IMG/VR virus record: IMGVR_UViG_3300025009_000068
Coordinates: 25,433 to 89,432 of that record
Reading direction: 5' to 3' (one strand)
DNA: 64,000 bases
Source of the DNA: a virus
Part shown: positions 1 to 64,000 of the stretch, in pieces
Layout of the letters: each line of letters opens with the position of its first letter
Position numbering within the stretch: position 1 is the first letter of the stretch
Notes under the pieces: model-generated
What the model was told of the DNA's origin: nothing
The model's database searches: none
The model's input: the letters and a program-made list of their open reading frames with translations, nothing else
Position numbers and translations under genes: made by a program

Positions 1-218
1 GCGTTGTAGTTCTTCTGCTCCTCGAGCCCTTCCATCTTGAGCCCACGCTCGGCCTGAACCAGCGGTTCATTCGCCTTCTGCTGGTCGATCTCGCTTTGCA
101 GCCCCTGGTTTACGAGGCCCGCCCGCTGCTGGCCAAGCTCCTGCGTTTGTGCGTCCTGGTAGCCTTTATACATCAAACTTGGAGCCGTACCGGATACGAT
201 GCCTCCCCATCCAGCCAT
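1..218 (-). CDS. Probable internal virion/DNA-ejection protein, N-terminal part (runs off the window)
   Basis: ATG at 218 with an AAGGAG RBS; reads MAGWGGIVSGTAPSLMYKATQDAQTQELGQQRAG...; lies downstream of other ejection-type genes. Confidence 0.5.
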   Translation of the reverse strand, partial: MAGWGGIVSGTAPSLMYKGYQDAQTQELGQQRAGLVNQGLQSEIDQQKANEPLVQAERGLKMEGLEEQKNYN

Positions 219-320
219 GGACTTTCTCCTTATTGCGATTCACGGTTATTGTGAGTGGTCATTTTATTTCATAGTTCAATAATTAGGGTAAAAATGAAAT
301 AGCATTGCTCGATTCAATTC

Positions 321-1595
321 CTACCCCTGCCGCAAAACAATCTCCCCGGAAAGCGGAGCACCATTCCCCATCAAGGACTTCCCCCCGGAAAGCTCGACCA
401 GCTTTCTCAGCAATTCCGAAATCTCTCCAGCCTGCATCATGTCCATGGGAGGATCTTCACGATTAGCCGTTCTGCAGGGCACGTTTTTCGGGAATCCGCC
501 TTGAAGGGGAGGGGCTTGCCTGTTCCCTGCGCCATAACCGCCTTCGCCATATCCTTCACCGTCGGCACTCATGAGGCCCCTGCCCCTTCCAGGCATCATG
601 CCGCCGCCGCCATCCATTATTCCGCCGCCGCCCCCTCCCCCGCCCTTCCACCGCCCCATCTGCTCCATGGTCGCAGGATTTGGAACGATCATCCCGTCAG
701 CGGGCGCAACGAACTCTTCCGGCCCGGCTTCACCGACAATATACCGCTCTCCTTCCCGAACCGGCCCGCCGTATTCCTTGAACAGCCCTGAAATGTTATT
801 CCACATTCCCTGAAGCGACCCGCTCCCGCTCCCCGTGAGCTGATTCAATCCCTGCCCGAGCCCGTACATGCTCTGCGCTCCGTATCCGGCCGCCGTATTT
901 CCGAGGCTCGCGTACTGGCTCGCGGCATTTCCGGCGCCGGCCAGTGCCTGACCTTGAGTGTTCATGGCCATGTTCCCGACGTTACCGCTTGGAGAGGGAT
1001 AGGCCAGCCCGCGCTTGATCCCGGCTGCCTGGATGCGCCTCCCCCAACTCACCTCATCCGCCTTATCCCGAGCCGTCGTTCTCGCCCCGGCGGTCATGGC
1101 TGATTGCGCGAGGTCCTGCTGTCTTTGCGCGTCGGCAAACCTCCCGGAATTCGGGTTGATGCCATACCGGCCAAGGGCGCGCCCGGATTGCTCCCGGGTG
1201 TTGTCGAAGCCCTGTGCAACATCGGCCGCGGCCTGGCCCATGAGTGTGTCATACTTCGGCTCTTCCTGCGCCTGCACCATGATCTTGTGCTCCAGCGGAA
1301 GCTGGTCGCGCATGTATGCCCTGGCCACTTGCTTTTGCATGGGAAGGTAGGTATTCAAATAGTCTTTCGAGAGCTGCCTTTGAATGGGAAGCTCGAATTT
1401 CTTCCAGTAATCCCATTGCTCCCCGGACTGCTCCATCATTTGCATGATCAGGGCTGCCTGGGCCTCAGTAAGCTCCTGCGACGCCCCGTACATATCATCG
1501 GCCATTCCCATAGCCTTCTTGCCGTTGAGATAGCTGAAAACCGAGCTTCCTATGGTTGCCGCGCCACTTATTGCTCCACCCCAGTCAAAGGCCAT
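321..1595 (-). CDS. Putative internal virion (DNA pilot/ejection) protein
   Basis: Gly/Ala/Gln-rich; N-terminal WGGAISGAATIG helix; GRYGINPNSGRF motif; positioned after tail genes in a podovirus layout. Confidence 0.55.
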   Translation of the reverse strand: MAFDWGGAISGAATIGSSVFSYLNGKKAMGMADDMYGASQELTEAQAALIMQMMEQSGEQWDYWKKFELPIQRQLSKDYLNTYLPMQKQVARAYMRDQLPLEHKIMVQAQEEPKYDTLMGQAAADVAQGFDNTREQSGRALGRYGINPNSGRFADAQRQQDLAQSAMTAGARTTARDKADEVSWGRRIQAAGIKRGLAYPSPSGNVGNMAMNTQGQALAGAGNAASQYASLGNTAAGYGAQSMYGLGQGLNQLTGSGSGSLQGMWNNISGLFKEYGGPVREGERYIVGEAGPEEFVAPADGMIVPNPATMEQMGRWKGGGGGGGGIMDGGGGMMPGRGRGLMSADGEGYGEGGYGAGNRQAPPLQGGFPKNVPCRTANREDPPMDMMQAGEISELLRKLVELSGGKSLMGNGAPLSGEIVLRQG

Positions 1596-1661
1596 GAGCT
1601 TTCTCCCTTTTTATTCAAATAATGAGTCGGTCCGGTCAAGAATTGTTACCAGAAGGCTTTC

Positions 1662-2543
1662 TTACCAAGTAGATCCGCCATCACCCTCGTCACCGGCCCC
1701 CTGGCTGTTTCCAGCACCTATGCTTCCTTCCCCGAACCCACCCATGTCTCCGCTGAGTCCGCCATATCCCTCTCCATAACTCCCTCCACCGCCAAACCCG
1801 CTCACACCGGCAACGCCGGCCGCCCCGCCAAATCCTTCGCCAAGTCCGTACCCCCCGAGGTCCTCGCCGGCAATCGCGGGATCGAAACCAAATCCCATCT
1901 TATCGGCAAGCATCCCGACCATTCCAAGTATCCCCGAAACAGGGGTTCCTCCGAACACGCCGAAGCCCATTGGATCCATTGCGGCAATCGTGCTCGGCTT
2001 ATCGACGTTGGTTTTATCAAAGTCTTTTTGCTGCGAATATGAAGCGGCTTGGGATAATGCGCCAAAGCCTCCGAGGTTGGATAAGGCCCCGAACGCCCCC
2101 TGAAGCCCTGAATGAATGTCGCCAATAACCCCACCATAATCTTCCGCGCTATGATGCCCCGGAATCCCGGCATCAAGGTCCCCGTCAAGATCACCGGTTG
2201 CACCCGGCCCGGAAAGCCCTCCGCCAACCCCGGCACTAAAAGATAAGGGATCTATTTGCGCCCTACTTTGAGAAGCCACACCTCCGGAAGTGCCAACTCC
2301 ACCTCCAGATCCACCTCCAACTCCACCATCAGTACCCACTCCGCTCCACTGAGAAGCAGACCGATTCTGCACCAGCCCGATCCCGCCAGTCCTTCCGCCA
2401 CCCCCACCCGCCGCACCACCCGCCGCACCACCCGCCGCACCACCCTGCCCGGTCAGTCCGCCCATGAGCCCCGGCATTGGAGGAACCTCACTCGTGTACC
2501 GATTCATGAAGTCTGCTTGGAGATTCGGAATCGTAGTCGCCAT
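1662..2543 (-). CDS. Gly-rich putative virion/ejection protein
   Basis: 293-aa ORF co-oriented in the virion operon; very Gly-rich. Confidence 0.45.
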   Translation of the reverse strand: MATTIPNLQADFMNRYTSEVPPMPGLMGGLTGQGGAAGGAAGGAAGGGGGRTGGIGLVQNRSASQWSGVGTDGGVGGGSGGGVGTSGGVASQSRAQIDPLSFSAGVGGGLSGPGATGDLDGDLDAGIPGHHSAEDYGGVIGDIHSGLQGAFGALSNLGGFGALSQAASYSQQKDFDKTNVDKPSTIAAMDPMGFGVFGGTPVSGILGMVGMLADKMGFGFDPAIAGEDLGGYGLGEGFGGAAGVAGVSGFGGGGSYGEGYGGLSGDMGGFGEGSIGAGNSQGAGDEGDGGSTW

Positions 2544-2597
2544 GAAGGGGAATCCTTTCTTTTGTGGTGAAACTATAAAATTCAGGTCTCTTGAGCC

Positions 2598-3545
2598 TTA
2601 TTTAGCATCCGCAGTCTTCATCCCAAATCCGTCAACCTGGATCGTGAATCCAACATCGAGAAGCACGGCATCGCTTCCGTAAGTGTCGTCGCCATCCAGA
2701 GAATCCCGGAAGACCCTGAAAACTATCTTGGACCTGACCAGTATGCCGCTCCCGGAGACGGCGGCGAATGCTGCCCGCTCTGGCTGCCATGCGGTTCCGG
2801 ATGATGAAGAAACGACATCGATAGTCGTTGGAGCCGCGAAAGCCTCTCCGTCATTCTGCCAGGAATACTCGAGCTGCCATTTAACATCCCCGGCCCCGGC
2901 AACCGCCGGCATCCAGGAAACAAACGGGATGACATCCGACCCTTCCAAATATCTTCCGGGAAGGAGGATTTCTCCGTGAAGCTCCTCTAGCGCGCCGGCC
3001 CCGTCGAAGCCGACCCCTATGCAGCTCCCGGCCGCAAACACCGGAACGAGCCCGGCCGCTACCGCTGGTGCTATCGGGCCGGAAAGGGAAAGGCCGGACA
3101 CGGAAATGTCCTCGAAAGCTACGGCGCCCTCGGAGAGCTCCACGTTCCCTTCCTCGCCAATCATTACCCCTGGGATCACGTCAACGGCCCCGCTCTCCCT
3201 GTTTACGAAGAGGATCTTTCCGGCATTCTCGGTCCCGGTTTCAAACTCAACATCCTCTAAATCCAAGATCCTCATCTCGGACAATCTCTTGTCCGTGGAT
3301 TCCTTGGTGTAATACGTTTCTTCGTGGCCGTGATCGGTTTCGGCTTTCCCAGACAGTGCCTGGTTGACGGATTCAAGCGATTCAACAAACTCGGCATAGC
3401 TCTGGTACTTTTCACCGGAATCGGAGGCGCGGTCTCCAAACAGGATCTCGGCCCTCTCCTTCAAGGCTGTGAGGATGCGGCGAACATCGGGATCTATATT
3501 GAGCGGGATGTTTCCGATTGATTTTATCTTGGTGATTTTTGCCAT
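2598..3545 (-). CDS. Putative tail-associated virion protein
   Basis: 315 aa; N-terminal helical segment and beta-rich C-terminal domain; follows the tail nozzle gene. Confidence 0.45.
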   Translation of the reverse strand: MAKITKIKSIGNIPLNIDPDVRRILTALKERAEILFGDRASDSGEKYQSYAEFVESLESVNQALSGKAETDHGHEETYYTKESTDKRLSEMRILDLEDVEFETGTENAGKILFVNRESGAVDVIPGVMIGEEGNVELSEGAVAFEDISVSGLSLSGPIAPAVAAGLVPVFAAGSCIGVGFDGAGALEELHGEILLPGRYLEGSDVIPFVSWMPAVAGAGDVKWQLEYSWQNDGEAFAAPTTIDVVSSSSGTAWQPERAAFAAVSGSGILVRSKIVFRVFRDSLDGDDTYGSDAVLLDVGFTIQVDGFGMKTADAK

Positions 3546-3593
3546 GATTTATCGTTCTTCCCCTTCATCACTCCACTCCACTCCACTCCACTC

Positions 3594-6032
3594 CTACCCT
3601 CCAACCTGCACAAGCTCCTCGATGCTGGTAGCAAGACGAACTTCATCGACGTCGATATCGCTCACAATACTGATCTTCCCTTTCCTCCCCCGATACTTTC
3701 CGGGAAGGCGGAAGGGCGTGTTCGCTGAAACCATCTTCTGATACTTGAGCTTGAGCACGCTCCCGCCACGATCTGCCACAAACAGCCTGAAAAGCAACGT
3801 CGGGTCATCGGCCATCTCGACCGGAACATCTTTCAGCTTATCATCATTCACGGCCACGTCATTCATATCAAAAGCGTCTATGGACCCGCCCACCCCCTCA
3901 TCACTATCCATGAGCGCCTCATTCGCGGCAATGACGGCATCCCGGTACGCATCATAAGCGGCCCGCTTCGCCGCCGGCACCGGATCTCCATAGTCTGCAA
4001 CCACCTTCGCGGCCCCGAAGTTTACGAGCCCAGGAAACTCATGAACCTTACTTGTCCAAGTGCAGAGCATGTTTTGCGTCTCGTGGCCGTCGAGCTTCCG
4101 GATCACATAATTCCCCGAGATCTTCTGAACCACGTAAAGGAGACCTTCTTCATGGCTCAAGTATCCTGCAAGGGAATGATCAAGACGAATGAGCGTTCCC
4201 TCAGAGATTCCACCTCCAATAAGGAAACCTTCCCCGCTGTCTCCGCTGTCTCCGCTGCCAAGCCCGCCGGTCCCGCTCTGTATCATGTCAATATACACGG
4301 ATTTTATCAGGCTCGACCCGATGGCACGCATCCCTATCCCGTGGCTTCCAATCGATCCGGAGATCTCTCCTTCACCGAAATAGACCTCAATATTATCCGC
4401 TCTCCTGGCTTCCTGGTCGGCCATGAAATTCAGATCGAAATCATAATCATGGTATGCCACATAGTTCTGATTCAAAAAGAACGAAAGCATGGTCTCTGGC
4501 TGCATCATGCGCCACTCGCGCTCCCTGAAAATATCATTCGTTGCAACCCTTGCTCCCCCGGGCCCCACTACCAGAACCCCGTCAACCGTAGGGAAGAACA
4601 CCCCGCTTTCCGTTGTCACCATCCCGCGCTTCGAAAGGCACGGCTTCTGAATGGAGTTGTCGTCAAAGGCCATGGATGCCGGATCGAGACCGGTGTAGAG
4701 CAGGGTCTCCTTGTCGGTTCCGATCACGATGGTGTTTCCCGATGACCCGATTGCAACAATGGATGAATTGACCGTCTCCCGGTATCCGGACGGCCAAGCG
4801 TAGCACTTGTACGGCACGCACAGGCACAGCTCGTTCGAGTTTTCTCCCTGCCTGAATCCGGCCATGCCTCCTCCTGGAAGGGGGATGATGCCTATCAAGT
4901 CTTCGGGCGGAGGAAGGTAAGTGGACGTGGCAAGGACCTCCCCGAGGTCGGCCGACAAGATCACGTCCCTGTATGTGGTGTCAGCGACGTCGATTTCATC
5001 AACAAACTGATAGACCGCTGCCGACGACCCCGTGTTTACCCGATAGATCCTTCGCTTCGTTATGTGATGCTCTGCGCTCAGCGCAACGGATTCCTCGGCG
5101 TCGTTCTCGTAGGTGTCAACGAACCCCGAAACATCAACATACCGCTGCCATCCAGCTTCGATATCGTCGTCTTCCAGGTTGTTGGGATCCGGGTCGGACT
5201 CAGCCAGGCGGATAATGATGGAAGTCCCGGTCCATGCCCACTCGCCAACACGAAGCTCGCCGGCGACTCCATTCCGAAGATAAGCCGCCCCCTTCACGGA
5301 AACAGATGACGGAATGAGGTCGAGGGACCCGACAAACCGCCACTCATCAGTCCCGCTGGCAGTGGCCGCCCATAGCCCCGTTGTGGCATTCAGGCTTTCT
5401 TTTCTGTCTGTACCGGCCCAATGATCGATTATCCTCGAAGGAGGGGATTCCGCCCCTTCCTCGCCCCAACTGTTGACGTTGGTATAGACGTAGGCGATGG
5501 ATTGTTGCTCATCGGTAACGCGCTCTATTTTCTCGGGCTCTCCTCCAAGGCATATGGCGTGATATCCGACAGCCGACATGCCGATCCCGCCCTTAACGGA
5601 ATTCTTGTCTATCTTGTAGAGCATTTCCCGCTCGACGATGGGGGCCTTGTCCGGGCGCGGGACTCCAAGCCGGTAGGATGTGAGGCTTGTTGATGCCGCG
5701 GTGTGCCCCGTGATCATGGTGGAATCGAAAATGCGGGGAACGTCCATCCCGGTGACGTAGGTTCTATCGTCCACGTCGGCTAACGGGCTCTTCACCACGT
5801 TCACATCGGAAGTCCAATAGAGCCAGTACGGAGCGGAGCCGAATTTGTAAATGGAGAGCGGTGGAGAAGCAAGGGTGCCAAGGTTCAGGATATCGACATA
5901 GTTCCGGAGCGGCATGATCTTCCCGGAGTAAAGCTTGCAGTTCTTCGCATAGGTCGCCTGATTGTTGGCAAGGTCTTTCGGGGAGAGGCGCGGGACCTCG
6001 CCCGAGAATCCCTTGAACACGAGAGTTGCCAT
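3594..6032 (-). CDS. Tail tubular/nozzle (stabilization) protein
   Basis: Probable start MATLVFKGFSGEVPRL with AAGGAG RBS; YVYTNVNSWGEEGAESPPS and RRIYRVNTG motifs typical of podovirus tail nozzle proteins; about 812 aa. Confidence 0.7.
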   Translation of the reverse strand: MATLVFKGFSGEVPRLSPKDLANNQATYAKNCKLYSGKIMPLRNYVDILNLGTLASPPLSIYKFGSAPYWLYWTSDVNVVKSPLADVDDRTYVTGMDVPRIFDSTMITGHTAASTSLTSYRLGVPRPDKAPIVEREMLYKIDKNSVKGGIGMSAVGYHAICLGGEPEKIERVTDEQQSIAYVYTNVNSWGEEGAESPPSRIIDHWAGTDRKESLNATTGLWAATASGTDEWRFVGSLDLIPSSVSVKGAAYLRNGVAGELRVGEWAWTGTSIIIRLAESDPDPNNLEDDDIEAGWQRYVDVSGFVDTYENDAEESVALSAEHHITKRRIYRVNTGSSAAVYQFVDEIDVADTTYRDVILSADLGEVLATSTYLPPPEDLIGIIPLPGGGMAGFRQGENSNELCLCVPYKCYAWPSGYRETVNSSIVAIGSSGNTIVIGTDKETLLYTGLDPASMAFDDNSIQKPCLSKRGMVTTESGVFFPTVDGVLVVGPGGARVATNDIFREREWRMMQPETMLSFFLNQNYVAYHDYDFDLNFMADQEARRADNIEVYFGEGEISGSIGSHGIGMRAIGSSLIKSVYIDMIQSGTGGLGSGDSGDSGEGFLIGGGISEGTLIRLDHSLAGYLSHEEGLLYVVQKISGNYVIRKLDGHETQNMLCTWTSKVHEFPGLVNFGAAKVVADYGDPVPAAKRAAYDAYRDAVIAANEALMDSDEGVGGSIDAFDMNDVAVNDDKLKDVPVEMADDPTLLFRLFVADRGGSVLKLKYQKMVSANTPFRLPGKYRGRKGKISIVSDIDVDEVRLATSIEELVQVGG

Positions 6033-6060
6033 GAAGGTGGGTGCTCCTTCCTTCCAAGGA

Positions 6061-6098
6061 TTGATCCAGTCAAGAATTGATCCAGTCAAGAATTGATC
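6061..6098. repeat. 16-bp tandem repeat (TTGATCCAGTCAAGAA x2.4)
   Basis: Exact copies at 6061-6076 and 6077-6092, plus a partial copy; intergenic. Confidence 0.85.
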
Positions 6099-6138
6099 GA
6101 TCAAGGATTTATTGCGCTGAACTACCTCTTGCCTCGAG

Positions 6139-6699
6139 CTACTTCTTGATCACCCGAACATAGATGGTGAATGTCCCAAGGGTAATGGGCGCCCCGGTGT
6201 CGTTCCGCAGAATGTAATGAGCGGTGTTGGCCGATTCTATGTAGTAGCTCGGCTTCATGCCCTGAAGATCGACGCTTGCCGATGCGATCACGAAATCACC
6301 AAGCTCGGCCTCTGCTACTGCAATATCAACTCCGAGCTCGGCACCGCTTGCAATGGCTCCAGGCGTCCAGGACTTCGTTTCCACTTCAAGGCCCTGCAGG
6401 ATCGTGTCGAGGTCGGAAGCCGTGAGCCTGCCTTCGATCAATACGCCGGCCGCCCATGCCCTGGCTTCCGTGCCCTGCTGGCCCCTGGAAACCGTAAAGG
6501 TGTTGCTCGTCCTTGCGGTGCATTTCATGATCTCCCTGTTGCCATCCTCGTCTTCCAGGGTGATCCACATGATTTCGCCCGAGCCTATGGCATAGAACTT
6601 ACTTGCGTCTCCGGACTGGCATTGAAGGCTTGCCGCCGATCTCGTTATGGCGTTCAGAAGGGTGGATACCGCAAAGTTTTTGAATCGTGTCTTTGGCAT
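6139..6699 (-). CDS. Tail fibre N-terminal/attachment-type virion protein
   Basis: EIMKCTARTSNTFTVSRGQQGTEARAWAAG..EGRLTA motif common at the N-termini of phage tail fibres. Confidence 0.6.
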   Translation of the reverse strand: MPKTRFKNFAVSTLLNAITRSAASLQCQSGDASKFYAIGSGEIMWITLEDEDGNREIMKCTARTSNTFTVSRGQQGTEARAWAAGVLIEGRLTASDLDTILQGLEVETKSWTPGAIASGAELGVDIAVAEAELGDFVIASASVDLQGMKPSYYIESANTAHYILRNDTGAPITLGTFTIYVRVIKK

Positions 6700-6791
6700 T
6701 GAATGTTGTCCTTTGCTTTGAAGGGAGGGGCAGTAGTGGTTGTGGTGATGGTGTTGATGGTGAAATTAAAAATGATGGATCATGGTTTTCG

Positions 6792-7469
6792 TTACCACCG
6801 CATCATCTTGGCCTGCCTGGATCGCTTGACATGGCCCACATCGACGGTATGTCTCGCCATGGCTACCCCGTCTTGAAAGATCGTTTCGTAGTACACGGCA
6901 AGCTTGATGTCGCTCCAGTCTGCCTTTGGGATTTTCATGAGGCGTGAGATGGCTCCTGCTGCGATGGTTTCTAGCCAGTCATTGTAAACGACGTCTCCAA
7001 CCGCCGTGGCAACAGCCGACGGCTTGAGTGCGGCCTCAACCTCGATAATGTCTGCCGTCGCTTCGTCGGGAGGAACATAAAGCCTGATGGTTCCTTGAGT
7101 CTCGACAAGGTATTGCGTGGGTGTCCCGCTCTCCGCTGATTCCCAGTTCGGAAGGAGATGATCGAGGACCTCTCTAGCCGCGGCATCTATGTCGTTCCCG
7201 TCATACCTTACCTTCGTTGGAACCACGACCTCCGTTCCGGCATCCACGAGAAGCGTGTACGTCGGCTGATCCACGACCGAGGTGAGGGGGCCGAGCCAGT
7301 CACGCCATATCGTTGACATGCGGCAAAACTCACGACATGCGTTCCTTATGGCATTTAGAGCTATAACCACCGGACACCCAGGGACGTGCGGCAAGACTTC
7401 CGGAAGGAAGAGATCGAAGGATACCGACCCTATCGGAGTTACTGATGTTCCCGACCCTGTTCCGCCCAT
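6792..7469 (-). CDS. Head-to-tail adaptor protein
   Basis: FLPEVLPHVPGCP...AIRNACREFCRMS motif of podovirus adaptor proteins. Confidence 0.65.
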   Translation of the reverse strand: MGGTGSGTSVTPIGSVSFDLFLPEVLPHVPGCPVVIALNAIRNACREFCRMSTIWRDWLGPLTSVVDQPTYTLLVDAGTEVVVPTKVRYDGNDIDAAAREVLDHLLPNWESAESGTPTQYLVETQGTIRLYVPPDEATADIIEVEAALKPSAVATAVGDVVYNDWLETIAAGAISRLMKIPKADWSDIKLAVYYETIFQDGVAMARHTVDVGHVKRSRQAKMMRW

Positions 7470-7512
7470 TTATATACTATCCTCCATCTGCACTGGTTCA
7501 CATCCTCCCATT

Positions 7513-8109
7513 CTAAGAAACAACCTCGGTATCGGGATTCGGAGCGAAGTTGTACCCGCTCTTCTGCCGCCACACATAGACCGTTCCCGCGTCCAGGTTG
7601 AATGTAATTGTCCCGGTTTGGTCGGTTCTTCCGGATGCGACTACGTTGTTCCCGGCCTCGTCCGTTGAAATCCATACATCCACGTCTGCGATGGGAGCCC
7701 CGGAAACAGAGTTCGTGATGGTGTACGGCCAGGAGATAGCGCCGGACCCGGAGAGGTTTCCTCCGGTCGCCGCAAGGTTGAGCTTGGCGGCAACTGTCCC
7801 GGCTGTCGCACTCACACTCACGGCTGTCGTCAGTAGAGTTTGAGCCGCGAGAGCTACGTCCCCGGTGCCGATTGGCTTGTATGCTTCATCTGCCGCATCC
7901 GTGCCGGCGTAGCAATAGCCGACGTATTCCTTGGAGAGGTCGTATCCGGCATAGGTGTAGACGTACCACCCCGATCCCTTCTCGGTCATTGCCGCCGCAT
8001 TCACGACCACGGAGCCGTCGGAGATATCTCGCAGGGTGATTGTTGGAGACAGTCCCTCTAGGGGGACACCGGAACTTGTAAAGTATGCTCGGAAATCGTT
8101 GTATGCCAT
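7513..8109 (-). CDS. Virion protein with two Ig-like/carboxypeptidase-regulatory-like domains
   Basis: GAPIADVDVWI..SGRTDQTGTITFNLDAGTVYVWRQKSGYNF beta-sandwich signature. Confidence 0.5.
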   Translation of the reverse strand: MAYNDFRAYFTSSGVPLEGLSPTITLRDISDGSVVVNAAAMTEKGSGWYVYTYAGYDLSKEYVGYCYAGTDAADEAYKPIGTGDVALAAQTLLTTAVSVSATAGTVAAKLNLAATGGNLSGSGAISWPYTITNSVSGAPIADVDVWISTDEAGNNVVASGRTDQTGTITFNLDAGTVYVWRQKSGYNFAPNPDTEVVS

Positions 8110-8139
8110 AGTAGGTGCTTCCCCTCTCTTCCTCTATTT

Positions 8140-8859
8140 CTATTTATCCACTGCGCCAGACAACAAAACATCCACCGCTTTTCGCTCTCCGCTATCCCGC
8201 AAATGCACTGGCGCCCACATAGCCACACCCGCGCACCCGAGAGCCGTCACTCGCCTGATCTGAGCGGCCAAGTGCGGCAGCCAGCCGGTCTCGGTAATCC
8301 TGTAATCTTTGTGGACTGCAAGCCCGACCATAGTGCGCGACAAGTCCACCTGTGTTCTGTATCGCCGCAAAAATACCTGCATGGTGATTGGATCGCCCTC
8401 CTTAATGTAGAGTTCAGGGCTCACCCAATCGAACAGGTTGTAAAGCAATTTCACCGTCGGCGCATCCGTGAAGTCATGCAGGCAATATCCCGCCCAGGCG
8501 TGGAGCAGCATGTGAGGATATCTCTCCCGGTAGGCCGTGATTGCGGTCTTGATGGCCGTTCGTTGAACAGGAGTATACTTTCCAAGGCAGAATTCATCCA
8601 GGCTCAGACCGTCCACGGGATGCCCCTCCGTGGCCTCGATCATAGCTGCCAGGAGTGCGCCGTCAGTAGCCAGGAGGGTCGATACTTCTGGGACTGTGTG
8701 CAGGATGATCTTTCCTTTGTCGCGAAAGTGCTGCTTCTGCTCGGGCGTGGCATGAGCGATGCGAGAGCAGATGATCCCAGGAGAATCCATCTCAAGCTCG
8801 GTGCAGTCTGCCGGTAACATCCAGTGAGTCACCGGCCATGAATATGAAAGAATTGGCAT
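8140..8859 (-). CDS. Hypothetical protein, possibly a glycoside-hydrolase-like TIM barrel
   Basis: Probable start MPILSYSW; DGLSLDE, DWVSPELY and AGVAMW strand motifs. Confidence 0.35.
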   Translation of the reverse strand: MPILSYSWPVTHWMLPADCTELEMDSPGIICSRIAHATPEQKQHFRDKGKIILHTVPEVSTLLATDGALLAAMIEATEGHPVDGLSLDEFCLGKYTPVQRTAIKTAITAYRERYPHMLLHAWAGYCLHDFTDAPTVKLLYNLFDWVSPELYIKEGDPITMQVFLRRYRTQVDLSRTMVGLAVHKDYRITETGWLPHLAAQIRRVTALGCAGVAMWAPVHLRDSGERKAVDVLLSGAVDK

Positions 8860-8872
8860 GGAATATCCTTTC

Positions 8873-10165
8873 TTAAAACATAATGACCGCATTGAGTAGC
8901 CGGTATGTGATCTCCAGCTTGGGGCGATTCGTGGGCGTGGCATCACCCGAAGCATAGAAAATGTATTGATCATCCGTCTCTGTATCCATCTTCAATAGCC
9001 ACCCGTTTCCTAAATCCATGCCGCCCGTAGTATTCGGAGTGATATTGATAATGACTACGCTGCCGACAGCCTGAGTCGCCGTCACTGACGCAGTTCCAAT
9101 GTCTGTTTGCTCACAATCGTTAGCACCGAAACCACCTGCTGTTTGCCAGTTATTTGCAGTGGAATATACGGTCCATGTCACCTGATTAAATACGACTACT
9201 CTTTTTAGGCGAAACAACCTCAATGTCCGGGCATTGCTAGAATAGTCACCCGAAACCGTAAGTTTCAATGACGATGACACTATCTTAATGCTTTTAGGAA
9301 CACCAGAAAGATCAAGTTTTATTGCACTTCTAGCGGCTCCAGATCCGGCATTAATCTCTCCGGCCTGAATGCCTCCTTGGTAGTTGCTAGAAACATCGGA
9401 ATCGCGGAACATCGCTTCATGCAATGTGGAATTGTCGGGCTGTAAGGTGAAGGTAGGATCAACCACCGGCCTCGACATCCCCGCAAGATCCGGCAAGAGA
9501 AACAAGATGTAACTCTGACCATCAACACTCACAAACTGCGACTGGATCTCCCTCACGTCTACCGGATTGGCGGCGTCATAGGCCACGGGCCTTCGTAGCA
9601 CCATCACGACTTTCTCGCCGTCGAGGATCTGGTTACCTGAACGAGTCAATCCCTGAATACCAACTGGGAAGGCGAACTTCCCAGTTGGGGGCACGTAGCC
9701 TCCCTTGAGCTCAATGTCCAGTTTCAGATAGTGTCCGGCATGGGTAATACTCATGTCCGCTTCGGGCCTGGTCCAGGTCATCCGGTTCCCGCTTCGTTGC
9801 GCCCCCGACCACGGGACTTTCACCCAATTGGCAGCAGGCTTGACGTAGGGACATCCGATTTCTATGTACTTATTCAGATCCCTCGTAGGATGAATCCGCC
9901 TCATTCCGTCGTCGGCGATGGTCGTCATGAGCTTCGACTTCGTTACGGCATGTGGTCTTGCACCGTCGCCCGAGTCTTTCCAATTCGTCTCGATCCGATT
10001 CCACTTCCCGGCTTCCTCGTAGGCTATGGGCGCAGAGTGGATCGTCATCTTGCGGAGTCCGCCGCCAAGATTCTCGGTCTCGGCGAATTCGCCCACAACG
10101 TCGGCGGCATGAACCGGCAAGGCGAGAAGCAATATCCAAAATGCTATTCTCAGAAACATGATCAT
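8873..10165 (-). CDS. Signal-peptide protein with a C-terminal DNRLRE-like (carbohydrate-binding-type) domain
   Basis: Start MIMFLRIAFWILLLALPVHA; VVDPT, ARSAIKLDLSGVP and NRPKLEITY motifs. Confidence 0.6.
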   Translation of the reverse strand: MIMFLRIAFWILLLALPVHAADVVGEFAETENLGGGLRKMTIHSAPIAYEEAGKWNRIETNWKDSGDGARPHAVTKSKLMTTIADDGMRRIHPTRDLNKYIEIGCPYVKPAANWVKVPWSGAQRSGNRMTWTRPEADMSITHAGHYLKLDIELKGGYVPPTGKFAFPVGIQGLTRSGNQILDGEKVVMVLRRPVAYDAANPVDVREIQSQFVSVDGQSYILFLLPDLAGMSRPVVDPTFTLQPDNSTLHEAMFRDSDVSSNYQGGIQAGEINAGSGAARSAIKLDLSGVPKSIKIVSSSLKLTVSGDYSSNARTLRLFRLKRVVVFNQVTWTVYSTANNWQTAGGFGANDCEQTDIGTASVTATQAVGSVVIINITPNTTGGMDLGNGWLLKMDTETDDQYIFYASGDATPTNRPKLEITYRLLNAVIMF

Positions 10166-10176
10166 TATCTTCTCCC

Positions 10177-13100
10177 TTACGGCAACCTGAATCCCAACGT
10201 CACGGCTCCACCTTCTGTCCCGGTCCCCGCTTCGGTTACGCATGACGCCGTGATCGTGTCTCCGGTCGCAACGGTTGCGGCCCCGGCCACGGCAGAGATC
10301 ACAGCGGGCGTGGTGGCATCCTTGCTGTCGTATTCCGTAGCGTCAATGGTAAGATTGGTGGAAAGCATTTGTACCGCTGCATCTCTTGTGGCTGCCGCTG
10401 AAAGTCTGAATTTCTCAACCTTGAAAGTCGGGTTGTTCGCGCTGGAGACCGTCCCGACTTGAACCGCAGCGGACACCAGAACCATCCCGTTCATCTCGGC
10501 AGGAACTCGGAACATCCCGCTCGTATCGGCAATGACCAGTGCGGCATCGTCGGCGGTCACGAGAAGGTGAACCATGCGCGTCCCGATGTTGCTGCCAGCC
10601 AGGGCGTCGGGGGTTACGGCTGTCGTCGTGCTGGTTCCTGTGTTGACGTCATTCACGCTTGCTGCGGTCAACCACGCCGGGACATCAAACGTAGGAGCGG
10701 CGGCGGCCCCGTTGCTACGGAGATATGTCCCGTCAGCACCAAGAGCCAATTCCGTCGTGTCTCCGCTACCGTTGGAATAGAACACTCGCCAAGCGGTTTG
10801 ATTGTCGAAGTCCGTAAGGTTAGAAACCAGCGGAACACCCATGAATCGAATCCCACCGGCCCCCGTTGCCGCTTGCATGAATTCAAGGGCGAGATACTGA
10901 CTCGCCGCAATACTCGACGGAGCCCCGGCCCTATATGCCGTTCCGTAGGTGATGCTGCGCGGAGTCGCATCAGCATACAGAACTACAATAAACCTGGTTC
11001 CCACTAGCCCGTTCGTTGGGTTGGATAGTTCTATGTCCCCAGTCAATTCTCCTACCTGGACCACACCGCCGAGAGAAAGATCAATCGACCGAGGCGTTGC
11101 ATAGGCCAAGGACTGAGAAGTGTTGTCCTCGCCCTCGAGCACGAAAACGGGAGCATGATAGGCGACTGCTCCCGCAGTGATATTGGCATCAAGGGCCGGG
11201 TACACCGAACAAGCCAGCGTGTCATAGTTGCACGTCCCAATGGTAGCCGTATGCGTCGAGGCATCGTCCATCGTGAGATCCACGACCATGCCTGGAAATG
11301 CGTCCGTAGCCGAACTGAGTACCAGCGATGTGGCTCCATTTGTTCCGGTAGCCGTAGTTAAGCTCGTATTGAGTGTTCCGAGCGTCCCAGACTCTTTCAC
11401 GGTCCAGTAAAACGCAGGATTGACGGTCCACATCACCCTAGTTCCCTGCTTCCACGTACCATAAGCCGTGTTGGGCGCGTTGGCCGCCGACTTCCAGGAC
11501 TGACCGTTGTAGCGGACAGCGTGATTCATGCCCACCGTCAAATGAGCCGTGGGAGCTATCCCTAGATGCCATGCGTTTGAGTCGTCGTACTCTATTCCTT
11601 GAATGTATTTAGGGCTACTGGTACTTAATACGCGGAAAGAGTAGTCCGGATTCGGGGCGAGTCCTGACGCCGGGTAACTATTGGTCCACGCATTTCCTGT
11701 GAGAGTTAGTCCTTTTACTCCATCGCGAACCTCAACCCCCAGGGCATTCCAAAACTTTACACCAGAGATCACTATCCCGGTAGACCAGTCCCGGATATCA
11801 GCCAAGTCACCATCAGGATCACCTCTGACCAAGATGGAACGAGCACCACTGAACGTCTCGATGTCTCCGCCGCTGATTGTCACTCCGGATGATGCCGTGA
11901 TGATGAATCCTGGGGAAGCTCCGCCCGCTTCGACATTGGCCCCAAGAAAACTCACACCCTTTGACTTGTAGAGCGACCATCCCCATCCATCGAGTGGAGT
12001 AGCCGTGTAGTAACAGCCATAGGCGCCAGAGTCTGAAATGACCCAGTTGTTACTATTGTTTCCGAGCGTGAATCCACGCTTACAGTACACGGCCTTGCAG
12101 TTGATAACCTGATTGAAGATTGAACTGTAAACGTTGGGAGCAACAACATTCGCGTCAAGATTCATACCTTCGGTGAATTCCCTGAAATACAGATTCTCAA
12201 ACTTGCTGTTGATGCAATGCTTCAACTGAATGGCTGTCGCCGGATGCCAAGATACCCCGGCAGAATATGCAATGGTGTTCTTGAATTGGAAGTTCCTGAA
12301 CTCGTAACTTCGGCCAAGGTTACCGGTATCGTCGTCCTTGAAAAGGTATGTAGCCGAATCATTATACAGCGTGATGTATGTAGTCCTCCACGCCTCGCCT
12401 TCAAAGATTATGGTCCTGTACCCTCCGCTCAAGCTGGCGTCGGTCAAATCGAATCCATCATCAACCACATAATTTCCGGCCTTGAACTTGACCTTCGATG
12501 CACCTATGAAATAAGCTCCTGTAGTATTTGACAGTGCCTTGTACGCACAAAAAATGGCGTTTTGGTTAGCGGCCGCATAGGTATAGGTCGTAGTGTCGTA
12601 TGTTACTATAGCTCCCCACCACTCAGGGCGAACTTCCAAGGCAGATGGCATCAAAACTTCGCCGGGCAGGCTGCTGAACATCTGCCCGCCATTGTCTTCA
12701 ATTACGGAGCCCGCCGCGAAGGTGAGAGTATTTGCTGCCGATGTGGTGAGTATTGCGCCGGGAAGAACAGTGAACGTCATCCCAGAAGGGATAACCACCG
12801 GACCACCAAGCGTCTCAGCTTCGCTCTGCACCAACTTCACATTCGGCGAAAGCCCCAGCGCATCCACGGCTTCCACCAAGGAAACAAACCATCCCGAGTA
12901 CACGGTGGAGCCATCAGGAAAGGAAACTTCACTCCCTGTAGCGAATCGCTGCTGGTTCGGTGGATGTTCTCCGTCGTTATGGATGGTGAGCAAGAGCCCA
13001 TTCGTATCTATGACAGCACCGGGGGCTTGCGAGAAAACCTTCGTTACGGGGATCTCCATGCTGTCGGTAAGAGTGAAACTCTTCCCAGTCAATATTCCGT

Positions 13101-13287
13101 AGTTGGCATCCGTGGTTGCCGCAGTCAGCTCACCTAACGTTCGAACAATGGTGGTGTTCGGAGTTATCCTGCCAGGGCCGGCCGTCGTGGATGTCTGAGC
13201 AAGACAGAAAGAAGGCAACAGAAATGCGGCCACCAGAACAAAGGAAAGGATTCTTGGAGTTGAGCTTTTCATTTTCATCGTCATCAT
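10177..13287 (-). CDS. Tailspike/receptor-binding protein with a pectate-lyase-like beta-helix
   Basis: VRPEWWGA, VKFKAGNY and IIFEGE motifs followed by Asn-rich beta-helix rungs; hydrophobic N-terminal signal-like segment. Confidence 0.65.
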   Translation of the reverse strand: MMTMKMKSSTPRILSFVLVAAFLLPSFCLAQTSTTAGPGRITPNTTIVRTLGELTAATTDANYGILTGKSFTLTDSMEIPVTKVFSQAPGAVIDTNGLLLTIHNDGEHPPNQQRFATGSEVSFPDGSTVYSGWFVSLVEAVDALGLSPNVKLVQSEAETLGGPVVIPSGMTFTVLPGAILTTSAANTLTFAAGSVIEDNGGQMFSSLPGEVLMPSALEVRPEWWGAIVTYDTTTYTYAAANQNAIFCAYKALSNTTGAYFIGASKVKFKAGNYVVDDGFDLTDASLSGGYRTIIFEGEAWRTTYITLYNDSATYLFKDDDTGNLGRSYEFRNFQFKNTIAYSAGVSWHPATAIQLKHCINSKFENLYFREFTEGMNLDANVVAPNVYSSIFNQVINCKAVYCKRGFTLGNNSNNWVISDSGAYGCYYTATPLDGWGWSLYKSKGVSFLGANVEAGGASPGFIITASSGVTISGGDIETFSGARSILVRGDPDGDLADIRDWSTGIVISGVKFWNALGVEVRDGVKGLTLTGNAWTNSYPASGLAPNPDYSFRVLSTSSPKYIQGIEYDDSNAWHLGIAPTAHLTVGMNHAVRYNGQSWKSAANAPNTAYGTWKQGTRVMWTVNPAFYWTVKESGTLGTLNTSLTTATGTNGATSLVLSSATDAFPGMVVDLTMDDASTHTATIGTCNYDTLACSVYPALDANITAGAVAYHAPVFVLEGEDNTSQSLAYATPRSIDLSLGGVVQVGELTGDIELSNPTNGLVGTRFIVVLYADATPRSITYGTAYRAGAPSSIAASQYLALEFMQAATGAGGIRFMGVPLVSNLTDFDNQTAWRVFYSNGSGDTTELALGADGTYLRSNGAAAAPTFDVPAWLTAASVNDVNTGTSTTTAVTPDALAGSNIGTRMVHLLVTADDAALVIADTSGMFRVPAEMNGMVLVSAAVQVGTVSSANNPTFKVEKFRLSAAATRDAAVQMLSTNLTIDATEYDSKDATTPAVISAVAGAATVATGDTITASCVTEAGTGTEGGAVTLGFRLP

Positions 13288-13363
13288 TGCACCTATCTCT
13301 GTTTTCATTCCCGTCATCACACCGCTGGCCTTTCTCTACACCACTAGCCCCACACCACTGGTC

Positions 13364-14044
13364 CTACGCCGCCGGCCTCCGCACTCGAGGATTCGCCCAG
13401 CTATCAGCCTGCATCTTGACACCAAGCACCTGATACAGATGCTGCAAATGAAACGCCGCCCTTGCCTGATTCGCGGCGCTGTCTATATCCATGGAGAATG
13501 CCATCCAAAGAATGGCTTCGTTCAGCGCGGTCTGGTAAATATCCGGAATCCCGATCTCGCTCGTCTCTCCAGTGCAATCAACCGGGGCCGCGGCAACTAC
13601 GATCTCGGCATAGGCGGGGGTCGCGGCGTGAACCGGAGGCGTCACATAAAAATGCCTTGGAAACCTTTCGTCAAAGACATACTCCCGAATCACGGTAGAA
13701 GCGGCCTCGGTGTGCCAGCTCAAAGCGTAGCTGTACCTGTCGAGCGTCGCCTTGTCGGTCTTTATGATGGGACGTCCTGGTGTCAAGCCGTCGCTCCCCA
13801 TGTTCCTGATCACTTCGATGAGTCGAACGTCCCCAGTGGGGATGACCTGCTTGGTTCCGGGGGCACATTGCATGCTCTTGGGTGTTGCCGTGGCGTCGGG
13901 GCGCAGAGATACTATGAAGCGCTGGGATTCATTCAGATACCGCAAGAGCATAGGTTGGGTATAACGAACTCGATCTGTCTCTTCCTGAAGCTCGTCAACA
14001 ATCCTGGACTCCTGGGATATGAAATCGTATGCGGTCAGCGCCAC
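13364..14044 (-). CDS. Head-closure/adaptor protein (DUF6682-like)
   Basis: LQEETDRVRYTQPMLLRYLNESQRFIVSLRPDA motif; GTG start with AAGGAG RBS. Confidence 0.65.
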   Translation of the reverse strand: MALTAYDFISQESRIVDELQEETDRVRYTQPMLLRYLNESQRFIVSLRPDATATPKSMQCAPGTKQVIPTGDVRLIEVIRNMGSDGLTPGRPIIKTDKATLDRYSYALSWHTEAASTVIREYVFDERFPRHFYVTPPVHAATPAYAEIVVAAAPVDCTGETSEIGIPDIYQTALNEAILWMAFSMDIDSAANQARAAFHLQHLYQVLGVKMQADSWANPRVRRPAA

Positions 14045-14092
14045 GGCAATGCTCCTTTGAAGGGTGGAGGGAATACTAAATTGAGATGCTCT

Positions 14093-14764
14093 TTATTCCT
14101 GCGGGTCAACGGGGCCGTCAAGCTCGATGGTTTCCATGGGACCTGCGGCCTCCATAAGAACAAGCTCCTTGAAAATCACATCCATGGTCGTGCTCGGGGG
14201 AAACTTCACGTTGAAATTCTCCCGGCCGTACTCGCGGAGCTTTGACATATCGCCTTCGATGGTTTTCAGGTATTCCATGCCTCGTTTGGAAGAGGTGACT
14301 TGCTCCGCGAAATCTACATCATCCAGTGCCTGTTGCTCCAAAAGAAAATCACCCTTGGCAAGCATCACTGGAGGTGATTGTTCATCAGTCTCCACGATGA
14401 CCCCGGAAGAAAGGAGCCCGCCCTTCGAGGATAAAGGAGGTATTGCCTCGGGAGGCCCGAGTGCCCCGGCCGGCAAGAGGTCCGCGAAGGGGGGAGACAT
14501 TTCAACAGGCGGGGCAGGATCTGCGGACTGAGTGACCGGCTGAGTGAGCCCAACCCCGACGGCCGCGGCATTTCTCTTCCTGGCCCTGTCCAGCCGGATC
14601 CGCTCATTTGCTGCATTCGCCTCTTCCTGGGTTCCCCAAAACGGAACCATGTCGGTTCGGTATTGTTCGAGCTCCGCGGTGTACGGGAAAACTCTCCCGG
14701 TGGTTTTTTGCTGCAAAAAGAGTGGCTTGTTTCTCGGCTTCGGCTTCATGGGTTTCGACTTCAT
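14093..14764 (-). CDS. Hypothetical protein
   Basis: 223-aa ORF in the head module. Confidence 0.5.
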   Translation of the reverse strand: MKSKPMKPKPRNKPLFLQQKTTGRVFPYTAELEQYRTDMVPFWGTQEEANAANERIRLDRARKRNAAAVGVGLTQPVTQSADPAPPVEMSPPFADLLPAGALGPPEAIPPLSSKGGLLSSGVIVETDEQSPPVMLAKGDFLLEQQALDDVDFAEQVTSSKRGMEYLKTIEGDMSKLREYGRENFNVKFPPSTTMDVIFKELVLMEAAGPMETIELDGPVDPQE

Positions 14765-14937
14765 GGTTGTGCTGTCCTGCCTTTCTCCCGCATTTTACGC
14801 TTCGATGTGGGGTGGTAGAAATGGTAGTGATGACGGTGAATGTGATGAATGCCTGGAAGAAAAGTGGCCACGTTTAGGTGGGGCCTGCCATCTCCCCTTC
14901 CAGGCCAATGCTTCGTCATGTCCTGAAATGCTGAATC

Positions 14938-15432
14938 TTAATCGCCTTCCTCGTCGTAATACTTGGTGATGTCAATCCAGATATCCACGACTGCCGTATT
15001 GTACGTGAGGTTGTCGGGACAGGTGATGGCCATATAGGCTTCGGCGGCATAAAACTTCCCGCCTGCCGCTCCGTAGGCTTCCGTATTTCCGCCCGTACCA
15101 CCACCAGTTCCGGCCACGCCATTGATGGAGACGGCTTTCAGCCAGCCATCAGCATCTACGGCTGAGCCCACGAGGTCGGAATAGTCTCCAATGTGAATGG
15201 TGGACGCTTCTCCTTCCGGGGTCACCACGACGAGGTTTGCGCTATGAACCCGGCTCTTGGCCTGGATGGTCATGAAAACGACAACATCATTTTGCACCGG
15301 GGCCGTAACGAGGTCCGCAAAGCTGAATCTCTTGTACGCCACCGAGCGCAAGGAATTGCCGTAGGCCGGGACACTAAAGGAAGTGCCTCCAAGCCCATTC
15401 AAGGCGGTTGCTCTTACATCGTAATTGGACAT
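14938..15432 (-). CDS. Capsid decoration/cement protein
   Basis: 164-aa beta-rich protein directly after the major capsid gene; strong AAGGAGGT RBS. Confidence 0.55.
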   Translation of the reverse strand: MSNYDVRATALNGLGGTSFSVPAYGNSLRSVAYKRFSFADLVTAPVQNDVVVFMTIQAKSRVHSANLVVVTPEGEASTIHIGDYSDLVGSAVDADGWLKAVSINGVAGTGGGTGGNTEAYGAAGGKFYAAEAYMAITCPDNLTYNTAVVDIWIDITKYYDEEGD

Positions 15433-15569
15433 GATTGATATACCTCCTTAAAGGTAGTTGGATGGTAGGATGGTGAAAATGATGAAAAATGAAGTATGCC
15501 TTGAATGGGAGGGGCACGGGTTGCTGCCTCCTCTCCTTCAAGGCATACTGTTCTCGATCCTGCGATCTC

Positions 15570-16505
15570 CTACGTCAACACCGCATTGGCGTACAGGAGC
15601 GAAATGGCCTCGGGCCGCACCACCTCGAAGCCGTACACGGCGTAACCGCGCATGAGCTTGCCGAATGTGGTGGGGCTGGGGATGGCCTCTGACTTCTCCA
15701 CCTGCATGGCGAAGGTGAGTCCCATCTTGTGGCCGGCCATGATGTAGTAGGCCGTGACACCGGAGCCGTCCGCGACGTAGGGGACGTTGTTGGTTTTGAA
15801 AAGAGAAAAGCGATCTATCTTGCCCACGCGGCCGCCGTTTCGGAGGGTGGACATGGAGTCGCCGGTAAGGGAAGCGTCCTTTATGTCCGATCGCTTCAGC
15901 ATGTTCTCGAAAATGGGCGGAAGAAGGACCCACCACCCGCCGTCATCCGGGATGTTCTGCTCATCGAGGACCGTTCCCATGTGGATGATGTGGTCCAGGA
16001 TGTTGGTCTTGTCGATGGCGATGGGCGCCCCGCTGGTACCCAGGTTGAACGCTCCACTCTTTACGCCGGCCGTCGTGCCCTGGTTGTCCGCGTGGATGTC
16101 GGCATACATGGCACCGAACACCTGAGTTTCAATCGCCCGCTTCTTGTTTTCGACCGCCACCACCGACCAGCGGTCGATGATGTTGATGTCGCTCTGGGCC
16201 TTGTCGAAATCGTGGACCAAGAAGTTCCAGCCCTTGGCCCGGTCGATGGTCAGGGTTTCCGTGTCGGTATCCGGCTTCTGAACGGGGAGCTCGGCGCCGG
16301 GCACGGTGTCGAAGATGTTGATGTCGGGGTCTTTCCTGATGATGACCTGGCTGCCAAAGCCGGTGATCTCGCCTTGATAATCTGTGTTCGAGATAAAGGG
16401 AAGACAAAGTGCATCATACAGTCTGACCAGCACTTTTTGACTGAACAGGTAGGGGATGAAAGTCCCCTGGTAATTGGGATGTCCCGCTGCGGGAATGAAA
16501 GCCAT
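15570..16505 (-). CDS. Major capsid protein (HK97 fold, P22-coat-like)
   Basis: FIPYLFSQKVL..NTDYQGEI..G; LDEQNIPDDG; GKLMRGYAVYGFEVVRPEA; strongly GC3-biased codons; follows the scaffold gene. Confidence 0.85.
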   Translation of the reverse strand: MAFIPAAGHPNYQGTFIPYLFSQKVLVRLYDALCLPFISNTDYQGEITGFGSQVIIRKDPDINIFDTVPGAELPVQKPDTDTETLTIDRAKGWNFLVHDFDKAQSDINIIDRWSVVAVENKKRAIETQVFGAMYADIHADNQGTTAGVKSGAFNLGTSGAPIAIDKTNILDHIIHMGTVLDEQNIPDDGGWWVLLPPIFENMLKRSDIKDASLTGDSMSTLRNGGRVGKIDRFSLFKTNNVPYVADGSGVTAYYIMAGHKMGLTFAMQVEKSEAIPSPTTFGKLMRGYAVYGFEVVRPEAISLLYANAVLT

Positions 16506-16663
16506 GAGAATATCTCCTTCTTGGGAAATGCGAAGCGTGCCATGCATGCTCTGCGGGAATGCTTTGCATGCTGGCGCGCTTGGATTATATGGAAGGACAG
16601 CGGCTCATCCTCTCGGGTTTATGAATTAGGTTGGCCTTGAAGGTGAGTGTGGTGAAACTGAAT

Positions 16664-18373
16664 CTACACCCCCTGCACGAACCGAGCTTCTCCCGACTGC
16701 AAGCGCATGTCCGGGAGTTGCCCTTTAACCCTTCCTTCGAGGACGGCGATGTCCATGTCTCTTTTGATGGCCGCCCAGGTTGGATCTCTCAGCAATGCTG
16801 GATTCTTGGTCATCTTGGTGCTGTGGTCATTAATTTCCTGAATTGTGTACTCCCATTTCACGGGAGGGGCCTGCGGGGGGTTCCCGGCCATTGGCGACGG
16901 TTCAACCATGTACTCCAGGGGGTTATGGGGCTGACCCTGCTGATAATTTTGGCCTTGCTGCTGCCCGTGATTCCCTTGCTGGAACTGCTGTCCCTGCTGG
17001 ACCTGCTGGTTGACCTGGGGCCCTATGTAGATGGGCTGCCCAAATTCATCGAACTGCATGAATGTCTGCTGTTGAGACTGAGGATTCCCTTGCTGACCCT
17101 GCTGCACGATCTGCTGCTGCTGACCACTGTTTCCTTGTTGACCTTGCTGGACCTGCTGCTGGTTCTGCTGGCCCTGCTGCTGACCCTGCCCTTGCTGCCA
17201 TGATCCATCGGGCGGCTGTTGATTGTTGTGGGGCTGCTGGCTTCCAGGATTCTGCACATTTCCTTGCTGCTGCCCATTCTGCCGCTGCCCCTGGTTTGAT
17301 AAAAAGTCCGACCTGAAGGCGTTGTAGCACTCCGCGACGGCCACGGCGTCACCAGCCCCCCATGCCTCTTCGGCATCCTGCCGGTATGTTCTGACCGACA
17401 TGGGTTTCCGTTGATCCAGCCAGTTGTGAAAATCGGGCATGTTGTCGATCTGCTGCCATTCGGGACAAATCCTTCCAAGCTCGGCATGAAAAGCTCGCTG
17501 GGCATTGCCGGCACGCTCGGCGTTGACCTGCTCCACATTGGTCACAACCTTTCGCATTCCCTCGGTTGTCGCCGCGAGTTGCTGTTGCAGGTTCGCTATG
17601 ACACCTTCCTGGGACTGCATGTGCTGAACCATCTGCGGCATGATCCTGATCATGGGGGCGAGATCATCCGGGTAAGTGGCCGCGAGAGTTTCGAAGTCCA
17701 CTCCGGATAGGTCTATCGGGAATCCCCCGTTTGCACCGGATGCGCCTTGCTGTGTTGCCTGCCCTGCCTTGCCTTGCTGGCCTTGCTGGTTGAATTGTCC
17801 CTGCTGGCCCTGACTTCCTTGCCCTGTCTGGCTGGCCTGCACTGCTCCGCCTTGCCCTGCCTGCATCGCCTGTTCAAGCTGCACCATACGCTGCTCGAGT
17901 GTAGAAGCCTTGGCCTCGAAGGTGGAAGCCCTCTGCTCGGTCTCGCGGAGCTGGTGTTGCAGCCGCGGGACCTCTGCGTTGTACTTTCCCTGGAGGACCT
18001 GGAACTTCTGCTCTGCCGTGCGGTACATGCTTTCCCATTTCCGGTCTTCAGTCGTGATCTGCTGCTGTGTCTGCTGCTGCGGAGCAAGCTGACCCGGTTG
18101 AGGCTGATCCTGCTGAGCCTGGAAGGGAAGGGACTGTTGCTGTTGGGGCTGCTGTGCGGGCTGGCCTGGCTGCTGCTGCCCTTGCTGACCGGGTTGCGCT
18201 GGTTGTGGCGCCGTGGCACCGCCGCCTTCTCCGCCTTGAGCGCCCATGGGAGCCGTGTTCGCCTGGCCCGGGGGCGATCCCTCGCCGGGCGTCTGCTGCG
18301 GTATTCCCAAAGCGTGTTCAATGGCATCGATTTGCTGCTGTGCCTGTTTCACTACGTCGTTCAAGCCGGACAT
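16664..18373 (-). CDS. Capsid scaffolding protein, Gln-rich
   Basis: QKFQVLQGKYNAEVPRL coiled coil, PEWQQID..FHNWL and DIAVLEGRV motifs; immediately upstream of the capsid gene. Confidence 0.7.
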   Translation of the reverse strand: MSGLNDVVKQAQQQIDAIEHALGIPQQTPGEGSPPGQANTAPMGAQGGEGGGATAPQPAQPGQQGQQQPGQPAQQPQQQQSLPFQAQQDQPQPGQLAPQQQTQQQITTEDRKWESMYRTAEQKFQVLQGKYNAEVPRLQHQLRETEQRASTFEAKASTLEQRMVQLEQAMQAGQGGAVQASQTGQGSQGQQGQFNQQGQQGKAGQATQQGASGANGGFPIDLSGVDFETLAATYPDDLAPMIRIMPQMVQHMQSQEGVIANLQQQLAATTEGMRKVVTNVEQVNAERAGNAQRAFHAELGRICPEWQQIDNMPDFHNWLDQRKPMSVRTYRQDAEEAWGAGDAVAVAECYNAFRSDFLSNQGQRQNGQQQGNVQNPGSQQPHNNQQPPDGSWQQGQGQQQGQQNQQQVQQGQQGNSGQQQQIVQQGQQGNPQSQQQTFMQFDEFGQPIYIGPQVNQQVQQGQQFQQGNHGQQQGQNYQQGQPHNPLEYMVEPSPMAGNPPQAPPVKWEYTIQEINDHSTKMTKNPALLRDPTWAAIKRDMDIAVLEGRVKGQLPDMRLQSGEARFVQGV

Positions 18374-18730
18374 ACTTTCTCCTTTTGAGAGCCTTGAAGG
18401 GTGGGGCGGGGAGCAAGGCCGCGCGCTAAGGGTGTTCACCGTGGCGTGGATGATCCACAACCAACATGGCGAGCCCGGAACCGCGAGCCTGTCCCACTCC
18501 CTCCCTTCGAGGTATTCTCTGGTTGTGCCTGGCGGAGCCGAGAAGGGATGGATCTAAGCCACTTCCTCCACGGTGTTCCGCTCAAGGCAATGCGTTGAGG
18601 TGTGTGGTGGTTGATGTGAATGATGGTGCTGATTGTAATGTGATGGTTGATGATTATTTGGAGCCTAGACAGCGCCGATAGTCGCCACCGACGTGTTGCC
18701 ACGGCTCCCGTGGATGGAAGTGAAGATATG

Positions 18731-18806
18731 AAAAAAAGTAGATCGCGCGGCCAGGCCCATGCGGGAGTATGGGCTCTTCGGGGATCTCTCCCTAGACCGC
18801 GCGATC
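18731..18806 (-). terminator. Branched stem-loop followed by a U-tract (terminator or structured RNA)
   Basis: Outer stem 18741-18750/18797-18806; inner GGGA-GAGA-UCCC and GCCCAU/AUGGGC hairpins; U7 tract. Confidence 0.55.
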
Positions 18807-18848
18807 ATTGTATTATCAGTACGCAATCAGCGCAAGGCCAACCTTTGC

Positions 18849-20507
18849 TTAATTATCCCCTAAATTTATCCAAGTAACCGTGATGGTCCCATTGGCGGTC
18901 AAAGAGTCTGCCGCACCGGTCGTGATGTCGGCATCATCCACTTCCACGTTTAGATACAGATCGATGGCCGTTGTGTGACCGTCGTGATAAACCTGCTCGG
19001 TGACGGTGCTTTGGAAATCAGCGGCAGCAACACTTGCTACCGCCTGAGTGGTTGCCACCGTGGGGACCCAGTCGTCTTCCGTGGTCGGATTATGCAGGGT
19101 AGGGGTAGCCTCTGCTGCCGTAGTGCCGAGCGAGATATCGCCGTCAAAAGCAGCGTCTATCGTTCCTGACGCCTCGGTCAGAGTGAGGTCGGCCACGACA
19201 CCCATGGCGAGCAATCTGCCCTCGGGGAAGTCGTAGATTTTCAGCCCGCCGTAAGCAGCGGCCCCGCCCGGATCGGTGATTGCAATGGTTGCATTGGTCA
19301 ACGTGAAGACGGTTTGGCATATCGCCCCAACACATCTTTCCGCAGCCACGACACCGGCACCGGCTCCAGCTTCTACGCCGGGTGTACCAGCTATAATCAC
19401 ATCATCAAGAGCTGAACCGATGGTGATGGTGTCCTTTACCGAATTGTCCGTTCCGATGTTGTAAGTGGCTCCCAAGGTTCCGTTTACAGCAAAGATGCCC
19501 CCTGCGCTCTCCATGGATACCGTAAGATCGTCGGCAACCGCGAAGTCCATATCATCGGCTGTATCGAGGGTAATGTCCTCGCCTTCGATATCCACATCAT
19601 CCAGGGCCGAACCTATGTCTATATCGTCAGCAACCGAATTGTCCGTTCCTATGCTATAAACTGCCCCAAGGGTCCCGTCGAACGAAGCGATACCGCCTGC
19701 GGTCTCCATTCGGACAGTGTAATCATCGGCTACGTTGAATTCCAGGTCGTCCGCTGAGTCCAAGATCAGGTCATTACCGTAGATGGTGGTGGCATCCTTT
19801 GCCGAGCCTATATTAATGGTGTCCGCCGTGGTGTCGTCGGTGCCGATATTGATGGTAAAACCGGACGTACCGGTAACAGCAAAAATGCCTCCGGCTGATT
19901 CCATGGTAAAGGTCCAGTCATCGGCTACCGTTGCATTGCCATCATCGGCTGTATCGAGGGTAATGTCCTCTCCTTCAATGTCAACGTCATCCTTTGCAGA
20001 CCCGATATCGATGTTGTCGGCCGTGGTGTCATCCTCTGCAATGGAGTAAACCAGCCCGGCCGTGCCATCAATGTCGATCAACCCAGATGCCGTAGTGCTG
20101 GTGATCTGAATGTTGTCCACGGAGCTTACGATGATGTCGCCGCCATTGGTTAGCGTCTCCACCTTTACGGAATCGGCCCCTGACCCTTCGCTTGAAATGA
20201 GAATGGAAGCGTTTTGGTTTCCGTTGAGATCGAAAATCATGTCCTCGCCGGCAGCACTGGCTGTCACCGTAAAGATCATGTCACCTGTAGTGTCCACGTC
20301 GAGACTGTCCATGGATACAATTTTCCCGCCGCGGGTAATCTCGAGCTTGTTTACGGTGAGGACTTCGTAGCGAGCCGCCTCCGCGATTGTGATCCCGAGA
20401 AAACAAATAATCCCCAGGAAGAGAGTGAGGACCTTGCCGAGGGTTTCCTTTTTGCTGCTTTTGGTGATGGTGGTGCTTTGGGTAATTCTTTTGTCAATTC
20501 TTTCCAT
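18849..20507 (-). CDS. Signal-peptide, acidic beta-repeat protein (putative head fibre/decoration)
   Basis: LFLGIICFLGITIAEA signal; about four repeats of IGTDxxxADxIxIGSAxD. Confidence 0.55.
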   Translation of the reverse strand: MERIDKRITQSTTITKSSKKETLGKVLTLFLGIICFLGITIAEAARYEVLTVNKLEITRGGKIVSMDSLDVDTTGDMIFTVTASAAGEDMIFDLNGNQNASILISSEGSGADSVKVETLTNGGDIIVSSVDNIQITSTTASGLIDIDGTAGLVYSIAEDDTTADNIDIGSAKDDVDIEGEDITLDTADDGNATVADDWTFTMESAGGIFAVTGTSGFTINIGTDDTTADTINIGSAKDATTIYGNDLILDSADDLEFNVADDYTVRMETAGGIASFDGTLGAVYSIGTDNSVADDIDIGSALDDVDIEGEDITLDTADDMDFAVADDLTVSMESAGGIFAVNGTLGATYNIGTDNSVKDTITIGSALDDVIIAGTPGVEAGAGAGVVAAERCVGAICQTVFTLTNATIAITDPGGAAAYGGLKIYDFPEGRLLAMGVVADLTLTEASGTIDAAFDGDISLGTTAAEATPTLHNPTTEDDWVPTVATTQAVASVAAADFQSTVTEQVYHDGHTTAIDLYLNVEVDDADITTGAADSLTANGTITVTWINLGDN

Positions 20508-20567
20508 TTCGTGGTTCTCCTTTTCTTTTTTTCGTTGTTATGGCTGTAGCATGGTGCATGGTGCATA

Positions 20568-20867
20568 TTATTTTCGTTGGGGTTTAACCCAAACCCCATG
20601 GGTGGTATTCCACGCCTTGCCATGGGCGTTATAGCTCATGATCCGAAACATCAAGAGCCCCTTATCGGGAGCGCCACGCCAAACGTACTCGGTCTTGGCG
20701 CTCCCCGTGTCCCGAATCTCTCCCCATGACCGGCCCCTAGTCGTTGAGATCTGGAGCTTGTAGCCGGTCGCTCCGGCTGAGGCGTCCCACTCCAACGGGA
20801 TGTCTGCCGCGAAGGAATAGGACGCAAGAATGATGGTGATAGCTATCGTAAGCAGTATTCTCCCCAT
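20568..20867 (-). CDS. Small secreted fibronectin type III-like protein
   Basis: MGRILLTIAITIILASYSFA signal; LEWDAS.GATGYKLQ..FRIMSYN FN3 pattern. Confidence 0.6.
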   Translation of the reverse strand: MGRILLTIAITIILASYSFAADIPLEWDASAGATGYKLQISTTRGRSWGEIRDTGSAKTEYVWRGAPDKGLLMFRIMSYNAHGKAWNTTHGVWVKPQRK

Positions 20868-20918
20868 CAATCCTTCTCCGCTCCAACAAAATATCAACGC
20901 ACCCACCCAACCGTCTCC

Positions 20919-21887
20919 TTAGCTGGCCCCGCCGTCCTCCCATTGGTTTCTATAATTGAGTCCATCTGCTACCGTGGAGGATCGGTTGTGAAGGCACATA
21001 TAACTCCCTGCCGTCGCTGGTGAATCTATGCAGTCCCCGGCCCCAATACCCGCCGAGTATGACCCGCCCACATCACCGTTGAATTGCATCGCGTCAGACA
21101 CCATATCAACGGTCAACACGGCAGCAGCATCAGTCCGGTAACACGCAAAATAGTTCGCAGTTGCAGGATGCCGAATCGTGCCGGCAACGGAAGCATGGAA
21201 AACCGAACCGGACTGAGCAGGTCCAGGCCCGAACTGATAGACGTCGTTGATGTCCCAGTTGTTGTCGGTCCCACCTGCAAGAGTGCAGGTTGCTCCGGTG
21301 GCTGTCGAGGCTGTAACCGTGCAGCTTGATGTATCTGTGACGTTGTAGAGCATCATACCAACTTTTGCAGAGGTGGCGCTTGAATCGTCGGCATGGATCA
21401 GCGTCGCACTGTCATCGGTTGTGGTGTGAACGCCGGATGGTGCGGTCAGAATAATGGTATCCATGAGGCGCGGAGCCTTGGTCTCCACCGCAGTCTCAAG
21501 ATCCTGAAACGCTTCCGGGAGCTTGGGGTCATCTCTGACTGTTGACCCCGTGAATGTCCCGTAAGTGTTACCAGGAACTAAAGCCACGGATGTGCTTGAA
21601 GCTGCCGCAGCCTCAGCATTTGTGGCGGTCTCGATCTTCCCTGCCACTGTCGAGGATGCGGCAGGGACACCAGCGACCACATCTATAGACCCAACCCCGC
21701 CAGTCTCACTCAACGCTCCATTGGAAACCTGAATTTCATAAACAGGCTTCTTGCTGGGACTTCCATCAGGCTCGGAAACAAGAATGCGGCCTCGCGCGGC
21801 ATGGGAGCAAGGAAGATGAAATGATACGACAAAAAAGCATGCGATAAAAAATGTAAACAGCAAATATTTATATGATTTCATGCCCAT
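20919..21887 (-). CDS. Signal-peptide protein with a tail-fibre-like segment
   Basis: LLFTFFIACFFVVSFHLPCSHA signal; ASSTVAGKIETATNAEA fibre motif. Confidence 0.5.
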   Translation of the reverse strand: MGMKSYKYLLFTFFIACFFVVSFHLPCSHAARGRILVSEPDGSPSKKPVYEIQVSNGALSETGGVGSIDVVAGVPAASSTVAGKIETATNAEAAAASSTSVALVPGNTYGTFTGSTVRDDPKLPEAFQDLETAVETKAPRLMDTIILTAPSGVHTTTDDSATLIHADDSSATSAKVGMMLYNVTDTSSCTVTASTATGATCTLAGGTDNNWDINDVYQFGPGPAQSGSVFHASVAGTIRHPATANYFACYRTDAAAVLTVDMVSDAMQFNGDVGGSYSAGIGAGDCIDSPATAGSYMCLHNRSSTVADGLNYRNQWEDGGAS

Positions 21888-21912
21888 GCAACTCCTTTGA
21901 TGACTTCTATTC

Positions 21913-22425
21913 CTATGGCCTCTCAATATCAATGTAGATCACTCCGCCGTTCGCTGCCCCGGCAGCACTAACAGCCACCGTGACCTTCTCAAAAATCCAC
22001 AACTCTCCCAGCACGGGGAGCGCGGGCTCGGTCACAGTGGCGCTGCGATTGTCCAAACTCCCGCCATCCAGATCGATTCCCGTAGCTGCCCCAGAGAGAG
22101 AAATGTCGTAAGCTGCATCCGGAGCGAGAGCACCCCCCGACGGATCGGTGATAAACTGGTCAATGCGGCCAAGAAGTGGAATGGCGGTGGTGCATGCGTA
22201 GGCCCCGGCTCCATCCGATGTCCAGGCTATTGCATAGCGCGTGGTATGGCCATGGGTCGAGGGAGTGAGGGAGCAATCCACGGCATGAGAGACTGACGGG
22301 AACGAAAGGAGTGCCATAAAAATGAGAATGGAGGCCACAGCCATGGTAGCGGCCGCTGTCAGGATTGCCTTGAAGGGTGGAATCCCTCTCCTCTTCGCCG
22401 TATTTACCTTTATCACTCTCTTCAT
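21913..22425 (-). CDS. Signal-peptide hypothetical virion-module protein
   Basis: Basic N-region, hydrophobic core, SVSHA cleavage-like site; AWTSD..G and APDAAYDISL motifs. Confidence 0.5.
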   Translation of the reverse strand: MKRVIKVNTAKRRGIPPFKAILTAAATMAVASILIFMALLSFPSVSHAVDCSLTPSTHGHTTRYAIAWTSDGAGAYACTTAIPLLGRIDQFITDPSGGALAPDAAYDISLSGAATGIDLDGGSLDNRSATVTEPALPVLGELWIFEKVTVAVSAAGAANGGVIYIDIERP

Positions 22426-22429
22426 GGCC

Positions 22430-22723
22430 TTATCTCCCTTTCCCTTGGAGCACGTCAAGTGCCGTAAGTTTCGCCGTCAAAATATCCGAAAGAATGCGAG
22501 CGGCCCCCTGGGACCTCACCAGGGCGTCCCCGCTGCACTCCACGCATTGCATTGCCATTTCCCGGTAAAGCCGCTGCTCCCATTGAAGGATGGTTTTGAA
22601 TTGCTGGTCTTGGGATAGCTTGGAGATCGCCAGCAGCACGCGCCGGTCTTCTTCCTTCTCGGGATTGAGTTGCTCGAGAAAATAAAGAGAGGGGGTTATC
22701 GTTGCTGCATTTGCCATGGTCAT
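22430..22723 (-). CDS. Small portal-adjacent protein (Bbp19-like)
   Basis: LVRSQGAARILSDIL motif; directly after the portal gene. Confidence 0.5.
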   Translation of the reverse strand: MTMANAATITPSLYFLEQLNPEKEEDRRVLLAISKLSQDQQFKTILQWEQRLYREMAMQCVECSGDALVRSQGAARILSDILTAKLTALDVLQGKGR

Positions 22724-25185
22724 TATTGCACCCCCCCACCATTTCCGGCACGGGCCATCATTGCCTGGAAGTCAGCCCCGCCTCCACGAACACCAGCCTG
22801 ATTCATCTGCTGCGGTGCGATTATTGGTGGGCCGGCCGCTCCGTTTCCGCCTTGAAGGGGAGGGGACTGTCTGACGTTGCCACCGCCCGCGCCACCTTGT
22901 CCGCCGCCCTGCCCCTGCCCGGCCTCCATCAGCGCCTGAGCCATGACCTCCATGGGAATCCCGAGCCGCTCAGAAAGCACGCCCAGCATGGCCACCACTT
23001 TTTGCTGCTCCTGCTCTGCCGCCACGGCATCTTCATCCGGAATCAACCCGGAAAGATCGATATCCAAGCTCTCGACAGCGCTCCTCACAAGCTCGGCCAT
23101 TGCGGGCTTCCCGAGGATTTCGAGGATGATCGGAGATCGCAATGCCAACGACATGAACTCGTTCAGCCGGATCTGCCGCTGCTCCTCGACTATGAGTGCC
23201 GTGCTCCCGCGCGGAACAACAAACACATCCCCCTTCAAGGCATGATCCGAATCGTAAAGCATGACATGGTATGCGTGCTGCCTGACCGACGGCACCGTAA
23301 TCCCGTCGTCGATGTGGAAGATCACGGACTTTATCCCCTTGCCGGCGGCATTCATAAGCATGCTGAGTCCCGTGGCAGTGCGCGCGGCCCCGGAGCTCTC
23401 CGACATGCCGTACACGTAATTCGGTATCCCCGTGCTCTCTCCCGCCTGCTTGGCCCAGTAGTCGTAAACTTTTAAGAGCATGTCGGTCATGGGGTTTGGC
23501 GAGAAGAACTGAATAGGGATGGCGCTTCCCCCATTTGGGTCCCGCTTGAACTGCCACACCTTCCAGGGGGAAAACTCGTCTGATTTCTCGCCGGGCATGA
23601 GCCGTGACGCATCGGTTATGGCAACCTGCGGTCCCGAAGCCATTCCCATATTATTGACCACCGACCGCGCCGCGGCGTTGCACATATACTGCTCTGGAGC
23701 CATGACTTCCGGGAGGGCTTTCCCCCAAATCGAGCCAGGAACGTTTTCGAAGCTGGCGGAATAGTAAGGGCGATTCCCAAGCGGGTCGGGATTCACTATG
23801 GCCTTGATGACATATTGACCAACGGCCCGCGCACAGACCTGATATTCCCTTTCAGGCTCAATCGGCTCGACCTTCGTGACCATGGCGCCCGGCCGGCGCT
23901 CGGCACTTACATGCTCCCTCATTCCCCATTCGATGAGCAAGCTTCCCTGGACGGAGCCCCAGAAGATCAAAGAGTCCATTTTCCCTTCAGGATCCGAAGT
24001 GTATTCCTCTTCCCGGCTCTCTAATCGAGCGCGCTCCTGATCCTGGTAATCCCACTCGCGGTAACCGGTGCGCCCGTAGTGCTGCAAGCAAAGCCGAATC
24101 TGCTCGGAGTGATAGCCTGGAGTCCCGGCGAGGGATGCAAGCTCGGACCTGGAAATGGAATCCCGCTCCAGGAGATACCCATCCTGCAAGGTCCGGGCCC
24201 CTGGTGAAGGGAAGATGTCGAAAGGGGAAACGCGGTCATATTCCTTCACGAGCTTCTTTTCGACACGCATTTCCGGGTTCATCAAGTCTTGTGAGTGGTC
24301 CCAGACAATCCTGGCCTTCCTGCGGATCGTCGGGCCTTTAAGGAAAGCCGTTGGGAATGTGGCGATGTCGTAGAGCAGAGAATCGAGCGCGGAATACCAC
24401 CCGCCTTCCTTGAAGTCGTCATCAACCTTTTCCTCGAGCTTGTCCGACCGCTTCTTTCCTTCCTCGTCATAAGTCGCGGAAAGCTTCTCCTTCATTTTCT
24501 CGATGCGAGTCCGCAACTCTTCGGATGATATCGGGGCACCGGCCTCGAGGATTTCACGCTGAGCCTCGACAACCAGACGCTGCTCGAGCTGCGGTGAAAG
24601 CGTGGGGATCGGAGTTGCATTGAGAGAAAAAGGCTTCCCGCCGGGCGGGCGAAGAATGTCACGGCACCAGCTTTCGAGCGCACGACATTTGATGTTGGTG
24701 ATCATAATAAAGACTTCCGAGCCACCACGGGACTGAATGAGGGTAAGCTCGTCGGCCTCGTATTCCCCGAGGCGCTGCCGCAAGCATTTAAGCAGGCGCG
24801 GCTGAATGGATTGCTGCTTGGCGTTTCGCGCGGCCTCGAAGCATGTGCGAATGTGGGTTCCAATGGAGAGAATCTGCTGCTGGTTTTGGAGCTTCTCTGC
24901 CTCGGCCTGCTGGACTTGCATGCGTGAGTGGTAATCCAGCTCATCGTTTGAGATGAGGCGCATGTAGGGCTGAGGAGGAAGAGAAGACGGCGGAGGCGGT
25001 TGGTAAGGCGGATAGGGCTGGGAAGGAGAGAGAAGCCTTGAAGGTGGAAGGCCTTGCTGCGGCGCTGCTTGTGATGCCTGGCCGGTAGGCATTTGCTGTG
25101 CCTGCCCCACCTGGAATACCGGCACGGCTTGCTGTCTCATCCATCCCTGTTGGAGCCCGCCGCCACCACCCATGCCGCCTACCAT
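22723..25185 (-). CDS. Portal (head-tail connector) protein
   Basis: RVSPFDIFPSPGA, NPDPLGNRPYY, MASGPQV and RTATGLSMLMNAA motifs; follows the terminase gene. Confidence 0.85.
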   Translation of the reverse strand: MVGGMGGGGGLQQGWMRQQAVPVFQVGQAQQMPTGQASQAAPQQGLPPSRLLSPSQPYPPYQPPPPSSLPPQPYMRLISNDELDYHSRMQVQQAEAEKLQNQQQILSIGTHIRTCFEAARNAKQQSIQPRLLKCLRQRLGEYEADELTLIQSRGGSEVFIMITNIKCRALESWCRDILRPPGGKPFSLNATPIPTLSPQLEQRLVVEAQREILEAGAPISSEELRTRIEKMKEKLSATYDEEGKKRSDKLEEKVDDDFKEGGWYSALDSLLYDIATFPTAFLKGPTIRRKARIVWDHSQDLMNPEMRVEKKLVKEYDRVSPFDIFPSPGARTLQDGYLLERDSISRSELASLAGTPGYHSEQIRLCLQHYGRTGYREWDYQDQERARLESREEEYTSDPEGKMDSLIFWGSVQGSLLIEWGMREHVSAERRPGAMVTKVEPIEPEREYQVCARAVGQYVIKAIVNPDPLGNRPYYSASFENVPGSIWGKALPEVMAPEQYMCNAAARSVVNNMGMASGPQVAITDASRLMPGEKSDEFSPWKVWQFKRDPNGGSAIPIQFFSPNPMTDMLLKVYDYWAKQAGESTGIPNYVYGMSESSGAARTATGLSMLMNAAGKGIKSVIFHIDDGITVPSVRQHAYHVMLYDSDHALKGDVFVVPRGSTALIVEEQRQIRLNEFMSLALRSPIILEILGKPAMAELVRSAVESLDIDLSGLIPDEDAVAAEQEQQKVVAMLGVLSERLGIPMEVMAQALMEAGQGQGGGQGGAGGGNVRQSPPLQGGNGAAGPPIIAPQQMNQAGVRGGGADFQAMMARAGNGGGVQ

Positions 25186-25296
25186 ATTGATTTCTCCGTG
25201 GAGGTTGGATTTTTTGTGCACCAATTGGATATTGTTGACATTTTTGAATCAATTCCACCTTCAAGGTTATATTTCTGGTTATATTTCTCTGCCATT

Positions 25297-26961
25297 TTAC
25301 ATCTTCCCAACCTTGAAAGCCTTGAAAGCCCCGGCGTGCGTCTCCACCCCGCTCCCGCCGAGCGCCACGTCAAACCGATGCCCCATGGCGAGCTGCTGAA
25401 AAGCGTCGGCCCCATGCGCGTGCTCATCTTCAACGGGACTGCTGCTATATTGCTGCATGGCCTCGTTCCACTTTCGCCGGTAGTTTTCCAGGTGGATGAT
25501 GCCCCTCTCGCACTTCTGCTCATCGAACCAGCAAAGGGGAAGAATTACCCGGGCGGCCTCGATGGAGTCAGCCTTGGCCTGCACTCTCGGAATGGTCTGG
25601 AAGTGGATACCGAGGCCGGCCGCGATTGCCTTCCGGCTCCTGCCCTGCTCATCTAGCACTCGAGTCTCGATATCGTGAGGGGCGTAGTGAGTGCCATACC
25701 TGTAGCCACTCTGCTGCATGCCTTGCGCGCCGTTCGCGCCGTTCGCGCCGTTCGCTCCTTGCAAGCCCCGCAAACCCTGCCCTTGCTGCCGCTTAACCAG
25801 TTCGTCCCGATAGTAAGCAAATCCTTCTCCGGAGAACTCGAAATACTCAATGACGTGGATCTCTTTCACCACGCTCTGCGTGAACCAAATCGCCATGTAT
25901 CCGTCGAGCCCAAGGTCCCACCAGGTGTCCACCAGCAAATTCGGCTGATAGGGCACCCGGCAGATCCTGCCATCCGACCGAACTTTTGCCATCTCGGACG
26001 CCCAGAAGGCGCCCTCGATCTGCTGCTCAAAAGCCTCCTCGGGGGTGGAAGGATACTCGGACTTGATCTTGTCCCCGAGGTCCTCTTTCTTCTTGATGTA
26101 CCATGCTTTCTGATTGTGCGTGAGGCGAAGGCCAGGGCACGCCATCTCGGTCAGGGCGAAATACTGGATCATGGTCTGTGGAATGGGAACGATGCGAGCA
26201 TCCTCGTCCGAGAGCACATTCTTGGGATCGTCGGGCCATCCAAAGAAGTGCATCTTCCAGTCGAGTTGAGTAAGGCGATTTCCTTGACGCTGGTTGTTCA
26301 GGGCCTTTTGAGAGTAATCGTAGAAATATCCGGCCCGGCCCTCGGCTGTAGATTCGATGATGGTAACTTCGCCAACATGAACTGTATTCAGGGCTCCGGT
26401 TACAATTTCCTGCGCTTTGTCGGGATGCTTCGCACAGATTTTCCCAAACTCAGAAACGAGAAGGTATTGAAGAGTGCCGGACCGCATTGACCGACCAACG
26501 CGAATGCACGAGTCGTTTTCAAAGTGGAGCTCGTTCTTGGCCTCCGTCTTCGAGGGCTTAATCGCCTTCCGGAATTGATCCGGCAAATTGTCATAGGCGA
26601 AGCGGACCTTGTTCACGAAGATCTTGATAACGTCCGCATCGGTGTGAGCAATGATCCCAGCTTCAACGCATGAGTTGAAGAGGCAGCAATCAAGGAAGAA
26701 AATGCAGACGGCGGTTGTTATGCCGTGCTGCCTGGATTTCAGGACAATGTTTTTGTGCCAAAGCCCTTTCAGGAGACGGAATTGCCGCTGATTCAGGCGG
26801 AACCGCACCTTCTTCCCGGATTCGTTTTTCACAAAGTAAAGGTGATTCAGCCGCCAGTATTGGCTTGAGACAAGGGCCTCCTCTTCTTGGAAGGGATAGT
26901 CCTCGTTGGGAAGGGATTGCGTTTCAATCGCCGAAGATCCCGCCTGTCCAGCCTGCATCAC
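25297..26961 (-). CDS. terL: Terminase large subunit
   Basis: Walker A-like LKSRQHGITT; LVSEFG; IIESTAEG; nuclease motifs WWDLG, APHD and HGADAF. Confidence 0.92.
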   Translation of the reverse strand: MMQAGQAGSSAIETQSLPNEDYPFQEEEALVSSQYWRLNHLYFVKNESGKKVRFRLNQRQFRLLKGLWHKNIVLKSRQHGITTAVCIFFLDCCLFNSCVEAGIIAHTDADVIKIFVNKVRFAYDNLPDQFRKAIKPSKTEAKNELHFENDSCIRVGRSMRSGTLQYLLVSEFGKICAKHPDKAQEIVTGALNTVHVGEVTIIESTAEGRAGYFYDYSQKALNNQRQGNRLTQLDWKMHFFGWPDDPKNVLSDEDARIVPIPQTMIQYFALTEMACPGLRLTHNQKAWYIKKKEDLGDKIKSEYPSTPEEAFEQQIEGAFWASEMAKVRSDGRICRVPYQPNLLVDTWWDLGLDGYMAIWFTQSVVKEIHVIEYFEFSGEGFAYYRDELVKRQQGQGLRGLQGANGANGANGAQGMQQSGYRYGTHYAPHDIETRVLDEQGRSRKAIAAGLGIHFQTIPRVQAKADSIEAARVILPLCWFDEQKCERGIIHLENYRRKWNEAMQQYSSSPVEDEHAHGADAFQQLAMGHRFDVALGGSGVETHAGAFKAFKVGKM

Positions 26962-26964
26962 CCC

Positions 26965-27402
26965 TTACCGCCCTTTCTTTCTTTCCTTGTAGAACCGGTG
27001 CCGATTGATTTTGACGATGAACTCCATCTTCTCGGCATCGTCCACCCAGCTTGGATCACACCCGACGGCACAGTAATGCGTGGCCCCCTTCACCGGATCA
27101 ACAGTAGCCCCGGCAAGCGCAAGTTGAGCCACGGCCAAGCACGCAGGATCATAGTAGCCCTGAATCACCATGCGCTCCAGCCCCGGAAGGTTGGGATCGC
27201 CAGGGTTGAAGCAAGAGAACTGTTTTGGTTTCAGGATCACGGATTTGACGGAGTTTCCCCACCAGGAGGGGTGGAGGGCGCGATTCAGGACGACATGAGC
27301 AACGGCGAGCTTCCCGATGGGAGGTTCCCCGCGAGCCTCGCCCCACAGGAGAAGGGTTAAAAGCTCGGGAGCAGAAAGATCGTCAAAGTCCATTGTCGCC
27401 AT
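26965..27402 (-). CDS. Cell wall hydrolase (SleB/Hydrolase_2 family), probable endolysin
   Basis: WGEARGE..GKLAVAHVVLNR..QFSCFN..GATHY..INRHRFY. Confidence 0.88.
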   Translation of the reverse strand: MATMDFDDLSAPELLTLLLWGEARGEPPIGKLAVAHVVLNRALHPSWWGNSVKSVILKPKQFSCFNPGDPNLPGLERMVIQGYYDPACLAVAQLALAGATVDPVKGATHYCAVGCDPSWVDDAEKMEFIVKINRHRFYKERKKGR

Positions 27403-27431
27403 GGATTTCTCCTTCTTGGTGGAGTTGCCAG

Positions 27432-27536
27432 ATCGCGCTTCACCGTCAGCCGTTATCGCGCTTCACCGTCAGCCGTTATCGCGCTTCACCGTCAGCCGTT
27501 ATCGCGCTTCACCGTCAGCCATTCTCACGCTTCACT
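27432..27536. repeat. 23-bp tandem repeat ATCGCGCTTCACCGTCAGCCGTT x4 plus a degenerate copy
   Basis: Copies start at 27432, 27455, 27478 and 27501; no spacers. Confidence 0.9.
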
Positions 27537-28131
27537 CTCGGCCGCGCTCGGCCTCATAGACATGCTCATCCGGCCATCCACCCCTCTCGGCCGGCAGTCC
27601 CCGGGTCTTTCCGTCGATCTTTGCAATCAAGGCCTTCAATCCCAACTCGCCCGACATCTCTACCTTTTCGCTCCGAGGCATCCTGGAAAGGATGAAATCC
27701 CTGTCATGGTGAGAAAGCTTCCCGCCGAGCGCCGCAAGGAAGAGGTTCGCCATTTCCATCCCGGCCGCGATCTCTCGCACGGTGTTGATGGCCCAGTCTC
27801 GCGTGTAGTTGCCCTGGGGCTGCTCGATGCAGTAGAGGATCCTGAACGCGAGCACGACATCCGGGGATGCCTGGAAGAGGAGTTGCTTGAGATTGTCGGC
27901 GGCCGTGTTGTTCCTGGCTATGGACGCAGGGATATCAACCGGCGGCTGCTCCGGTGCGGGCGGAATGCCGTAGGGGTAAATCGAGTCGGGAGGAATTGCG
28001 GCGCCGCCTACGCTGGCACCACCCTCCATAGAAGAGGAGGGGAGCGACAAAGCGAATGGATCATGCAGGTTACCCGGACTCGGTATCCCTGGAAGGGGAG
28101 GGGCTGGTGGCTTAGCTCTGGACGCTGACAT
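27532..28131 (-). CDS. Putative terminase small subunit
   Basis: Upstream of terL; C-terminal SEKVEMSGELG..IDGKTRGLP resembles TerS tails. Confidence 0.45.
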   Translation of the reverse strand: MSASRAKPPAPPLPGIPSPGNLHDPFALSLPSSSMEGGASVGGAAIPPDSIYPYGIPPAPEQPPVDIPASIARNNTAADNLKQLLFQASPDVVLAFRILYCIEQPQGNYTRDWAINTVREIAAGMEMANLFLAALGGKLSHHDRDFILSRMPRSEKVEMSGELGLKALIAKIDGKTRGLPAERGGWPDEHVYEAERGRE

Positions 28132-28146
28132 CGTATGCTCTCCTCG

Positions 28147-28440
28147 TTACCCTCTCCCCATCTGCCCCGTGAAAATCTTGGGATGCGCGATCATGATCTG
28201 GCTCCCGGCATCCTTCCCTTCCCGGCACTGCTGCATGTAGTGCTTCACCACGGCACGGTTGATGTCCGCCATAAGTTGGAAGAATGCGTTGGGGTCGTTG
28301 GGAAAGCCCGTGACGGAGATCTGGCCGTCCGTGAAAAGCTTTGCCTGGAGGTGAAAGACCGCCTTGGGCTCGGAGTTTGGTGCCGAGCTGCCATAATTCT
28401 CGTTGTTGCCATTGCTACCGCTACCCTCTTGACTGGCCAT
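28147..28440 (-). CDS. Hypothetical protein
   Basis: 97-aa ORF with GGAG RBS. Confidence 0.5.
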   Translation of the reverse strand: MASQEGSGSNGNNENYGSSAPNSEPKAVFHLQAKLFTDGQISVTGFPNDPNAFFQLMADINRAVVKHYMQQCREGKDAGSQIMIAHPKIFTGQMGRG

Positions 28441-28521
28441 GTCGTATTTTCTCCCGCAAGAAAATTTGTTGAATGGATAAAATATCTTGTAACTGGAATC
28501 AGAATTCCCCTTCCCGTGCCA

Positions 28522-28893
28522 TCACCCGTCTCCCTGCTGCTCGGCATCGCAACTCTCGACCTTTCGCTCAGCCACGATCTCGGCAACCTTTGCGGCCTCA
28601 ACCGTGCCGGTAATGGCCCCGCTGGTTCGCAACCGAATCCAGATGGCGGCTACTCCGTCACAAAGCGTCAACACGGCCGGAATGGCAACAGCAAGCGCCG
28701 TGCTGATGGTCTGCATGTCCTCCGCGCTCATCGCACTATAAAGGCCCAGCGCGGAAAGCAGCGTGACTCCGGTCTTGATGAGTTGGTAAAGGATCGATTG
28801 AGACTTGTACCAGTCCTTATTCCCCTCGACCGTTGCAACCGTGCCCTTGACTTCGGGCGCCGCCTTGAGTAGTTGCCACCAGGAGACATTCAT
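28522..28893 (-). CDS. Putative holin
   Basis: KDWYKSQSIL motif, two hydrophobic helices and a basic IRLRT segment; near the endolysin gene. Confidence 0.55.
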   Translation of the reverse strand: MNVSWWQLLKAAPEVKGTVATVEGNKDWYKSQSILYQLIKTGVTLLSALGLYSAMSAEDMQTISTALAVAIPAVLTLCDGVAAIWIRLRTSGAITGTVEAAKVAEIVAERKVESCDAEQQGDG

Positions 28894-28918
28894 CGCTTCA
28901 CTCCGCCTCTCACTTTCG

Positions 28919-29401
28919 TCACTTCACCTTCGAAGCCAGGTCCACTCCGCCACAGAACGCATCCAGGAATCCAAGCCACTTCGCCACATGCTCCATCGTG
29001 GGCGCCTTTTCACTCTTGAGCCCCATGACGCGCACCATGTCATTAAGCAGAAGCGCCACGAAAACCTTGTCGGTCTTGGTGCTCGCCACCCAGATCTGGC
29101 CGATCTGCTCTTCGATTAGCCCCTGAATGACAAGCGGGTCGTCTCCAGTCTGGATCACATCCTTTACGGTGCAGGTCGTCAACGTGACGTGCCGATACTC
29201 GGGAAGGTAGGCATAGGCCGCGAACCCAGCCTTCTCTGCAATGCTTTCAACGGTGTCCTGCACGGACATGCCTGCGCATCCTCCAAGAATGGAAAGCGAT
29301 ACCATGAAGGTGGAGGTGAGCGCCATGAAGGCGAAGATTCCTACCATGATGTTCCAGAAATGACTATGCTTGATGATTCTTTCCGTGTTCATGCTGTTCA
29401 T
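28919..29401 (-). CDS. Putative lipoprotein (spanin-like position)
   Basis: Hydrophobic stretch ending in an ILGGC lipobox; start codon uncertain. Confidence 0.45.
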   Translation of the reverse strand: MNSMNTERIIKHSHFWNIMVGIFAFMALTSTFMVSLSILGGCAGMSVQDTVESIAEKAGFAAYAYLPEYRHVTLTTCTVKDVIQTGDDPLVIQGLIEEQIGQIWVASTKTDKVFVALLLNDMVRVMGLKSEKAPTMEHVAKWLGFLDAFCGGVDLASKVK

Positions 29402-29447
29402 GATGATTTCCCCCATTTTTGATTTTTCCACGTTTTTAATTCGGTTC

Positions 29448-29786
29448 TCACTTATCCCCTTTCCAAATCTTCTCAATGCTCGCCCGGATCTGCCGGCGAT
29501 CGTCTTTACTCTCTCCATCCGCGACTTTCAGCGCCGCGATCTCCCGAGTGTTGACCTCCGTCGCAATCCTCATGTGCTGCAACTGCTCATTTATGCTCAT
29601 GATTTGAGGGTATAACACCGACCAGATTGTGAGCAGAAATGAACCGGTGACGCACAGGATGCCATAGCCCGTCCAGCGAATCCATTTGAGGTCGGTCATG
29701 GCTGTTGTGAGTAAGGCCGCGAACTCCGGATGAAAATCACATGTTTCACACTCGGTTTGGTTACCATTATGACTCGACCTCTGCAT
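29448..29786 (-). CDS. Membrane protein with coiled coil (lysis module)
   Basis: One transmembrane segment followed by a coiled coil. Confidence 0.45.
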   Translation of the reverse strand: MQRSSHNGNQTECETCDFHPEFAALLTTAMTDLKWIRWTGYGILCVTGSFLLTIWSVLYPQIMSINEQLQHMRIATEVNTREIAALKVADGESKDDRRQIRASIEKIWKGDK

Positions 29787-29828
29787 TGCAGTTTCATCCT
29801 CGTGGATTGCTCTGTCTCTCATTGAAGT

Positions 29829-31238
29829 CTATGCTCCCGCTGCCATCGCATCGACCGCCACTACATGCCGCTGCCATCGCTGGAGCTCCATAGCCAAAAT
29901 AGCCTCGACCGCCGGGCCACGAACCGCCGCATGATCCTCTAAGCTTGGAAGAGGGAGGAGAACTGACTCGGGCTCGAAAGACCGCTCTTCGGAATCTGCC
30001 GTTGCCGCTTCTGCCTTTAATGCTTCCACCTTTATCGCCTCTTCCTTCATTCTCCTATCCATGTCCGCTAATCTCATTCCACCACTCAAGATCCCGCGCA
30101 AATCCAGCTCAGCATCCAGCGTCATCGAAGCGCGGTTGGAGGCCGAAAAAACCAAGGGAAGAATGGAGGCAACGTCAACAGTAACGCCGCCACGCTCCTC
30201 ACTTCCCTCACCCTTCAAGGCCTCTCTCCACTCTTCGCTCTCCAACTCAACACTCGCATACATGGCCTCCGCTACTCTCCCGCGCAACACGTCAGGATCA
30301 ATCCGCGCATGTCGGCAGCACCAGGCCAGTGTGAACGGGATTTGATCTTGCTGGATACCCTCTTCCACTTCTTCGCCTGTTGCACCCCCAGCCCTGCCAA
30401 TCCCACCGCCAGCCCTGCCGGTCCCGTGAAAAACCTCGAAGGGAGGAATCCCGGGGGCCCGGGGCGAAAACCACTCTTCCGATGGAAGCGCGATCCAATC
30501 GTCCCCGAACAAATCACCCGGCCGCCGCCCGGCAATCTCGGCCATGGCTACCTGCCGCGCCCGGAGAAACGTGGTCCGAATCGCTGTCTGAATAATGCGC
30601 TGCGCCGTGAGCCTGAGAATCGTGGCGGGCTCCATGTCGAGAGCATCGCTGCAAAACAGGATGGAGATTTTCGGGCCATAGTTACGCTGTAGGAACTGCC
30701 TTGAAAGAGGGGACGGTGTAGTATAGTGATCCGAGGATGGCATCCTGCGAACCGGAGGGACGTATGCTTCCGGGCCGCCTGGACAAGCTTCACGCTCAGC
30801 CTCGACGGCATTGCGCTCGGTCCATGTCCCCCACACAGCGCCATACTGCTTATTCTTCATCCTTTTCCAGCTCACCGCATGAGCTTGTGCTCGGCTATGG
30901 ACCACGCCGACCAGCGTCTGCCATATCCCGCCGCCAAACCACTCGGCCCCGTCCTCGCCATCGAGGAACCAGGCTCCAAGCTCGAGCCAAAGGTCCCGCT
31001 CCAAGGTCTCGTGGACTATTCCGCTCACCGGCCAGAGCGCCACGACCGTCGCATCCTCCACGGCTTGGGCGAGTACGGCAGCCGCCAGGGACCTCGTTGA
31101 GTCATAGATGAGCGAGCATGGCGACGCAAAGCCCATGATGTCTTCGTGGTAGTTTACAAAGCTGCCCGCGCTTCCCGCTCGCTTGGCTTGCGCCGATGAT
31201 GCTGGCGACGCCGGTGACGCTGGACGATCTCCCCCCAT
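29829..31238 (-). CDS. Hypothetical protein heading the late operon
   Basis: 469-aa ORF; LAAAVLAQAVEDA and FTLAWCC..ARIDPD motifs seen in phage proteins. Confidence 0.5.
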   Translation of the reverse strand: MGGDRPASPASPASSAQAKRAGSAGSFVNYHEDIMGFASPCSLIYDSTRSLAAAVLAQAVEDATVVALWPVSGIVHETLERDLWLELGAWFLDGEDGAEWFGGGIWQTLVGVVHSRAQAHAVSWKRMKNKQYGAVWGTWTERNAVEAEREACPGGPEAYVPPVRRMPSSDHYTTPSPLSRQFLQRNYGPKISILFCSDALDMEPATILRLTAQRIIQTAIRTTFLRARQVAMAEIAGRRPGDLFGDDWIALPSEEWFSPRAPGIPPFEVFHGTGRAGGGIGRAGGATGEEVEEGIQQDQIPFTLAWCCRHARIDPDVLRGRVAEAMYASVELESEEWREALKGEGSEERGGVTVDVASILPLVFSASNRASMTLDAELDLRGILSGGMRLADMDRRMKEEAIKVEALKAEAATADSEERSFEPESVLLPLPSLEDHAAVRGPAVEAILAMELQRWQRHVVAVDAMAAGA

Positions 31239-31933
31239 TTTCCTCTAAGCCCTCCTCCCCTTCAAGGCTTGCTGTGTCTGTATTTCTCACCGTTCTCGAC
31301 CCATTCCCCGGCAAAATACTGTTCTTGGAGCATTATCATACAGGTGAGGATGACATACGGCCAGAAAAACCTTGAAGGAATGAATTTGTGTTGGGATAGA
31401 TGGGCATGTCAGGGCGGGGTGGTGCAGAATCGGTGCAGAAACGAAGAAAAGGCGGGGCGAGTGGCTCCGAACCGGTGGGTAAGGCCGATTTGTGAGCGGA
31501 GCACTCGCCCCTGGAGGAAGAGGGGGTTGAAGGGTGAAGCCTTGAAACTTTCGTCGGGAACCATTCCGGTAAGCTCAGTAAGTCCTTGAAAGGAGGAGGG
31601 AAACAAGGGCTTACTCCTCTTCCCGGAAAAAGGACAGATCTCCCCATCGTAGCATGGGTGGGACCTCTCCTGCGGCGTCCCCGTGGCGGCCGTGGTCCGA
31701 CCCCACGCGCGGACGATTGCACATTTGCCTCGAAGATGTCAAGTCCTTGTCAAGTCCTCGGAAATTCCCTCTCTTCAAGGTCATACCATTAAATGGTCAT
31801 ACCAACAAAAGGTCGGACAACCTTACCAATAAAAACTATGTTACTGGAATTGCTTGTGTTTTTTTCTATTTTTTCCTTACCAATTTTATATTCCGTGAAA
31901 TTATTGGGGAATTGTTTCCGCAAAAAATAATTC

Positions 31934-31962
31934 TTGACTTCCGAAAACGGAAGTATTAAGGT
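31934..31962 (+). promoter_or_regulatory. Sigma70 promoter with an overlapping operator palindrome
   Basis: TTGACT (31934)-17 bp-TAAGGT; ACTTCCG-AAAA-CGGAAGT at 31937-31954; AT-rich upstream element. Confidence 0.6.
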
Positions 31963-32082
31963 GTTTTTGACGGTTAATTTTCACGGAAAAAAAGAAAAAA
32001 GTTGAAAAAGATGTTTTTTTCTGTGTAAGTTTGGTGAAGGTTGGAAGGAATTACAAGTCGTTACTGTAAAGGAGAAACGGAC

Positions 32083-32301
32083 ATGCTGAAATGCGAGAAC
32101 CCAAAAATGGAAAAGAAGACTCTGGCTGCGTTTCGTGCGTTGCACCCAGGCCGCAGCGTCAAGTGGAGTGCATGGTTTGAGCATGGACAACTTTGGATCT
32201 GCGGAACCAACGGCGCACAGTACAGCGTGGTGGATGCTGAAGGACCTGGAAGTGTGGATGGGTTTGACTTTGAGCTTGTGACCGAGCCCGATGAAGATTA
32301 G
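32083..32301 (+). CDS. Hypothetical early protein
   Basis: AAGGAG RBS; 72 aa. Confidence 0.6.
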   Translation: MLKCENPKMEKKTLAAFRALHPGRSVKWSAWFEHGQLWICGTNGAQYSVVDAEGPGSVDGFDFELVTEPDED

Positions 32302-32386
32302 CCATGATTCCTTTTAGCGCGCCCGGCCCACCCGGAGCCGATGATCCGGGCATAACCAGCAACACCAACAACCAAGAAATGGAGAA

Positions 32387-32719
32387 ATGACCATGACCGA
32401 GTACAGCAACCCCAGGATGAGCGCAACAATCGAGAATTGGCCGAGCGGATCAAGGAAAGTGACAGCGGTCTTCGCAATCGAAAAACACCCGAAGAAAGGC
32501 GAGCGAGCTACCCGGCAGACTACCGGGGCCGTCAAGAAGCTCACATATTCCACGAAGGCCCGCATCGTGGACGGCTCCGACGGGCGCACCTACATCGCCG
32601 CGCTTTCCTCCACTTACAGGATCATCACGATTATGAATGGAGACATGAAATACCATCACGAATCGTTCCACCATGACGACCCGAGATATCCTGATCTCCT
32701 CTTGGCATTGTTTTCCTGA
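32387..32719 (+). CDS. Hypothetical early protein
   Basis: GGAG RBS; 110 aa. Confidence 0.65.
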   Translation: MTMTEYSNPRMSATIENWPSGSRKVTAVFAIEKHPKKGERATRQTTGAVKKLTYSTKARIVDGSDGRTYIAALSSTYRIITIMNGDMKYHHESFHHDDPRYPDLLLALFS

Positions 32720-32822
32720 TTTCCCCCTACGCTCTCGACCTGGACACCGGGAGCGCGGGGAGAAGGCAGGGGAAGCAGTAACGATGACCAATCACACCAC
32801 AAACGAAAGGGAGAGAGCCACA

Positions 32823-32999
32823 ATGACCACAAGCAAAGCCAAAAAACTTTACCGAAACTTGATAGAGAACTGGAGCATGGCCATTGAGGATGGATTCCCG
32901 ACTCTCGCAACTGATTATTCCGAGGAAGCCAAGAAGCTCAGGGCACGGTATCCTGAGTGTGATGAGCCCTACAACGAAGAGGAGGAGGTAAACCATTAG
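32823..32999 (+). CDS. Hypothetical early protein
   Basis: GGAG RBS; reads MTTSKAKKLY..., 58 aa. Confidence 0.5.
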   Translation: MTTSKAKKLYRNLIENWSMAIEDGFPTLATDYSEEAKKLRARYPECDEPYNEEEEVNH

Positions 33000-33241
33000 C
33001 CATGCCACCCATAGAAGATGAATCCAGCCCCACCCAGTACACTCCACAATGGCGCTCGGCACCCTACGCCCTGCGCCTGATCGGCAGGCTCCACGATCTG
33101 AAGCGCAACGACCCGAAGCCGAGCGAGCCAACGCCTTCCCGTGAAGGGTCAATGCCTACTCTTGGGGCAGAAGCCTCGGCACCGACCCGAAAGCTGACCA
33201 TCATTAGAAAAAAGAACAAACCATAGAAAAGGAGATCCATT

Positions 33242-33661
33242 ATGGCTCACTACAAAAGAAATAAAAAACTCGTTACCCGTCACCTCATGGCAGAGCGGGC
33301 GCTCGGTTCAGAAATCGAAAGTTCTGGTATCGTCACGGCATTTGACGACACCGATTTTGAGGCCGGAAAATGTTGTAATGGGGGCCATTACAGATTCTGG
33401 ATAGAGTATCAATTTATTGGCAATTCCACATGGAAGCTGGTTTTCGGAAACAGTTCCGATTTTGAAAGTTGTTCGAATTGTGGTGATTTTGCTCGCGACC
33501 GCCATGAAGGGCTGACAGAAGATGGCGACGGATGGGAAAGTTACTGCCCAGTCAAGACAATCTCCACCATGGAACTTGTTCACGAACTGAAGAGAATAGA
33601 CTCCTCCACTCGTGCATGCAACTACTACCCTGAAGAAAAAGCCGAATACTGGAGACTCTAA
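33242..33661 (+). CDS. Hypothetical early protein (Cys-containing, AT-richer)
   Basis: AAGGAG RBS; 139 aa. Confidence 0.6.
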   Translation: MAHYKRNKKLVTRHLMAERALGSEIESSGIVTAFDDTDFEAGKCCNGGHYRFWIEYQFIGNSTWKLVFGNSSDFESCSNCGDFARDRHEGLTEDGDGWESYCPVKTISTMELVHELKRIDSSTRACNYYPEEKAEYWRL

Positions 33662-33703
33662 GCGATTACTAAATGCACTAAAAGAGGAAGGACAAAAAAC
33701 AAC

Positions 33704-33910
33704 ATGGACTTGAATGACGACATCGCTTATTGGGAACAGATTAGGATGAGGTGGGAAGCCGAATTGAGGGACTACCCGGAGACGACACTCCTAACGAAAA
33801 AGAAAATAAATGGGTTGACTCGCAGGATAAACCGGATGATGTCATTGCGTGAGGAGGTGGACGCACTCAGAAAAGACACAAAAAAATTCATCGATGAGTT
33901 TTTCTCCTGA
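33704..33910 (+). CDS. Hypothetical coiled-coil protein
   Basis: 68-aa ORF with RBS. Confidence 0.5.
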   Translation: MDLNDDIAYWEQIRMRWEAELRDYPETTLLTKKKINGLTRRINRMMSLREEVDALRKDTKKFIDEFFS

Positions 33911-33993
33911 TTAAGGCCGAGCCCCCAACCTTCGTGGGCGGGGCTGAGCGCAAACGAACAATAATAATACGGAGGAAGAAAGGATAATCAACC

Positions 33994-34311
33994 ATGCCAC
34001 TCTACAACGCAAAAGGCGAACAAATCCTCTCCCCGGCCGCCGCCGCCCGAGCAACCGGAATGACCGACCGATGGATCCGGATGATGATGACCGAGGAGAA
34101 GGTCAGGTCCTCCCTGGAAGGGGGGAGGCGATTCGTGGTGGTGAGCAGCTTGCGGGAGCGGCTGCTTGAAATGCGAGGGAAGCGGGAAGAAATTGTCGCG
34201 AAGAATGGAGGGTACGGAGAAGAAGGGAGAAAGGCGTTGAGGAGGAGGAGGGAAGACAGGTACTGGGAAGGGAAAATGAAGAAGTTTTTGGAGAATGAGA
34301 TTGTTGACTGA
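33994..34311 (+). CDS. HTH (excisionase/HTH_17-like) DNA-binding protein
   Basis: LSPAAAARATGMTDRWIRMMM..GGRRFV pattern. Confidence 0.55.
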   Translation: MPLYNAKGEQILSPAAAARATGMTDRWIRMMMTEEKVRSSLEGGRRFVVVSSLRERLLEMRGKREEIVAKNGGYGEEGRKALRRRREDRYWEGKMKKFLENEIVD

Positions 34312-34339
34312 GCACATTACCTTGAAAAGGAGAAATGCC

Positions 34340-34834
34340 ATGACGACCACTACCATGACGACCATTGCCGAGAAACATAGCACTCAACTCTCCACGCAGA
34401 TTGCAACCCAGCCAGCTACGCAGCCAGAAATTCCCCCCTTCTCGGCCCCGCTCCACCTGCCCCTTGCGAACGCCTATTGGCATCAGGGCGTGAGGTCCTG
34501 GACGCGATGTCGTCACCTTGCCGTTGAGCACATGATGCCCATACTCGCCGCGAGGGGAAAGAGGAATGAGGATTCATCCGTTTCCTCTGCCTCCTTCGCT
34601 CTTGGCGCCATTCCCCACTTCTCCCCGGAGTACCCGGCCTTCCTGCGACGCGAAATCTTCCGTAAGGACCACGCCGCAGACCCCGGCAACAACCCTTTCC
34701 CGGTTGACGGAGGAGACCTGGCATGCATTTTCGAGGATGTAACTTACGTTGCAATCCGGCCTGAGTGGGATCGGGTGACCATCATGGGTGGAATGGGGAG
34801 GGGCGGAGTTAAGAGCGAGAGCGCGCGGAGGTGA
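34340..34834 (+). CDS. Hypothetical protein
   Basis: AAGGAG RBS; last gene of the plus-strand early block. Confidence 0.5.
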   Translation: MTTTTMTTIAEKHSTQLSTQIATQPATQPEIPPFSAPLHLPLANAYWHQGVRSWTRCRHLAVEHMMPILAARGKRNEDSSVSSASFALGAIPHFSPEYPAFLRREIFRKDHAADPGNNPFPVDGGDLACIFEDVTYVAIRPEWDRVTIMGGMGRGGVKSESARR

Positions 34835-34910
34835 GAGAGCGAGGATAAAACGTCGAAAGCAGACAAAAGCCTTAAGGGAAAGGGGCCTTACTTTCTTGAC
34901 CTCCTCACCT

Positions 34911-35387
34911 TCAAGGCTTTTTCTTTTTATTTTCCCCGTCATGTCTCTCGCCCTCCCGCGCCATATACTCCTCGATCCAAGTTTCAATATCCTCATCCCT
35001 AACCGCCCACCACCCTTTCCCGGGAAGCTGCTTCGCCGGCAGCCCGGCCTGGGCCACGAGCTTTTTTACGGTCTCGGGACAAAACGGCCTCGAAGGAGAG
35101 AGCCTGCGCCCAATGGAGCGGAGCGTGCGGTGCGTGTGGTCCGGCACAGGAGGGAGCGATGCGATGTTTGGCCGCGGGATCTCATGGCGGAGAGCGTCCG
35201 TGATCTCCGAATGGCAGGCCGAGGCGGTGAATTTCAGGAGGCGGGATACTGTTTTTTCTATTGAGGATGGCGGGGAGGGTTGCACTGCGGGTGGTTGTGT
35301 GAGTGGTTTCGCTGCTGGTTTCGCCGCCGCCGCTTCCCCTCGAAGGGTGGTGATTGGCTTTCCTTGAGGTGATGGTCTTCGCGCCAT
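34911..35387 (-). CDS. Hypothetical protein with an excisionase-like winged C-terminus
   Basis: LPAKQLPGKGWWAVRDEDIETWIEEY. Confidence 0.4.
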   Translation of the reverse strand: MARRPSPQGKPITTLRGEAAAAKPAAKPLTQPPAVQPSPPSSIEKTVSRLLKFTASACHSEITDALRHEIPRPNIASLPPVPDHTHRTLRSIGRRLSPSRPFCPETVKKLVAQAGLPAKQLPGKGWWAVRDEDIETWIEEYMAREGERHDGENKKKKP

Positions 35388-35633
35388 GGCTTATCCTTTC
35401 TTCTGCTCTTTGAGAAGCTTGGCCAACACCACGCATGCGGCCACCGTACTATGATAGCTCCCACGATTTCGATATTCCTCTCTGGCCACCCGCTGCAAAC
35501 CCAGAAGATCCTCCCTCCCCTTCCCGGCATAAAGCTCATGTGCTTTTCTGAGCGCCATCGCAAAATTGAAATCGTGGATGCTGTTTTCTGCGTCTGAGGC
35601 CTCGACGCGAATCAGTGCTTCAATGTCCATGGC

Positions 35634-36326
35634 TTATCCCTCCCTATCCTTGATTTCCTCTCTCTTCAAGGCCTTCATCTCCCGCTCCCGCTTCCTCCAC
35701 TCGACATTGAGCGCGGTCCATGCCAGGTCGAGCCGGGCCTGTATTCCACTTGAAGATGGAGAGCGGGACCCGCCACCTACGTCTTCGCTTTCTTTCCTTC
35801 CACCGTTCCCACCCCCATCTTCTCCCCCTTCCAAGCCATCCTTGTCCTTCCCTCCTCCCCCGCAAATCTCCCCGAAAAACCTCCGCCTCTCCCCGTCCCC
35901 CGAGAATATCATGAGCTGCTCGACAATTTCAAATCCGTCGAAATGGTCAACCAGGATCAGCACCTGGTGCCGGGTATCGAGCGCGCGGAAAGCAAATCCG
36001 AACTCCTCGACAATGCGGTGCTCCTTCTTTGCCGTCGAGGGAATGTAACAGGGCCCCTCGGATACGACGTGGACGCCTCCCGTGTGAACATCATAGCGCA
36101 GGCACTGCATGGACGGCGGAAGGGAAAAGGCCCGCCCGGCGATGCGGATGGACTCGTACTCGGCCCAGCGGGAAACTAGAGAGCCGAGATAGACTAGGCG
36201 GTCAGGGGAGACTGCATCGCTGGCGCTGGAGACTTGGCGGTCGTTGTCGCTGCTTCCGCTATTTTGGCCCAAGGCCGATTCCCCCTTCCCGGCATTCACC
36301 TCTCTTGTGACCATCCAAAACCCCAT
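35634..36326 (-). CDS. Hypothetical protein
   Basis: 230-aa ORF in the minus-strand operon. Confidence 0.45.
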   Translation of the reverse strand: MGFWMVTREVNAGKGESALGQNSGSSDNDRQVSSASDAVSPDRLVYLGSLVSRWAEYESIRIAGRAFSLPPSMQCLRYDVHTGGVHVVSEGPCYIPSTAKKEHRIVEEFGFAFRALDTRHQVLILVDHFDGFEIVEQLMIFSGDGERRRFFGEICGGGGKDKDGLEGGEDGGGNGGRKESEDVGGGSRSPSSSGIQARLDLAWTALNVEWRKREREMKALKREEIKDREG

Positions 36327-36639
36327 AAAAAACCATTTTCCACCCGGCCTCGATCCATTGCGCCCGCTGGTAACCGTCCATGGCTATCTCCAGATCGTGG
36401 ATCTTCCTCATCTGCCGAATGCGCCGGTCTATCTCTTCCTGGCGCTCGGTGCTGGTGTCTGAATCCGGGTGGGCAACGTCATAACACCACGAACACAGGC
36501 CCGGCGTGGGTTGCTCGCGCTCCGTGTTGTTGCAGCGGCGACAGGGAAGGGTGATGGTTGTCTTTGCTTGATTTGATTGCAATTTTTCAACCGCAATCTC
36601 CGAGGTAGTCTCTGGGGTGGCCTCTAAAACAGTGTCCAT

Positions 36640-37011
36640 CTATGCCTCCATCATCGACAAAAAGTCCACGCGATGCAAAACCATGGTCCTGCACTCCCAA
36701 CACCGATCCATGAGCGCAAGCCTGGCGGCCTCCGGGTCTGCCTTCCACTCGCGCTCCTCGTCGGTCAAATAGCTAAAATCCGGCTGCTCAATCGGAGAGT
36801 TGTGGTTCCCTCCCCTTCGCAGCATTTCCGCCACGAGCTCGTCATGCCTCGCTTTGTAGTTGGCTGGCTCGAAACAGTTGTTGGTGAGGTATTTTCCGGG
36901 GCGCATCTTCTTGATGGTCCACTTCTTCTCGTGCTTATGGTGCTCGAAATGCGCGCCGTTGAGATGCTGTTGGCAGAGGTATCTTGGATCGATTGTTGGC
37001 CTTGCGTTCAT
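36640..37011 (-). CDS. Pyrimidine-dimer DNA glycosylase/endonuclease V family protein
   Basis: IDPRYLCQQHLNGAHFEHH and RHDELVAEMLRRG.NH motifs (T4 DenV-like). Confidence 0.75.
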   Translation of the reverse strand: MNARPTIDPRYLCQQHLNGAHFEHHKHEKKWTIKKMRPGKYLTNNCFEPANYKARHDELVAEMLRRGGNHNSPIEQPDFSYLTDEEREWKADPEAARLALMDRCWECRTMVLHRVDFLSMMEA

Positions 37012-37040
37012 GGTTTTCTATCCCTCCTTCTCGCCATCCC

Positions 37041-37586
37041 TCACCCCTCCCTAACCACAACAACGCACCGGCTCTTCCCCTCCCCGACCCGCACCGACTC
37101 CATGACCACGCGCCGAACGAACCGCGGCGAATCCCCGGCCAAGATTTTCACGGTGACAAGCCCGTCAATGATCATTTTCAGCGTTGCCGACAAATTGTCC
37201 GCGTCGTACATTCTGGCACCCTTGGCAAAGCAGCCGAAGCATTCTACTGTGACCGGATATCGCCCACCCCACCGAGCAAGCCTTTGCTTCCTGGCCTCGC
37301 GCGCTATGAGGTGCTGCCATTTGATTTTAAGCTTGATCCTATCTTTTGTGGTGAGCTTTCCGTGGAATTCGTTGGTTGACGGGGCTATGGCCGGGACATG
37401 GAAGTGGAAGAAGAAGGGGGAGACTGGTTGAGGGGCGAGTTGAGAATGATGGGATGAAGCAGGTTGAGAAGGCGGAGTAGGGACATGGATGTATGGAGTA
37501 ATCAGCGATTCCGATAGGGTGGTGATGGTGGAAGATATGGTAGCAGGCGATTTGATCACGGCGTTTTCTCCCTTTAAGGATTGCAC
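37041..37586 (-). CDS. RusA-like Holliday junction resolvase
   Basis: PSTN, DADNL..K..IDGLV and GDS motifs. Confidence 0.7.
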   Translation of the reverse strand: MQSLKGENAVIKSPATISSTITTLSESLITPYIHVPTPPSQPASSHHSQLAPQPVSPFFFHFHVPAIAPSTNEFHGKLTTKDRIKLKIKWQHLIAREARKQRLARWGGRYPVTVECFGCFAKGARMYDADNLSATLKMIIDGLVTVKILAGDSPRFVRRVVMESVRVGEGKSRCVVVVREG

Positions 37587-37878
37587 TTCTGCTCGCTCCT
37601 ACTCAGGCACTACTCAACGAACTTCGGATCTGTCTCCTTCAAGGCATATCCAGATGAAATATACGTGCATTCCACCCACTCAATCTCTTTTTCCTTCAAC
37701 ATTTCGTCAAGCAGTTTTACGGCGTCTTCAGACTCCATGCCATGACGTTTGTGGAGTTGATATTGAAGCTCGTCCAGCGGGGCCGGGGCCATGTAAGCCG
37801 CCGTGTGCCACCAGATGTAATGCAGCGCCGTTTCTTTTGGCGTTCTTTGAACGTCCTTCTTTGTCGATTTCGATCCAG

Positions 37879-38376
37879 TCAAGGTTCCCCCTCCCTTCCA
37901 AGCAATCCCTCAATCCAAGCCTTCACCTCTTCCAAGCTTCTCGCCACCTTAACATGATGGCCGAGCGCACTCAAATGCTGAATCGTTTCCTTTTGCTCCT
38001 TCGTCGGGTACTCATTTTTCTTTTTTAACTCGAGCCAGGCGGTGACGGCTCTTGGAAGCGCGACAACCAAGTCAAGGAAGCCAGGGACGTTTGCTCGCTT
38101 CGATCTATCATGGTGGTAGTACCAGTGCCGCTCATCAAGCCAATCCTCCACCTCTTTTTGGAGATCCGATTCCTTGCCCTCTGTTGCCTCGAAGAGAGGG
38201 GGCTCTTTGATGTCGTTTTTGGCCTCTTCAGCGCATTCATGCTTCTTCCCACCCATTCCCCTGCACCGAGGGCAGATCGACTGAGATGCAGCATAATTCG
38301 CACCGCAGCGTTGGCAGGAAATGACAGTGAGGTCCGCGAGGAAGGATGGGGGCGTCATGGCTTCGTGCTCTCCCAC
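37879..38376 (-). CDS. VRR-NUC domain nuclease with an N-terminal Zn ribbon
   Basis: ESDLQKEV..PGFLDL..WLELK..EQ..VARSLEEV. Confidence 0.75.
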   Translation of the reverse strand: MGEHEAMTPPSFLADLTVISCQRCGANYAASQSICPRCRGMGGKKHECAEEAKNDIKEPPLFEATEGKESDLQKEVEDWLDERHWYYHHDRSKRANVPGFLDLVVALPRAVTAWLELKKKNEYPTKEQKETIQHLSALGHHVKVARSLEEVKAWIEGLLGREGEP

Positions 38377-38683
38377 TCTTCAAGGGCGTCAAACTCATCC
38401 CGCCTCATCGCCTTCCTTGTGATCTTGAGCGCGGGCTCGTGGTCATTATTGCCGCCCACCGCACCTCCACCGCTGCCGGCCCCTCCCGCCCCGCCGCCGG
38501 CCCGCAAAAACTTATCCACCATGCCCCGGACCTCCTCGACGTCGTCACATAGTACACTCACCCGCTTGGTGCCGGAGGCGTAGGTCACCTCGTGGACGGT
38601 AATGATGGTGGCTGTGGTGATAGTGGCTGTGGTAATGGACTCATTGTCTTTCTGTGATACCGCCATACAAGGTTGGTTCTCCT

Positions 38684-39124
38684 TCAAAACGGCAAGAAAT
38701 CACTCACAATCACTTTAACCAGCTCATCCAGATTCAAGCATATCCTGTTCACCATGGCATACATGAGCTCCGGTTCGGAAGGCTCCTCGATGAGCACATA
38801 GGTTGCCTTCAACTCCCCGATGGCATACCCAAGCTCGAGATGAGCGCTTCGACCGCAAGGAAGCACGAGAACGCAGGCATCGCAATCGTCCAGAGCTTTC
38901 TTGTCGCTCTCAAATCCTATCCTTGCAATGGGATCTTTAAGAGCTTCCCTGAACTGTCCCGGCGTCCAGCTCTTCCAGTCCTGGTCAATCTCGGACCAAT
39001 GGAAGCCGTTATCTCCTTCCCTGGGATTCTTGAAGTCGTAAACATCAAAACCCTCGGCCCTGAGTGCCTTGACCACTTCAGGCTGTCTCGTGTTTCTCCA
39101 TGAAGACGCCACATAGATTTTCAT
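38684..39124 (-). CDS. Nucleoside 2-deoxyribosyltransferase-like protein
   Basis: KIYVASSWRN..D..ALDDCDACVLVLPCGRSAHLELGYA. Confidence 0.75.
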   Translation of the reverse strand: MKIYVASSWRNTRQPEVVKALRAEGFDVYDFKNPREGDNGFHWSEIDQDWKSWTPGQFREALKDPIARIGFESDKKALDDCDACVLVLPCGRSAHLELGYAIGELKATYVLIEEPSEPELMYAMVNRICLNLDELVKVIVSDFLPF

Positions 39125-39139
39125 ACTTTTCCCCTTCTC

Positions 39140-40414
39140 TCACCTTCCTTCATCCCTACCGCCCCCCCCACCATTCCCACCAACCCCAGCCACCAACTCG
39201 ACAAACCACCACCGATCCGCGATCTTACGGAAGTCTATCACGTTCACATGCGCCAGCACAAACCGCCGAACATCCTCCCGCTTGATCCTCCAAATATCCC
39301 CGTGCTGCGCCTCGGTTCTCGCGGTCCCCATCCGCTCGGCAATGAGCAACCCCCGATCGATCCACCGCACAACAGCTTGACTGTCCACCCCGAACAGCCT
39401 ACCCAGTCCCCGAGAAGTGAAGCTCTCCCCGTTCAGCACCACTTCCTTCCCGCCAAGCCTCGTCATTTTGATTTTGATCGCCGTAGCGCTCCGCTGGAAT
39501 CCAGCCTTCCGCATGTTCCTTGCGATCACCACGGGGGACCAGTGGGCGTTTTCCTTGAGGCAGGCAAGCTCTTCCTCGCTCCACGGGGCTTCGGCCCTTG
39601 GTGAAAACAGGACCCCGAGCGCCGACGCCCGTCGGGAAACCTTCCAAGGAGGAACGCCGAGCTGCTCGGCCAGGGCCTTGACGTGGCTTTTGCGATCCAT
39701 CCCCACCTTCTCGGCATAGAGCTGCTTTATAAGCTCGTCGCCTTCCGGGGTGATTGTGTATTTTTCCGGTTTGCCTCCATTTTTTTCGCCACCACTGCCA
39801 TCCCCTGGCCAGCCGAAGTTTGGCTTGAAATGTCTGCGCTTGCATTCCGCGTTGTAATATTTCCTGCTCTCCCAGTACCCACCGATCACCCTGGCGAAGG
39901 CCTTGCCACACCCGCAGGCGCAATACACTTTCTCTCGGGGCTTTTTGTTTGGCGGAGGCTTGCGAGTGCTGGTTCCGGATCCAGCGCGGGCCTGCTCCCA
40001 CTTTTCTTGGGCTTCGAGGGAGATTCCGGTTAAGGGGCGGGGCGGGGCAGTGGATGTGGCGATGGATGGTTCGGATTGAATTGGAAGGTTCTGCAATGAT
40101 GCTGGCCTTGAAGGAGAAGGTATTGGCCTTGAAGGGGATGGAGTTTTTGCCTTGTGAGCCTTCTCTCTCTTTGGGGCCTCATTCTTTAGGGCATCATTCT
40201 TTGGTGGCATCAGCATTGTCCCGCATGCTCCACCCTTGCACATCCCTACATCGCACATCCCCGCTTCAAACGTCACGTCCTCCCCTTCCCCGCGACACGT
40301 CGGGCAGGTCCTGAGCCCAGGGGTTGCCTCGCGCTCATGGCAGAGCTTGCAGGGGTTTTCGAGCGTTGCCGACACTACTATTGCCGATGATGGCATGGAC
40401 ACCCGGGTTATCAT
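39140..40414 (-). CDS. Multi-domain DNA-binding protein (Zn motifs, Myb-like and HTH repeats)
   Basis: CACGCG, WSEEELACL and LGRLFGVDSQAVVRWIDRGLL motifs. Confidence 0.55.
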   Translation of the reverse strand: MITRVSMPSSAIVVSATLENPCKLCHEREATPGLRTCPTCRGEGEDVTFEAGMCDVGMCKGGACGTMLMPPKNDALKNEAPKREKAHKAKTPSPSRPIPSPSRPASLQNLPIQSEPSIATSTAPPRPLTGISLEAQEKWEQARAGSGTSTRKPPPNKKPREKVYCACGCGKAFARVIGGYWESRKYYNAECKRRHFKPNFGWPGDGSGGEKNGGKPEKYTITPEGDELIKQLYAEKVGMDRKSHVKALAEQLGVPPWKVSRRASALGVLFSPRAEAPWSEEELACLKENAHWSPVVIARNMRKAGFQRSATAIKIKMTRLGGKEVVLNGESFTSRGLGRLFGVDSQAVVRWIDRGLLIAERMGTARTEAQHGDIWRIKREDVRRFVLAHVNVIDFRKIADRWWFVELVAGVGGNGGGGGRDEGR

Positions 40415-41980
40415 GACCGCTCCCCTTGTGGCTCTTCATTTCGAGGCCCTCCTCCAGGATACCTCTTCTCGGCCTCCATCTCGGCAATATCCCTGTCGCT
40501 CGACCACATCGTGCCCGAGTTGCTGTGAAATTCCCACCATGCGGCGCCGGCCACGAAAGCTCGGCGCAAGTCGTCATGGCAATATGATCCATGGATGTCG
40601 TGATAGCCCGGAGGGCAGGCGCATGTCGGGAGAGTTGGGTATTTCACTTCGATGTCTTTCACTTCAATGGCCTCCTTCGAAATCTTGTCAGGGCTCGTGC
40701 GAGATCCATGCTTGCACGCTTGGCGGCCGCCAGAGATGAAGTCATCCCCTTAACGTGAATTTTCTTATCGTCGCGCACTCCGTCCCCGAACTTTTCTCTC
40801 ACGGAAATGCACTGCATGTTTTCATGGTGCTTCTCAAGCGCCAACTTCGCGGCACTGACAAACCTGCGGCACTCGACCAACGCGGATTGGAGATCTCTTT
40901 CTTGTTGCTCTGTCATGGCTTATTTTCCCCGCCTCCATCATCCATCGCAGCATCAATCCTGTCCTGAATTTCCATGGCCGTGCATTCGATTTCAAACAAC
41001 AAATCAAACATTTCATCAGGGATCTTTTGATCCGGTATATCCTCTATGACAATCTTTCTCCAGTCGATCCGCGATGCAAGCTCCTCGGCCGTCCTTATTG
41101 CATCGTCAATGCGCTGATACTCACCGCTCAGCTTCATCCCGCTTTCGTCATGCGTTAAGGACCAAAATCCGCAACCCTCGTAGGTAATCGAAAGCCCGGG
41201 CATCATGGCCGTCCTGAATGCGATGGTATCCCGCTTTCCATGTGCGGTGACAATTTCGCCAAGGCCTTCCACCCATTTGTGCTTGCCATGATAGTAGTTA
41301 TGAATGCTCGCCATTATGCCGCCTGTTCCAACCATACCGCTCATACCGCCTTCTCTCCTTCCTGGCCCTGAAGAGATGATCCTTCTTTTCCTTCCTCGCT
41401 CCACACCCACCATCGCACATACTTCACGAGCCAAGCGCACCCGGCCCGCACATTCCCGGCCGCCGCCGCCTTGCCCTTGTGGTCCGTGACGCCCGTGACG
41501 CCCGCGGCCTTCCTTTCCGATCCGTCTGACGCCACCCCCTTCCCATTCACGGCATCCTGGAAGGAACGGAATTCCCGGGCGATGGCCTCCTCGGCATTCA
41601 CTACCTTCTCGGATTTCAGGACGGCGTTGAGGCGCGCTCTCAGCTCCGCCGCGCGCTCCGGGGTCAATTCCCCCTCCGCTTCCTTTGCCTTGATTGTAAG
41701 GTAAACCCCGTGGATCTGCTGGTAGGCGGCGTTGATGACGCGGTTCAGCGGGGCTCCGGATGTGTCGGGGGCGGGGAAGGTCCAGCCTGGAGGGAGGGTG
41801 AAGCCTGGTGGTGGTGTGGGGGTGGGTGGGGGAACAGAAGATGCGGCCTGATCAATTGTGGTGGCCTGGCCGGTCACGCCTTGAAGAGCTGGATTGGTGT
41901 CTTGCCCTAAAGATGGAAGCCCTTCCTCTTCGAGGGGTTGTTGCTTGGCTTGTGGCGCCCGCTCCTTCTCGGGTAGCAGT

Positions 41981-42208
41981 TCATCCCAATCCATGGCTTT
42001 TCTCCTCTGTCTCCCGGTCCGCCTTCTCTCCGGTGCCCTCTTCACGGTCGGCCCCAACCCCCTCCATCTCCGCGAGTCTCCGGACGGCGATCTCCCACAC
42101 GGCGGACTTTGAAATGCCGAGTTTGCTGGCGATTTTGTCCCGAAGCCGCTTGGCCTCAAGGGACATTACGATGCTTGTTGGTTGGCGAGATTGACTATTT
42201 TCTTTCAT
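41981..42208 (-). CDS. Ribbon-helix-helix (CopG/Arc-like) regulator
   Basis: TSIVMSLEAKRLRDKIASKLGISKSAVWEIAVRRLA. Confidence 0.65.
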   Translation of the reverse strand: MKENSQSRQPTSIVMSLEAKRLRDKIASKLGISKSAVWEIAVRRLAEMEGVGADREEGTGEKADRETEEKSHGLG

Positions 42209-42217
42209 AGTGCCTTT

Positions 42218-42245
42218 ATCATAGTGTGTTTTTGATTATTGTCAA
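42218..42245 (-). promoter_or_regulatory. Sigma70 promoter for the minus-strand 35-42 kb operon
   Basis: TTGACA-16 bp-TATGAT, ending about 10 nt before the ATG at 42208. Confidence 0.65.
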
Positions 42246-42338
42246 CGGTTTTTTGGGTATCAAAACCTGTCAAGTAACACACGAAAACTTAGAATCCATG
42301 CCGATCTATAGACTTTTATCCATCATTTTTACTTCAAC

Positions 42339-42707
42339 TGTTACCGAGATGTTACCGCGCTGTTACCACACAAAATGAAAAGCCCCCTTATATTATATTA
42401 TTGTATTTATTAATAAAATATATATATAGGGGGCCATCAAATCCCTGTCGCAAAGGCCTCGGTAACAGCAAAATGCCAGGTAACAGCAAAAATCATATCA
42501 TCCAAAATTTTTGGAGCTCCACGCAAAGAAAAAATCCAAACCGACCTTCTTTGAATTTTTCTTCTTGATCTGGATTCTTTTGGTAAGGGTGTTTTTCGGG
42601 AATCGCTGTTACTCTGTTACTGATGGATTTAACTATATGTTTTTGCTTTGTTTTTTTCGGTAACAGATCGGTAACAGTAAGGTAACAGTAGTCCCCCTGC
42701 TGTTACC
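42339..42707. other. Putative replication origin (TGTTAC/GTAACA iterons plus AT-rich core)
   Basis: About 11 iterons in both orientations; AT-rich tract 42388-42428; directly downstream of the primase-helicase gene. Confidence 0.75.
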
Positions 42708-42752
42708 AGCGGATTTATGTCGCTTGATAACTAATCATAAGTATTCAATTTT

Positions 42753-45671
42753 CTAAGAGGTTTTCTCTTTATTTTTCCATCCTGCATTAAAAACCTCCTG
42801 GATGTCAATCGGAATTTTATCCCATGCAAAAACAAGGGATCTCCTTGGTATCAGATTGATCTTTTTGAGCTTGGAATCCTCGACAAAATATGGCTCTTCC
42901 CTGAAATATTTCTGGAGATCCTGATATGACCATACCGATTCTCCACGTCTCTTCCTGTCTTCCGCCCAGATGTTGTAAACAGCCTTGAGCCAAATAAACA
43001 CGAGGCTGGGAGTCATGTATCCATCAACCACTTTCCTCTCAATCTCAACATGCGATCCATTCAATATTCCACGGGCCCTGAGCACCTCCATGTCATACAG
43101 AAATTCATGCGTGAGGAGCTTCTCTTCCTTCTCTGCCTTCATGACATGGGCTTCTTTGAGAATCCAGTCCCTGAATAATTCGGCCTCGCCTCTGTCAATC
43201 TCCGGATAATAGGTCTGCAAGAATGACGTGCTGAGCGTGGCATATACACTGGAAAGCCTAGGGTCCATGCCCTTCCCTTCAAGCCACTTCTTTGATTTTT
43301 CGATCTGCTCCAAGAGTTTCTTGGCCTTGCCCGGCGTTTTGCTTCTTAGAAAAGAGAGAAACACGGCACTCAGGTTCGGCATGTAATCCCTGATGTCACT
43401 ATAAAGGTCGTCCTTCCTCCGTATCTCGCTGAGCTGGATCATGGCACACCGGGAAGTCAGCGCGGAGTCCGACGGGAACCCCTCTCCAGTGACGATAAGC
43501 GGAGCCCGCACCTTCGGGCTCAATACCCCTGGTCCCAACGTTCCCTTGCTCCCGCCCACCCGGTCGTATGCGGATCTCAGCAGTGAATCCTTTTCCTGGC
43601 ACTTGGGATCTCCGGACCTGTACTCATCCACCCACACGGGGATGTTGCTATAGTACGCCAGCTTGCGCGAGAGCGCGGCCTTGGTGATCGATACCACGTT
43701 ATCACTCGACCATTCTCCGAGTCCCCAATGAGACATGAGCGTGTTGGCCAGGGTGTTCTTTCCGCACTGGCGCCGACCGAAGATGAAGAGGATGGGAAAC
43801 TTGTACTCCCGGAAAATCTCATCCAGGTACGCGCAGCCGGCCACGAACCCAAGGGCAAGATACGCCTCGAACCCCCCAAGGTTCTGCTTGAGCTTTTCAA
43901 CTATCCCCTTCCTGGCCTTTTCGGATACCTCCGCGGACACCCTCCACTCAAGGGATGGGACAGAACTGCAAATCTCTTCCTTTGTCTCGGAAAGATCGAT
44001 TGCCATGGGCTGATACCCGGATTCATCCACCCAATAGATGCCGTCCGTATCCGGCTCAAATACGTCTCCATCCTTCACGGCGCAGTCCCCGAACAACCAC
44101 AGGCCCTGTCTTGGCACCCACCCGATATGGTCCGGCCGATAAATGATCTTCCCGTCATTGGCGTCGAGCTCAAGCTCCCACATCTTCTCGAGGTCGGCTT
44201 GCGTCCCCTTGAAGAGGAAGTTCCCTTGCCCGAGAATCCACGCGGCGAATGTCTGCCGGGACACCATGATCGTGGAGGACACCTCCGATTCAGCCGAGAA
44301 TCCGTTTTCGTGGGTGATTTTGATGAGGCGGGTCATCCCGGAGGGGGAAGAAAAGTTGCGAAGGATGGAGAGGGTAAAATTCGATATCTTCTTTGGGGCT
44401 GGGCCGGTCGCAGTGTACTCTGTTTTCCAGTAGGCCCCATCTTTTTTTGTGATGCTAATTGCTTCCTCGCGCTGGGACGGGTCTTTCTTTGCCTTTTCCG
44501 TCGGCGGCGCCTTTACCTCGGCTTCAAGCCTGTCCAAAACAATGAGGTCCTTGTCGCGGTCATCCTCTTTCTTATATTCTTTATGGAGTATTTTCTGTCT
44601 TGCCCGATCCACGAGAGACAGCAACCTTGCCTTTAAGCCGTCTTCATCCCTGCTCCCCGTGGCCCCCTTTACCATCCTAAGGATGACATCTCCCTTGCCA
44701 GCCTTCCATAAATCATTGGTGTCTTTTGCTGCCCTGCGGTACGTTGCTCCATCCTCACCGCCACTCCCACTATCCTTCTCGGCAAGACTCCAGTCAACGG
44801 ACTTCCCCCTTCCAGGACCAAGCATTCGTAGCGCCCGAACCGTGTTGGTGATGCCGCTTGGATCGTCATCCAAAAAGAAAATAGGAACGCTTCCAGGGAT
44901 CAACTTGACCTTTTGAAATGTTCCGGAAGAATAGATGGAAACAGAATCGAGAAATATCTGGCTTCTACATGCGGCGTATATTGAAAGGGAATCAATCACG
45001 GCTTCTGAAATAACACAGTAGTCTCCTCCGTTCCCATGCTTGAAGAATCCGTCTTTTGGGGATGCGCCCTTGACAAACTTCTTATCTCCACCACCAACAG
45101 GAACATGCTGAATAGACAGAAGTGTTTTCTTGTGCCAGTCAAGAACTGGAAACTCGATGGCTCCATGCTCTCCAAAACTTGGCTGAAATCCAATAAGATA
45201 GTTCTTGTTCAACTCATCAATGATATCTCTGGGTATGCCACGTTCTTTTTCAAGGTATTCCCTGGCTTTCTCGGAGAGTGGAGTTTCCCAGAACTTTGTC
45301 CAACGGTTCTTGAGGGTGGCTGATGTTGGTGGGGATGATGTTCTGCTTGCAGCGTGTCCGGGAGTCGGAGTTTTGTCGTAATCTGGAAAGCCAAGCTCCC
45401 GCGCCATCTCCTTGACCAACTCCATCAATTCTTTCTTGGAGCATCCCGTCTTTCCATGATGCTCCTGATACAAATCAATGGCGCTCCACGACTTTTGACA
45501 AGCTCCGTGGCAAACGGCAAATTCCTTTTTGATCGACATGGACGGGCCGGAATCGCCATGAAAGGGACACTTGATATTTCCGACTTCCTTGAAATGATCG
45601 GGCCAAAAGCGGCGGATCAATTCTCGACAATCCGAAGCAGCCTTCACTTCATCGAAGAGCTTGTGAGCCAT
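42753..45671 (-). CDS. DNA primase-helicase (CHC2 Zn finger + Toprim + P-loop ATPase)
   Basis: CPFHGD..CHGAC; SEAVIDSLS and FLDDD..G Toprim motifs; GRRQCGKNT Walker A; VWVDEY Walker B. Confidence 0.85.
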   Translation of the reverse strand: MAHKLFDEVKAASDCRELIRRFWPDHFKEVGNIKCPFHGDSGPSMSIKKEFAVCHGACQKSWSAIDLYQEHHGKTGCSKKELMELVKEMARELGFPDYDKTPTPGHAASRTSSPPTSATLKNRWTKFWETPLSEKAREYLEKERGIPRDIIDELNKNYLIGFQPSFGEHGAIEFPVLDWHKKTLLSIQHVPVGGGDKKFVKGASPKDGFFKHGNGGDYCVISEAVIDSLSIYAACRSQIFLDSVSIYSSGTFQKVKLIPGSVPIFFLDDDPSGITNTVRALRMLGPGRGKSVDWSLAEKDSGSGGEDGATYRRAAKDTNDLWKAGKGDVILRMVKGATGSRDEDGLKARLLSLVDRARQKILHKEYKKEDDRDKDLIVLDRLEAEVKAPPTEKAKKDPSQREEAISITKKDGAYWKTEYTATGPAPKKISNFTLSILRNFSSPSGMTRLIKITHENGFSAESEVSSTIMVSRQTFAAWILGQGNFLFKGTQADLEKMWELELDANDGKIIYRPDHIGWVPRQGLWLFGDCAVKDGDVFEPDTDGIYWVDESGYQPMAIDLSETKEEICSSVPSLEWRVSAEVSEKARKGIVEKLKQNLGGFEAYLALGFVAGCAYLDEIFREYKFPILFIFGRRQCGKNTLANTLMSHWGLGEWSSDNVVSITKAALSRKLAYYSNIPVWVDEYRSGDPKCQEKDSLLRSAYDRVGGSKGTLGPGVLSPKVRAPLIVTGEGFPSDSALTSRCAMIQLSEIRRKDDLYSDIRDYMPNLSAVFLSFLRSKTPGKAKKLLEQIEKSKKWLEGKGMDPRLSSVYATLSTSFLQTYYPEIDRGEAELFRDWILKEAHVMKAEKEEKLLTHEFLYDMEVLRARGILNGSHVEIERKVVDGYMTPSLVFIWLKAVYNIWAEDRKRRGESVWSYQDLQKYFREEPYFVEDSKLKKINLIPRRSLVFAWDKIPIDIQEVFNAGWKNKEKTS

Positions 45672-45689
45672 AATGGAATGCTCCCGTGC

Positions 45690-45875
45690 TTAGCGGCCAA
45701 GAAATGCGTTAATTTGCTCTATAACCGAAACAGGAGCTTTCCTTTTTGCCAGATAAACATAGATAGATCTGCGATTCTTACCCAGTACGGCAGCCAGGGC
45801 CACGAGACTCCCGGCCTTCGTTACTGCCGCTCGTATGGTTTTCTTTGGAATCATCTTCATTGGGACTTTTGGCAT
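45690..45875 (-). CDS. Cro-like HTH regulator
   Basis: AGSLVALAAVLGKNRRSIYVYL; GGAGG RBS; divergent position. Confidence 0.6.
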   Translation of the reverse strand: MPKVPMKMIPKKTIRAAVTKAGSLVALAAVLGKNRRSIYVYLAKRKAPVSVIEQINAFLGR

Positions 45876-45896
45876 GATATTTTAACCTCCATCGCA

Positions 45897-45924
45897 ATTC
45901 TAGCGACTTCAACCAGCTTGTCAA
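45897..45924 (-). promoter_or_regulatory. Sigma70 promoter for the cro-like and primase genes
   Basis: TTGACA-16 bp-TAGAAT. Confidence 0.7.
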
Positions 45925-46035
45925 ATCATTTCTCATTGGGAATTATTTTTTTGTTGCCCATGTGAAAATTTCCTTGCATTCTCTTTTGAGCCATGTTTCA
46001 ATGAAGAAACTTTTTAGAGAAAAGGAGAAATCGGG

Positions 46036-46608
46036 ATGACGCTTGATGAATTGATTCAAATGGGCAGGGAAGAAAGTCCACACGAAAAGAAGGTCCATGA
46101 CGATTATGATTTCATAAAATGTCTGGAAGAAAATAAAAGATCCAGGGAAAGAGATGCGTGGATTTCTGTTATCGACAATAATCTCAATGAGATAACACAT
46201 TATATTAATGAATCAGAGATAACCGAAGGCCAGTGGGAAGATCTTGTTGGTACGTTATTCGGCTGGTCTCAATACGTAATTTTGGGGGCAAGGAACAAAA
46301 TTATTATTTCTCAATCCGCCCCGCAGTCTTTGTCGCAGCCTCCTCCGCCCAAGACCAGACGCCAAATCTACCATGAATACCTCATGTCCCCCGAGTGGTC
46401 CGCGGTAAGAGGCGCAAAGCTCGAGGAGGCCGAGTATCGATGCCAAGTCTGCAACGCTCAAAATCTAGCGGGCGGGAAGGGTTTGAATGTTCATCACCGA
46501 ACCTATGAGCGGATTTTTCATGAGTTACTCACCGACTTGGTGGTTTTGTGCTCTGACTGCCATGAGATCTTTCACGCCGCCGGAAAGCTGGCAAAGTTCA
46601 AGGAGTGA
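46036..46608 (+). CDS. HNH endonuclease-family protein
   Basis: YLMSPEW..CQVC..VHHRTY..LVVLCSDCHEIFH. Confidence 0.7.
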   Translation: MTLDELIQMGREESPHEKKVHDDYDFIKCLEENKRSRERDAWISVIDNNLNEITHYINESEITEGQWEDLVGTLFGWSQYVILGARNKIIISQSAPQSLSQPPPPKTRRQIYHEYLMSPEWSAVRGAKLEEAEYRCQVCNAQNLAGGKGLNVHHRTYERIFHELLTDLVVLCSDCHEIFHAAGKLAKFKE

Positions 46609-46744
46609 GATGTCATGAAGTCGTTTTCAAGTTGTAGCCATGCGGGTTTGTGGATTGTTTGAAAATGGAGGGGAAAGTCAGAGGGAAAAGTTAATGAATT
46701 TTTGTGGAATTGGATTTTAAGTCTAAAAAAGAAGGAGTCAAGCC

Positions 46745-47077
46745 ATGCCACCCATTAAGACGAGCATAATGCCACCGCCACGCCTCACCCCCGACCCCAT
46801 CACCATAATCGCCACCCTCCACGGCAACCTCGTCCACCTTGGAAGGGAGAATGCCGCGAAGAGTGTTGCTGGCTATGGGGCAAAATACGACCCGATGCGT
46901 CATCCGGACAATCAGCCCGACCCTACAGAAGACTTCGTAGCCCTCCACGAAGACTCCTTCGCTGATCTCTTCGGCATGGAGATCTACCACGAGCTCAAAC
47001 GCAAGCTAAACCGGCTGAGCGTTCGGAACGGCGAGGCGCGGGCAAGGGTGAGGTTGCGGGTGGAGTTGGAGGAGTAG
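46745..47077 (+). CDS. Hypothetical protein
   Basis: AAGGAG RBS; 110 aa. Confidence 0.5.
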   Translation: MPPIKTSIMPPPRLTPDPITIIATLHGNLVHLGRENAAKSVAGYGAKYDPMRHPDNQPDPTEDFVALHEDSFADLFGMEIYHELKRKLNRLSVRNGEARARVRLRVELEE

Positions 47078-47149
47078 CGCGAAGCATTGGAATTGCAATT
47101 CTGCGAAACACGAAAAAATACAATCTTATGAAAGGAGGAGCTTATCACC

Positions 47150-47416
47150 ATGGCACAATCACTCTGGACCTGCCCCTTCAAAGCCCACAAGGGCAAGCCC
47201 GTCGAGGACATCCCGCGTAGCTACCTCGAGTGGCTCCTGGAGCAATCGTGGTTCTGCGACCCGGCCAACGGCAACGACCGCGCCATCAAGGCCATCCAGA
47301 CGGAGCTTGCCTACCGGGAGAGGCATGGGGAGTTGGATGAGGATAAGGGGAAGTGGAAGGGCGGGAACGGAAGGGATGGAAACAACGACAATAACGAAGA
47401 TGATGATTGGCAATAA
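47150..47416 (+). CDS. DUF3820/exonuclease-X C-terminal-like small protein
   Basis: PFKAHKGKPVEDIPRSYLEWLL. Confidence 0.65.
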   Translation: MAQSLWTCPFKAHKGKPVEDIPRSYLEWLLEQSWFCDPANGNDRAIKAIQTELAYRERHGELDEDKGKWKGGNGRDGNNDNNEDDDWQ

Positions 47417-47431
47417 AGAGGAGAATGCTCA

Positions 47432-48211
47432 ATGAAGGTATTGACACAGATCAAATCTTGGTTTGATGCTTCCGTGCTTTTCGAGACAGAAGTAGATGTA
47501 AGCAATGAGCGTTATGCCTTAAAAGCCGCGCTTGAACTGGCTGTAAGATTAAAAGTCAATCTCAACAGGGCATCCCTCAACGGGGCATTCCTCGACGGGG
47601 CATCCCTCAACGGGGCATTCCTCGACGGGGCATCCCTCAACGGGGCATTCCTCAACGGGGCATCCCTCAACAGGGCATCCCTCAACAGGGCATCCCTCGT
47701 CGGGGGATGCCTCGTCGGGGCATCCCTCGTCGGGGCATCCCTCAACGGGGCATCCCTCGTCGGGGCATCCCTCGTCGGGGCATCCCTCAACAGGGCATCC
47801 CTCAACGGGGCATTCCTCAACGGGGCATTCCTCAACAGGGCATCCCTCAACGGGGCATCCCTCAACGGGGCATCCCTCAACGGGGCATTCCTCGACGGGG
47901 CATCCCTCGACGGGGCATCCCTCAACGGGGCAAAAATAGGCGACTTAATGTGTCTTTCAGACCTATCCGATGCGATAGACTTGGCTCCCATGGTCTTTCG
48001 GGAGTGGAAGACTAATGGCATTGAATCAGCTAGAAATCGCTTTGGTATGTACAAAATATCAAGCGAGAATCGAGCGTTGATTTTCATGTGTCCTTTCTTG
48101 TCTGGTGGCTATTGTCTTGTTTTGGAGCGCAGAGAAATCTGGTGGTGGTCGTTTCGATGTCCCAACCCTGATACGGTGCCTGTTTTGTGGAGAGAAGGGC
48201 AAGGGTCATGA
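47432..48211 (+). CDS. Pentapeptide repeat protein
   Basis: 25 tandem L(N/D/V)(G/R)A(S/F) units encoded by near-identical 15-bp repeats at 47561-47935. Confidence 0.9.
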   Translation: MKVLTQIKSWFDASVLFETEVDVSNERYALKAALELAVRLKVNLNRASLNGAFLDGASLNGAFLDGASLNGAFLNGASLNRASLNRASLVGGCLVGASLVGASLNGASLVGASLVGASLNRASLNGAFLNGAFLNRASLNGASLNGASLNGAFLDGASLDGASLNGAKIGDLMCLSDLSDAIDLAPMVFREWKTNGIESARNRFGMYKISSENRALIFMCPFLSGGYCLVLERREIWWWSFRCPNPDTVPVLWREGQGS

Positions 48212-48442
48212 TGGATGCGGACGACTACGACATCAAACCTTCAACACGTTCCATTAAGAAAGGCCAGCCATGGACCGACAAGGAAGACATGGAATTGACC
48301 GTCGCCTTCCTCGCCTTTCTGGATGATGCAGTGGGAAAGCATGGCCGCACGGAGTATGCCATCATCTCCAGGCTGGAGCGGCTCATGTCTTCCAAGGTCT
48401 ACGGATTCATCAAGACGCGACTTGAAGAAAGGAAAACCGAAA

Positions 48443-50278
48443 ATGCCAAATAAGACACAAGACAATGAAGAAATGAAAGACAATCCTGCTTCAACCACCA
48501 CCACCGCGCCCCTCCCCACCCCTCTCCGCGTAGTCCAGATCTACGCCGAGAACTTCAAGAAGCTCAAGGTCGTGGACATCCGCCCCGATCCCTCCGACCC
48601 CATAGTCTTGCTCACGGGCAAAAACCGCCAAGGCAAAAGCTCCCTCCTCGAGTGCCTGTGGGGAATGCTGCTTGGCGAGAAACACATCTCCGCTGACATC
48701 ATCCGGGACGGCACCGACCGGGCCGAGGGGTTGATCGACTTCGGGGATTATCTGGTGAAGCGCGTGATCAATCGCAAGGAAGGGAAAGACGGATCTCCAT
48801 CCGGAGGATATACCACCACGCTTTCCATTATCGGCAAGGGCGGCTTCATCGCTCCGTCGCCGCAGGAGTTCCTCTCCTCAAGGCTCGGTGAGAACGTCCA
48901 GGACCCCATCGCCTTCAACCGCCTGAGTGAGTCCGAGAAGATAGAGACCCTCCAGCGCCTCATCACCTTTCGCCCGGATCCCGATGAATTCATGAAGCGA
49001 TCCGGATTTACCGGCGTCAAGGCCGAGCACCTGCGTGATTCCGTGGGAGCCTTCGACCGGGCACACAAGAAGCTCTTCGAGCTCAGGAAGGAAGTGAATG
49101 CCGAAGTGAAGCGCCTTGAAGGGGTGAAGGCCAGCTTTACGCCGCCTGAAGGGTGGGAGAGCGTCGAGGAGGTCAAGGTCAAGGATTTGTTTGAAGAGCG
49201 GAAGGCGCTGGAAGAGAGGAGGACGGCGCAGGACGATGAGCGGAAGAAGGCCAGAGACTACCAGACATTGATTATAGCGCAAGAACGCAGAATTAATGAG
49301 CGTGAATTTAGTATGCAAGACATCGCAGAGCAAATTGCAGATCTACAACGAGCGTTGGATGTCATGAAAACAGAACAAGAAGCGCATCGTATCGAAGTTA
49401 CCAATATGCTAAATGAGCATGCGGCCATGGAACAGCACCTCACCACCCTCGAAGACCTCACTCCACTCTTCCAGGACGTCGACACCCGCATATCCACGGC
49501 CGACGCCACCAACAAGACCTTCAACGCCATTACTTCATGGAAAGCGTCGACGACCTCCCTCGAAACGCAGCGCGCCGTTTCGCAATCCTACACCGACCGC
49601 ATGGCAGCACTCAAAAACTACAAGGGTGAGCTGATCGAGGCCGCCGGCATGCCGGTTCTCGGGCTGGGCTTTGACGAGGGTGTCGTCACGTACAATGGTC
49701 ATCCTCTCTCCCTGGCATCCGGCGCCGAGCAGATCCACGTGGGTTGCGCCGTGTGCATGGCGTCCCACCCTGACATTGGATTGCTGACCATCGACAAGGC
49801 GTGGGCCGAGCTGGACCTGGATAGCCAGCGAGTGCTCCGGGAGTGGGCCGCGAAGATCGGGGCACATATCATTGTGACGAAGGTCGCCGAGCAGCCGGAA
49901 GAGAACGGATGGCACTTGGTGGAGGGGGAAGTGGTCGCCGTGAATGGCGTGCCGGTCGAGGGAAGGCCGGAAAAGCCGGAGGCGCTGGAGGATAAGCGTA
50001 AGAAGCGGGGGAAGGGTGGAAGCAAAAAGAAGGGCGGGGAGGAAGGTGGGGCCGGGAATGGAAAGACTGACGAGGAAGAAGGCGGATGGGAAGAGGGGGC
50101 CAGCGATCCATTCAGCGAAGAAATGGTTGCCGCATCGCTGAAAACTTCGTCTGATAATGATCTGTCGTCCCCTGCTTTTCTGGGTTCAACGGACAAGAAA
50201 ACACCCCCTTCCCTTCAAGGCTCCGAGCTTCCCCCGAGGTTGAGCCGGAAGACTGCTGATTCCGAGAAAGGAGAGTAG
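48443..50278 (+). CDS. SMC/Rad50-like AAA ATPase
   Basis: AENFKKL; GKNRQGKSS Walker A; long coiled coil; ASGAE signature; TID Walker B. Confidence 0.8.
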   Translation: MPNKTQDNEEMKDNPASTTTTAPLPTPLRVVQIYAENFKKLKVVDIRPDPSDPIVLLTGKNRQGKSSLLECLWGMLLGEKHISADIIRDGTDRAEGLIDFGDYLVKRVINRKEGKDGSPSGGYTTTLSIIGKGGFIAPSPQEFLSSRLGENVQDPIAFNRLSESEKIETLQRLITFRPDPDEFMKRSGFTGVKAEHLRDSVGAFDRAHKKLFELRKEVNAEVKRLEGVKASFTPPEGWESVEEVKVKDLFEERKALEERRTAQDDERKKARDYQTLIIAQERRINEREFSMQDIAEQIADLQRALDVMKTEQEAHRIEVTNMLNEHAAMEQHLTTLEDLTPLFQDVDTRISTADATNKTFNAITSWKASTTSLETQRAVSQSYTDRMAALKNYKGELIEAAGMPVLGLGFDEGVVTYNGHPLSLASGAEQIHVGCAVCMASHPDIGLLTIDKAWAELDLDSQRVLREWAAKIGAHIIVTKVAEQPEENGWHLVEGEVVAVNGVPVEGRPEKPEALEDKRKKRGKGGSKKKGGEEGGAGNGKTDEEEGGWEEGASDPFSEEMVAASLKTSSDNDLSSPAFLGSTDKKTPPSLQGSELPPRLSRKTADSEKGE

Positions 50279-50283
50279 CCGCA

Positions 50284-50661
50284 ATGAAAGTAAAAACGCT
50301 TTTCATGAGTCCAGTTCCGATTTACTTGCTTTGGATTTCAGCGTTGTCATTCTTTGTGTCGATGAGTCTCTCCACATGGATGATCATGGCGGACCACGAG
50401 GAGGAACTTTCCACCCTCACGTCAAAACATGCCGCAGCCATGGAGTCATCTCGACATGAAGCATACGGTGCCGGTTTTGGTGCGTGCTTCACGGCGATGG
50501 GCGCGACAGGCGGAGAAGACAAGAAGATCACATTTCAGCTTGATCCGCATAAAATCATCACCGTCCTGGACGGGTATGTTTTGACTTTTGAAAAGCAGGG
50601 ATGGGCCGTGCTGGAGCGCGAGAAAGATGGTACGAAAAAGAATTCCGAGAAAGGAGAATAA
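50284..50661 (+). CDS. Hypothetical membrane-anchored protein
   Basis: N-terminal transmembrane helix. Confidence 0.45.
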   Translation: MKVKTLFMSPVPIYLLWISALSFFVSMSLSTWMIMADHEEELSTLTSKHAAAMESSRHEAYGAGFGACFTAMGATGGEDKKITFQLDPHKIITVLDGYVLTFEKQGWAVLEREKDGTKKNSEKGE

Positions 50662-50666
50662 TCAAA

Positions 50667-51386
50667 ATGTCAGACCTCATGCACATTCGCAGTTTTGATG
50701 CGGAAACGATTCCAGCGGATAACATCCCCGAGGAATGTCTCCCCGTGTTCGACCCGGCAGAGGTGGCCATCCCCGCCAATTGGGGACCCGATGCTGCGCA
50801 AAAAAAGATCAACGCCGAGCGCGACAAGTTCAGGGAGAAGTCCAAGAAGGACCTGGGGGTCAAGCCCGAGTTCTGCCGGCCCTGCTCTTTCGTGGGGTAT
50901 GATTCGAAGAGCGAGGAGTACCTGGAGCTTTTTGCCACGAACGAGGAAGAAGAAAAGAAGCTCCTCATTGCGGCGTGGGACTGGATGCGCGAGGCTATGC
51001 AATCTGGGATCACGCTTGTTTCCTACAATGGCAAAACGTTTGATTGCCAGGTCATGCACCGGCGCTCCATGATGCTCGACGTCGCGGCAGTCAAGCCGTC
51101 CATGTACCAAAAGCTCGTGGACACTCGCCTCGAAAACAAGGCGCATGTTGATGTCGAGCTTTCCCTGGGAATGAAAACTCCCTTTTCAAACAAGCCCATC
51201 TTAAAGAAAATGGAATACTGGTGCGCCTACTTCGGGGTGGGAGCAAAACCGACTGGGTGGGATGGGAGCAAGGTTTACCCGGCATACCTTGAGGGAATGT
51301 ATGAAGATATCCTTCTTTACAATAAGTGGGATGTCGATCTACTGACCGGGCTTTTCAGGAGGGTGGAGCCCTGGATCGTGGATTGA
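50667..51386 (+). CDS. PolB-type/RNase H-like 3'-5' exonuclease
   Basis: ExoI FDAET, ExoII SYNGKTFD and ExoIII YNKWDV motifs. Confidence 0.8.
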   Translation: MSDLMHIRSFDAETIPADNIPEECLPVFDPAEVAIPANWGPDAAQKKINAERDKFREKSKKDLGVKPEFCRPCSFVGYDSKSEEYLELFATNEEEEKKLLIAAWDWMREAMQSGITLVSYNGKTFDCQVMHRRSMMLDVAAVKPSMYQKLVDTRLENKAHVDVELSLGMKTPFSNKPILKKMEYWCAYFGVGAKPTGWDGSKVYPAYLEGMYEDILLYNKWDVDLLTGLFRRVEPWIVD

Positions 51387-51465
51387 ACGATCTTTTTGAA
51401 AGGACCGCGCTATGGTTGATTTTGCAAAACTCAGAGAACAGCGTAAACATGGAAAGGAAAACATC

Positions 51466-52554
51466 ATGTCCGACAAAGACCAGTCCCAAGTGCAGTCTCA
51501 GGCACAAGTCCCCGCCGTCCACTCCCACGCCGGCACCATAGCCATCCCGGAAAGCCTCCAGGGCTACACCGGATGGGAGGCCTTCGATTCATCCGATCTG
51601 GTAATCCCGCGATACCGGGTCATCCAGCCGACCAGCAAGACAGGCACGGAAGGAAACTTTCTTTGCAACCTTACCGGCGAAGAGGTGGAAACCCTGAACG
51701 TGGTGATCGTGAAGGCCGACAAAGGCCGTAGCTTCTGGTCGCAGCAGGACCGCTCCAAAAACTCCCCCGAAGTCAACGCCTACATACAGGACCTGATTTC
51801 CGAAACCGGCAAGAACAGTGAATGGCTCGCTTCCGGAGACGGCGGTGACTTGCTCTGTCGCTCGTACAACTACTGGGAGCCCGATCCGCGCCATCCGCTT
51901 CCTCCTTCAAAGGTCTGCGCCGTAATGGGGCCTGGGAATCGCCCCAAGCAGGTTTGTCCCTTCGGTGCCTGGGATGAGGACGGGAAAACCAAGCCTCCGT
52001 GCGGCATGTCCTACAATCTCCTCTGCATCGGGCTGGAAGACTCTATCCCATTTTGGTTGACGCTCCACGGCGTAAGCATCAAGCCCACCAAGGGTTTTAT
52101 TTCGGGAGTCATGCTCCGCCGCAAGCCCTTCTTCATGTTCCAGACCGAGATATCCCTGGAAAAAAGGCTCGAGCCTCAGAAGCACTATCGCGCGAAGTTC
52201 ACCATGCCGAAGCCGGTTGACGAGGTGCTGCTGAACGAGATCATCATCCCGACGGTCGAGTCCCTGAAGGATGCCAGCGTTCAGACTACGTTCGAGGCGG
52301 AAGAGGCTGCGGAAGCTACCGCGGCCAGGATGGGCGGGGAAGGTGGCGCTGGTGGAGGATATGGCGGAGCAGGCGAGGGTGCTGGCGGCACAGAAAGCAG
52401 GCCCGGAGAGCCCGAGTTTATGAAGCCTGCTGGAGGGGCCAGCGCGAGCCAAGTTAAGGATGCTGGCGCCAAGGATTCCAGCGCGGGCCAGGCCAAGAAG
52501 GGTGGGGCTGCTGGTGGAACCGGAAGCGGAGCGGGAGAGAAGTCACCGTTTTAG
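51466..52554 (+). CDS. Putative ssDNA-binding/annealing protein
   Basis: DLVIPRYRVIQPTS motif; flexible Gly-rich tail ending in PF; lies in the ATPase-exonuclease module. Confidence 0.5.
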   Translation: MSDKDQSQVQSQAQVPAVHSHAGTIAIPESLQGYTGWEAFDSSDLVIPRYRVIQPTSKTGTEGNFLCNLTGEEVETLNVVIVKADKGRSFWSQQDRSKNSPEVNAYIQDLISETGKNSEWLASGDGGDLLCRSYNYWEPDPRHPLPPSKVCAVMGPGNRPKQVCPFGAWDEDGKTKPPCGMSYNLLCIGLEDSIPFWLTLHGVSIKPTKGFISGVMLRRKPFFMFQTEISLEKRLEPQKHYRAKFTMPKPVDEVLLNEIIIPTVESLKDASVQTTFEAEEAAEATAARMGGEGGAGGGYGGAGEGAGGTESRPGEPEFMKPAGGASASQVKDAGAKDSSAGQAKKGGAAGGTGSGAGEKSPF

Positions 52555-52646
52555 CGAAAAGTGTAATCACAAGCCTTGGGGGGAGGGTCCTCCAGATTCC
52601 ACCCTTCAAGGCAACCATGCTTTCCATTAAGAGTGGGGGTTTCGCT

Positions 52647-53084
52647 ATGGCTCAATATGAATTTCTGCTCCACGTTTGGGGTGAAGTAATGAATGAGGAC
52701 CTCATTGAAAGAGACTTGGGAATAAAAGGTCAGGACTTCTGGTTCTCTACCAAGCAAGAGCGCGAAGAATTCAAGCGAAGACTTTATGATTTTGCAAGGG
52801 AGCGTGGCGCAATCATTGCCTTTGCAGAACATGAAGGTTTGGACGTTCGCAAAAAGACTATAGCCAAAATAGTTTTCGAATATGAAGACAAGGAATACTG
52901 CCTGGATTATGATTTTGGTTATGGCTACCCACCTGATTCGGCCGAGTATCTGTTCACTGATGGAAACTATGAATGCGATTGTAACCGAAGCACATTTCTG
53001 CATAAGAAGTATCCTGATTTTCCAGAAATGGAAGAGTGCGGAGAGAGAATAAAAATGGTCAAATTTGAAGTGATTTTAGTTTAA
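52647..53084 (+). CDS. Hypothetical AT-rich protein
   Basis: YLFTDGNYECDCNRS motif; lower GC than its neighbours. Confidence 0.55.
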   Translation: MAQYEFLLHVWGEVMNEDLIERDLGIKGQDFWFSTKQEREEFKRRLYDFARERGAIIAFAEHEGLDVRKKTIAKIVFEYEDKEYCLDYDFGYGYPPDSAEYLFTDGNYECDCNRSTFLHKKYPDFPEMEECGERIKMVKFEVILV

Positions 53085-53129
53085 CATTACTTCAATACCC
53101 AACATCCCAAAAAAGTAAGGAATCATATC

Positions 53130-53411
53130 ATGGGAGTAAGAGTGAAAGACAAGGAAACCGGAGAATGGCGTGAAGTAGAACTTGACAAACGTCCTTCATG
53201 GCGAAGCATGAGCATGAGCCGCGCAACAAGCGGAACCAATAGCGACGGCTCACCAAAACAGGGAACAATGTATTCTATGGCCGTGTGGGTGCCCATAGAC
53301 AGGCATGGCGAAGAAAGCGGCCTGGACCTCAAAATCCACCACGCCATGGTGAAAGCCATTGGTGAAGTCTTGGCCGATGCCGGGAAGATAGATCGGAACG
53401 ATATCGCATAG
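53130..53411 (+). CDS. Hypothetical protein
   Basis: 93-aa ORF with RBS. Confidence 0.5.
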   Translation: MGVRVKDKETGEWREVELDKRPSWRSMSMSRATSGTNSDGSPKQGTMYSMAVWVPIDRHGEESGLDLKIHHAMVKAIGEVLADAGKIDRNDIA

Positions 53412-53424
53412 CGAGGAGAGTGTC

Positions 53425-55701
53425 ATGTCTAAGCTGGCCAGGAAGACGCCATCACCTTGCAACGCATCTCAATCTTCCGCTCCCACCACCATCAACGCCG
53501 TAGAAACCATATCCGGGACCATAAAGGACATGAGCCGCCCCTTCACGGGAGGTTGGAGAATTATCCGGATCAGTGGCATTCCAGAAAAGGCTACCGGTGT
53601 TCTTCCGCTGGACTTCGAGGTCGGGGATTGCGTAACCCTGGAAGGGAAGTACGAAGAGACGGGGTACGGCCGGCAATTCAAATTCTCCAACGCCACCCGC
53701 GAGCTTCCCAGGGATACCATGGGAATCATCCACTACCTCGACCGCCTGCGCTGGGTCGGACCTACTCTTGCGCGTCGTCTCGTGGAGGCCTTCGGCCCAG
53801 CCCTCTTCGAAGTGATTGAGCACTCTCCCGGGAAGCTCTCCGAGGTCAATGGCATCACCCCGGCCCGAGCCCAGGAGATCCACGAGAAATACATCTCCAT
53901 CATGTCGGATCGCACGATTGACGTGTACTTCAGCACCCACGGGATAACGCCCTCCCTTCTGAACCGCCTCATGGACACTTACGGCACCAAGGAGAAAGCC
54001 AAGAAGCAGATCGAGGCCAACGTGTACCTTCTGGCCGACGATGTGTGGGGGATAGGCTTCAAGAAAGCCGACGCCATTGCCGTGTCCACCGGGATAAAAA
54101 AGGAAAGCAGGCGTCGTCTGACGGCCGGAATCAGGTATGTTCTGCAGGAAGCATCCGGTAGAGAAGGGCACACCTGTCTCCCCTTCGAGGAACTGGTCAA
54201 GCGCGCCGTGGAGATCCTCGAGGCCGGGAAGGAGAAGGTTGTTGAGGTGCTAAGCGAGATGATCGCCGCGGGGAAGCTGGTGGATTTTACGCCGGGGAGG
54301 GAAATGATGGGAATGGAGGCGCAGAAAAAGAGCGATGCCTTGAAGGAAGAAGCCCTTCCCTTCGAGGGTGATGCAGGCAAAGTCGATGCAACCACTCCCG
54401 CCCCCGTCACCTACATCTACACGGCAGAAATGTGGACCGCTGAAATCGACGTGGCACAGTCCCTCCTAAAGTTCGTCTCAACCCCCCATGCAGCCATGAT
54501 AAGCGAGCTCTCCTCGGATGAAATCAACTCCCTCGACCAAGACCAGCTTCGAGGCCTGGACCTCGCCATGACGTCAAAAATCATGGTTCTAGCGGGTGGG
54601 CCCGGAGTTGGCAAAACCCACTTGATCAACTTCATCATCCGAGCCATGGGTCGAGATTTGAATATTGCCCTGGCCGCCCCCACGGGAAAGGCGGCCAAAC
54701 GCATGTCCGAGGCAACCGGCGGTCGTGCGGCCATGACCATTCACCGCCTGCTCGCCTTTCATCCCGAGGTGGGATTCCGCCACAACCAGGACAACCCCCT
54801 CGACGTGGACGTGCTCGTGATCGATGAGACCTCCATGGTGGATGTGCAACTCATGGCGAGCCTGTTATCCGCGGTCAACCCGGAGAAGACGCAGCTTATC
54901 CTCGTTGGGGACCCGGCCCAGTTGCCGTCGGTGAGTGCCGGGAGGGTGTTGGGAGACATCATCGAATCGTGGATAATCCCCACAGTGCATCTCACCACCC
55001 TTCATCGCCAGGCCGCGAAGAGTTACATCAACCGGAACGCTCAGCGAATCAATCGCGGCGAGAAGGTTGAGCTCAAAAATGATGGCGACTCGGATTTCTT
55101 CTTTGTGACCGAGGAGGACAAGCACGGCATCGCCCCCATGATAGAGAAGGTGTGCGTGAAATTCTCCGCGCACTATGGGTTTGACCTGAAGGATATCCAG
55201 GTGTTGTGTCCCATGAAGAAGGGGCCGGCCGGGACGATAGAACTGAATAGGCGATTGAGGCCCGTGATCAACGTCGAAGGGGTGGCTATAGGCGGGACGC
55301 CTTTTTTGACAGGGGATAGGGTCATCCAGACGAGGAACGATTACAAGAAGATGGTGTTCAACGGGGACATGGGGATTGTGCTTGGAGGGGATGCGAGTGC
55401 CGTTGTGGTCATGATCGATGATCGGGAAGTCGAGTATGCTTCCAAGGATTTTGAGCAACTACAGATGGCTTATGCGCTTACTGTTCACCGATCACAAGGG
55501 AGTGAATTTCCCGTTGTTGTGATCCCGGTACACACCACAAATTATATTCAACTCCGGAGAAATCTCTTGTATACTGCCATCACTCGTGCTAAAAGGTATG
55601 TTGTCTTGGTAGGCCAACAAAAGGCAATAAACCTTTGCATAAGGACGACAGATGCAAGCAATAGATTTACAAATCTTGCAAGAAGGCTCAGAGGTCAATA
55701 A
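53425..55701 (+). CDS. recD2: RecD2-like SF1B helicase
   Basis: HhH repeats; GGPGVGKT; APTGKAAKR; IDETSMVD; VGDPAQLPSV; AYALTVHRSQGSEF; LYTAITRAK. Confidence 0.92.
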   Translation: MSKLARKTPSPCNASQSSAPTTINAVETISGTIKDMSRPFTGGWRIIRISGIPEKATGVLPLDFEVGDCVTLEGKYEETGYGRQFKFSNATRELPRDTMGIIHYLDRLRWVGPTLARRLVEAFGPALFEVIEHSPGKLSEVNGITPARAQEIHEKYISIMSDRTIDVYFSTHGITPSLLNRLMDTYGTKEKAKKQIEANVYLLADDVWGIGFKKADAIAVSTGIKKESRRRLTAGIRYVLQEASGREGHTCLPFEELVKRAVEILEAGKEKVVEVLSEMIAAGKLVDFTPGREMMGMEAQKKSDALKEEALPFEGDAGKVDATTPAPVTYIYTAEMWTAEIDVAQSLLKFVSTPHAAMISELSSDEINSLDQDQLRGLDLAMTSKIMVLAGGPGVGKTHLINFIIRAMGRDLNIALAAPTGKAAKRMSEATGGRAAMTIHRLLAFHPEVGFRHNQDNPLDVDVLVIDETSMVDVQLMASLLSAVNPEKTQLILVGDPAQLPSVSAGRVLGDIIESWIIPTVHLTTLHRQAAKSYINRNAQRINRGEKVELKNDGDSDFFFVTEEDKHGIAPMIEKVCVKFSAHYGFDLKDIQVLCPMKKGPAGTIELNRRLRPVINVEGVAIGGTPFLTGDRVIQTRNDYKKMVFNGDMGIVLGGDASAVVVMIDDREVEYASKDFEQLQMAYALTVHRSQGSEFPVVVIPVHTTNYIQLRRNLLYTAITRAKRYVVLVGQQKAINLCIRTTDASNRFTNLARRLRGQ

Positions 55702-56413
55702 AGAGACCTGGATTCCAGTGTGGTGGTGCCAGGATTATGATGTATCGAATTTTGGAAGGGTGAGATCGAGAAAAAGGAAATTACCAATAATACTTTCTGC
55801 ATGTCCAAACCAGTGGGGCTATTTGCAAGTTGCCCTGTGTCAGAATGGCAAGGTAAAATGTTGCAGAATTCATGTTTTGGTTTTGGAAGCATTTGTATGC
55901 AAGCGACCCAGTGGCAAAAATGCTAATCATAAAGATGGAAATAAGAATAACAATTTTGATTTTAATCTTGAATGGGTAACTCATCAAGAAAATGTAATCC
56001 ATTCATATAAAACTGAGTTAAAGCATGGTCTGCGTGGAGAGAAAAGCGGAAGGAGTAAACTAAAAGATGGTGAAGTGTGGCTTATTAAGAAGCTATGGCT
56101 TTCTGGAATACCGTCAATACTAATAGGCAAGATGTTCAAAGTAACTCCTCATCATACGGCTAGAATAGGAAGAGATGAGTTGTGGGGAGACATTGACATA
56201 TCTTATGATGAAGTTTCGCCAGTTAAATACAAAACAGATGATTATGGAGAGCGTCACTTCAAGTCCAAATGGAAAGATGGTGAAGTTTGGCTCATAAAGA
56301 AACTGCTTAACGCCAATATTGATAGAAAGATTATACAAAAGATGTTTAATATGAAAAAATCCAATCTTTCTCACATAGCTGTTGGTATGACGTGGCGTCA
56401 TATTGAAGTGTGA
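55652..56413 (+). CDS. NUMOD4-HNH homing endonuclease
   Basis: YDVSNFGRVRS (NUMOD4); ANHKDGNKNNN..NLEWVTHQENVIH; two repeated C-terminal DNA-binding units; AT-rich; start uncertain. Confidence 0.85.
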   Translation: MQAIDLQILQEGSEVNKETWIPVWWCQDYDVSNFGRVRSRKRKLPIILSACPNQWGYLQVALCQNGKVKCCRIHVLVLEAFVCKRPSGKNANHKDGNKNNNFDFNLEWVTHQENVIHSYKTELKHGLRGEKSGRSKLKDGEVWLIKKLWLSGIPSILIGKMFKVTPHHTARIGRDELWGDIDISYDEVSPVKYKTDDYGERHFKSKWKDGEVWLIKKLLNANIDRKIIQKMFNMKKSNLSHIAVGMTWRHIEV

Positions 56414-56459
56414 TGTTGGGCTCGGTGAGTAGACAACCCAGCGATTCGGGAAAGATCCA

Positions 56460-56708
56460 ATGGGCTGGAAGTTTGTGTGCCCCTCCTGTGGCTACGTTGC
56501 CAGCGTTAAGGATTGGAAGGATGCCGGGGCATCAGACCGGGAAGCGGCTTTCTCCTGTGTGGGACGAGCGATGAATTCTGATAAGCAGATTTTCGATAAA
56601 ACGGGCGGGCCATGCAATTACGCCGGCGGGGGGCTCTTTGGGCTCAACCCGGTCACGGTTGATTTTGACGGAAAGGCCATTAAGGTTTTCGCGTTTGCGG
56701 AAGCCTAA
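56460..56708 (+). CDS. Cassette 1 gene: VVA0879-like Zn-binding protein (possibly 5'-truncated)
   Basis: WKFVCPSCG..FSCVGR..CNYAGGGLF; its stop TAA lies inside the R'' box of attC1. Confidence 0.6.
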   Translation: MGWKFVCPSCGYVASVKDWKDAGASDREAAFSCVGRAMNSDKQIFDKTGGPCNYAGGGLFGLNPVTVDFDGKAIKVFAFAEA

Positions 56709-56795
56709 CCCAGTAATGAACCAGACGGGTACCACGCCTTGGTTTTATGCAGTCGGCGGTGCTAGGGTGCCCGCTGGTTATCGCCAAAGTTAGGC
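56703..56795 (+). mobile_element. attC site 1
   Basis: R'' GCCTAAC ... R' GTTAGGC; inner arms ATGAACCAG-A-CGGGTACC / GGTGCCCG-CTGGTT-AT with extrahelical bases. Confidence 0.88.
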
Positions 56796-56813
56796 CGCGC
56801 GAGAGTAAAGTCA

Positions 56814-57665
56814 ATGCCAAGAGCACAGCAAATGTCGGTAGTACCATTGCAAAACGTGGTCGCTGAGTCCGTGGGTTTTATGCAGGCTCATGAACCATCT
56901 GAGGGGTATATGGTTTGCAATAGTTTCGGCAAAGACTCAGTTGTGCTCATGGAGTTGGTGAAAATGGCTGGAGTTAAATGCTTTCCGGTCCACAGCTTCA
57001 CCGGCATTGATCCACCTGAGGCGATCAAGTTCGGGCTCAAGACATACCCTGATACTCGTATTTACCGTCCCGTCATGTCTATGTGGGAAGGCATCAGAGC
57101 TAAGTTTCCTCCCGTTTTTAATAAGCGCTGGTGTTGCGACGTACTAAAGAAAGACCCAACGAAAGCTATCCCCTTGAAACACAAACTGGTTGGCATACGG
57201 GCCGAAGAGTCTCCAGGGAGGAAAGAGCGTGGGAGGATTTCAAGGTTTCGCGGCAAATGGCAGTATTCTCCCATTTTCGAGTGGCACGAATGGCACGTCT
57301 GGGAGTTCATCGAAGGTCTTGGCCTGCCATTTTGCGAACTGTATGACCAGGGCTTTGACCGGATCGGCTGAATGGTGTGCCCTTTAATCGTCTCGGTCGG
57401 GATGGGTAAGGTGAAGCAGCACAGGCAAAGGTGGCCCGGATGTTATCGGGTTTTTGAGCATGCGGTCACATGGTGGTTCTGGAACAAGGCTGGCGAAGAC
57501 AAGACTCGCTGGCCCACACCCAAAGCATACCTGGACGCATGGTACCGTGGATTCAAATCATCTAACAAGCGCATGCAGCCGGACACCGACCACGCGGGGG
57601 CAATTCAGTTGCGTCTCTTCGAGTCCTCGGCCCGCGTGATCGGTGCCGCTGATGCGCAGCGTTAG
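56814..57665 (+). CDS. Cassette 2 gene: PAPS/APS-reductase-family protein, probable selenoprotein (Sec at UGA 57369-57371), 283 aa
   Basis: SFGKDS PP-loop, RWCC..LKK, GIRAEES..R, PIFEW..VW and GFDRIG-[TGA]-MVCP; the next ORF continues in frame; SECIS-like hairpin follows. Confidence 0.8.
57382..57411 (+). promoter_or_regulatory. Bacterial SECIS-like hairpin
   Basis: CUUUAAUCGUCUC-[GGUC]-GGGAUGGGUAAGG; about a 13-bp stem with G-U pairs and one mismatch; loop begins 23 nt after the UGA. Confidence 0.7.
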
Positions 57666-57667
57666 AC
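57560..57667 (+). mobile_element. attC site 2
   Basis: ATCTAAC AAGCGCATGCAGC..CACCGA.CACGCGGG / CCCGCGTG.TCGGTG..GCTGATGCGC..GTTAGAC. Confidence 0.88.
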
Positions 57668-57682
57668 GGCGAGGAGGTGGTG

Positions 57683-57883
57683 ATGGTAACAGTGAGTTTC
57701 CCGGCGGGCGACAGAGGTATCTCGTGCTGCGCCTGCGGCGGAAAGGTTATCGTGACGCGCACCACATTGAGGTGCCGCAAGTGCGGAACAACCGCACCCA
57801 ACGCTTGGGTGCCAAAGGGGTCTAACCCAGCAATGAACCCGACGCCGGCCACGCGCGTGAGTCGTGCTACGGAAACCCGTTAA
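57683..57883 (+). CDS. Cassette 3 gene: small Zn-ribbon protein
   Basis: GGAGGT RBS; CCACGG...CRKCG; reads into attC3. Confidence 0.6.
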   Translation: MVTVSFPAGDRGISCCACGGKVIVTRTTLRCRKCGTTAPNAWVPKGSNPAMNPTPATRVSRATETR

Positions 57884-57912
57884 GGCCGGCGCGGGTTATC
57901 GCCACGTTAGGC
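57820..57912 (+). mobile_element. attC site 3
   Basis: GTCTAAC..ATGAACCCG-A-CGCCGGCC / GGCCGGCG-CGGGTT-AT..GTTAGGC. Confidence 0.9.
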
Positions 57913-57933
57913 CGCGAGGCCCGAGGAGACGGA

Positions 57934-58110
57934 ATGAAAATGAAAGCGTGGGGCTATGCCCATCTCTTGGTCGAGGCGGAATTCGAAGTAGATGAGACTG
58001 GATGCGAGCATACGGAGGCAATGAAAGCTTTGAACGAGGCGGCCAGGAAAGAATACGGCATATATCCGTCGCAATTCGAGTTTTCGGATGGGATTAATAT
58101 CACGGAGTAA
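57934..58110 (+). CDS. Cassette 4 gene: 58-aa acidic hypothetical protein (not in the ORF track)
   Basis: GAGGAG RBS; MKMKAWGYAHLLVEAEFEVDE...DGINITE*; stop is 3 nt before attC4. Confidence 0.65.
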   Translation: MKMKAWGYAHLLVEAEFEVDETGCEHTEAMKALNEAARKEYGIYPSQFEFSDGINITE

Positions 58111-58113
58111 ATG

Positions 58114-58206
58114 GCCTAACCCAGGGCTGGAGCCGAAGCGGGCCACGCGTGGTGCTACGGAAGTCCGTGGTACTACGGCCCGCTCGGCTCAGCCCCAATG
58201 TTATGC
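58114..58206 (+). mobile_element. attC site 4
   Basis: GCCTAAC..GGGCTGGAGCCGA-A-GCGGGCC / GGCCCGC-TCGGCTC-AGCCC..GTTATGC. Confidence 0.9.
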
Positions 58207-58223
58207 GGCGAAAGGGGGAGGTG

Positions 58224-58433
58224 ATGAAGTGTGGAGCTGTCAACGAGACGTTCCCGCACGTGGCCTGTGAGTTGGAGCCAGGGCACTCGGGGAGACACGG
58301 GGCTATTAGGCCCATGCGTGGCGGTGGTGAGGGGGTGTATTTATGGCATAACCCAGGGCTGCAGGCGACGGCGGAGGAAGCCCGAGACGTTGGTTCAGAG
58401 TCCTTGGCCGCCGCGCCTGAGCCCCAATGTTAG
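58224..58433 (+). CDS. Cassette 5 gene: small Cys/His metal-binding protein
   Basis: GGAGGT RBS; C..C.L..GH.G.H motif; reads through attC5 to the TAG in GTTAG. Confidence 0.6.
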   Translation: MKCGAVNETFPHVACELEPGHSGRHGAIRPMRGGGEGVYLWHNPGLQATAEEARDVGSESLAAAPEPQC

Positions 58434-58435
58434 GC
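58346..58435 (+). mobile_element. attC site 5
   Basis: GCATAAC..GGGCTGCAGGCG-A-CGGCGG / CCGCCG-CGCCTG-AGCCC..GTTAGGC. Confidence 0.9.
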
Positions 58436-58458
58436 CACTTGGGACAGGAGCTGGAAGA

Positions 58459-58842
58459 ATGACGAAAAATGAACGGGTGGATATGGTCAATCAGGCATTG
58501 GAGGCAATCGCTTCCAACGGCAGGCGGTTTTTTTATCATGAAAACCGAGTGTCCAAGATGGAGGTGGACGCTAGAGGGCGAGTCTGGTTTGTGGATTCGT
58601 ACTCACAACGGCGCATTTTCACGCATTGCCCATTCAGCCGATGGAGAGGATTCACAAATGGCGGCACACTCAAGGCTCTTGTTTGTCATTTTAGGGACTT
58701 CATCACAAAAGCAAAGCCGGTACCGGCCCATTGCTTTGGACCGTGGCCGGAATGGTATTGCGATGGGGATCTGTGGGGTTATGGTGAAGATATGGCGTTG
58801 GTTCGGAGTGCAGCCGTGAAGATTGGTATTGTGGCGTCGTGA
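58459..58842 (+). CDS. Hypothetical phage protein after the last attC
   Basis: AGGAG RBS; GRRFFY..GRVWFVD..WRGFTNGGTL..DLWGYG; no attC follows. Confidence 0.65.
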   Translation: MTKNERVDMVNQALEAIASNGRRFFYHENRVSKMEVDARGRVWFVDSYSQRRIFTHCPFSRWRGFTNGGTLKALVCHFRDFITKAKPVPAHCFGPWPEWYCDGDLWGYGEDMALVRSAAVKIGIVAS

Positions 58843-58899
58843 CCCTGTGTGGTGGAGCCGAAGCTGGCAACTTGAGAGTGCTACAATGATCCGTGGAAT

Positions 58900-58962
58900 G
58901 CCTTGAAGGGAAGGGCTTGCTTTTTTACGCCACCAACGCAAGCCCTCCCATCCCTTCAAGGC
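58900..58962. terminator. Long hairpin between convergent operons
   Basis: GCCTTGAAGGGA..AGGGCTTGC / GCAAGCCCT..TCCCTTCAAGGC. Confidence 0.6.
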
Positions 58963-58988
58963 CGCATCAAATTCTTCCTTCTTAACCG

Positions 58989-59417
58989 TCAAACCACTCC
59001 CCACTCCACCAACTCTCTCTTGTACTTCTCCCCCTCGGCATGGATCAGCGCATGCATCCTGATCGCCCCGTCATTTCCTTCACCGAGCACACCCCGGTCG
59101 ATAACGAACTCATCGCCCTCATCGAGAATGCACACACTCCCCGTTCCACTGCTGTTCCTTTTCCGCCTATCCACAAATCTCCAGTCCTTCAAGCGAAGCC
59201 GGCAGCGCGCCCGAGCTGGAGCGATGAGTGTGCCGTCCGGATTCTTTTCCTCTTCGAAGTCGAGGTAGAGGTCTACGTGGCGTGGGAGGGGGTTGGAGTA
59301 GAGATTGAGGGGAGGGTTTGAGTTGGGGAGAGGGTTGGAGTTGGAATGTGAGGCAAGAGATGACGTGGATTGCCTTGAAGGGGAAGGGCTGTCTTTGGTG
59401 TTGCCGTAATCAGTCAT
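58989..59417 (-). CDS. Hypothetical protein
   Basis: AAGGAG RBS; 142 aa. Confidence 0.5.
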   Translation of the reverse strand: MTDYGNTKDSPSPSRQSTSSLASHSNSNPLPNSNPPLNLYSNPLPRHVDLYLDFEEEKNPDGTLIAPARARCRLRLKDWRFVDRRKRNSSGTGSVCILDEGDEFVIDRGVLGEGNDGAIRMHALIHAEGEKYKRELVEWGVV

Positions 59418-59433
59418 GGATGCCTTTCTCCTT

Positions 59434-60162
59434 TCAAGGTTTCTTGTATTTCAACAGATCCTGTTTGATGACATAAGCTTTTCCGTGTTGCTCGCATAAG
59501 GCCACGGCATCTTCAAGAAACTTCCCCCAATCAATGGCGGCCGCCCGTTTGTCGTGGTTCCATTTTCCGATTTTGAACGTATCCACGTAGAGCATGGCGG
59601 CCTCCATAATCATCAGCGACTCGCTCGGCACAATGACTGGCTCGATACTGGCCCACGTCCGGATGTTTCTGGATTGAGCTCGGTAAAGCATTTCGATGCG
59701 ATTCATCGGAAGCGCGGCATTGGGCTCCCATTTCAGCGACAAGGCGCTACTGTAAAACGTGAGGGTAGCTCCAATCTGAGAGTTGGATGCCGACAAAAGA
59801 TCAAAATCGCGGCATGCTTCCATTCCTCCCTTGGTCAGAATGTTGACAGAGTTTCCATGGTCTGTGATGATTTTGATTGCGTCCCTTGTCCTCCAGTGCT
59901 CCGTGCCGATACAGTAGGGGTCGCACGAGAAGCACAAGAACACGGGTTCGGAAAGCTGGCCGACTCGCGTCATGTCCCGCTTCAATCGTTCAAGGACATC
60001 GGGGGCCGGGGTCACTTTCGAATGGAACTCTTTCCGACTCACGTAAAATGGAGCGTAGCAGTAGAGACAGCCATGAGTGCAGCCCTTGTAGAGATTAGCT
60101 GCATATCCATGGTCGGCATACTCACCGGCCCGGCCGGATGGCGTGTAAATTAAAGGCCTCAT
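59434..60162 (-). CDS. Radical SAM protein (spore-photoproduct-lyase-like family)
   Basis: NLYKGCTHGCLYCYA CxxxCxxC; DPY, ILTKG and WASIEP motifs. Confidence 0.85.
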   Translation of the reverse strand: MRPLIYTPSGRAGEYADHGYAANLYKGCTHGCLYCYAPFYVSRKEFHSKVTPAPDVLERLKRDMTRVGQLSEPVFLCFSCDPYCIGTEHWRTRDAIKIITDHGNSVNILTKGGMEACRDFDLLSASNSQIGATLTFYSSALSLKWEPNAALPMNRIEMLYRAQSRNIRTWASIEPVIVPSESLMIMEAAMLYVDTFKIGKWNHDKRAAAIDWGKFLEDAVALCEQHGKAYVIKQDLLKYKKP

Positions 60163-60324
60163 GATTTATTTTCCTCCCCTCACCTCCACCCTAATCCTCT
60201 GCAACCATCCACACACTCGAGCGGTCCACTTCCATCGATGCTCATGATGCTTGAAGTCGCTACATGTCCACGCCATTTTGAGGCGATGCTTTTTTGTCGG
60301 CATGATCGTGCCCCCCATTTTCCT

Positions 60325-60810
60325 TCAAGGATATTTCAAAAGCTTGGCGTCTCCCTTAACATACAATGGGTGCCATGGTGCTCCGTCTTTCGTGAGCTTC
60401 AAACATTTGATCTTTCCTTGTTCGCTCTCACGCCTCAATAATTCCATTACTTCCATGTCCCTATGCATATGTCTTCCGTGAGTGCCCCACGCAGCCACAA
60501 TCAACGCAACCTCTCTGGAATAAGCATCAACCCATGTATCATTTTCGGGGCCGACAGGGATGGGATGAGCTAACATGACCTTGGGGTCGGTAGCTCGAAC
60601 CGCAAACAGATTGCACATGACTATTCCGCCATATCCCCAGGATGCGGCAAACCGCATGCATCGCCTTATGGTGGGGTCGTCCTCGGTCTCGGTTGCAGTG
60701 GATGGATTAAGACCGATCCAAAGCATGCCAGGAAGACTGGTATTCCAAACCCTGGAAAGGGAATAGCGATACGTGCGGCATTTCGAGAATATGGCTGATT
60801 TTGTTATCAT
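60325..60810 (-). CDS. DUF1643 family protein
   Basis: CRTYRYSLSRVW..IGLNPSTA..DDPTIRR..NLFA.RATDP..AAWG..PWHPLY. Confidence 0.85.
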   Translation of the reverse strand: MITKSAIFSKCRTYRYSLSRVWNTSLPGMLWIGLNPSTATETEDDPTIRRCMRFAASWGYGGIVMCNLFAVRATDPKVMLAHPIPVGPENDTWVDAYSREVALIVAAWGTHGRHMHRDMEVMELLRRESEQGKIKCLKLTKDGAPWHPLYVKGDAKLLKYP

Positions 60811-60816
60811 GTTGTT

Positions 60817-61536
60817 TTACCCTTCTTTTATATTACCTCTTTTCCCTTCTTCGCCACAATCCCGAAACCCGCTCCACCCCATTTTACAAGCATAATTTAT
60901 GCATGCACTATACGAATGACACTCTTCCGCGATGCTGTTTCCCAGGCACTTATGCCGCTTCGTCCCCTCCTTTGCTTTGATCGGAAAGCACACCTTCACA
61001 TCCCCTTCTTCCTTCTCGCCCACTTCCTTCCCACCGCCACCCTTCCTCCGAACCTCCTTCCTCTCATACCGAGGCAACATCTTCTCCGCCATCTCCCGTG
61101 CAAGCTCCCGTTTCTCCCGGTGTGAGATTTCGGCGCAGCTCTGGCAGTACCCGGTAAACCTTCTGCTGTCGCTCCCGGTCCTGGCGATGGTGTACTCTTT
61201 CCCGCAGGTTCCCTTGCAGAGATACGTGATCGTGGCCTGTCCCGAAAAGAGCGAGCAGGACGGCCAGGTGATGCGGTGATTGTATTTCTGGTAGTTGGCA
61301 AGGTAGAATTTCGGGTTTTGCCTGGCTATTTCGTGGATGGCATCGATGTAGCCATTGGAGGTTGGGGATTCGGATTCTGATCCGGAAGCTATCTTACAGA
61401 AGAACCTGTTGAACTTGCCGCCATCCTTTCCATGAAGGTCGGAATCTACGTGGTTGCAGTGCCGGCATAGTGTTCCGTCGGGACCCGGGCCGTGGAGTGC
61501 TACCATGGGGTTTCTATGGCGTGGCTGGTATGACAT
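60817..61536 (-). CDS. Cys-rich hypothetical protein
   Basis: Multiple CxxC pairs. Confidence 0.5.
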   Translation of the reverse strand: MSYQPRHRNPMVALHGPGPDGTLCRHCNHVDSDLHGKDGGKFNRFFCKIASGSESESPTSNGYIDAIHEIARQNPKFYLANYQKYNHRITWPSCSLFSGQATITYLCKGTCGKEYTIARTGSDSRRFTGYCQSCAEISHREKRELAREMAEKMLPRYERKEVRRKGGGGKEVGEKEEGDVKVCFPIKAKEGTKRHKCLGNSIAEECHSYSACINYACKMGWSGFRDCGEEGKRGNIKEG

Positions 61537-61603
61537 GGCTGGGAAGGTTCTCCTTTCTTGGTGTCTTGGTGTCTTGGTGATTTATGTTTCGTGGCTCATC
61601 GCT

Positions 61604-61774
61604 TTATCGCTTCACTACTCGAGGCGCCGGGTTGGGTGCATGGCTGGGCTCAACGCGCCCTTCCGCCCTTGAAGCTCTCGCCGCGGCTTGGCAAAGCCCC
61701 ATGGCGAACATGCCGACAAACACTCCGACAAACAGGCCAAGAAGAAAAATGCTGATACTTGACAATGAAATCAT
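61604..61774 (-). CDS. Small membrane protein (56 aa, not in the ORF track)
   Basis: MISLSSISIFLLGLFVGVFVGMFAMGLCQAA...; ATGA overlap with the upstream fragment. Confidence 0.45.
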   Translation of the reverse strand: MISLSSISIFLLGLFVGVFVGMFAMGLCQAAARASRAEGRVEPSHAPNPAPRVVKR

Positions 61775-61950
61775 TTATCCCCTTCCCTTTTCCCCTCCCT
61801 CAATTCCATGATTGCCGCCATGAATTCCTCGATAAACACCGCTGCCGTCCTGGGGTTGATCGCATTTCCCGCAAGCCTCAAGAGTCCGACTCGGCTACCT
61901 TGCCACGCTTCTTTGGGGCTGAGCGGGAAAGTGGAGACTTGTCCTATGTT
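61771..61950 (-). pseudogene. C-terminal remnant of a cytosine-C5 DNA methyltransferase
   Basis: Start-less frame ...STFPLSPKEAWQGSRVGLLRLAGNAINPRTAAVFIEEF..., resembling motif X (GNAI) of phage C5-MTases. Confidence 0.5.
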
Positions 61951-61953
61951 CTA

Positions 61954-62475
61954 TCAGTCAGCAACCCGAACCAGGTGTCCCTTGGCTCCAGGTGCATCTC
62001 CCGGTAATCGCTTTACTACAAGAAATGGATCACCGTGCTTTTTGACTCTTTGATAGTGCTTCATGCACAAGCCAAGACCCTTGACTGGAGAATCGCAATA
62101 CTCACAAGTCCTGTTTGCGTTCTTGGATAGCCATTCTGCATGATGAGCCTTTACGTGACATGACATGCAAAGGGTAATCAAATTTCTGATGTCGTTGTTT
62201 AGTGGATCGTGGTCTTTGTGGTGGACTTGGAGGTACTCATTCCCGCCGCATTGTTCACATTCTGTTTTGGCAAATTTTGCAGATCGTGCTCGGCTTGTTT
62301 GTTCATTCAAAACCCTTATGCCTCTTATGGATAATCCAGAGCATGTCAGGTCACAAAATCGTCTTGCCATGAATCGCGTGAAATCTTCACGCCTTCCATT
62401 GTAATACTTTCTCTCCATTTTCTTTCCGCATTGCTCACAATATTTCGACGGACCTTCCTTGACGTGCTGAGGCAT
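61954..62475 (-). CDS. HNH endonuclease with Zn-finger motifs
   Basis: CEQCG; LQVHHKDHDPLNNDIRNLITLCMSCHVKAH; GLCMKHYQR. Confidence 0.8.
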   Translation of the reverse strand: MPQHVKEGPSKYCEQCGKKMERKYYNGRREDFTRFMARRFCDLTCSGLSIRGIRVLNEQTSRARSAKFAKTECEQCGGNEYLQVHHKDHDPLNNDIRNLITLCMSCHVKAHHAEWLSKNANRTCEYCDSPVKGLGLCMKHYQRVKKHGDPFLVVKRLPGDAPGAKGHLVRVAD

Positions 62476-63407
62476 GGTATCCCCCAATAAAAAAGCGCCA
62501 GGGGGTACCGGACCAACAACGGCCCCCGCATACCTTACGATATGCGGTTCCCTGACGCTAACTGAATGTCTTGAAACAAAAATAGCCATTACGGAGGCTC
62601 CCGGTTGTTGTTTGGTTTGGAGAGTATGCCTCAAATCAAGTATGAATGCAAGAAAAACACTTCGGTGGTTGACCTGTCATCGGCTACCTTGGTTTCGTCA
62701 ACAACATCCTTGGACGTCCTCATCCTCGTTCCCTCCGCCATTCCCCATTTATCCACGTCCCTCCTCTCCACCCAAAGCCTCCCATCCCCAATTCACAAGA
62801 GCCATAAGCCCCGCCATTGCCCCGCCGCAGATTATGCCGACCGCCGCACAGGTCCAAAAGAGTTGCCATCCTTGAAGATCGAGAAGTGATTGCATGGTTT
62901 GTATCCCTTCCTACTAGATATCCATCTCTACTAGACATCCCTCCCTGCCGGATAAAGAGAAAGAAGAGAAATGATTAAAGCGGCTCCAGCATTCGGCGCG
63001 GTACACGACACCCTTCAGACCTATGCGCCGGTCGCTCTTGCGGAGTGGTGCTCTCGGAGCCGCTGATTGGATTGCTGCGTCATGCCGATCGGTTCCGCCG
63101 CCGGGACTCACGACCGATGTCTCGAAGGCGACGGCGCTTCGTGATGGCGTTGGCTTGTCTGCCACGGTTGGCGTCGGCGCGGGATACTCCCCGATTACTA
63201 AACCAACTCCGCTGCTCGGGGCGCACCGACCCATGAAACATATTGAATATGCTCATAACGGAGCTACGCAACAATGATCCATGTTCTCTTCTAACCAAGG
63301 TTGGCGAGTCATAGAATATCTTTTCTTTGGTATCAAGTGCTGCTTGGTGAGTCGGTCGATTCACGATTCTACCCCTTCCTTGTTCTTCTCGTTACTTGCT
63401 CTTCTCG

Positions 63408-63986
63408 TTACTTGCCATCATCGCCGCCCATCGCCTCCCCATCCATCGGCACCTTCCCACCCTCCACCACCTTCTTCCGTCTTCTCTCCTCCTGAAACGC
63501 CTTCAGATTCTCAGGCACACCCCTCGCTTTCGCAGCCTCGGACCTCGCCGCGGACAACGACTTGGCCATGAGGGAAGTTTTCAGCCTCATCCCGTGCTTC
63601 TGCTTGTACTCTTTGGGAGAGAGGCCGTGAAGAAAGAGGTGCTTCTGCGTGAGCTGCTTGAACTCTTTCCCGCATTCCAGGCAGATTACCTTGTCTTCCT
63701 GGATGGAGTCGGCAGGGGAGATAGTTGGGGAGATGGCGGGGAAAGCAGAGTTGGGAGTGGAGAGAGAGGCGTCAAAATCTTCCCCTTCAAGGCCTTCTTT
63801 TCCGAGCTTGTCCTTGAAGGATGGATGGAAGCCGGGAAAGAAAAGAGAGATCCCGCCACCATCTCTTCTGCTCACGGAAAGTTCTTCCATCTCCCTCTTC
63901 CTCATTCCGAGAAGGGTGGAGAACGCCCCTTCGAGATAGCCCTGGATCTCCTCGACCGTCATCCCGCGCTGCACCGCCTGGCTCAT
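63408..63986 (-). CDS. Ros/MucR-family transcriptional regulator (N-terminus may extend past the window)
   Basis: SIQEDKVICLECGKEFKQLTQKHL..HGLSPKEYKQKHG. Confidence 0.8.
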   Translation of the reverse strand: MSQAVQRGMTVEEIQGYLEGAFSTLLGMRKREMEELSVSRRDGGGISLFFPGFHPSFKDKLGKEGLEGEDFDASLSTPNSAFPAISPTISPADSIQEDKVICLECGKEFKQLTQKHLFLHGLSPKEYKQKHGMRLKTSLMAKSLSAARSEAAKARGVPENLKAFQEERRRKKVVEGGKVPMDGEAMGGDDGK

Positions 63987-64000
63987 GGTGAGTTGTGCCA

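Follow-up and report, generated by a model that had tools for sequence, protein, structure and literature searches.

An oriented, uptake-sequence-like word iterated across the genome of an uncultured groundwater phage

Why does a phage genome carry the same nine-base word tens of times, within and between genes? The window analysed here is a stretch of 64,000 nt, corresponding to bases 25433-89432 of the 89,432-bp single contig that represents the phage genome (G000). A preliminary description of this window counted at least 27 exact copies of CCTT(G/C)AAGG (CCTTSAAGG); every listed start was confirmed, and the one-mismatch copies that it named exist as CCTTGAAAG at 25311, 25320 and 31584. Dinucleotide shuffles of the window gave a mean of 0.98 copies and a maximum of 4, while the whole 89.4-kb genome contains 37 copies versus 3.96 expected under an order-3 Markov model, an enrichment of ~9-fold (Markov) to 27-fold (shuffle). 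In this phage and one close relative (G001, ~90% identical) the frequency of the word is about ten times chance. The literal word had no match in literature text.

The enrichment persisted under a codon-aware null, set beforehand as the test able to refute it: shuffling of synonymous codons with all proteins kept gave 4.0±1.9 in-gene copies (maximum 9-10) versus 23 observed, a 5.7-fold excess. Moreover, 23 of the 67 peptide contexts capable of encoding CCTTSAAGG actually do so, and the word is present in 8 of 18 xLKx peptides, though TTG accounts for 16% of Leu codons. The synonymous shuffle and the peptide-context usage thus rule out a codon or peptide artefact. A second over-represented family, GGGCATCCCTCAAC, turned out to be the 15-bp coding tandem repeat of a pentapeptide-repeat gene.

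The word had been called a palindrome, a label that holds for the 9-mer core but not for the conserved unit, which is oriented. Judged from its copies, CCTTSAAGG is the core of an oriented word of ~16 bases, in which G-CCT[T>C,G]GAAGG precedes a purine-rich hexamer devoid of C. In a sequence logo of the 37 copies the central base predicts the flanks: position -1 is G in 27 copies, position +1 is C in none, and the 3' hexamer is C-free in 34, versus ~40% at other GAAGG sites. Position 4 of the word accepts C or G, whereas its mirror, position 6, accepts no change; CCTCGAAGG and CCTGGAAGG are enriched 4-fold, whereas the mirror variant CCTTGGAGG shows no enrichment. Part of the purine-rich flank could mirror protein linkers that tolerate the word, rather than recognition. 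A -35-like TTGAAG promoter was rejected, the logo having no -10 element at the right spacing, and a long-range skew 'sawtooth' at the sites was found to be just a local G-rich patch of ~140 nt, a weaker version of which accompanies ordinary GAAGG sites.

By position, 12 copies are sense, 11 antisense and 14 intergenic (62% of exact copies inside genes), and the two orientations interleave along the genome with no relation to gene direction. The clustering in intergenic gaps reported earlier is borne out, with 14 of 37 copies in ~16% of the genome (P 0.0009). It had also been proposed that the word is a site for a dimeric DNA-binding protein. An operator at which a symmetric dimeric regulator (RHH, HTH or MucR-like) reads the 9-bp palindrome would suit the 4-1-4 core, the Ros/MucR protein and weak HTH_17 proteins encoded by the phage, and the copies that lie 5-30 nt upstream of starts. 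We consider it very unlikely, since neither the flanks nor the variants that are tolerated show symmetry (flank composition follows from the central base, and positions 4 and 6 differ in tolerance), copies are mostly in genes irrespective of gene direction, and Ros/MucR proteins favour AT-rich DNA. A protein atlas search with the MucR-like protein gave no useful match.

Solitary in-gene copies occur in all usable frames, in both directions and with rare codons; in-gene copies sit in fast-evolving, weakly constrained linkers, with no excess of RNA structure over controls. Sense copies in the window (strands refer to the central G) lie at 3458..3466 (-; gene 2598-3545(-), LTALKERA), 23232..23240 (-; portal gene 22723-25185(-), DHALKGDV; lost in G001), 30212..30220 (-; gene 29829-31238(-), REALKGEG), 37636..37644 (-; gene 37610-37882(-), GYALKETD), 49114..49122 (+; SbcC-like ATPase gene 48443-50278(+), VKRLEGVK), 54338..54346 (+; RecD2-like helicase gene 53425-55701(+), SDALKEEA) and 63784..63792 (-; Ros/MucR-family gene 63408-63986(-), KEGLEGED). 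Antisense copies are found at 499..507 (+; gene 321-1595(-), APPLQGGF; long form GCCTTGAAGGGGAGGGGCTTGC, conserved in G001), 22368..22376 (+; gene 21913-22425(-), IPPFKAIL; in G001 the word is kept and its flanks have diverged), 22850..22858 and 25036..25044 (both + and in the portal gene; SPPLQGGN, and LPPSRLLS with the rare codons CCT-TCA-AGG), 50212..50220 (-; SbcC-like ATPase gene, PPSLQGSE), 59373..59381 (+; gene 58989-59417(-), PSPSRQST) and 63812..63820 (+; Ros/MucR-family gene, HPSFKDKL). At 49114, 54338 and 63812 the G001 counterpart is CCTCGAAGG.

Between genes, solitary copies on the + strand bracket gene 16664-18373(-), 20 nt past its stop (16635..16643) and 18 nt upstream of its start (18392..18400). 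Other intergenic copies lie at 25258..25266 (-), between the terminase-like and portal genes, where the copy can pair with the tandem near-copies at 25311 and 25320; at 31259..31267 (-), 20 nt ahead of where gene 29829-31238(-) starts; at 31370..31378 (+), in the divergent intergenic region 31239-32082; and at 52603..52611 (-), 5 nt upstream of an ATG at 52617(+). The copy at 60322..60330 (-) abuts the stop end of the DUF1643 ORF 60325-60810(-). A 21-nt tandem duplication (40098..40139, +) holds the copies at 40106 and 40127; it falls within ORF 39140-40414(-), near its 5' end, or immediately ahead of the ORF if the shorter start is used.

An inverted partner is present within 130 nt for 11 of the 37 copies versus 5% expected, and such pairs fold into long intergenic hairpins, ~5 in all. 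The hairpin 3' of the major-capsid gene (15496..15546, -; ATGCCTTGAAGGAGAGGAGGCA ... TGCCCCTCCCATTCAAGGCAT, then a T-rich tail; -42 kcal/mol) combines an exact copy at 15535-15543 with a one-mismatch partner, and has exact copies in both arms in G001; a simple terminator scan missed it because its stem and loop exceed the limits of the scan. Two further hairpins, neither assigned to a strand, separate convergent genes: 34869..34917 (GCCTTAAGGGAAAGGGG ... CCTCCTCACCTTCAAGGC, flanked by A-runs and T-runs, exact copy at 34908-34916) and 58900..58962 (GCCTTGAAGGGAAGGGCTTGC, 17 nt, GCAAGCCCTCCCATCCCTTCAAGGC; exact copies at 58901 and 58953; -38 kcal/mol). A clear T-run is seen in one hairpin only. 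These partners and long hairpins are what would be expected of a spreading terminator or hairpin module like REP/REPIN, whose unit would be the inverted pair, acting as an RNA hairpin, terminator or processing site, and whose decayed or captured halves would be the solitary in-gene copies. The tandem duplication, together with the identity of 24 of 28 nt between the 499 and 22850 copies in unrelated genes, further indicates that copies can arise by copying. We nevertheless give this module little chance: REP/REPIN elements are extragenic hairpin doublets accompanied by a RAYT, whereas most copies here are in genes, 5.7-fold above the codon-aware null and without excess RNA structure, solitary copies are likewise conserved, and no RAYT/Y1 transposase was found among the ~70 proteins scanned.

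A related-phage check showed the word to be abundant also in G001, with 32 copies and none of a reversed control. Between G000 and G001 the motif bases differ at 20 of 468 positions (4%), compared with 172 of 1040 (16.5%) in the 10+10-nt flanks (Fisher P 1e-12), suggesting purifying selection on the word, as read from this one pairwise comparison of the two related carriers. Five of the 14 site differences are switches among three variants, CCTCGAAGG and CCTGGAAGG among them, and the commonest difference is T<->C at a CpG/TpG step, CCTTGAAGG<->CCTCGAAGG. Copies do not mark mosaic or recombination junctions between the two phages, as there is no excess identity step at the sites (P 0.2-0.6).

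The preliminary description offered HIP1 of cyanobacteria (GCGATCGC) as an alternative model. Hyper-abundance at the DNA level, in and between genes, an excess that persists under codon-aware nulls, and a degree of conservation among relatives indicative of selection are indeed shared with HIP1 and the alternate HIPs (PMC4390886, PMC5861425), but nothing could be shown to tie the phage word to methylation or repair. HIPs are perfect even-length palindromes of cellular genomes, tied to cognate methyltransferases (PMC4390886, PMC5861425), whereas the phage word, whose variants and flank lack symmetry, was found in one phage lineage only. In Elhai's HIP1 model, a methyltransferase and short-patch mismatch repair make and renew the word with no reader required. 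The co-occurrence of HIPs with cognate methyltransferases (PMC4390886), the prevalence of the T<->C difference and a polyvalent phage protein with a Rossmann domain bearing the NPPF motif typical of amino-methyltransferases are in line with such biased repair; no solved relative of this methyltransferase-like domain was found. However, NPPF-type enzymes methylate exocyclic amino groups rather than cytosine C5, and deamination-driven T:G mismatches would therefore not arise. In addition, no Vsr-like gene was present among the ~70 proteins scanned, an asymmetric word with a 6-nt flank is unlike a Type II target, the copies are conserved rather than replenished, and other palindromes are purged from the genome. 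Biased repair is therefore an improbable source of the word.

With a probability of roughly 0.45, we favour the reading that selection on DNA, rather than on proteins or mRNA, maintains the oriented word in this phage lineage as a recognition tag for an asymmetric reader. The putative reader would be a monomer-type DNA-binding or DNA-processing protein, and the tag would act on the genome irrespective of transcription, on the same logic as DNA uptake sequences (DUS/USS), Chi and other genome tags. The intergenic hairpins built by inverted pairs close transcription units, a terminator role that would be a secondary convenience, as for DUS.

The anatomy of the word fits uptake sequences better than a symmetric-dimer operator or HIP1. 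Like the DUS of Neisseria (GCCGTCTGAA) and the USS of Haemophilus (AAGTGCGGT plus a one-sided flank), it has an oriented core (9-12 nt in those systems) and, on one side, a flank of weaker consensus. In the phage as in those systems, the two orientations occur equally often, copies are found in and between genes, those in genes use several frames and prefer weakly constrained parts, copies are single or in terminator-forming inverted pairs at gene ends (PMC3898611), and there is roughly one copy every 1-2.5 kb. In naturally competent bacteria uptake sequences occur at ~1 copy per kb, and a dedicated receptor such as ComP favours DNA that bears them; a tag of uptake or Chi type would be expected to be dense in the host as well. 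The word described here differs in being a phage word with a near-palindromic core, ~5 hairpins, no competence link and no known host genome carrying it.

Regions free of the word had been noted at the tailspike (8-13 kb), the primase gene and the cassettes, and exact copies are indeed absent from three matching blocks: 3467-15534 (tail genes; Poisson P 0.006), 40136-49113 (containing a primase-like gene; P 0.02) and 54347-58900 (cassettes; P 0.15). That the word separates resident from acquired DNA is plausible, but depends on two post-hoc gaps.

The resemblance of such word-free blocks to imports would also suit a word belonging to the host, that is, the host's own iterated word (uptake, Chi-type or HIP-type), acquired via long residence and recombination or to exploit host machinery. 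The DUS/USS anatomy agrees with this origin, phages can be rich in host Chi (PMC12315714), and segments without alignment between G000 and G001 have a similar word density (13 copies in ~35 kb), suggesting a wider pool of word-carrying DNA. However, no enriched genome was seen among at least 120 loci listed by a bacterial pair-pattern scan, in ten whole bacterial genomes or among 301 sampled Desulfobacterota (maximum 9 copies per genome), and no further carrier emerged when 2.9 million viral contigs were scanned with four pair patterns. The G000 and G001 contigs are circular permutations and lack host flanks. Two proviruses (G312 and G313) with 6-7 copies each were rejected, as the flank signature is absent. 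In L006, L010 and L013, which are related more distantly through their terminases, the iterated words are coding tandem repeats rather than analogues. Terminases 89% (P0002) and 83% (P0003) identical exist, the P0003 cluster including a 140.6-kb contig; a metagenome scan found relatives at 45% identity or less and none closer. Sequencing runs containing the phage are from groundwater or soil metagenomes only and offer no hint of the host.

As a Chi of the host, the word would share with Chi an oriented, G-rich sequence whose abundance in a phage genome serves some transaction on DNA. Chi, however, is a host's word of 5-8 nt read by RecBCD/AddAB, clustered terminally in phage LLS, whereas the word here is 10-16 nt long and evenly spread; and Chi-rich lambdoid phages are those without their own Rec module (PMC12315714), whereas this phage encodes recombination-type genes (an SbcC-like ATPase, an exonuclease and a RecD2-like helicase). 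A host origin is on balance doubtful, and we lean slightly towards a word private to the phage. A narrower proposal, which we regard as unlikely, is that such a private word is a 'self' tag by which phage machinery acts on phage DNA and spares host DNA, and that its high density is maintained in a genome from which restriction pressure otherwise removes palindromes; candidate readers would be the injected polyvalent ParB-methyltransferase-helicase protein or a phage nuclease or nickase.

Precedents for dispersed sites read by one phage protein are the stoperators of cluster A mycobacteriophages and the dispersed C1 operators of phage P1, each comprising tens of asymmetric 13-17-bp sites. The word is similarly spread over the phage genome in tens of asymmetric copies, but stoperators and C1 operators lie mainly between genes and follow the direction of transcription, whereas 23 of the 37 copies here are intragenic (12 sense, 11 antisense) and orientation is random relative to the genes. 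To our knowledge, iterated genome words (HIP1, DUS/USS, Chi) come almost solely from cellular genomes, and in phages they are the host's word. The present case is an uptake-sequence-like word under purifying selection in a phage lineage, with no match in the other viral contigs or bacterial genomes searched. The word may serve as a practical marker of long-resident versus recently imported modules. If it is the host's word, it would offer a direct means of finding out which host this uncultured phage from groundwater infects; if it is private to the phage, it would point to a sequence-specific transaction on DNA that phage biology has yet to describe, and the genome is small and tractable enough to be searched for the reader.

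The genome of this phage is a single contig of 89,432 bp (54.6% GC), of which the window spans bases 25433-89432. A pattern search for CCTTSAAGG (S, G or C) in the window recovered all 27 copies listed in the preliminary description, and exactly those 27, whereas dinucleotide-preserving shuffles averaged 0.98 and never exceeded 4. Across the whole genome the word occurs 37 times, against 3.96 expected from an order-3 Markov model, and no other 9-mer is as over-represented as GCCTTGAAG and CCTTCAAGG. GGAASTTCC, the word reversed but not complemented, does not rise above background. Palindromes of 6 bp are strongly depleted genome-wide (observed/expected: AGTACT 0/8, CAGCTG 0/9.5, CGTACG 0/5.5, TTTAAA 0/6.1, GTGCAC 1/8.3, GTCGAC 2/16.4 and CGATCG 4/20.5), a signature of restriction avoidance. 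Since such palindromes are purged, a near-palindromic 9-mer at tenfold excess opposes the general trend of the genome.

Of the 37 copies, 23 lie within the 88 genes called by our own simple codon-usage model, which account for 84% of the genome. When synonymous codons were shuffled gene by gene, leaving the proteins unchanged, the count was 4.0±1.9 copies (maximum 9-10), and a shuffle of codon order yielded 1.9±1.3; the two shuffles rule out a codon artefact as the source of the word. The enrichment therefore does not vanish under a codon-aware null, the outcome that the preliminary description had named as refuting, and the in-gene excess indicates selection at the DNA level, where the word operates. 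It is present in 23 of the 67 peptide contexts capable of encoding it, including 8/18 xLKx contexts, written xCC-TTG-AAG-G although TTG makes up merely 16% of Leu codons, and 2/6 PSR contexts, written with the rare CCT-TCA-AGG. Sense copies appear in protein as ALKE/ALKG or LEG, and antisense copies as LQG, FK or PSR after Pro/Ser/Thr-rich linkers, which arise because the flank of the word reads as CCN codons.

When the copies were aligned on whichever strand has the central G, G was found at -1 in 27 of 37 and C at +1 in none (0/37), with C at just 3 of the 222 bases in the six next 3' positions. A C-free 3' hexamer accompanies 34/37 copies versus 38-44% of other GAAGG contexts (P 5e-11). Two one-mismatch variants with a common purine-rich flank, CCTCGAAGG and CCTGGAAGG, are enriched in genes (13 each, against 3.1 and 3.6, respectively, under the synonymous-codon null), while the mirror-image variant CCTTGGAGG showed no enrichment in the same comparison (2 versus 3.2 expected). 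The word described earlier as a palindrome is thus near-palindromic, not a true palindrome. It is an oriented unit, which the asymmetric flanks and the variants define as G-CCT[T>C,G]GAAGG-DDRRRR. A long form, present in about 10 copies, spans 22 nt and reads GCCTTGAAGG-G(1-4)-(A)AGGGCTTG, given over its 22 bp as GCCTTGAAGGGGAAGGGCTTGC.

A search of IMG/VR with the terminase-like protein as query revealed one close relative, G001, an 85,285-bp contig whose terminase-like protein is 83% identical in amino acids. This contig and our phage genome (G000) are collinear and circularly permuted, with ~90% nucleotide identity across 54 kb; identity shifts stepwise between blocks (at genome 42.0-42.1 kb, for example, it changes from 88% to 98.8%), indicating a mosaic history. 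G001 has 32 copies of the word and 0 of the reversed control, and 19 of 24 G000 copies that could be aligned are unchanged in it. With both directions pooled, motif bases have 20/468 differences versus 172/1040 in the 10+10-nt flanks (Fisher P 1e-12), the genome-average divergence of 9.5% lying between these values; thus, the word is conserved within fast-evolving surroundings. Five of the 14 site differences swap CCTTGAAGG with one or the other enriched variant, which fits degeneracy of position 4 for a putative reader, a protein recognising the word. The comparison of these two genomes indicates that the word is maintained by selection.

The word is independent of transcription: 12 copies lie in sense orientation within genes, 11 in antisense and 14 between genes, with no relation to transcription direction, and the two orientations are interspersed along the genome, 20 to 17. 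Intergenic DNA, ~16% of the genome, holds 38% of copies (P 0.0009). An inverted partner lies within 130 nt of 11/37 copies, versus 5% of random positions, and inverted pairs form intergenic hairpins, most clearly one of ~21 bp (15496-15546) directly 3' of the major-capsid gene and followed by a T-rich tail, and two located between convergent genes (34869-34917 and 58900-58962). RNA structure at solitary in-gene copies showed no excess over control positions. An operator for a symmetric dimer, as proposed in the preliminary description, fails on symmetry, orientation or placement of the word, as does a stoperator-type system. The word stands twice in an exact tandem duplication of 21 nt (7 codons) at window 40098-40139, so local duplication can generate copies. 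Separately, a 424-aa virion-module gene (window 499-526) and the portal gene, which is unrelated to it (22845-22872), share a 28-nt stretch around the word with 24/28 identity, and both products have (A/S)PPLQGG close to the C-terminus.

G000 and G001 are the only carriers found. Terminase relatives at <=60% identity were without the word, and scanning 2.9 million viral contigs with four pair patterns gave no further carriers; a few contigs had 6-7 copies, with the flank signature absent. Two further terminases are close in sequence, one at 89% identity (30.9 kb) and one at 83%, in whose cluster there is a 140.6-kb contig. The sequencing runs containing the phage are metagenomes, from groundwater and soil, and Desulfobacterales MAGs contain distant terminase homologues. 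GCCTTGAAGGGG occurred in <=9 copies in each of 301 sampled Desulfobacterota genomes, and the word was at background in ten other genomes picked via chance pair matches among the matches listed. No bacterial carrier was found among the genomes searched.

Several phage proteins were considered as readers. Upstream of the window, a 4,576-aa polyvalent protein (genome 9001-22731, L231:1-13731, minus strand), its gene holding 6 copies, has InPase, ParB_N, Rossmann methyltransferase-like (with NPPF at residue 1696), Strawberry-notch helicase, ADP-ribosyltransferase and LPD38 domains, an architecture akin to DarB. The gene for a Ros/MucR-family zinc-finger protein (window 63408-63986, minus strand; PF05443, E 4e-24) has two copies, 28 nt apart, in its N-terminal part. 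Two HNH endonucleases (window 55652-56413, plus strand, and 61954-62634, minus strand), one with NUMOD4, could be homing or nicking enzymes, and the phage also encodes an SbcC-like ATPase, an exonuclease and a RecD2-like helicase. None of these proteins could be linked to the word. Other minus-strand genes in the window encode a DenV-like pyrimidine-dimer glycosylase (36640-37011), a nucleoside 2-deoxyribosyltransferase-like protein (38684-39124), a weakly matched radical-SAM protein (59434-60162) and a DUF1643 protein (60325-60810). A pentapeptide-repeat protein (47432-48211, plus strand; Pfam PF00805, E 7e-24), encoded by ~24 tandem units of 15 bp (GGGCATCCCTCAACG and its variants, window 47569-47930), could be a DNA mimic.

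Among known systems, HIP1, the cyanobacterial highly iterated palindrome, resembles the phage word in hyper-abundance, selection and a reader that is not known (PMC5861425) but, unlike it, is a symmetric palindrome with a link to methyltransferases (PMC4390886); the HIP1-like reading proposed earlier holds for abundance and selection, and not for symmetry. Enrichment of the recombination signal Chi is known from lambdoid phages without Rec modules (PMC12315714), whereas this phage has Rec-type genes, and its word exceeds Chi in length and is distributed evenly. The nearest working analogue would be the DUS/USS class of uptake sequences, of which DUS are found singly or, within terminators, as inverted repeats (PMC3898611). 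We infer that the word would serve as a recognition tag for a putative asymmetric DNA-binding or DNA-processing protein.

Follow-up and report, generated by a model that had tools for sequence, protein, structure and literature searches.

Integrons are known chiefly as bacterial spreaders of resistance genes, and their cassettes form an enormous reservoir of genes, most of them unknown. The replication operon of a short-tailed groundwater phage ends in a run of short open reading frames (ORFs), most of them followed by an imperfect palindrome that resembles an integron attC site, which raises the question of whether a phage can carry integron cassettes and, if so, how these are exchanged. We addressed this question in a 64-kb stretch of the phage genome (here called the window) and in the complete genome from which it comes.

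The whole array spans positions 56416-58899, occupies the 3' end of the replication operon, and contains six cassettes (Table 1). As the initial annotation had proposed, it extends the helicase operon, with which it shares a strand. That annotation counted five cassettes; five attC sites are indeed intact, and they lie within 1.75 kb, but the array holds a sixth cassette, whose attC is decayed. Nor are the cassettes confined to this array, since a lone seventh cassette with its own (sixth) attC occupies genome positions 4650-5121, ~9.6 kb away and outside the window. The layout of each cassette is canonical: TTRRRY, a short leader bearing a ribosome-binding site, one ORF, an attC, and then G. 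All six array ORFs are on the + strand with the site 3' of each. The ORF listing agreed with the earlier observation that the stop codons lie at or inside the sites for C1 to C5: the C1 TAA is in R'' (56706-56708), the C2 and C5 TAG codons are in R' (57663-57665 and 58431-58433, respectively), the C3 stop is in the attC3 loop (57881-57883), and the C4 stop is 3 nt 5' of attC4 (58108-58110). Ribosome-binding sites, which had been reported before each ORF, are clear and of the GGAG type for C3 to C6 and weaker for C1 and C2.

Table 1. Features of the cassette array and its borders (window coordinates)
Feature	Position	Strand	Remarks
RecD-like helicase gene, last conserved replication gene 5' of array	53425-55701	+	Product 83% identical (amino acids) to G001 helicase
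HNH/NUMOD4 homing-endonuclease gene, between helicase and array	55652-56413	+	Pfam HNH_3, NUMOD4
GTTGGGC, R'-like left array junction	56415-56421	+	1 nt past HNH stop codon; sequence reading; fits GTTRRRY
Cassette C1	56416-56789	+	ORF 56460-56708, 82 aa, VVA0879 family CxxC protein
attC1, 93 nt	56703-56795	+	R1, 90.3 bits; R2, 26.8 bits, E 6e-4
Cassette C2	56790-57661	+	ORF 56814-57665, PAPS-reductase family, in-frame TGA 57369-57371
attC2, 108 nt	57560-57667	+	R1, 79.5 bits; R2, 43.6 bits, E 5e-8; bottom-strand fold z = -7.0
Cassette C3	57662-57906	+	ORF 57683-57883, 66 aa, small four-Cys zinc-ribbon-like protein
attC3, 93 nt	57820-57912	+	R1, 96.5 bits; R2, 43.0 bits
Cassette C4	57907-58200	+	ORF 57934-58110, 58 aa
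attC4, 93 nt	58114-58206	+	R1, 101.9 bits; R2, 39.8 bits
Cassette C5	58201-58429	+	ORF 58224-58433, 69 aa, reads through attC5
attC5, 90 nt	58346-58435	+	R1, 87.4 bits; R2, 39.2 bits
Cassette C6	58430-58842	+	ORF 58459-58842, 127 aa
Decayed attC after C6	58843-58899	+	Resembles attC4 left arm and loop; lacks R'' box and whole right arm (alignment to attC4)
Inverted repeat, 23-nt arms, then T run	58900-58962		Likely two-way terminator

The borders of the array were examined as well. The HNH gene has a GC content of 37.5%, compared with 54.6% for the genome, and is missing in the closest relative, G001 (85 kb; IMGVR_UViG_3300002097_000027); it is an insertion that lies outside the cassette system. 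Upstream of the GTTGGGC junction, we detected no partner R'', no palindrome, and no attC model match. At the other end, the decayed attC matched neither of the covariance models described below, and the inverted repeat that follows it likely seals off the operon from the convergent gene at 58989-59417. A promoter scan revealed no sigma-70-like site on the + strand of the array, with counts that did not differ from those in shuffles.

All five palindromes reported by the initial annotation were in place, with attC boxes, a spacer, and an L stem with two bulges. The R'' boxes of attC1 to attC5 read GCCTAAC, ATCTAAC, GTCTAAC, GCCTAAC, and GCATAAC, and the R' boxes read GTTAGGC, GTTAGAC, GTTAGGC, GTTATGC, and GTTAGGC; both core boxes are also found on the sixth site (genome 5029-5121), and TAAC and GTTA are invariant across 25 sites of this phage attC type. 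Since RYYYAAC...GTTRRRY box pairs are no rarer genome-wide than expected by chance (20 versus 12 ± 5 in shuffles), the evidence lies in the whole structure rather than in the boxes. Bottom strands that failed to fold like attC sites had been named as an observation that would count against the cassette reading; instead, they folded in an attC-like manner, into an R stem and an L stem separated by an unpaired spacer, the L stem having two single-base bulges, 6 bp apart, on its 3' arm (z = -1.9 to -7.0 relative to shuffles). In alignment, the bulges fall at the same positions as in the canonical aadA1, dfrA, and estX sites. The first bulged base is a C on the bottom strand, compared with a G in attC-aadA, and the canonical dfrA and estX sites likewise have a C.

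These structures are also conserved through sequence change. For the five sites, RNAalifold returned 27 pairs, 16 of them compensatory. In an alignment of the 25 sites that was fitted to the model, 89% of the pairing cells were paired, compared with 68% in shuffles and 28 to 41% with slid partners; 119 cells had changed on both sides, compared with 46 in shuffles (0/500 shuffles reached 119), and covariation extended over 16/18 pairs of the L helix.

To compare the palindromes with canonical attC sites, we used two covariance models: R1, derived from the five phage sites only, and R2, derived only from seven canonical class 1 attC sites in phage P1 isolate MH445380. R2 served as a substitute for the IntegronFinder model, and its alignment was laid out with the architecture of R1; the R2 test is thus independent of R1 in sequence and not in column assignment. 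In place of the IntegronFinder check suggested by the initial annotation, R2 recovered exactly the five sites from the 64-kb window, on the coding strand, with scores of 26.8 to 43.6 bits (E, 5e-8 to 6e-4). The opposite strand of the same sites scored at most 16 bits, and unrelated spots in the window scored at most 13.1 bits; the detection criterion given by Qi et al. is 20 bits or more (PMC9892861). Conversely, R1 recovered 7/7 canonical sites from the 126-kb P1 phage record (16.9 to 35.7 bits), namely, the 3' ends of aadA1, dfrA, aadA2, qacH, estX, psp, and cmlA, and with default filters it found no further match in that record.

The palindromes could instead be a repeat peculiar to the phage (terminators, processing sites, or phage nuclease targets, for example) that came to resemble attC by convergence. 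They do form strong hairpins between short ORFs of one operon, an HNH endonuclease gene adjoins them, and their box pairs alone are unremarkable. However, a relative that lacks the HNH gene still has attCs, the same sites are found in cassette arrays that are not phage-like and carry toxin-antitoxin and GNAT-type ORFs, and Rfam gives no family match, its search returning only spurious miRNA-like matches on the terminator. The success of the reciprocal model tests, which includes the bulge positions, and the strand asymmetry (27 to 44 bits on the + strand versus 16 or fewer on the - strand) also argue against this explanation, which we regard as very improbable and which is already refuted as far as models can refute it. 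The reciprocal covariance-model test thus supports the identification of the palindromes as integron attC sites.

We then considered whether the array belongs to the phage at all. Nucleotides 1 to 126 of the record are identical to positions 89306-89431, so the genome is complete and closes at ~89.3 kb. A bacterial integron fragment mis-joined into a phage contig might explain the array, given that attC3 is a branch point in the short-read assembly graphs of the source runs, with a 37-nt unitig there at threefold depth. Nevertheless, the array lies between phage genes in a self-closing record, a 10,034-nt contig spans the region from the helicase gene through attC3, a 6,878-nt contig continues from attC3 onward, and a sibling phage has cassettes at the same two loci in independent contigs from other samples and studies. 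Such a chimera is therefore barely credible. A blastn search with the array as query found no match among 50,697 phage records.

With the palindromes read as attC sites of a phage genome, the source of a recombinase could be assessed. The closed genome has no match to TIGR02249, PF00589 (E ≤ 1), or PF00239 and encodes no tyrosine or serine recombinase, which extends the reported absence of an integrase from the window to the entire phage. Since an integrase elsewhere in the same phage, one of the sources that had been suggested, drops out, any integrase would have to be supplied in trans. The first of two attC-motif scans of 185,579 species genomes yielded nothing, and the second yielded one isolated site, in a cyanobacterial Phormidesmis metagenome-assembled genome without a full IntI. 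Separately, a protein-atlas terminase search gave a weak Verrucomicrobiota hint that we do not count as evidence. The intI, attI, and Pc of a complete integron are absent from the array, whose left end is a bare GTTGGGC after the HNH gene; five closely spaced attC sites in a closed genome without a tyrosine recombinase make it a CALIN (cluster of attC sites lacking an integron integrase).

Although the initial annotation considered phage CALINs rarely described, they have been published with experimental validation of their attCs: Qi et al. (2023; PMC9892861) describe CALINs in the virulent phages TJE1 (Tetrasphaera), PH101 (Pseudoalteromonas), and P12002L (Polaribacter) and report that IntI1 recombined 5/6 tested phage sites. 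Integrase-less cassette arrays in phages have thus been known since 2023, and the present array is a further example. It resembles those arrays in its co-oriented attCs with one short ORF each, in the lack of an integron integrase in the phage, and in its non-resistance cargo (PMC9892861). It differs from TJE1, which is described with three attCs, in having five intact attCs, a decayed one, and a second locus, and from the published CALINs in that the phage is uncultivated and its attCs are known from sequence alone, whereas theirs were validated by recombination (PMC9892861). Like sedentary chromosomal integrons (e.g., those of Vibrio), the array consists of small, co-oriented cassettes whose functions are unknown, the attCs of its different cassettes resemble each other (59 to 87% identity), and related metagenome arrays carry toxin-antitoxin and GNAT-type cargo. 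Unlike them, it is far shorter, lacks an adjacent intI, attI, and Pc, and resides in a lytic-type phage.

The comparison with related phages that had been proposed as a check on cassette gain and loss revealed differences by whole cassettes at two loci in G001. At the first locus, G001 carries one different cassette together with C6; at the second, it carries two different cassettes where the present phage has one. The flanks of both loci are 78 to 93% identical (nucleotides) between the two phages, and upstream of the array, nucleotide homology to G001 stops at 55561. C6, whose product is 96% identical (amino acids), is the only cassette in common, and the decayed attC that follows it is present in G001 as well. 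The two forms of the array coexist in one groundwater sample, since sequencing run X5 contains the G001-type junction (depth, 37) alongside exact pieces of the present array (depth, ~3). A joint of 57914 to 58115 in X5 was considered as a candidate excision and rejected, as it occurs in one contig with a side of 31 and the letters between are unread. In a contig from another run, the match is confined to 58346-58436 and has different DNA to either side, and the similarity of foreign contigs to the array ends at attC borders. Judged by these sequence comparisons, the cassettes act as mobile units, with turnover at two loci between sibling phages. The sections of Qi et al. (PMC9892861) consulted here contain no comparison of sibling phages.

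Given the absence of a recombinase from the phage and the turnover at two loci, we consider it likely, with a probability of roughly 0.8, that the array is a CALIN of six integron-type cassettes that are exchanged through an integron integrase acting in trans. The integrase of the infected cell, from a chromosomal or mobile integron, would target attC bottom strands that fold while the phage DNA is single stranded. Cassettes would be excised by attC x attC recombination, and cassettes from a community pool would be inserted at G|TT. The first cassette at each locus probably entered a non-att site of the attG kind just after a phage gene, with later cassettes then using the resident attC; the most distal cassette at each locus would have lost half of its attC and thereby become fixed. 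Read-through transcription from the phage operon upstream probably accounts for expression of the ORFs.

This proposed route of entry follows the finding that IntI can use GWT sites other than att sites for cassette insertion, for which an attG consensus of G|WT and domestication of cassettes by attC loss were put forward (Loot et al., preprint, 10.1101/2022.09.11.507474). Similarly, the lone cassettes and the array start directly after ordinary genes with no attI-like site, and the decayed distal attCs match domestication by attC loss (10.1101/2022.09.11.507474). In contrast, the target here is phage DNA rather than a bacterial chromosome, and the base before TT is A or T at 3/4 left junctions, where G|TT or G|WT would call for a G. 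Since neighboring attCs are similar, the exact crossover base cannot be fixed.

The junctions also bear on a second possibility, namely, that the cassettes are genuine but frozen, having entered long ago with no present IntI action, and that the sibling differences arose by homologous or illegitimate phage recombination through conserved flanks and similar attC repeats. In addition to the left junctions that are not clean G|TT, the identity between attCs of different cassettes would permit some homologous exchange, both phages have a decayed distal attC, and no IntI was found in the closed genome or through the attC-motif scans. The GC content of the cassettes (55.5%) equals that of the backbone (54.6%), and the cargo is phage-like, so the array may be old or exchanged mainly between phages. 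Nevertheless, the five attCs retain full structure, compensatory changes, and conserved boxes, which implies continuing selection on a recombination site. Turnover at two separate loci with conserved flanks, and similarity to other contigs that stops at attC borders, likewise weigh against a frozen array, which we judge unlikely.

The cassettes can also be compared with other phage accessory genes. Like morons and homing-endonuclease islands, they are small accessory genes between conserved phage genes that vary among close relatives, and an HNH gene adjoins the array, as in homing-endonuclease-associated islands. Morons, however, have their own promoter and terminator and no attC, whereas each unit here ends in a site that matches attC models. 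A closed, recombinase-free phage with intact attCs and two-locus turnover is field evidence for phages in cassette traffic, and the turnover between siblings goes beyond the 2023 catalogue of phage CALINs. The phage also provides a concrete system for asking whether attCs become exposed to host IntI during infection and whether phage accessory genes account for some of the cassettes whose function is unknown.

The same attC type was found in other elements. In an unrelated 39-kb temperate phage, at least four sites are supported by the models, and sequence reading reveals further attC-like sites; the integrase of that phage is not an IntI (49 bits versus a cutoff of 265). Eleven metagenome contigs also have this attC type, several of them pure cassette arrays, and related arrays carry toxin-antitoxin and GNAT-type ORFs. 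On contig L029, a homolog of the lone-cassette ORF lies beside an attC 84% identical to attC1. It is possible, though we put it forward only tentatively, that unrelated groundwater phages (the 89-kb lytic-type group and the 39-kb temperate phage) use host integron integrases for phage-to-phage exchange of accessory genes. If so, phages would be both the source and the users of part of the environmental cassette pool.

The cargo was described as phage-like rather than as resistance genes, and the PHROG matches of C1, C2, and C6 bear this out. The C1 product matches NF041591 (78 bits; cutoff, 37) and phrog_32023, and its homologs, on plasmids (Variovorax and Nostoc) and in phages, carry no annotation beyond VVA0879 family protein, hypothetical protein, or transcriptional regulator. 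C3 has no family match beyond a weak rubrerythrin-like domain match, C4 and C5 belong to no known family, and the C6 product matches phrog_23101 and phrog_14313; PADLOC, PDB, and Pfam gave no function for C3 to C6 or for the lone cassette.

C2 encodes a member of the PAPS-reductase family (PF01507, 87 bits; phrog_424) that matches the PAPS-reductase part of BrxP, and the last ~35 codons of its ORF are attC2 sequence. The PF01507 match spans the in-frame TGA, and a paralog has TGA at the same position; the codon is probably one for selenocysteine. In one sibling phage, the PAPS-reductase gene is fixed, and in the present phage it is a cassette; the resident PAPS-reductase gene of L036 has no attC remnant on its flanks. 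The PAPS-reductase gene with its probable selenocysteine codon is a candidate example of phage-derived cassette cargo.

The coordinates that the initial annotation had assigned to five imperfect palindromes matched exactly when the sequence was read. The R'' box that opens each site reads YCTAAC or CATAAC, and the closing R' box reads GTTAGRC or GTTATGC. Folded as single-stranded DNA, each bottom strand formed an R stem of 5 to 8 bp, then an unpaired spacer, then a long L stem from whose 3' arm two single bases bulge out. Relative to shuffled sequences, folding was far better for four sites (z = -3.2 to -7.0) and modestly better for attC1 (z = -1.9); the attC-like hairpins that had been claimed were present in all five sites, attC1 being the weakest. 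RNAalifold recovered 27 pairs from the five sites, 16 of them with compensatory changes. Since R''/R' box pairs alone were not rarer than chance genome-wide (20, versus 12 ± 5 in shuffles), the weight of the evidence lies on the whole structure. Among 25 sites of the same attC type from phages and metagenome contigs, 89% of pairing cells were paired, compared with 68% in shuffles and 28 to 41% when the partners were slid, and 119 cells had changed on both sides, compared with 46 in shuffles (reached by 0 of 500). The L helix covaried at 16 of 18 pairs, TAAC and GTTA were invariant, and an Rfam search of the array matched no family.

The identity of the sites was assessed with reciprocal covariance models. 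A model trained only on the five phage sites (R1) was run on a phage P1 isolate, MH445380, described as carrying two class 1 integrons (PMC9892861). With default filters, R1 gave four matches in its 126.5 kb, each at the 3' terminus of a resistance cassette within the class 1 integron region, which has intI1 genes. With filters off, R1 recovered all seven canonical sites (aadA1, dfrA, aadA2, qacH, estX, psp, and cmlA; 16.9 to 35.7 bits). The two unpaired R1 positions aligned with the known bulges of the canonical sites at an identical 6-bp spacing, the first bulge being a top-strand G in the phage sites, dfrA, and estX and a C in the aadA sites. A second model trained only on those seven sequences (R2) found exactly the five phage sites on the + strand of the 64-kb window (26.8 to 43.6 bits), although this reverse test is independent in sequence and not in layout, since R1 laid out the R2 alignment columns. 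The other R2 matches were weak ones to the complementary strand of these sites (≤16 bits) and to unrelated spots (≤13.1 bits).

When borders were drawn by the G↓TT rule, the array resolved into six cassettes, C1 to C6. Each carries one ORF with its stop in or beside the site, as the initial annotation had described for the first five, and all ORFs lie on the + strand.

Cassettes of the array (window positions) and the attC of the lone cassette at the second locus
Feature	Position	Strand	Basis
C1	56416-56789	+	G↓TT rule
C2	56790-57661	+	G↓TT rule
C3	57662-57906	+	G↓TT rule
C4	57907-58200	+	G↓TT rule
C5	58201-58429	+	G↓TT rule
C6	58430 to about 58899	+	G↓TT rule
Sixth attC	genome 5026-5124, outside window		R1 71.6 bits, R2 32.9 bits

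On its left, the array ends in a bare GTTGGGC, 1 nt past the stop codon of an HNH/NUMOD4 homing-endonuclease gene (55652-56413; 37.5% GC, versus 54.6% for the genome), which overlaps the helicase 3' end. The remnant 3' of C6 resembles the attC4 left arm and loop and has neither an R'' box nor a right arm. Next, at 58900-58962, come a strong inverted repeat and a T run, which face a convergent gene. CCTTSAAGG palindromes lie within this terminator-like hairpin and within a second one at 59372-59389, with none inside the array.

The window forms the final 64 kb of an 89,432-nt IMG/VR record, whose genes are those of a phage and encode an internal virion protein, an adaptor/portal protein, a large terminase, a primase, and a helicase. 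Genome positions 1-126 are identical to 89306-89431 (window 63874-63999), with one extra base beyond, and this exact overlap closes the record on itself, despite its linear class in IMG/VR. Searches of the whole genome with an integron-integrase model, a tyrosine-recombinase domain (E ≤ 1), and a serine-recombinase domain gave no matches, whereas all three gave matches in control genomes. The reported lack of an integrase in the window therefore extends to the entire closed genome, and the suggestion that the phage carries one outside the window is excluded. A lone cassette occupies a second locus about 9.6 kb from the array, measured across the record junction. It starts with TTAGGCCGCGAGG, and C4 begins with the same 13 letters; its 118-aa ORF precedes the sixth attC.

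The only close relative in IMG/VR, an 85-kb phage (G001) with an 83% aa-identical helicase, differs by cassettes at both loci, the gain and loss that the initial annotation had proposed looking for. At the first locus, the HNH gene is absent from G001, which carries one small attC-bearing cassette that differs from those of this phage and then the same C6 (96% aa identity), attC remnant, and terminator. At the second locus, whose flanks are 90 to 93% identical in nucleotides, G001 carries two cassettes, both different, in place of the single one of this phage; as at the first locus, a decayed left arm is what remains of the attC at the end of the distal cassette. The helicase C termini of the two phages diverge from 55561 onward. 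One groundwater run of another study contained the G001-type junction (depth 37) together with exact array pieces (depth about 3). The source-run assembly graph branches inside attC3, where a 37-nt unitig (57883-57919) was covered about three times as deeply as the phage contigs and also occurred in a 3,980-nt contig (depth 28), implying that a more abundant element of the same sample bears the same attC arm. Other public-run contigs matched attC-sized pieces only, one of them 58346-58436, flanked on either side by unrelated DNA.

IntI, the integron integrase, binds the folded attC bottom strand, with bulged bases setting polarity and cleavage at G↓TT; recombination between two attC sites (attC × attC) releases a cassette, and insertion takes place at attI or attC. 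Less specific insertion uses GWT genome sites (10.1101/2022.09.11.507474). The intact covarying sites and the turnover at two loci support a model in which the IntI of an infected cell would act in trans on cassettes in phage DNA; we infer the enzyme, its single-stranded substrate, and the entry route of the cassettes. Against a simple version of this model count an A or T before TT at three of four left junctions, backbone-like cassette GC, and phage-like cargo. The main rival, an array that is now static and was reshuffled by homologous exchange between phages, seems to us unlikely beside trans-acting IntI.

Qi et al. (2023) describe 17 CALINs (attC clusters without an integron integrase) from 10,705 phage genomes, some in virulent phages, and recombination by IntI1 of five of six phage attCs assayed (PMC9892861). 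Given that report, the present array is a further example rather than a new kind. Its size exceeds that of the virulent-phage CALINs described there, and the comparison of sibling phages supplies evidence from nature that cassettes turn over between them.

The same attC type was found by motif scans elsewhere. Among viral contigs, it occurred in two records of one unrelated 39-kb temperate phage, which has at least four model-supported attCs among tiny ORFs, with further attC-like sites on reading the sequence; its integrase is not integron-type (49 bits against a cutoff of 265). Two junctions in the cassette array of this temperate phage (L019, 8787-8800 and 9637-9650) are 14-nt mini-palindromes (TAACAACACTGTTA) that resemble R'' and R' boxes joined directly and are perhaps attCs whose stems were deleted. 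Scans of metagenome contigs yielded 11, some of them from phages more distantly related to this one, in which attCs occupy other positions, and others pure cassette arrays, such as L035 (6,126 nt, six co-oriented sites, 48% GC). Contigs L032 and L034 (37 and 42 kb) have same-family co-oriented sites of about 130 nt at the end where each contig starts; these three are probably chromosomal integron arrays that broke assemblies. In another contig, L029, translations revealed PIN-toxin-like and GNAT-like ORFs, and a homolog of the lone-cassette ORF adjoins an attC 84% identical to attC1. Scans of 185,579 species genomes found no bacterial genome with both this attC type and intI.

The cargo is phage accessory-like rather than resistance-like, as initially judged: C1, C2, and C6 matched PHROG families, and no resistance-like gene was found. 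No family was found for C3 to C5 in Pfam, PHROG, PADLOC, or PDB searches. The C1 product matched the VVA0879 family (78 bits). At 82 aa (ORF 56460-56708), it is shorter than its homologs (about 100 to 115 aa), its match to the family profile does not begin until position 19, and an in-frame stop lies 27 nt upstream; the gene may be truncated at the left junction of the array. C2 encodes a PAPS-reductase-family protein with an in-frame TGA (57369-57371) at the Cys of a GCxxCP-like motif (DRIG-TGA-MVCP). Since a 51%-identical paralog in a sibling-type contig (L036, 2160-2981, - strand) shares the position of this TGA and homology continues beyond it, selenocysteine or recoding is favored over a broken gene. 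The hairpin 3' of the TGA was only weakly better than shuffles (z = -1.8). In L036, the gene forms a fixed 870-bp insertion (2121-2990) that holds nothing else and shows no attC remnant; this phage has no such gene at the equivalent site (genome 88333-88396, window 62901-62964) and carries its paralog as C2, in which the natural protein end (...WYRGF) falls at the start of attC2.

Follow-up and report, generated by a model that had tools for sequence, protein, structure and literature searches.

An integron-type cassette array in a groundwater phage, probably exchanged through the integrase of its host

The locus studied here is a run of small genes, all read from the top strand, each followed by a site that resembles the attC site of an integron cassette. 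It raises the question of whether these units are genuine cassettes and, if so, whether they were inserted into the phage genome itself or into a bacterial donor. We conclude, with a probability of roughly 0.8, that the locus is an integron-type cassette array (CALIN) in a phage, whose cassettes are exchanged through the IntI of the host.

The stretch of DNA that we analysed, hereafter the window, comprises 64,000 nucleotides (positions 25,433 to 89,432) of the IMG/VR record IMGVR_UViG_3300025009_000068. The record (labelled G000) is a groundwater phage of 89,432 bp, with a CheckV completeness of 100% and with genes for a portal, TerL, an internal virion protein and a primase. The array, at window positions 56415-58905, lies at the 3' end of a replication/recombination operon and holds six cassettes, of which five look mobile and the last is fixed; its five intact attC sites occupy 56703-58435. 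In the list of features below, a slash in G/TT marks the point of cutting, R1 denotes a home-made covariance model built from nine sites, and z is the z-score of the fold of a site.

55652 to 56413, + strand: HNH/NUMOD4 homing-type endonuclease gene (Pfam HNH_3 and NUMOD4; PHROG HNH families)
56415 to 56421, + strand: GTTGGGC, putative left array junction (G/TT), two bases past the HNH stop codon
56416 to 56789, + strand: cassette 1; ORF 56460-56708, 82 aa, CxxC protein, VVA0879 family
56703 to 56795, + strand: attC1, 93 nt, GCCTAAC...GTTAGGC, family A; R1 83.1 bits; bottom-strand z = -1.9
56790 to 57661, + strand: cassette 2, 872 bp; ORF 56814-57665, PAPS-reductase family
57560 to 57667, + strand: attC2, 108 nt, ATCTAAC...GTTAGAC; R1 56.2 bits; z = -7.0
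57662 to 57906, + strand: cassette 3, 245 bp; ORF 57683-57883, 66 aa, CxxC...CxxC zinc-ribbon-like
57820 to 57912, + strand: attC3, 93 nt, GTCTAAC...GTTAGGC, family A; R1 96.8 bits; z = -4.5
57907 to 58200, + strand: cassette 4, 294 bp; ORF 57934-58110, 58 aa, no family found in Pfam or PHROG
58114 to 58206, + strand: attC4, 93 nt, GCCTAAC...GTTATGC, family B; R1 85.5 bits; z = -4.5
58201 to 58429, + strand: cassette 5, 229 bp; ORF 58224-58433, 69 aa, running through attC5
58346 to 58435, + strand: attC5, 90 nt, GCATAAC...GTTAGGC, family B; R1 72.9 bits; z = -3.2
58430 to 58905, + strand: cassette 6; ORF 58459-58842, 127 aa, PF27459 / phrog_23101
58895 to 58967, no strand assigned: GC-rich hairpin with T-runs, two CCTTGAAGG/CCTTCAAGG palindromes

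The HNH/NUMOD4 gene directly upstream is a flank of the array and not a cassette. The protein of cassette 1 scores 78 bits against NCBIfam NF041591 (cut-off 37), with a weak match to phrog_32023, and that of cassette 2 belongs to PF01507 (2e-24) and phrog_424, so that, with phrog_23101 in cassette 6, at least three cassette genes fall in phage protein families. The last ~35 codons of the cassette-2 ORF come from attC2, the most divergent site of the array. Cassette 6 is followed, at ~58843-58905, by a remnant that resembles the 5' half of attC4, with a degenerate R'' and without L' or R'; a search with R1 over the end of this cassette yields no intact attC. The hairpin beyond it is terminator-like and closes both the operon on the + strand and the genes that converge on it from the - strand. 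We also considered a degenerate attC in the 3' end of the HNH gene (56305-56421) and rejected it, its arms being non-palindromic and without an R1 match. Outside the window, at genome positions 4650-5121, a second locus holds a single cassette, whose site we call attC0.

Consider first the ends of the cassettes. It is on end complementarity that the placing of the crossover between G and TT classically rests. The last six bases of an R' core site lie beyond the cut and travel with the cassette that follows, so that each cassette opens with bases complementary to its own inverse core site, R''. Classical cassette structure, including the G/TT crossover of 59-base elements, was reportedly worked out by Hall, Brookes and Stokes in 1991 and by Stokes and colleagues in 1997.

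An earlier note, made from the letters of the window, had claimed this pattern for the present array, and the 7-mers that it quoted are all found in their places. Cassette 3 opens with GTTAGAC (57661-57667, the R' of attC2), which pairs at 7/7 positions with GTCTAAC (57820-57826, the R'' of attC3); cassette 4 opens with GTTAGGC (57906-57912, attC3 R') and pairs at 7/7 with GCCTAAC (58114-58120, attC4 R''); and cassette 5 opens with GTTATGC (58200-58206, attC4 R') and pairs at 7/7 with GCATAAC (58346-58352, attC5 R''). Cassette 2 reaches 5/7 (GTTAGGC at 56789-56795 with ATCTAAC at 57560-57566), as the note had allowed, and at the left junction GTTGGGC is complementary to the R'' of cassette 1 itself at six of seven positions. 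The complementarity follows the cassette more than the site, again as claimed: in the own-end register three of four pairs are perfect, compared with one of five in the same-site register. Taken alone, the window is only suggestive in this respect, as an exact permutation test gives p = 0.083 (10/120), which falls short of significance because GTTAGGC is common. When arrays with this attC family are pooled, nine in all, own-end pairs are perfect in 18/24 cassettes and within-site pairs in 5/33; one contig (L149) carries three cassettes with three different 7-mers, all matching at 7/7. Circularising the cassettes in silico, as the note had proposed, leaves the R box fully paired in cassettes 3, 4 and 5, with gains of 2.0, 3.2 and 3.8 kcal/mol, and not in cassette 2, which fits the rule poorly.

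End complementarity is diagnostic of integrase cutting, and it is not new. It is useful as a quality mark for genuine cassettes and is no discovery by itself. Moreover, the signature is inheritable, and alone it does not tell integration in the phage from integration in a bacterial donor. The array might have been built in a bacterial chromosomal integron and taken up by the phage as a finished block, whether by illegitimate or homologous recombination, as in an accident of packaging or transduction, in which case the G/TT footprints would record events in the donor. The silence of the end signature about the place of integration suits this account, to which we return below.

A more radical alternative is that the repeats are palindromes peculiar to phages (terminators, REP-like elements, or sites of some phage recombinase) whose likeness to attC is coincidental or convergent. 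The anatomy of the sites bears on this directly. On the coding (top) strand each site presents an RYYYAAC-like R'' box followed by a GTTRRRY-like R' box. At least six of the ten boxes satisfy the strict consensus, namely R'' of attC1, attC3 and attC4 and R' of attC1, attC2 and attC3, and the GTTAGGC of attC5 fits as well; attC2 has ATCTAAC as its R'', and GTTATGC and GCATAAC are each one base off consensus. Site lengths of 90-108 nt fall inside the attC range of 57-141 bp (Nivina et al. 2016, PMC5027507). The bottom strands of attC1, attC3, attC4, attC5 and attC0 fold with a bulged T and a bulged C separated by a 6-bp stem, and these extrahelical bases sit on the arm that faces the AAC triplet. 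In attC sites generally the extrahelical T is conserved, and the second base, 6 bp away, is usually a G (PMC5027507); here the L''-proximal base is a C instead, the geometry being kept. The central spacer is wobble-paired, favouring the bottom strand. Fold z-scores range from -1.9 to -7.9, and across the nine sites compensatory changes occur in 14/24 consensus pairs.

The same sites recur elsewhere. With R1 we detect additional arrays, both in metagenome contigs and in phages unrelated to this one. At least two unrelated phages carry this attC family, as do arrays of bacterial appearance, where it accompanies defence-type cassettes (a TIR Pycsar effector, DUF6414 and Uma2); some contigs that bear bacterial genes hold multi-cassette arrays of the family. 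The motifs that the earlier note saw as shared between attC1 and attC3, attC4 and attC5, and attC3 and attC4 are evident in the alignment, and the recurrence of the family supports its suggestion of a common cassette pool. Scanning viral contigs with a 5' motif gave 48 matches, mostly by chance, the real ones being L008, L027 and L045, with L039 a weak candidate. The 3' motif GGTTATCGCCANNGTTAG gave four chance matches and missed L027 and L008, although both bear the motif, so collection scans of this kind can overlook true sites.

We therefore regard an origin as phage palindromes as very improbable. It can draw on the missing integrase, on the C that replaces G as first extrahelical base, and on the report that attC-like hairpins can act as weak terminators (PMC9892861); likewise, no Rfam family matches. 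Rfam contains no attC family, and a scan of 55500-60000 against it gave only two sub-threshold, miRNA-like chance matches on the terminator hairpin. Yet such palindromes would have to reproduce the full anatomy of attC (R'' and R', L'' and L', the spacing of the extrahelical bases and the wobble-paired spacer), with one ORF per unit, with the own-end rule in most of the pooled cassettes, and with relatives in multi-cassette arrays beside bacterial genes.

We now turn to whether the units move as cassettes, as the preferred reading of an exchanging array requires. The homologue of cassette 5 in L149 begins with GTTATGC and ends in an attC with GCATAAC, and its neighbours differ on both sides. 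By blastn its site is 92% identical to attC5, and the two ORFs share 57% of their amino acids, including the tail encoded by attC. The singleton cassette too has a homologue, in L135, which retains the leader and has an attC of family A, in different surroundings. Thus units are found in different contexts, with G/TT bounds and own-end complementarity, as mobile cassettes are.

A sibling phage, G003 (IMGVR_UViG_3300002097_000027), allows a more stringent comparison. Backbone and flanks are common to both phages, at about 80-98% nucleotide identity. At the first locus G003 carries one different cassette upstream of cassette 6, and at the second locus it carries two different cassettes. The earlier note had held that breakpoints unrelated to the GTT positions would tell against its reading; instead, homology to G003 ends at the very TTAGRC with which the first cassette begins. 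By blastn, homology of the window to G003 stops at 55561, before the HNH gene, which is missing in G003. Cassette 6 is common to both phages (96% amino acid identity), and we therefore treat it as the fixed, distal cassette; a scan of viral contigs with its protein matches G003 only. Integron arrays grow with a variable proximal end and a fixed distal end. The breaks in G003 and the homologue of cassette 5, along with the circularisation and the pooled own-end pairs, support the earlier proposal that each unit was a circle opened between G and TT.

These comparisons also weigh on uptake of a finished array from a bacterial integron. Such uptake accords with bacterial-looking defence-cassette arrays of the same attC family, with the phage's want of an integrase, and with left junctions that are not clean: in 3/4 cases they read A/TT or T/TT, not G/TT. 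The siblings, however, differ cassette by cassette at two loci while flanks and cassette 6 are kept, so block capture would need several independent captures at the same two points, and it does not lead one to expect that homology to G003 is lost precisely at the first TTAGRC. Nor does a bacterial origin sit well with the phage protein families among the cassette genes, or with the nearest relatives of the cassette-2 gene in the viral scan, which are non-cassette phage genes. We consider en bloc capture unlikely.

It is important, in addition, to ask whether the array could be an assembly chimera, with attC repeats having joined pieces of a bacterial integron to phage contigs. In the source runs, Logan contigs stop inside the 3' end of attC3, and a 37-nt unitig there (57883-57919) has about three times the depth, as a chimera might produce; the join of cassette 3 to cassette 4 therefore rests on a repeat. 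Both sides of the break, however, carry cassettes together with phage backbone: the first contig joins cassettes 1-3 to the helicase and HNH genes, the second joins cassettes 4-6 to the downstream phage genes, and their depths are equal (12.4 and 12.6). Independent assembly from other samples (G003; contigs X5 and X7, of 17.9 and 34 kb) gives the same architecture: the helicase gene is followed by an attC and cassette 6, and these by the same genes downstream. A chimera is thus extremely improbable. One joint in X5, linking 57914 to 58115, occurs in a single low-depth contig with a 31-nt side and lies off G/TT; we regard it as uninterpretable.

Which integrase, then, would move the cassettes? 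TIGR02249 and PF00589 have zero matches across the whole 89-kb genome of G000, which encodes neither an integron integrase nor any other tyrosine recombinase. Among the genomes G001-G005, which include G001 (IMGVR_UViG_3300002220_000391) and G002 (IMGVR_UViG_3300003154_000218), no intI lies above the cut-off; the tyrosine recombinase of G001 reaches 49 bits in the IntI test, against a cut-off of 265. No attI is recognisable at the array, and a search with R1 upstream of the left junction finds no attI-like or attC structure. The locus therefore differs from a complete integron, in which intI with its IntI-specific domain, attI and Pc stand beside the array, and has the make-up of a CALIN, with five attC sites within 1.8 kb and no integrase genome-wide. 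Since the phage has no tyrosine recombinase, we read the array as a CALIN dependent on a host IntI. A search with the 18-base motif of the family against 185,579 species genomes gave five chance matches and no attC, identifying no IntI, attI or host, and the best identity of TerL to cultured phages is 44%, from which no host can be inferred.

The mechanism that we envisage is as follows. As the phage replicates in a host expressing an integron integrase, the bottom strands of its attC sites would fold from single-stranded phage DNA. IntI could then exchange cassettes, as circles, between the phage and the pool of its host, cleaving between G and TT. The first insertions may have used non-attC, attG-like xTT sites at operon ends, and later ones the promoter-proximal end of the array. 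According to the account of Loot et al. 2024 in PMC12614218, cassettes can enter genomic attG sites. Transcription of the cassettes, which have their own ribosome-binding sites, would presumably come by read-through from the upstream phage operon; a promoter/terminator scan gave counts not above those of shuffled sequence.

The gene of cassette 2 presents an observation of its own. Its PAPS-reductase-family ORF contains an in-frame TGA (57369-57371), aligned with an invariant Cys. Two other phage homologues (L058 and L062) have TGA at this position, compared with TGC or TGT in 36 other viral homologues, and the TGA-bearing frames continue to the C-terminus of the family, as expected of an in-frame-UGA selenoprotein. 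The shared TGA at an invariant Cys suggests that the gene may encode a phage selenoprotein. All three genes have a hairpin 13-19 nt after the UGA, which in the window carries a GGUC apical loop, but some Cys-form controls fold there too. No tRNA genes were found in either phage checked. R1 found no attC beside PAPS-reductase homologues at 59 phage loci except in G003, so the gene is normally not a cassette.

More tentatively, and with less than even odds, the cassettes may form a phage-adapted pool, as opposed to stray cargo from bacteria. Integrase-less and apparently virulent phages would use host IntI to trade tiny accessory genes among unrelated phages and the bacterial arrays of their community, including phage-family proteins and a probable selenocysteine PAPS-reductase homologue that replaces a core copy lost from this phage. 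Current discussion treats integrons as places where bacteria store defence cassettes against phages. Should phages of those same bacteria draw on this recombination system as well, the integron would be a marketplace shared by both sides of the arms race, and phages would move cassettes between hosts. The two sibling phages, which differ solely in the cassettes at two defined sites, form a natural pair for comparison.

How does the array compare with known systems? It has in common with classical integron cassettes the pairing of RYYYAAC with GTTRRRY, the bottom-strand fold, the extrahelical T and the 6-bp stem. It differs from classical integrons in standing without intI, attI and Pc, in having C as the first extrahelical base, and in one off-consensus pair, GTTATGC with GCATAAC. 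As in sedentary chromosomal integrons (the VCRs of Vibrio), the attC sites are far more similar to each other than the ORFs are; here, however, two or more attC sub-families occur together in a very short viral array with no known cognate integrase. Integration at attG, as PMC12614218 relates it from Loot et al. 2024 (Nat Microbiol), places cassettes beyond integron platforms, in short and degenerate sites of ordinary DNA; comparably, the first cassettes of this locus abut non-attC sequence ending in xTT. In the present case it is a phage genome that received the cassettes, A or T stands at the junction in 3/4 cases, and the part played by attG is putative.

The closest comparison is with the CALINs that Qi, Rajabal, Ghaly, Tetu and Gillings described in 2023 (Front Microbiol, PMC9892861) in phages both temperate and virulent. 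These arrays have two or more attC sites and co-oriented small cassettes with no IntI nearby, and are bounded near terminators or GTTRRRY-like motifs. Five of the six phage attC sites assayed in that study were recombined by IntI1, whereas the sites of the present array are known from sequence. The array described here is alike in its co-oriented small cassettes, its number of attC sites (at least two) and its lack of IntI. It differs in having five intact sites and one truncated site plus a second locus with a single cassette, in a sibling genome that exhibits cassette turnover at both loci, in an attC family that spans several phage lineages and bacterial-looking metagenome arrays, and in several cassettes that encode phage-family proteins. 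CALINs in phages are thus already known (2023, PMC9892861), and the present array is an unusually well-documented further example.

The window forms the final 64 kb of an 89,432-bp IMG/VR virus record, which CheckV rates as 100% complete and which encodes homologues of a portal, a large terminase, an internal virion protein and a primase/helicase. Its terminase shares at most 44% identity with those of cultured phages, and the public runs that contain the window stretch are groundwater metagenomes. Directly after the HNH gene that ends the replication/recombination operon lie six short ORFs. Each of ORFs 1 to 5 is then followed by an imperfect palindrome of 90–108 nt, bounded by an R'' box at its 5' end and an R' box at its 3' end; behind ORF 6 there is only the 5' half of an attC-like site, and then a terminator-like hairpin. 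The coordinates of the boxes have been verified.

Features of the array and of its upstream neighbourhood (window coordinates)
53425-55701, + strand: RecD2-type helicase, near the end of the replication/recombination operon
55652-56413, + strand: HNH/NUMOD4 endonuclease, last gene of that operon
5' 7-mers (R'') of attC1 to attC5, in order: GCCTAAC, ATCTAAC, GTCTAAC, GCCTAAC, GCATAAC
3' 7-mers (R') of attC1 to attC5, in order: GTTAGGC, GTTAGAC, GTTAGGC, GTTATGC, GTTAGGC
Cassette 1: CxxC protein, VVA0879 family
Cassette 2: PAPS-reductase-family protein, as commonly found in phages
Cassette 6: PF27459 / phrog_23101

The entire 89-kb genome yields no match to the integron-integrase model or to the general domain of tyrosine recombinases, and the array is therefore a CALIN, that is, a cluster of attC sites lacking an integron integrase. 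Among five virus records that are related or bear attC sites, none has an IntI above the cut-off; the integrase that one of them, the temperate phage G001, does have is of the ordinary Xer-like kind and scores 49 bits, where the cut-off is 265.

The palindromes have the anatomy of attC sites. Compared with shuffled sequence, the bottom strand folds more stably in four of the five window sites (z = -3.2 to -7.0; the fifth, attC1, gives a marginal z of -1.9) and in an extra site outside the window (z = -7.9), and it folds at least as well as the top strand in five of these six. On the bottom strand of attC1, 3, 4, 5 and the extra site, the arm that faces the AAC triplet has two bulged bases, a T and a C with a 6-bp stem between them. 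G-T wobble pairing of the central spacers is seen directly, and in the bottom strand only. Compensatory double changes occur in 14 of 24 consensus pairs across nine sites, so that the conserved feature is the structure and not the sequence. In the account of attC sites by Nivina et al. 2016, the T is conserved and the other extrahelical base, most often G, must be spaced from it by 6 bp; the central spacer is 5–6 nt and the site 57–141 bp long (PMC5027507). The geometry of our sites agrees with this account, whereas one base identity differs, being C in place of the usual G. Rfam holds no attC family.

The earlier note had claimed that the 7-mer opening each cassette, which is the R' of the preceding site, is the reverse complement of the R'' box that closes the same cassette. 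Each quoted 7-mer is indeed found where it had been placed, and the complementarity extends over 7/7 positions for cassettes 3, 4 and 5, and over 5/7 for cassette 2. Within a single site, R'' and R' agree at 7/7 positions in attC1 and at 6/7 in the remaining four. Because the repertoire of 7-mers is small, the window by itself is only suggestive: an exact permutation test confined to it gives p = 0.083. For a wider test, we built a covariance model, R1, from nine attC sites, and then collected more arrays of this attC family from viral and metagenome contigs. Over nine arrays, complementarity between a cassette's own ends is perfect in 18 of 24 cassettes, as against 5 of 33 same-site pairs. 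On L149, a contig from a distant relative of the window phage (helicase 63% identical in amino acids), three consecutive cassettes with different 7-mers (GTTAGGC, GTTAGAT, GTTATGC) each match at 7/7. When the window cassettes are circularised in silico and folded, a fully paired R stem is restored for cassettes 3–5, with a gain of 2.0–3.8 kcal/mol, and not for cassette 2. The classical G|TT crossover argument, reportedly due to Hall, Brookes and Stokes in 1991 and to Stokes and colleagues in 1997, holds that the next cassette owns the six bases after the cut. A weak point is that the footprint would look identical if the order of the cassettes arose in a bacterial donor.

The cassette boundaries are also evident from homologous cassettes elsewhere, a comparison that the earlier note had proposed. 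The L149 homologue of the cassette-5 ORF begins after GTTATGC, has other neighbours on both sides, and closes with an attC that starts with GCATAAC and is 92% identical to attC5. The off-consensus pair GTTATGC/GCATAAC moves together with cassette 5. A homologue of the singleton cassette outside the window occurs on another contig, L135, where the leader is the same, the attC is of family A and the context is different.

Unrelated cassettes share a conserved leader immediately after R', of the form GTTAGRC-CGCGAGGCC... or GTTAGAC-GGCGAGGAGGTG-nTGATG, which holds the ribosome-binding site; conservation therefore reaches past the 7-bp core.

Starts of cassettes with the conserved leader
Window: 56789, 57661, 57906, 58200
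Other contigs: L027:10548 (phage G001); L135; L149

Turnover is demonstrated by a sibling, G003, a phage of 85.3 kb, most of whose genome aligns to that of the window phage at about 80–98% nucleotide identity. At the array, G003 lacks the HNH gene and cassettes 1–5; it has one unrelated cassette, opening with aTTAGAC and closing with an attC that begins GTCTAAC, and after it the same cassette 6 (96% amino acid identity), with its truncated attC. Integron arrays grow in this way, the proximal end turning over while the distal cassette is fixed. At a second locus (genome 4650-5121; L002:1122-1593), between a structural-region gene and a terminator, the window phage has a single cassette, with a 118-aa ORF and an intact attC (GTCTAAC...GTTAGAC), whereas G003 has two unrelated ones. 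Backbone homology ends on the left at ...GTGA(TT)|TTAGRC and resumes on the right at the terminator. The G003 arrangement recurs in contigs of other groundwater samples. Weak points are the left junctions, of which three in four are A|TT or T|TT, and the join between cassettes 3 and 4, which falls in an assembly repeat.

The 9-bp palindrome CCTT(G/C)AAGG forms the stems of the terminator-like hairpins flanking the array (window 58901, 58953, 59373). Immediately downstream of the array is another variable spot, a 1.9-kb block (58971-60842) that is not in G003; its contents are an ORF of 142 aa, a radical-SAM match that is weak and below threshold, and, on the - strand, a DUF1643 protein.

The proposal of a common cassette pool gains support from several sources. 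Two phages that share nothing else with the window phage carry the same attC family: in G001, a phage of 39 kb that is rated complete and has a tyrosine integrase, R1 detects three sites and more attC-like ones are recognised by eye, and G002, whose portal and terminase differ, has three. Multi-cassette arrays of the family are also found on contigs with otherwise bacterial-looking genes (a CHASE2 histidine kinase, a Pycsar-type TIR effector cassette, DUF6414, Uma2 and Band_7 pairs), and sequence like attC4 and attC3 is present on other source-sample contigs at two to three times the depth of the phage. When one genome from each prokaryote species was scanned for the family motif, no bacterium with it was found.

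Between ordinary attC sites of 58–93 nt, G001 carries a mini-palindrome, TAAC-AACAC-TGTTA, at three places (L027:10228-10250, 11078-11100, 11990-12010), in which R''-like and R'-like boxes almost abut; these could be collapsed or minimal recombination sites.

Three phages with no similarity between their backbones each have an HNH-type endonuclease gene at the array's promoter-proximal end or close to it: the gene directly adjoins the array in the window and L045 and is about 700 bp upstream in G001.

HNH-type genes near arrays
Window 55652-56413
L045:9158-9631, - strand
L027:8535-9509 (phage G001)

This recurrence could be coincidence, and the L045 gene may itself be a cassette, since its stop codon abuts an attC.

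Cassettes 3–5 and the singleton encode proteins of 58–118 aa with no family match. The cassette-borne PAPS-reductase gene is the sole copy in the window phage. G003 has its own such gene in a backbone position (L003:12427-13287, - strand; 46% identical, and also with a TGA), where the window phage has only ~60 bp (window 62902-62965); the cassette copy may thus have replaced a lost core gene. In the closest non-cassette phage homologue of the cassette-2 gene, a C-terminal tail (L056:3740-3850, against window 57540-57690) has been kept that corresponds by homology to attC2 in its 5' arm and loop, with neither 3' arm nor R'. Either this homologue was once a cassette that became fixed and decayed, or it hints at the way in which a phage gene acquired an attC at its end.

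The cassette-2 ORF (56814-57665) contains an in-frame TGA (57369-57371) that aligns with the invariant first Cys of RxG-C-xxCP. Among 59 viral homologues examined, TGC or TGT occupies this codon in 36 recognisable ones, and TGA in two other phage homologues, 46–60% identical (L058:3667; L062:3595, the core copy of G003), whose frames past the TGA are open and conserved up to the C-terminus of the family. Two database proteins end one residue ahead of the aligned Cys. Elsewhere in the window phage TGA is a normal stop, terminating for example the HNH gene and cassette 6. Downstream of the window TGA is a hairpin whose apical loop reads GGUC, but some Cys-form controls fold there too. The TGA probably encodes selenocysteine, which would make this a phage selenoprotein; neither the PAPS-reductase family nor phages come up in a 2026 review on the selenoproteomes of prokaryotes.

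As to mechanism, a host IntI would act in trans on single-stranded phage DNA, founding insertions would have entered attG-like sites, and transcription reading through from the upstream operon would express the cassettes. Integration at genomic attG sites has been documented (Loot et al. 2024, as cited in PMC12614218).

CALINs in phages are already published: Qi et al. 2023 report 17 of them, some in virulent phages, and find that IntI1 recombined 5/6 phage attC sites (PMC9892861). Beyond that work, turnover is seen here by comparison at two loci, one attC family is found both in phages and in bacterial-looking arrays of a single habitat, and the cassettes carry phage-type genes.

Follow-up and report, generated by a model that had tools for sequence, protein, structure and literature searches.

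A probable phage-encoded selenoprotein of the PAPS-reductase family, with TGA at the codon of a conserved cysteine

We describe here a gene of an uncultured phage from groundwater metagenomes, which probably encodes a selenoprotein of 283 residues. The stretch of DNA which we have analysed, called the window in what follows, has 64,000 nucleotides: it is the last 64 kb of an IMG/VR record of 89,432 bp (IMGVR_UViG_3300025009_000068, our G000, 100% complete according to CheckV). On its plus strand an ORF of 185 aa (56814..57371) is terminated by the TGA at 57369-57371 and is abutted in the same frame by an ORF of 97 aa (57372..57665). The junction is GFDRIG-TGA-MVCP, exactly as it was described in an initial annotation made from the sequence. 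If the TGA is decoded, the whole gene (56814..57665, plus strand) codes for a PAPS-reductase-like protein of 283 residues, identified by its ORFs and by profile matches to PF01507 and phrog_424; its true stop, given by translation, is the TAG at 57663-57665 on the same strand. The main reading of that annotation, a selenoenzyme of 283 aa, is favoured by recurrent Cys/TGA pairs among homologues, by a constrained frame downstream of the TGA, by hairpins which agree with a published SECIS model and by the lack of genome-wide recoding. The reading is probable rather than certain, and the hairpin evidence for it is modest.

The mechanism which we propose is the following. The UGA at 57369-57371 would be read as selenocysteine (Sec) by the SelB and Sec-tRNA(Sec) of the host, and a single PAPS-reductase-like enzyme of 283 residues would be made. 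Decoding would be guided by a stem-loop which starts 7 nt behind the UGA and presents its apical loop GGUC 23 nt away. Sec would replace the first Cys of the motif GCxxCP, so that the junction would read DRIG-U-MVCPLIVSVGMGK. By homology to assimilatory APS reductase, Sec186 would be one of the four ligands of a [4Fe-4S] cluster (C107, C108, U186, C189). We infer that the residue inserted is Sec rather than another one, that its insertion depends on SelB and that it ligates the cluster; the same applies to the substrate, which will be considered below.

The TGA is present in the Logan contigs of two groundwater samples, in which the stretch is identical, with a depth of about 12 and no variant. 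Both may be the samples of origin. Assembled contigs, and not raw reads, support the TGA, and this is counted against the Sec reading. Runs X5 and X7 have no coverage of the TGA, and no RNA dataset is listed as containing the stretch.

The first part of the gene alone matches PF01507 (PAPS_reduct) with E 1e-21. In the read-through product the match continues across the junction (E 2e-24, 87 bits versus a cut-off of 22.5), with residues 33-190 placed on profile positions 3-173 of 175. Phrog_424 is matched with E 2e-29. In a search of 5.8 billion proteins we found 184 homologues with 42-58% identity; nearly all of them are full-length (240-300 aa). When the C-terminal part of 97 aa was used as the query, it only matched itself. 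Isolated phages have only distant homologues, with an identity of at most 31%.

An alignment of homologues allows the elements of the protein to be located on the plus strand of the window. The N-terminus MPRAQQM is common to homologues. The putative nucleotide-binding loop S37-F-G-K-D-S42 (56922..56939), in which S37, G39, K40, D41 and S42 are near-invariant, resembles the PP-loop of ATP pyrophosphatases (motif SGGxDS): it is SFGKDS in the window versus the canonical SGGKDS in most homologues. The tripeptide W106-C107-C108 (57129..57137) is invariant in the 25 homologues aligned, and both of its Cys match the tandem CC of the APS reductase 2GOY. In the same alignment Cys186 of G-F-x-R-x-G-C-x-x-C-P is near-invariant, and the TGA (57369..57371, the proposed Sec186) falls precisely on this first Cys of the family motif, as had been pointed out in the initial annotation; in 2GOY the residue aligned with it is the Cys that opens the CxxC. 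Cys189, which completes the resulting UxxC, is encoded by TGC (57378..57380) and is retained in the DNA of all five TGA carriers, which are described in the next paragraph. In the C-terminal part (57372..57662) residues 187-250 are conserved and confidently folded in a structural model, while residues 251-283 are non-conserved, disordered in the model and encoded by an attC-like element.

The initial annotation had proposed that Cys/TGA pairs should be sought among homologues. Such pairs exist: four more lineages, divergent from that of the window, share the TGA at this column (L001, L016, L093/L094 and L116). The viral contig L001 (36 kb, equal to L012, L092 and L096) has TGA at the same codon and its sister L002 has TGT. 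Among 80 viral loci L016 (85 kb, equal to L091 and L095) has TGA as well; all the others have TGY. L093 and L094 are metagenome contigs with a very divergent homologue, retrieved by a DNA pattern written for the TGA version of the motif. A looser pattern yielded the fifth lineage, L116, in the provirus IMGVR_UViG_2788500073_000003, which is the sole new true carrier obtained with relaxed DNA patterns: the remaining matches are due to chance. Three proteins, P0068 (184 aa), P0112 (187 aa) and P0392 (from a representative-level search), terminate exactly before the TGA column, and their stop codon is presumably TGA. At this single column we have five DNA-verified TGA lineages, including the window, versus 73 Cys loci with TGY.

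Each of the carriers examined at the DNA level has an open frame which runs from the usual N-terminus of the family up to the TGA and then through 62-97 more codons as far as the usual C-terminus, uninterrupted by any further stop. The five DNA-verified carriers are scattered in a maximum-likelihood tree of 99 homologues, each of them beside Cys-type neighbours, and five changes are needed to account for them. If all seven TGA-type rows of the same tree of 99 rows are considered, six changes are needed, at least four of them forced by well-supported branches. With the TGA of the pattern moved to the other Cys of the motif, the viral collection gave no match. The rarity of the TGA form, found in 4 viral records among more than 279 homologous loci, is counted against the Sec reading. 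In genome contigs the DNA pattern of the TGA motif and a single-protein scan gave 0 matches each.

When carriers are compared with their nearest relatives, pN is 0.19-0.44 after the TGA and 0.21-0.33 before it, with pS saturated at 0.7-0.97. Since pN is about the same in both parts while pS is saturated, the C-terminal part is translated and constrained. These values bear on the simplest alternative: the TGA might be a nonsense mutation or an assembly error, either in a dying pseudogene or in a gene of which the N-terminal 185 residues alone are functional. It is true that a single base change converts TGY into TGA, that carriers are rare among homologues and that the gene of the window lies in a cassette-like accessory region. 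But decay or error should not strike the same codon, with no other defect, in five independent lineages, nor leave pN similar on either side of the TGA at saturated pS. Furthermore, the identical stretch is found in contigs of two samples with a depth of 12, and a distinct TGA allele is present in a related phage. We therefore regard a pseudogene or an assembly error as very unlikely and give this alternative hardly any weight.

The gene might also be truly split: translation would stop at the TGA and restart at the adjoining ATG, and two polypeptides of 185 and 97 aa would assemble into an enzyme with three Cys ligands. Gene callers do list the two halves as separate proteins, and the TGA is directly followed by ATG in the window and by GTG in L001 and L016, so that a restart is conceivable in these three. 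However, GTG is also how Cys homologues usually encode the Val of that column, and no clear Shine-Dalgarno sequence precedes the ATG of the window. In L093 the TGA is followed by ATA, and the 29 codons behind the TGA include neither ATG nor GTG nor TTG; in L116 the first start codon, an ATG, lies beyond the conserved Cys189. Re-initiation therefore cannot explain these two carriers. A split would also leave unexplained why it has fallen five times on the Cys codon itself. We hold it to be highly improbable, and we keep the reading as a single selenoprotein.

Elsewhere in this genome TGA is an ordinary stop codon. Of 144 long ORFs 76 end with TGA, more than with any other stop, and it terminates family-matched HNH, DUF1643, radical-SAM-like and phrog_23101 genes; no internal TGA was found in 12 other genes of this genome which were checked. 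Genome-wide recoding of TGA (codes 4 or 25) is ruled out by its use as an ordinary stop in other genes. We also prepared a genome-wide list of TGA-joined open frames: it was too noisy, and no second candidate was visible in it.

Bacterial SECIS elements have been described by a consensus model (bSECIS, PMC13188914), which has a loop of 3-9 nt, a stem of 4-16 bp, a G within the first two loop positions, usually as G[G/U], a spacing of 16-37 nt and an MFE of at most -7.5. We applied this published consensus as an a priori test. The window has a SECIS-like stem-loop which passes the model (57376..57418, plus strand, -12.5 kcal/mol by folding). Its upper stem of 7 bp, three of them G-U, is formed by 57388-57394 and 57399-57405, the loop GGUC occupies 57395-57398 and the lower stem is interrupted. 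Folding thus reproduces the hairpin of the initial annotation, with a GGUC loop which begins 23 nt past the TGA. Its remark that the E. coli fdhF SECIS has the same loop also holds on K-12 DNA: as a control, the same routine recovers the fdhF element of E. coli K-12 with loop GGUC, spacing 18 and -14.2.

Hairpins were found in the other carriers too: a stem of 8 bp with loop GUC and spacing 19 nt in L016, a stem of 7 bp with loop GUCC and spacing 19 nt in L093, a stem of 8 bp with loop GGU and spacing 18 nt in L116, and a stem of 7 bp with loop CGGGA, which has no GU, and spacing 25 nt in L001. Their sequences are unrelated, and their position is the same. The model is passed by four of the five carriers versus 14 of the 73 Cys homologues (19%; Fisher p 0.009), and if a G[G/U] loop is also demanded the figures are four of five versus 8 of 73 (p 0.0016). 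L001 fails narrowly, with -7.3 versus the energy limit of -7.5. The stability of these hairpins is not unusual, neither with respect to dinucleotide shuffles (z -0.54 in the window; +0.56, -1.26 and +0.40 in the rest of the four carriers) nor with respect to synonymous recodings (p 0.18 in the window; 0.73, 0.098 and 0.88). Overall folding energy was rejected as a discriminator: many Cys homologues rank above the carriers by MFE, and neither shuffles nor recodings separate the carriers. In Rfam we found neither a SECIS nor any other credible match. The RNA evidence is consistent and moderately specific, and it is not strong alone: the case rests on the comparative evidence.

A further alternative is that an amino acid other than Sec is inserted at the UGA. 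The codon might be read by a near-cognate tRNA for Trp or Cys, or by a dedicated system in which a tRNA(Cys) resembling tRNA(Sec) inserts Cys at UGA; the full-length enzyme would then contain Cys or Trp and be made in smaller or regulated amounts. Dedicated UGA-to-Cys decoding with such a tRNA has been proposed for some anaerobes. A constrained downstream part and the presence of Cys at this position in relatives would fit such decoding, and so would the fact that the hairpins are thermodynamically unexceptional. Yet leakiness does not explain why TGA appears repeatedly at the first Cys and never at the second one, nor why four of the five carriers have hairpins with a G[G/U] loop at 18-23 nt; Trp would probably be harmful at the position of a cluster ligand. 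We consider decoding as another amino acid unlikely, and Sec is the preferred reading.

The gene of the window lies in a cassette-like context. It is bounded by two attC-like imperfect hairpins: one, which lies 16 nt before the start codon, at 56703..56798 (GCCTAAC ... GTTAGGC; bottom strand -18.4 kcal/mol, z -1.3), and another at 57557..57667 (ATCTAAC ... GTTAGAC; bottom strand -36.8 kcal/mol, z -6.0), which overlaps the 3' end of the gene with its stop and encodes the disordered, non-conserved tail. Three more attC-like elements, also long imperfect hairpins, are found at 57820-57905, 58114-58207 and 58344-58436. The five elements have lengths of 86-111 nt and z from -1.3 to -6.0; they start with RYYYAAC and mostly end with GTTRRRY. 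They were called from their end motifs and folding. No match to the integron integrase TIGR02249 was found in the 89-kb genome. The initial annotation had placed the enzyme on a mobile cassette: this agrees with the attC-like flanks of the window copy, but it does not extend to the other carriers, around which such flanks were looked for and not found.

The record which holds L016, G002, is a close relative of the phage of the window: the RecD2-like helicases are 83% identical and the TerL proteins 82-88%. Its PAPS-reductase-like gene is only 47% identical to that of the window and lies on the other strand, and it also has TGA. It forms an insert of about 870 bp, flanked by the counterparts of window positions 62902 and 62965, and the region 55561-58349 of the window is absent from G002. 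Two related phages with two TGA alleles at two sites are what would be expected if the TGA form were favoured in a shared kind of host.

Some hints on the nature of the host are available. The named relatives of TerL are MAG proteins of Desulfobacterium, Desulfobacteraceae and Desulfobacterales (45-48% identity), and the named homologues of the PAPS-reductase-like enzyme come from MAGs of Desulfovibrio and 'Deltaproteobacteria' (47-51% identity). Thermodesulfobacteriota (formerly Deltaproteobacteria) are among the groups richest in selenoproteins (2026 review). If they are taken as the same lineage as Desulfobacterota, these relatives give a weak hint that the host of the phage belongs there. 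No tRNA-Sec, SelA or SelD was found in the four carrier virus records, nor SelB in the phage of the window. The lack of Sec genes in the records searched fits the dependence on host SelA, SelB, SelC and SelD which the initial annotation had assumed. That the phage encodes no Sec machinery is nevertheless counted against the Sec reading.

We may extend the argument to a more general proposal, which is tentative and in which we have less than even confidence. Phages of selenium-using anaerobes would carry PP-loop/PAPS-reductase-like enzymes with a Sec-ligated [4Fe-4S] cluster, whose substrates would be nucleotides or nucleic acids. The presence of Sec would track the host and not the gene tree, and of the two different TGA alleles which the two related phages gained at two sites, one would have arrived as an integron-type cassette. 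Host range would then be marked by the codon and restricted to Sec-decoding bacteria.

The AF2 model of the protein has pLDDT 84.5 and pTM 0.79; it is confident except for residues 251-283. According to Foldseek the nearest solved folds are PAPS/APS reductases, followed by the PAPS domains of FAD synthetases and by the [4Fe-4S] tRNA thiolase TtuA. With the family profile, W-C-C falls on ECC and G-C-x-x-C on IGCEPC of 2GOY, the APS reductase of P. aeruginosa. The four aligned cysteines of 2GOY are known as the ligands of its [4Fe-4S] cluster. Judging from the alignment, the family would have the same four-ligand CC...CxxC arrangement: all four positions are invariant or near-invariant in homologues, and the third one is TGA in the window. 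Since the TGA aligns with a cluster-ligand Cys of 2GOY, the proposed Sec would replace a ligand of the cluster, and the suggestion in the initial annotation that Sec might be an Fe-S ligand gains support from this homology. In most selenoproteins Sec is a redox-active residue and a cluster-ligand position is less usual, which is counted against the Sec reading.

We have also examined what the enzyme might do. CysH or a thioredoxin-dependent APS reductase was considered and rejected, as scores are far below the curated cut-offs (50.9 bits versus 154 for NF002537, 43.3 versus 165 for TIGR00434, 36.3 versus 235 for TIGR02055 and 27.1 versus 254 for TIGR02057) and the C-terminal catalytic Cys is absent: there is no ECGLH-type motif after residue 190 of the translation or in the aligned homologues, and the family ends with ...AWYRGF. 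The sole match in PADLOC is the PAPS-reductase domain of BrxP (E 2e-15). Among NCBIfam matches at E up to 0.01 there was no DndC family model, so that the DndC-related role in DNA or nucleotide modification suggested by the initial annotation is still a guess, to which gene neighbourhoods alone point. The neighbours are a RecD2-like helicase and an HNH endonuclease in the window, and a replication protein and a C5 cytosine methylase in L116. With such replication and modification neighbours, and with no C-terminal catalytic Cys motif, a PP-loop/Fe-S enzyme acting on nucleotides or nucleic acids appears likelier than one of sulfate assimilation. As far as can be predicted from sequence, it would most likely serve nucleotide or nucleic-acid metabolism as an adenylating Fe-S enzyme.

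It is useful to compare this gene with known systems. Bacterial selenoprotein genes of the fdhF type, with a SECIS inside the ORF and SelB as decoding factor (codon 140 in E. coli fdhF), are alike in having UGA at a Cys column and a 3' stem-loop with a small G-led loop at 16-37 nt. The loop GGUC is identical in fdhF and in the window, whereas the spacing is 18 nt in the former and 23 nt in the latter; another difference is that the carrier is here a phage without Sec machinery of its own. The APS reductase 2GOY and the PAPS reductase CysH (1SUR, 6VPU) share the fold (Foldseek E 4e-9 to 3e-7, TM 0.47-0.65), and in 2GOY the CC...CxxC aligns column for column with the family of the window. Unlike these enzymes, our protein has no ECGLH-type Cys: it has instead a different helical C-terminal part which is conserved, RWP...AWYRGF, and a PP-loop-like SFGKDS or SGGKDS. 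Among proteins of phages and defence islands with a PAPS-reductase domain, those of phrog_424, BrxP of BREX type 4 and DndC have in common with it the domain family and the mobile-element context, although the protein of the window is far shorter than BrxP (283 residues versus about 780 profile positions). We know of no member of the phrog_424, BrxP or DndC type with Sec.

Selenoproteins of eukaryotic viruses are known, namely the glutathione peroxidases of molluscum contagiosum and fowlpox viruses. They also use the Sec insertion of the host, but they differ in having a SECIS in the 3'-UTR, in their family and in their redox role. Closer in the arrangement of residues are the predicted Fe-S-binding selenoproteins with UxxC (2026 review), which also have UxxC at a predicted metal-cluster ligand; their fold and family are unrelated and they are cellular, not viral. 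A word search of the same review, which covers 119 prokaryotic selenoprotein families and subfamilies, found no mention of PAPS reductase, PF01507, phage or virus. Our literature search found no report of a selenoprotein in a virus of bacteria, nor of a PAPS-reductase selenoprotein. Mechanistically we propose nothing beyond standard bacterial Sec insertion; the novelty lies in the carrier, in the protein family and in where the residue sits.

If the reading is correct, the expression of a phage gene would be tied to four host genes and to a local RNA signal, a trait which only some bacteria have. Viruses would join the vehicles which spread selenoprotein genes, and the prokaryotic selenoproteome would gain a new family (PF01507). 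A natural Cys/Sec pair at an Fe-S ligand would also offer a rare chance to probe the effect of selenium on cluster chemistry. In viromes such genes are currently split in two or labelled as truncated 'cysH' auxiliary metabolic genes.

Downstream of the RecD2-like helicase gene this phage has an integron-type cassette array; a search of its 89-kb genome for an integron integrase found none. The array occupies window positions 56,703–58,436 and is built of short ORFs delimited by five attC-like imperfect hairpins. These elements have a length of 86–111 nt, are bounded by RYYYAAC ... GTTRRRY and have bottom-strand z values from -1.3 to -6.0. Between the helicase and the array there is an HNH/NUMOD4 homing-endonuclease gene (55,652–56,413), which shares 50 nt with the helicase gene at the latter's 3' end.

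A close relative, the 85-kb phage record G002, has a different organization. Comparison with its locus L091 shows that the whole segment 55,561–58,349 is missing: it contains the HNH endonuclease gene, of which G002 has no copy, and the first four cassettes. What remains of the array in G002 is the last cassette with a single attC-like element, so this is a region that varies between closely related phages. G002 also has a different TGA-type gene of the PAPS-reductase-like family, carried by an inserted segment of some 870 bp (L091, 502–1,380); the matching site in the window phage (62,902–62,965) is empty. We also searched for attC-like flanks around this insertion, but did not find any.

Two of the homologues with a TGA at the first Cys of GCxxCP are extended in mid-domain by additional segments, which are missing from the other homologues. 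The segment has about 23 amino acids in the G002 gene (L016/L091) and about 45 in the carrier found in a 36-kb viral contig (L001/L092). The sister of the latter, L002, is of the Cys type, with TGT in place of TGA. It has a stable hairpin at the equivalent place, from position 3,556 onward, with a loop UUCCU which contains no G. This hairpin may be what is left of a SECIS element or, alternatively, a forerunner of one.

Other features are apparent in the neighbourhood of the array. A 23-nt inverted repeat is found at 58,900–58,962, with the palindrome CCTT(G/C)AAGG at either end. Just downstream, the opposite (-) strand carries two genes (59,434–60,810): one is radical-SAM-like, with a weak Pfam match that stays under the gathering score, and the other is a DUF1643 gene.
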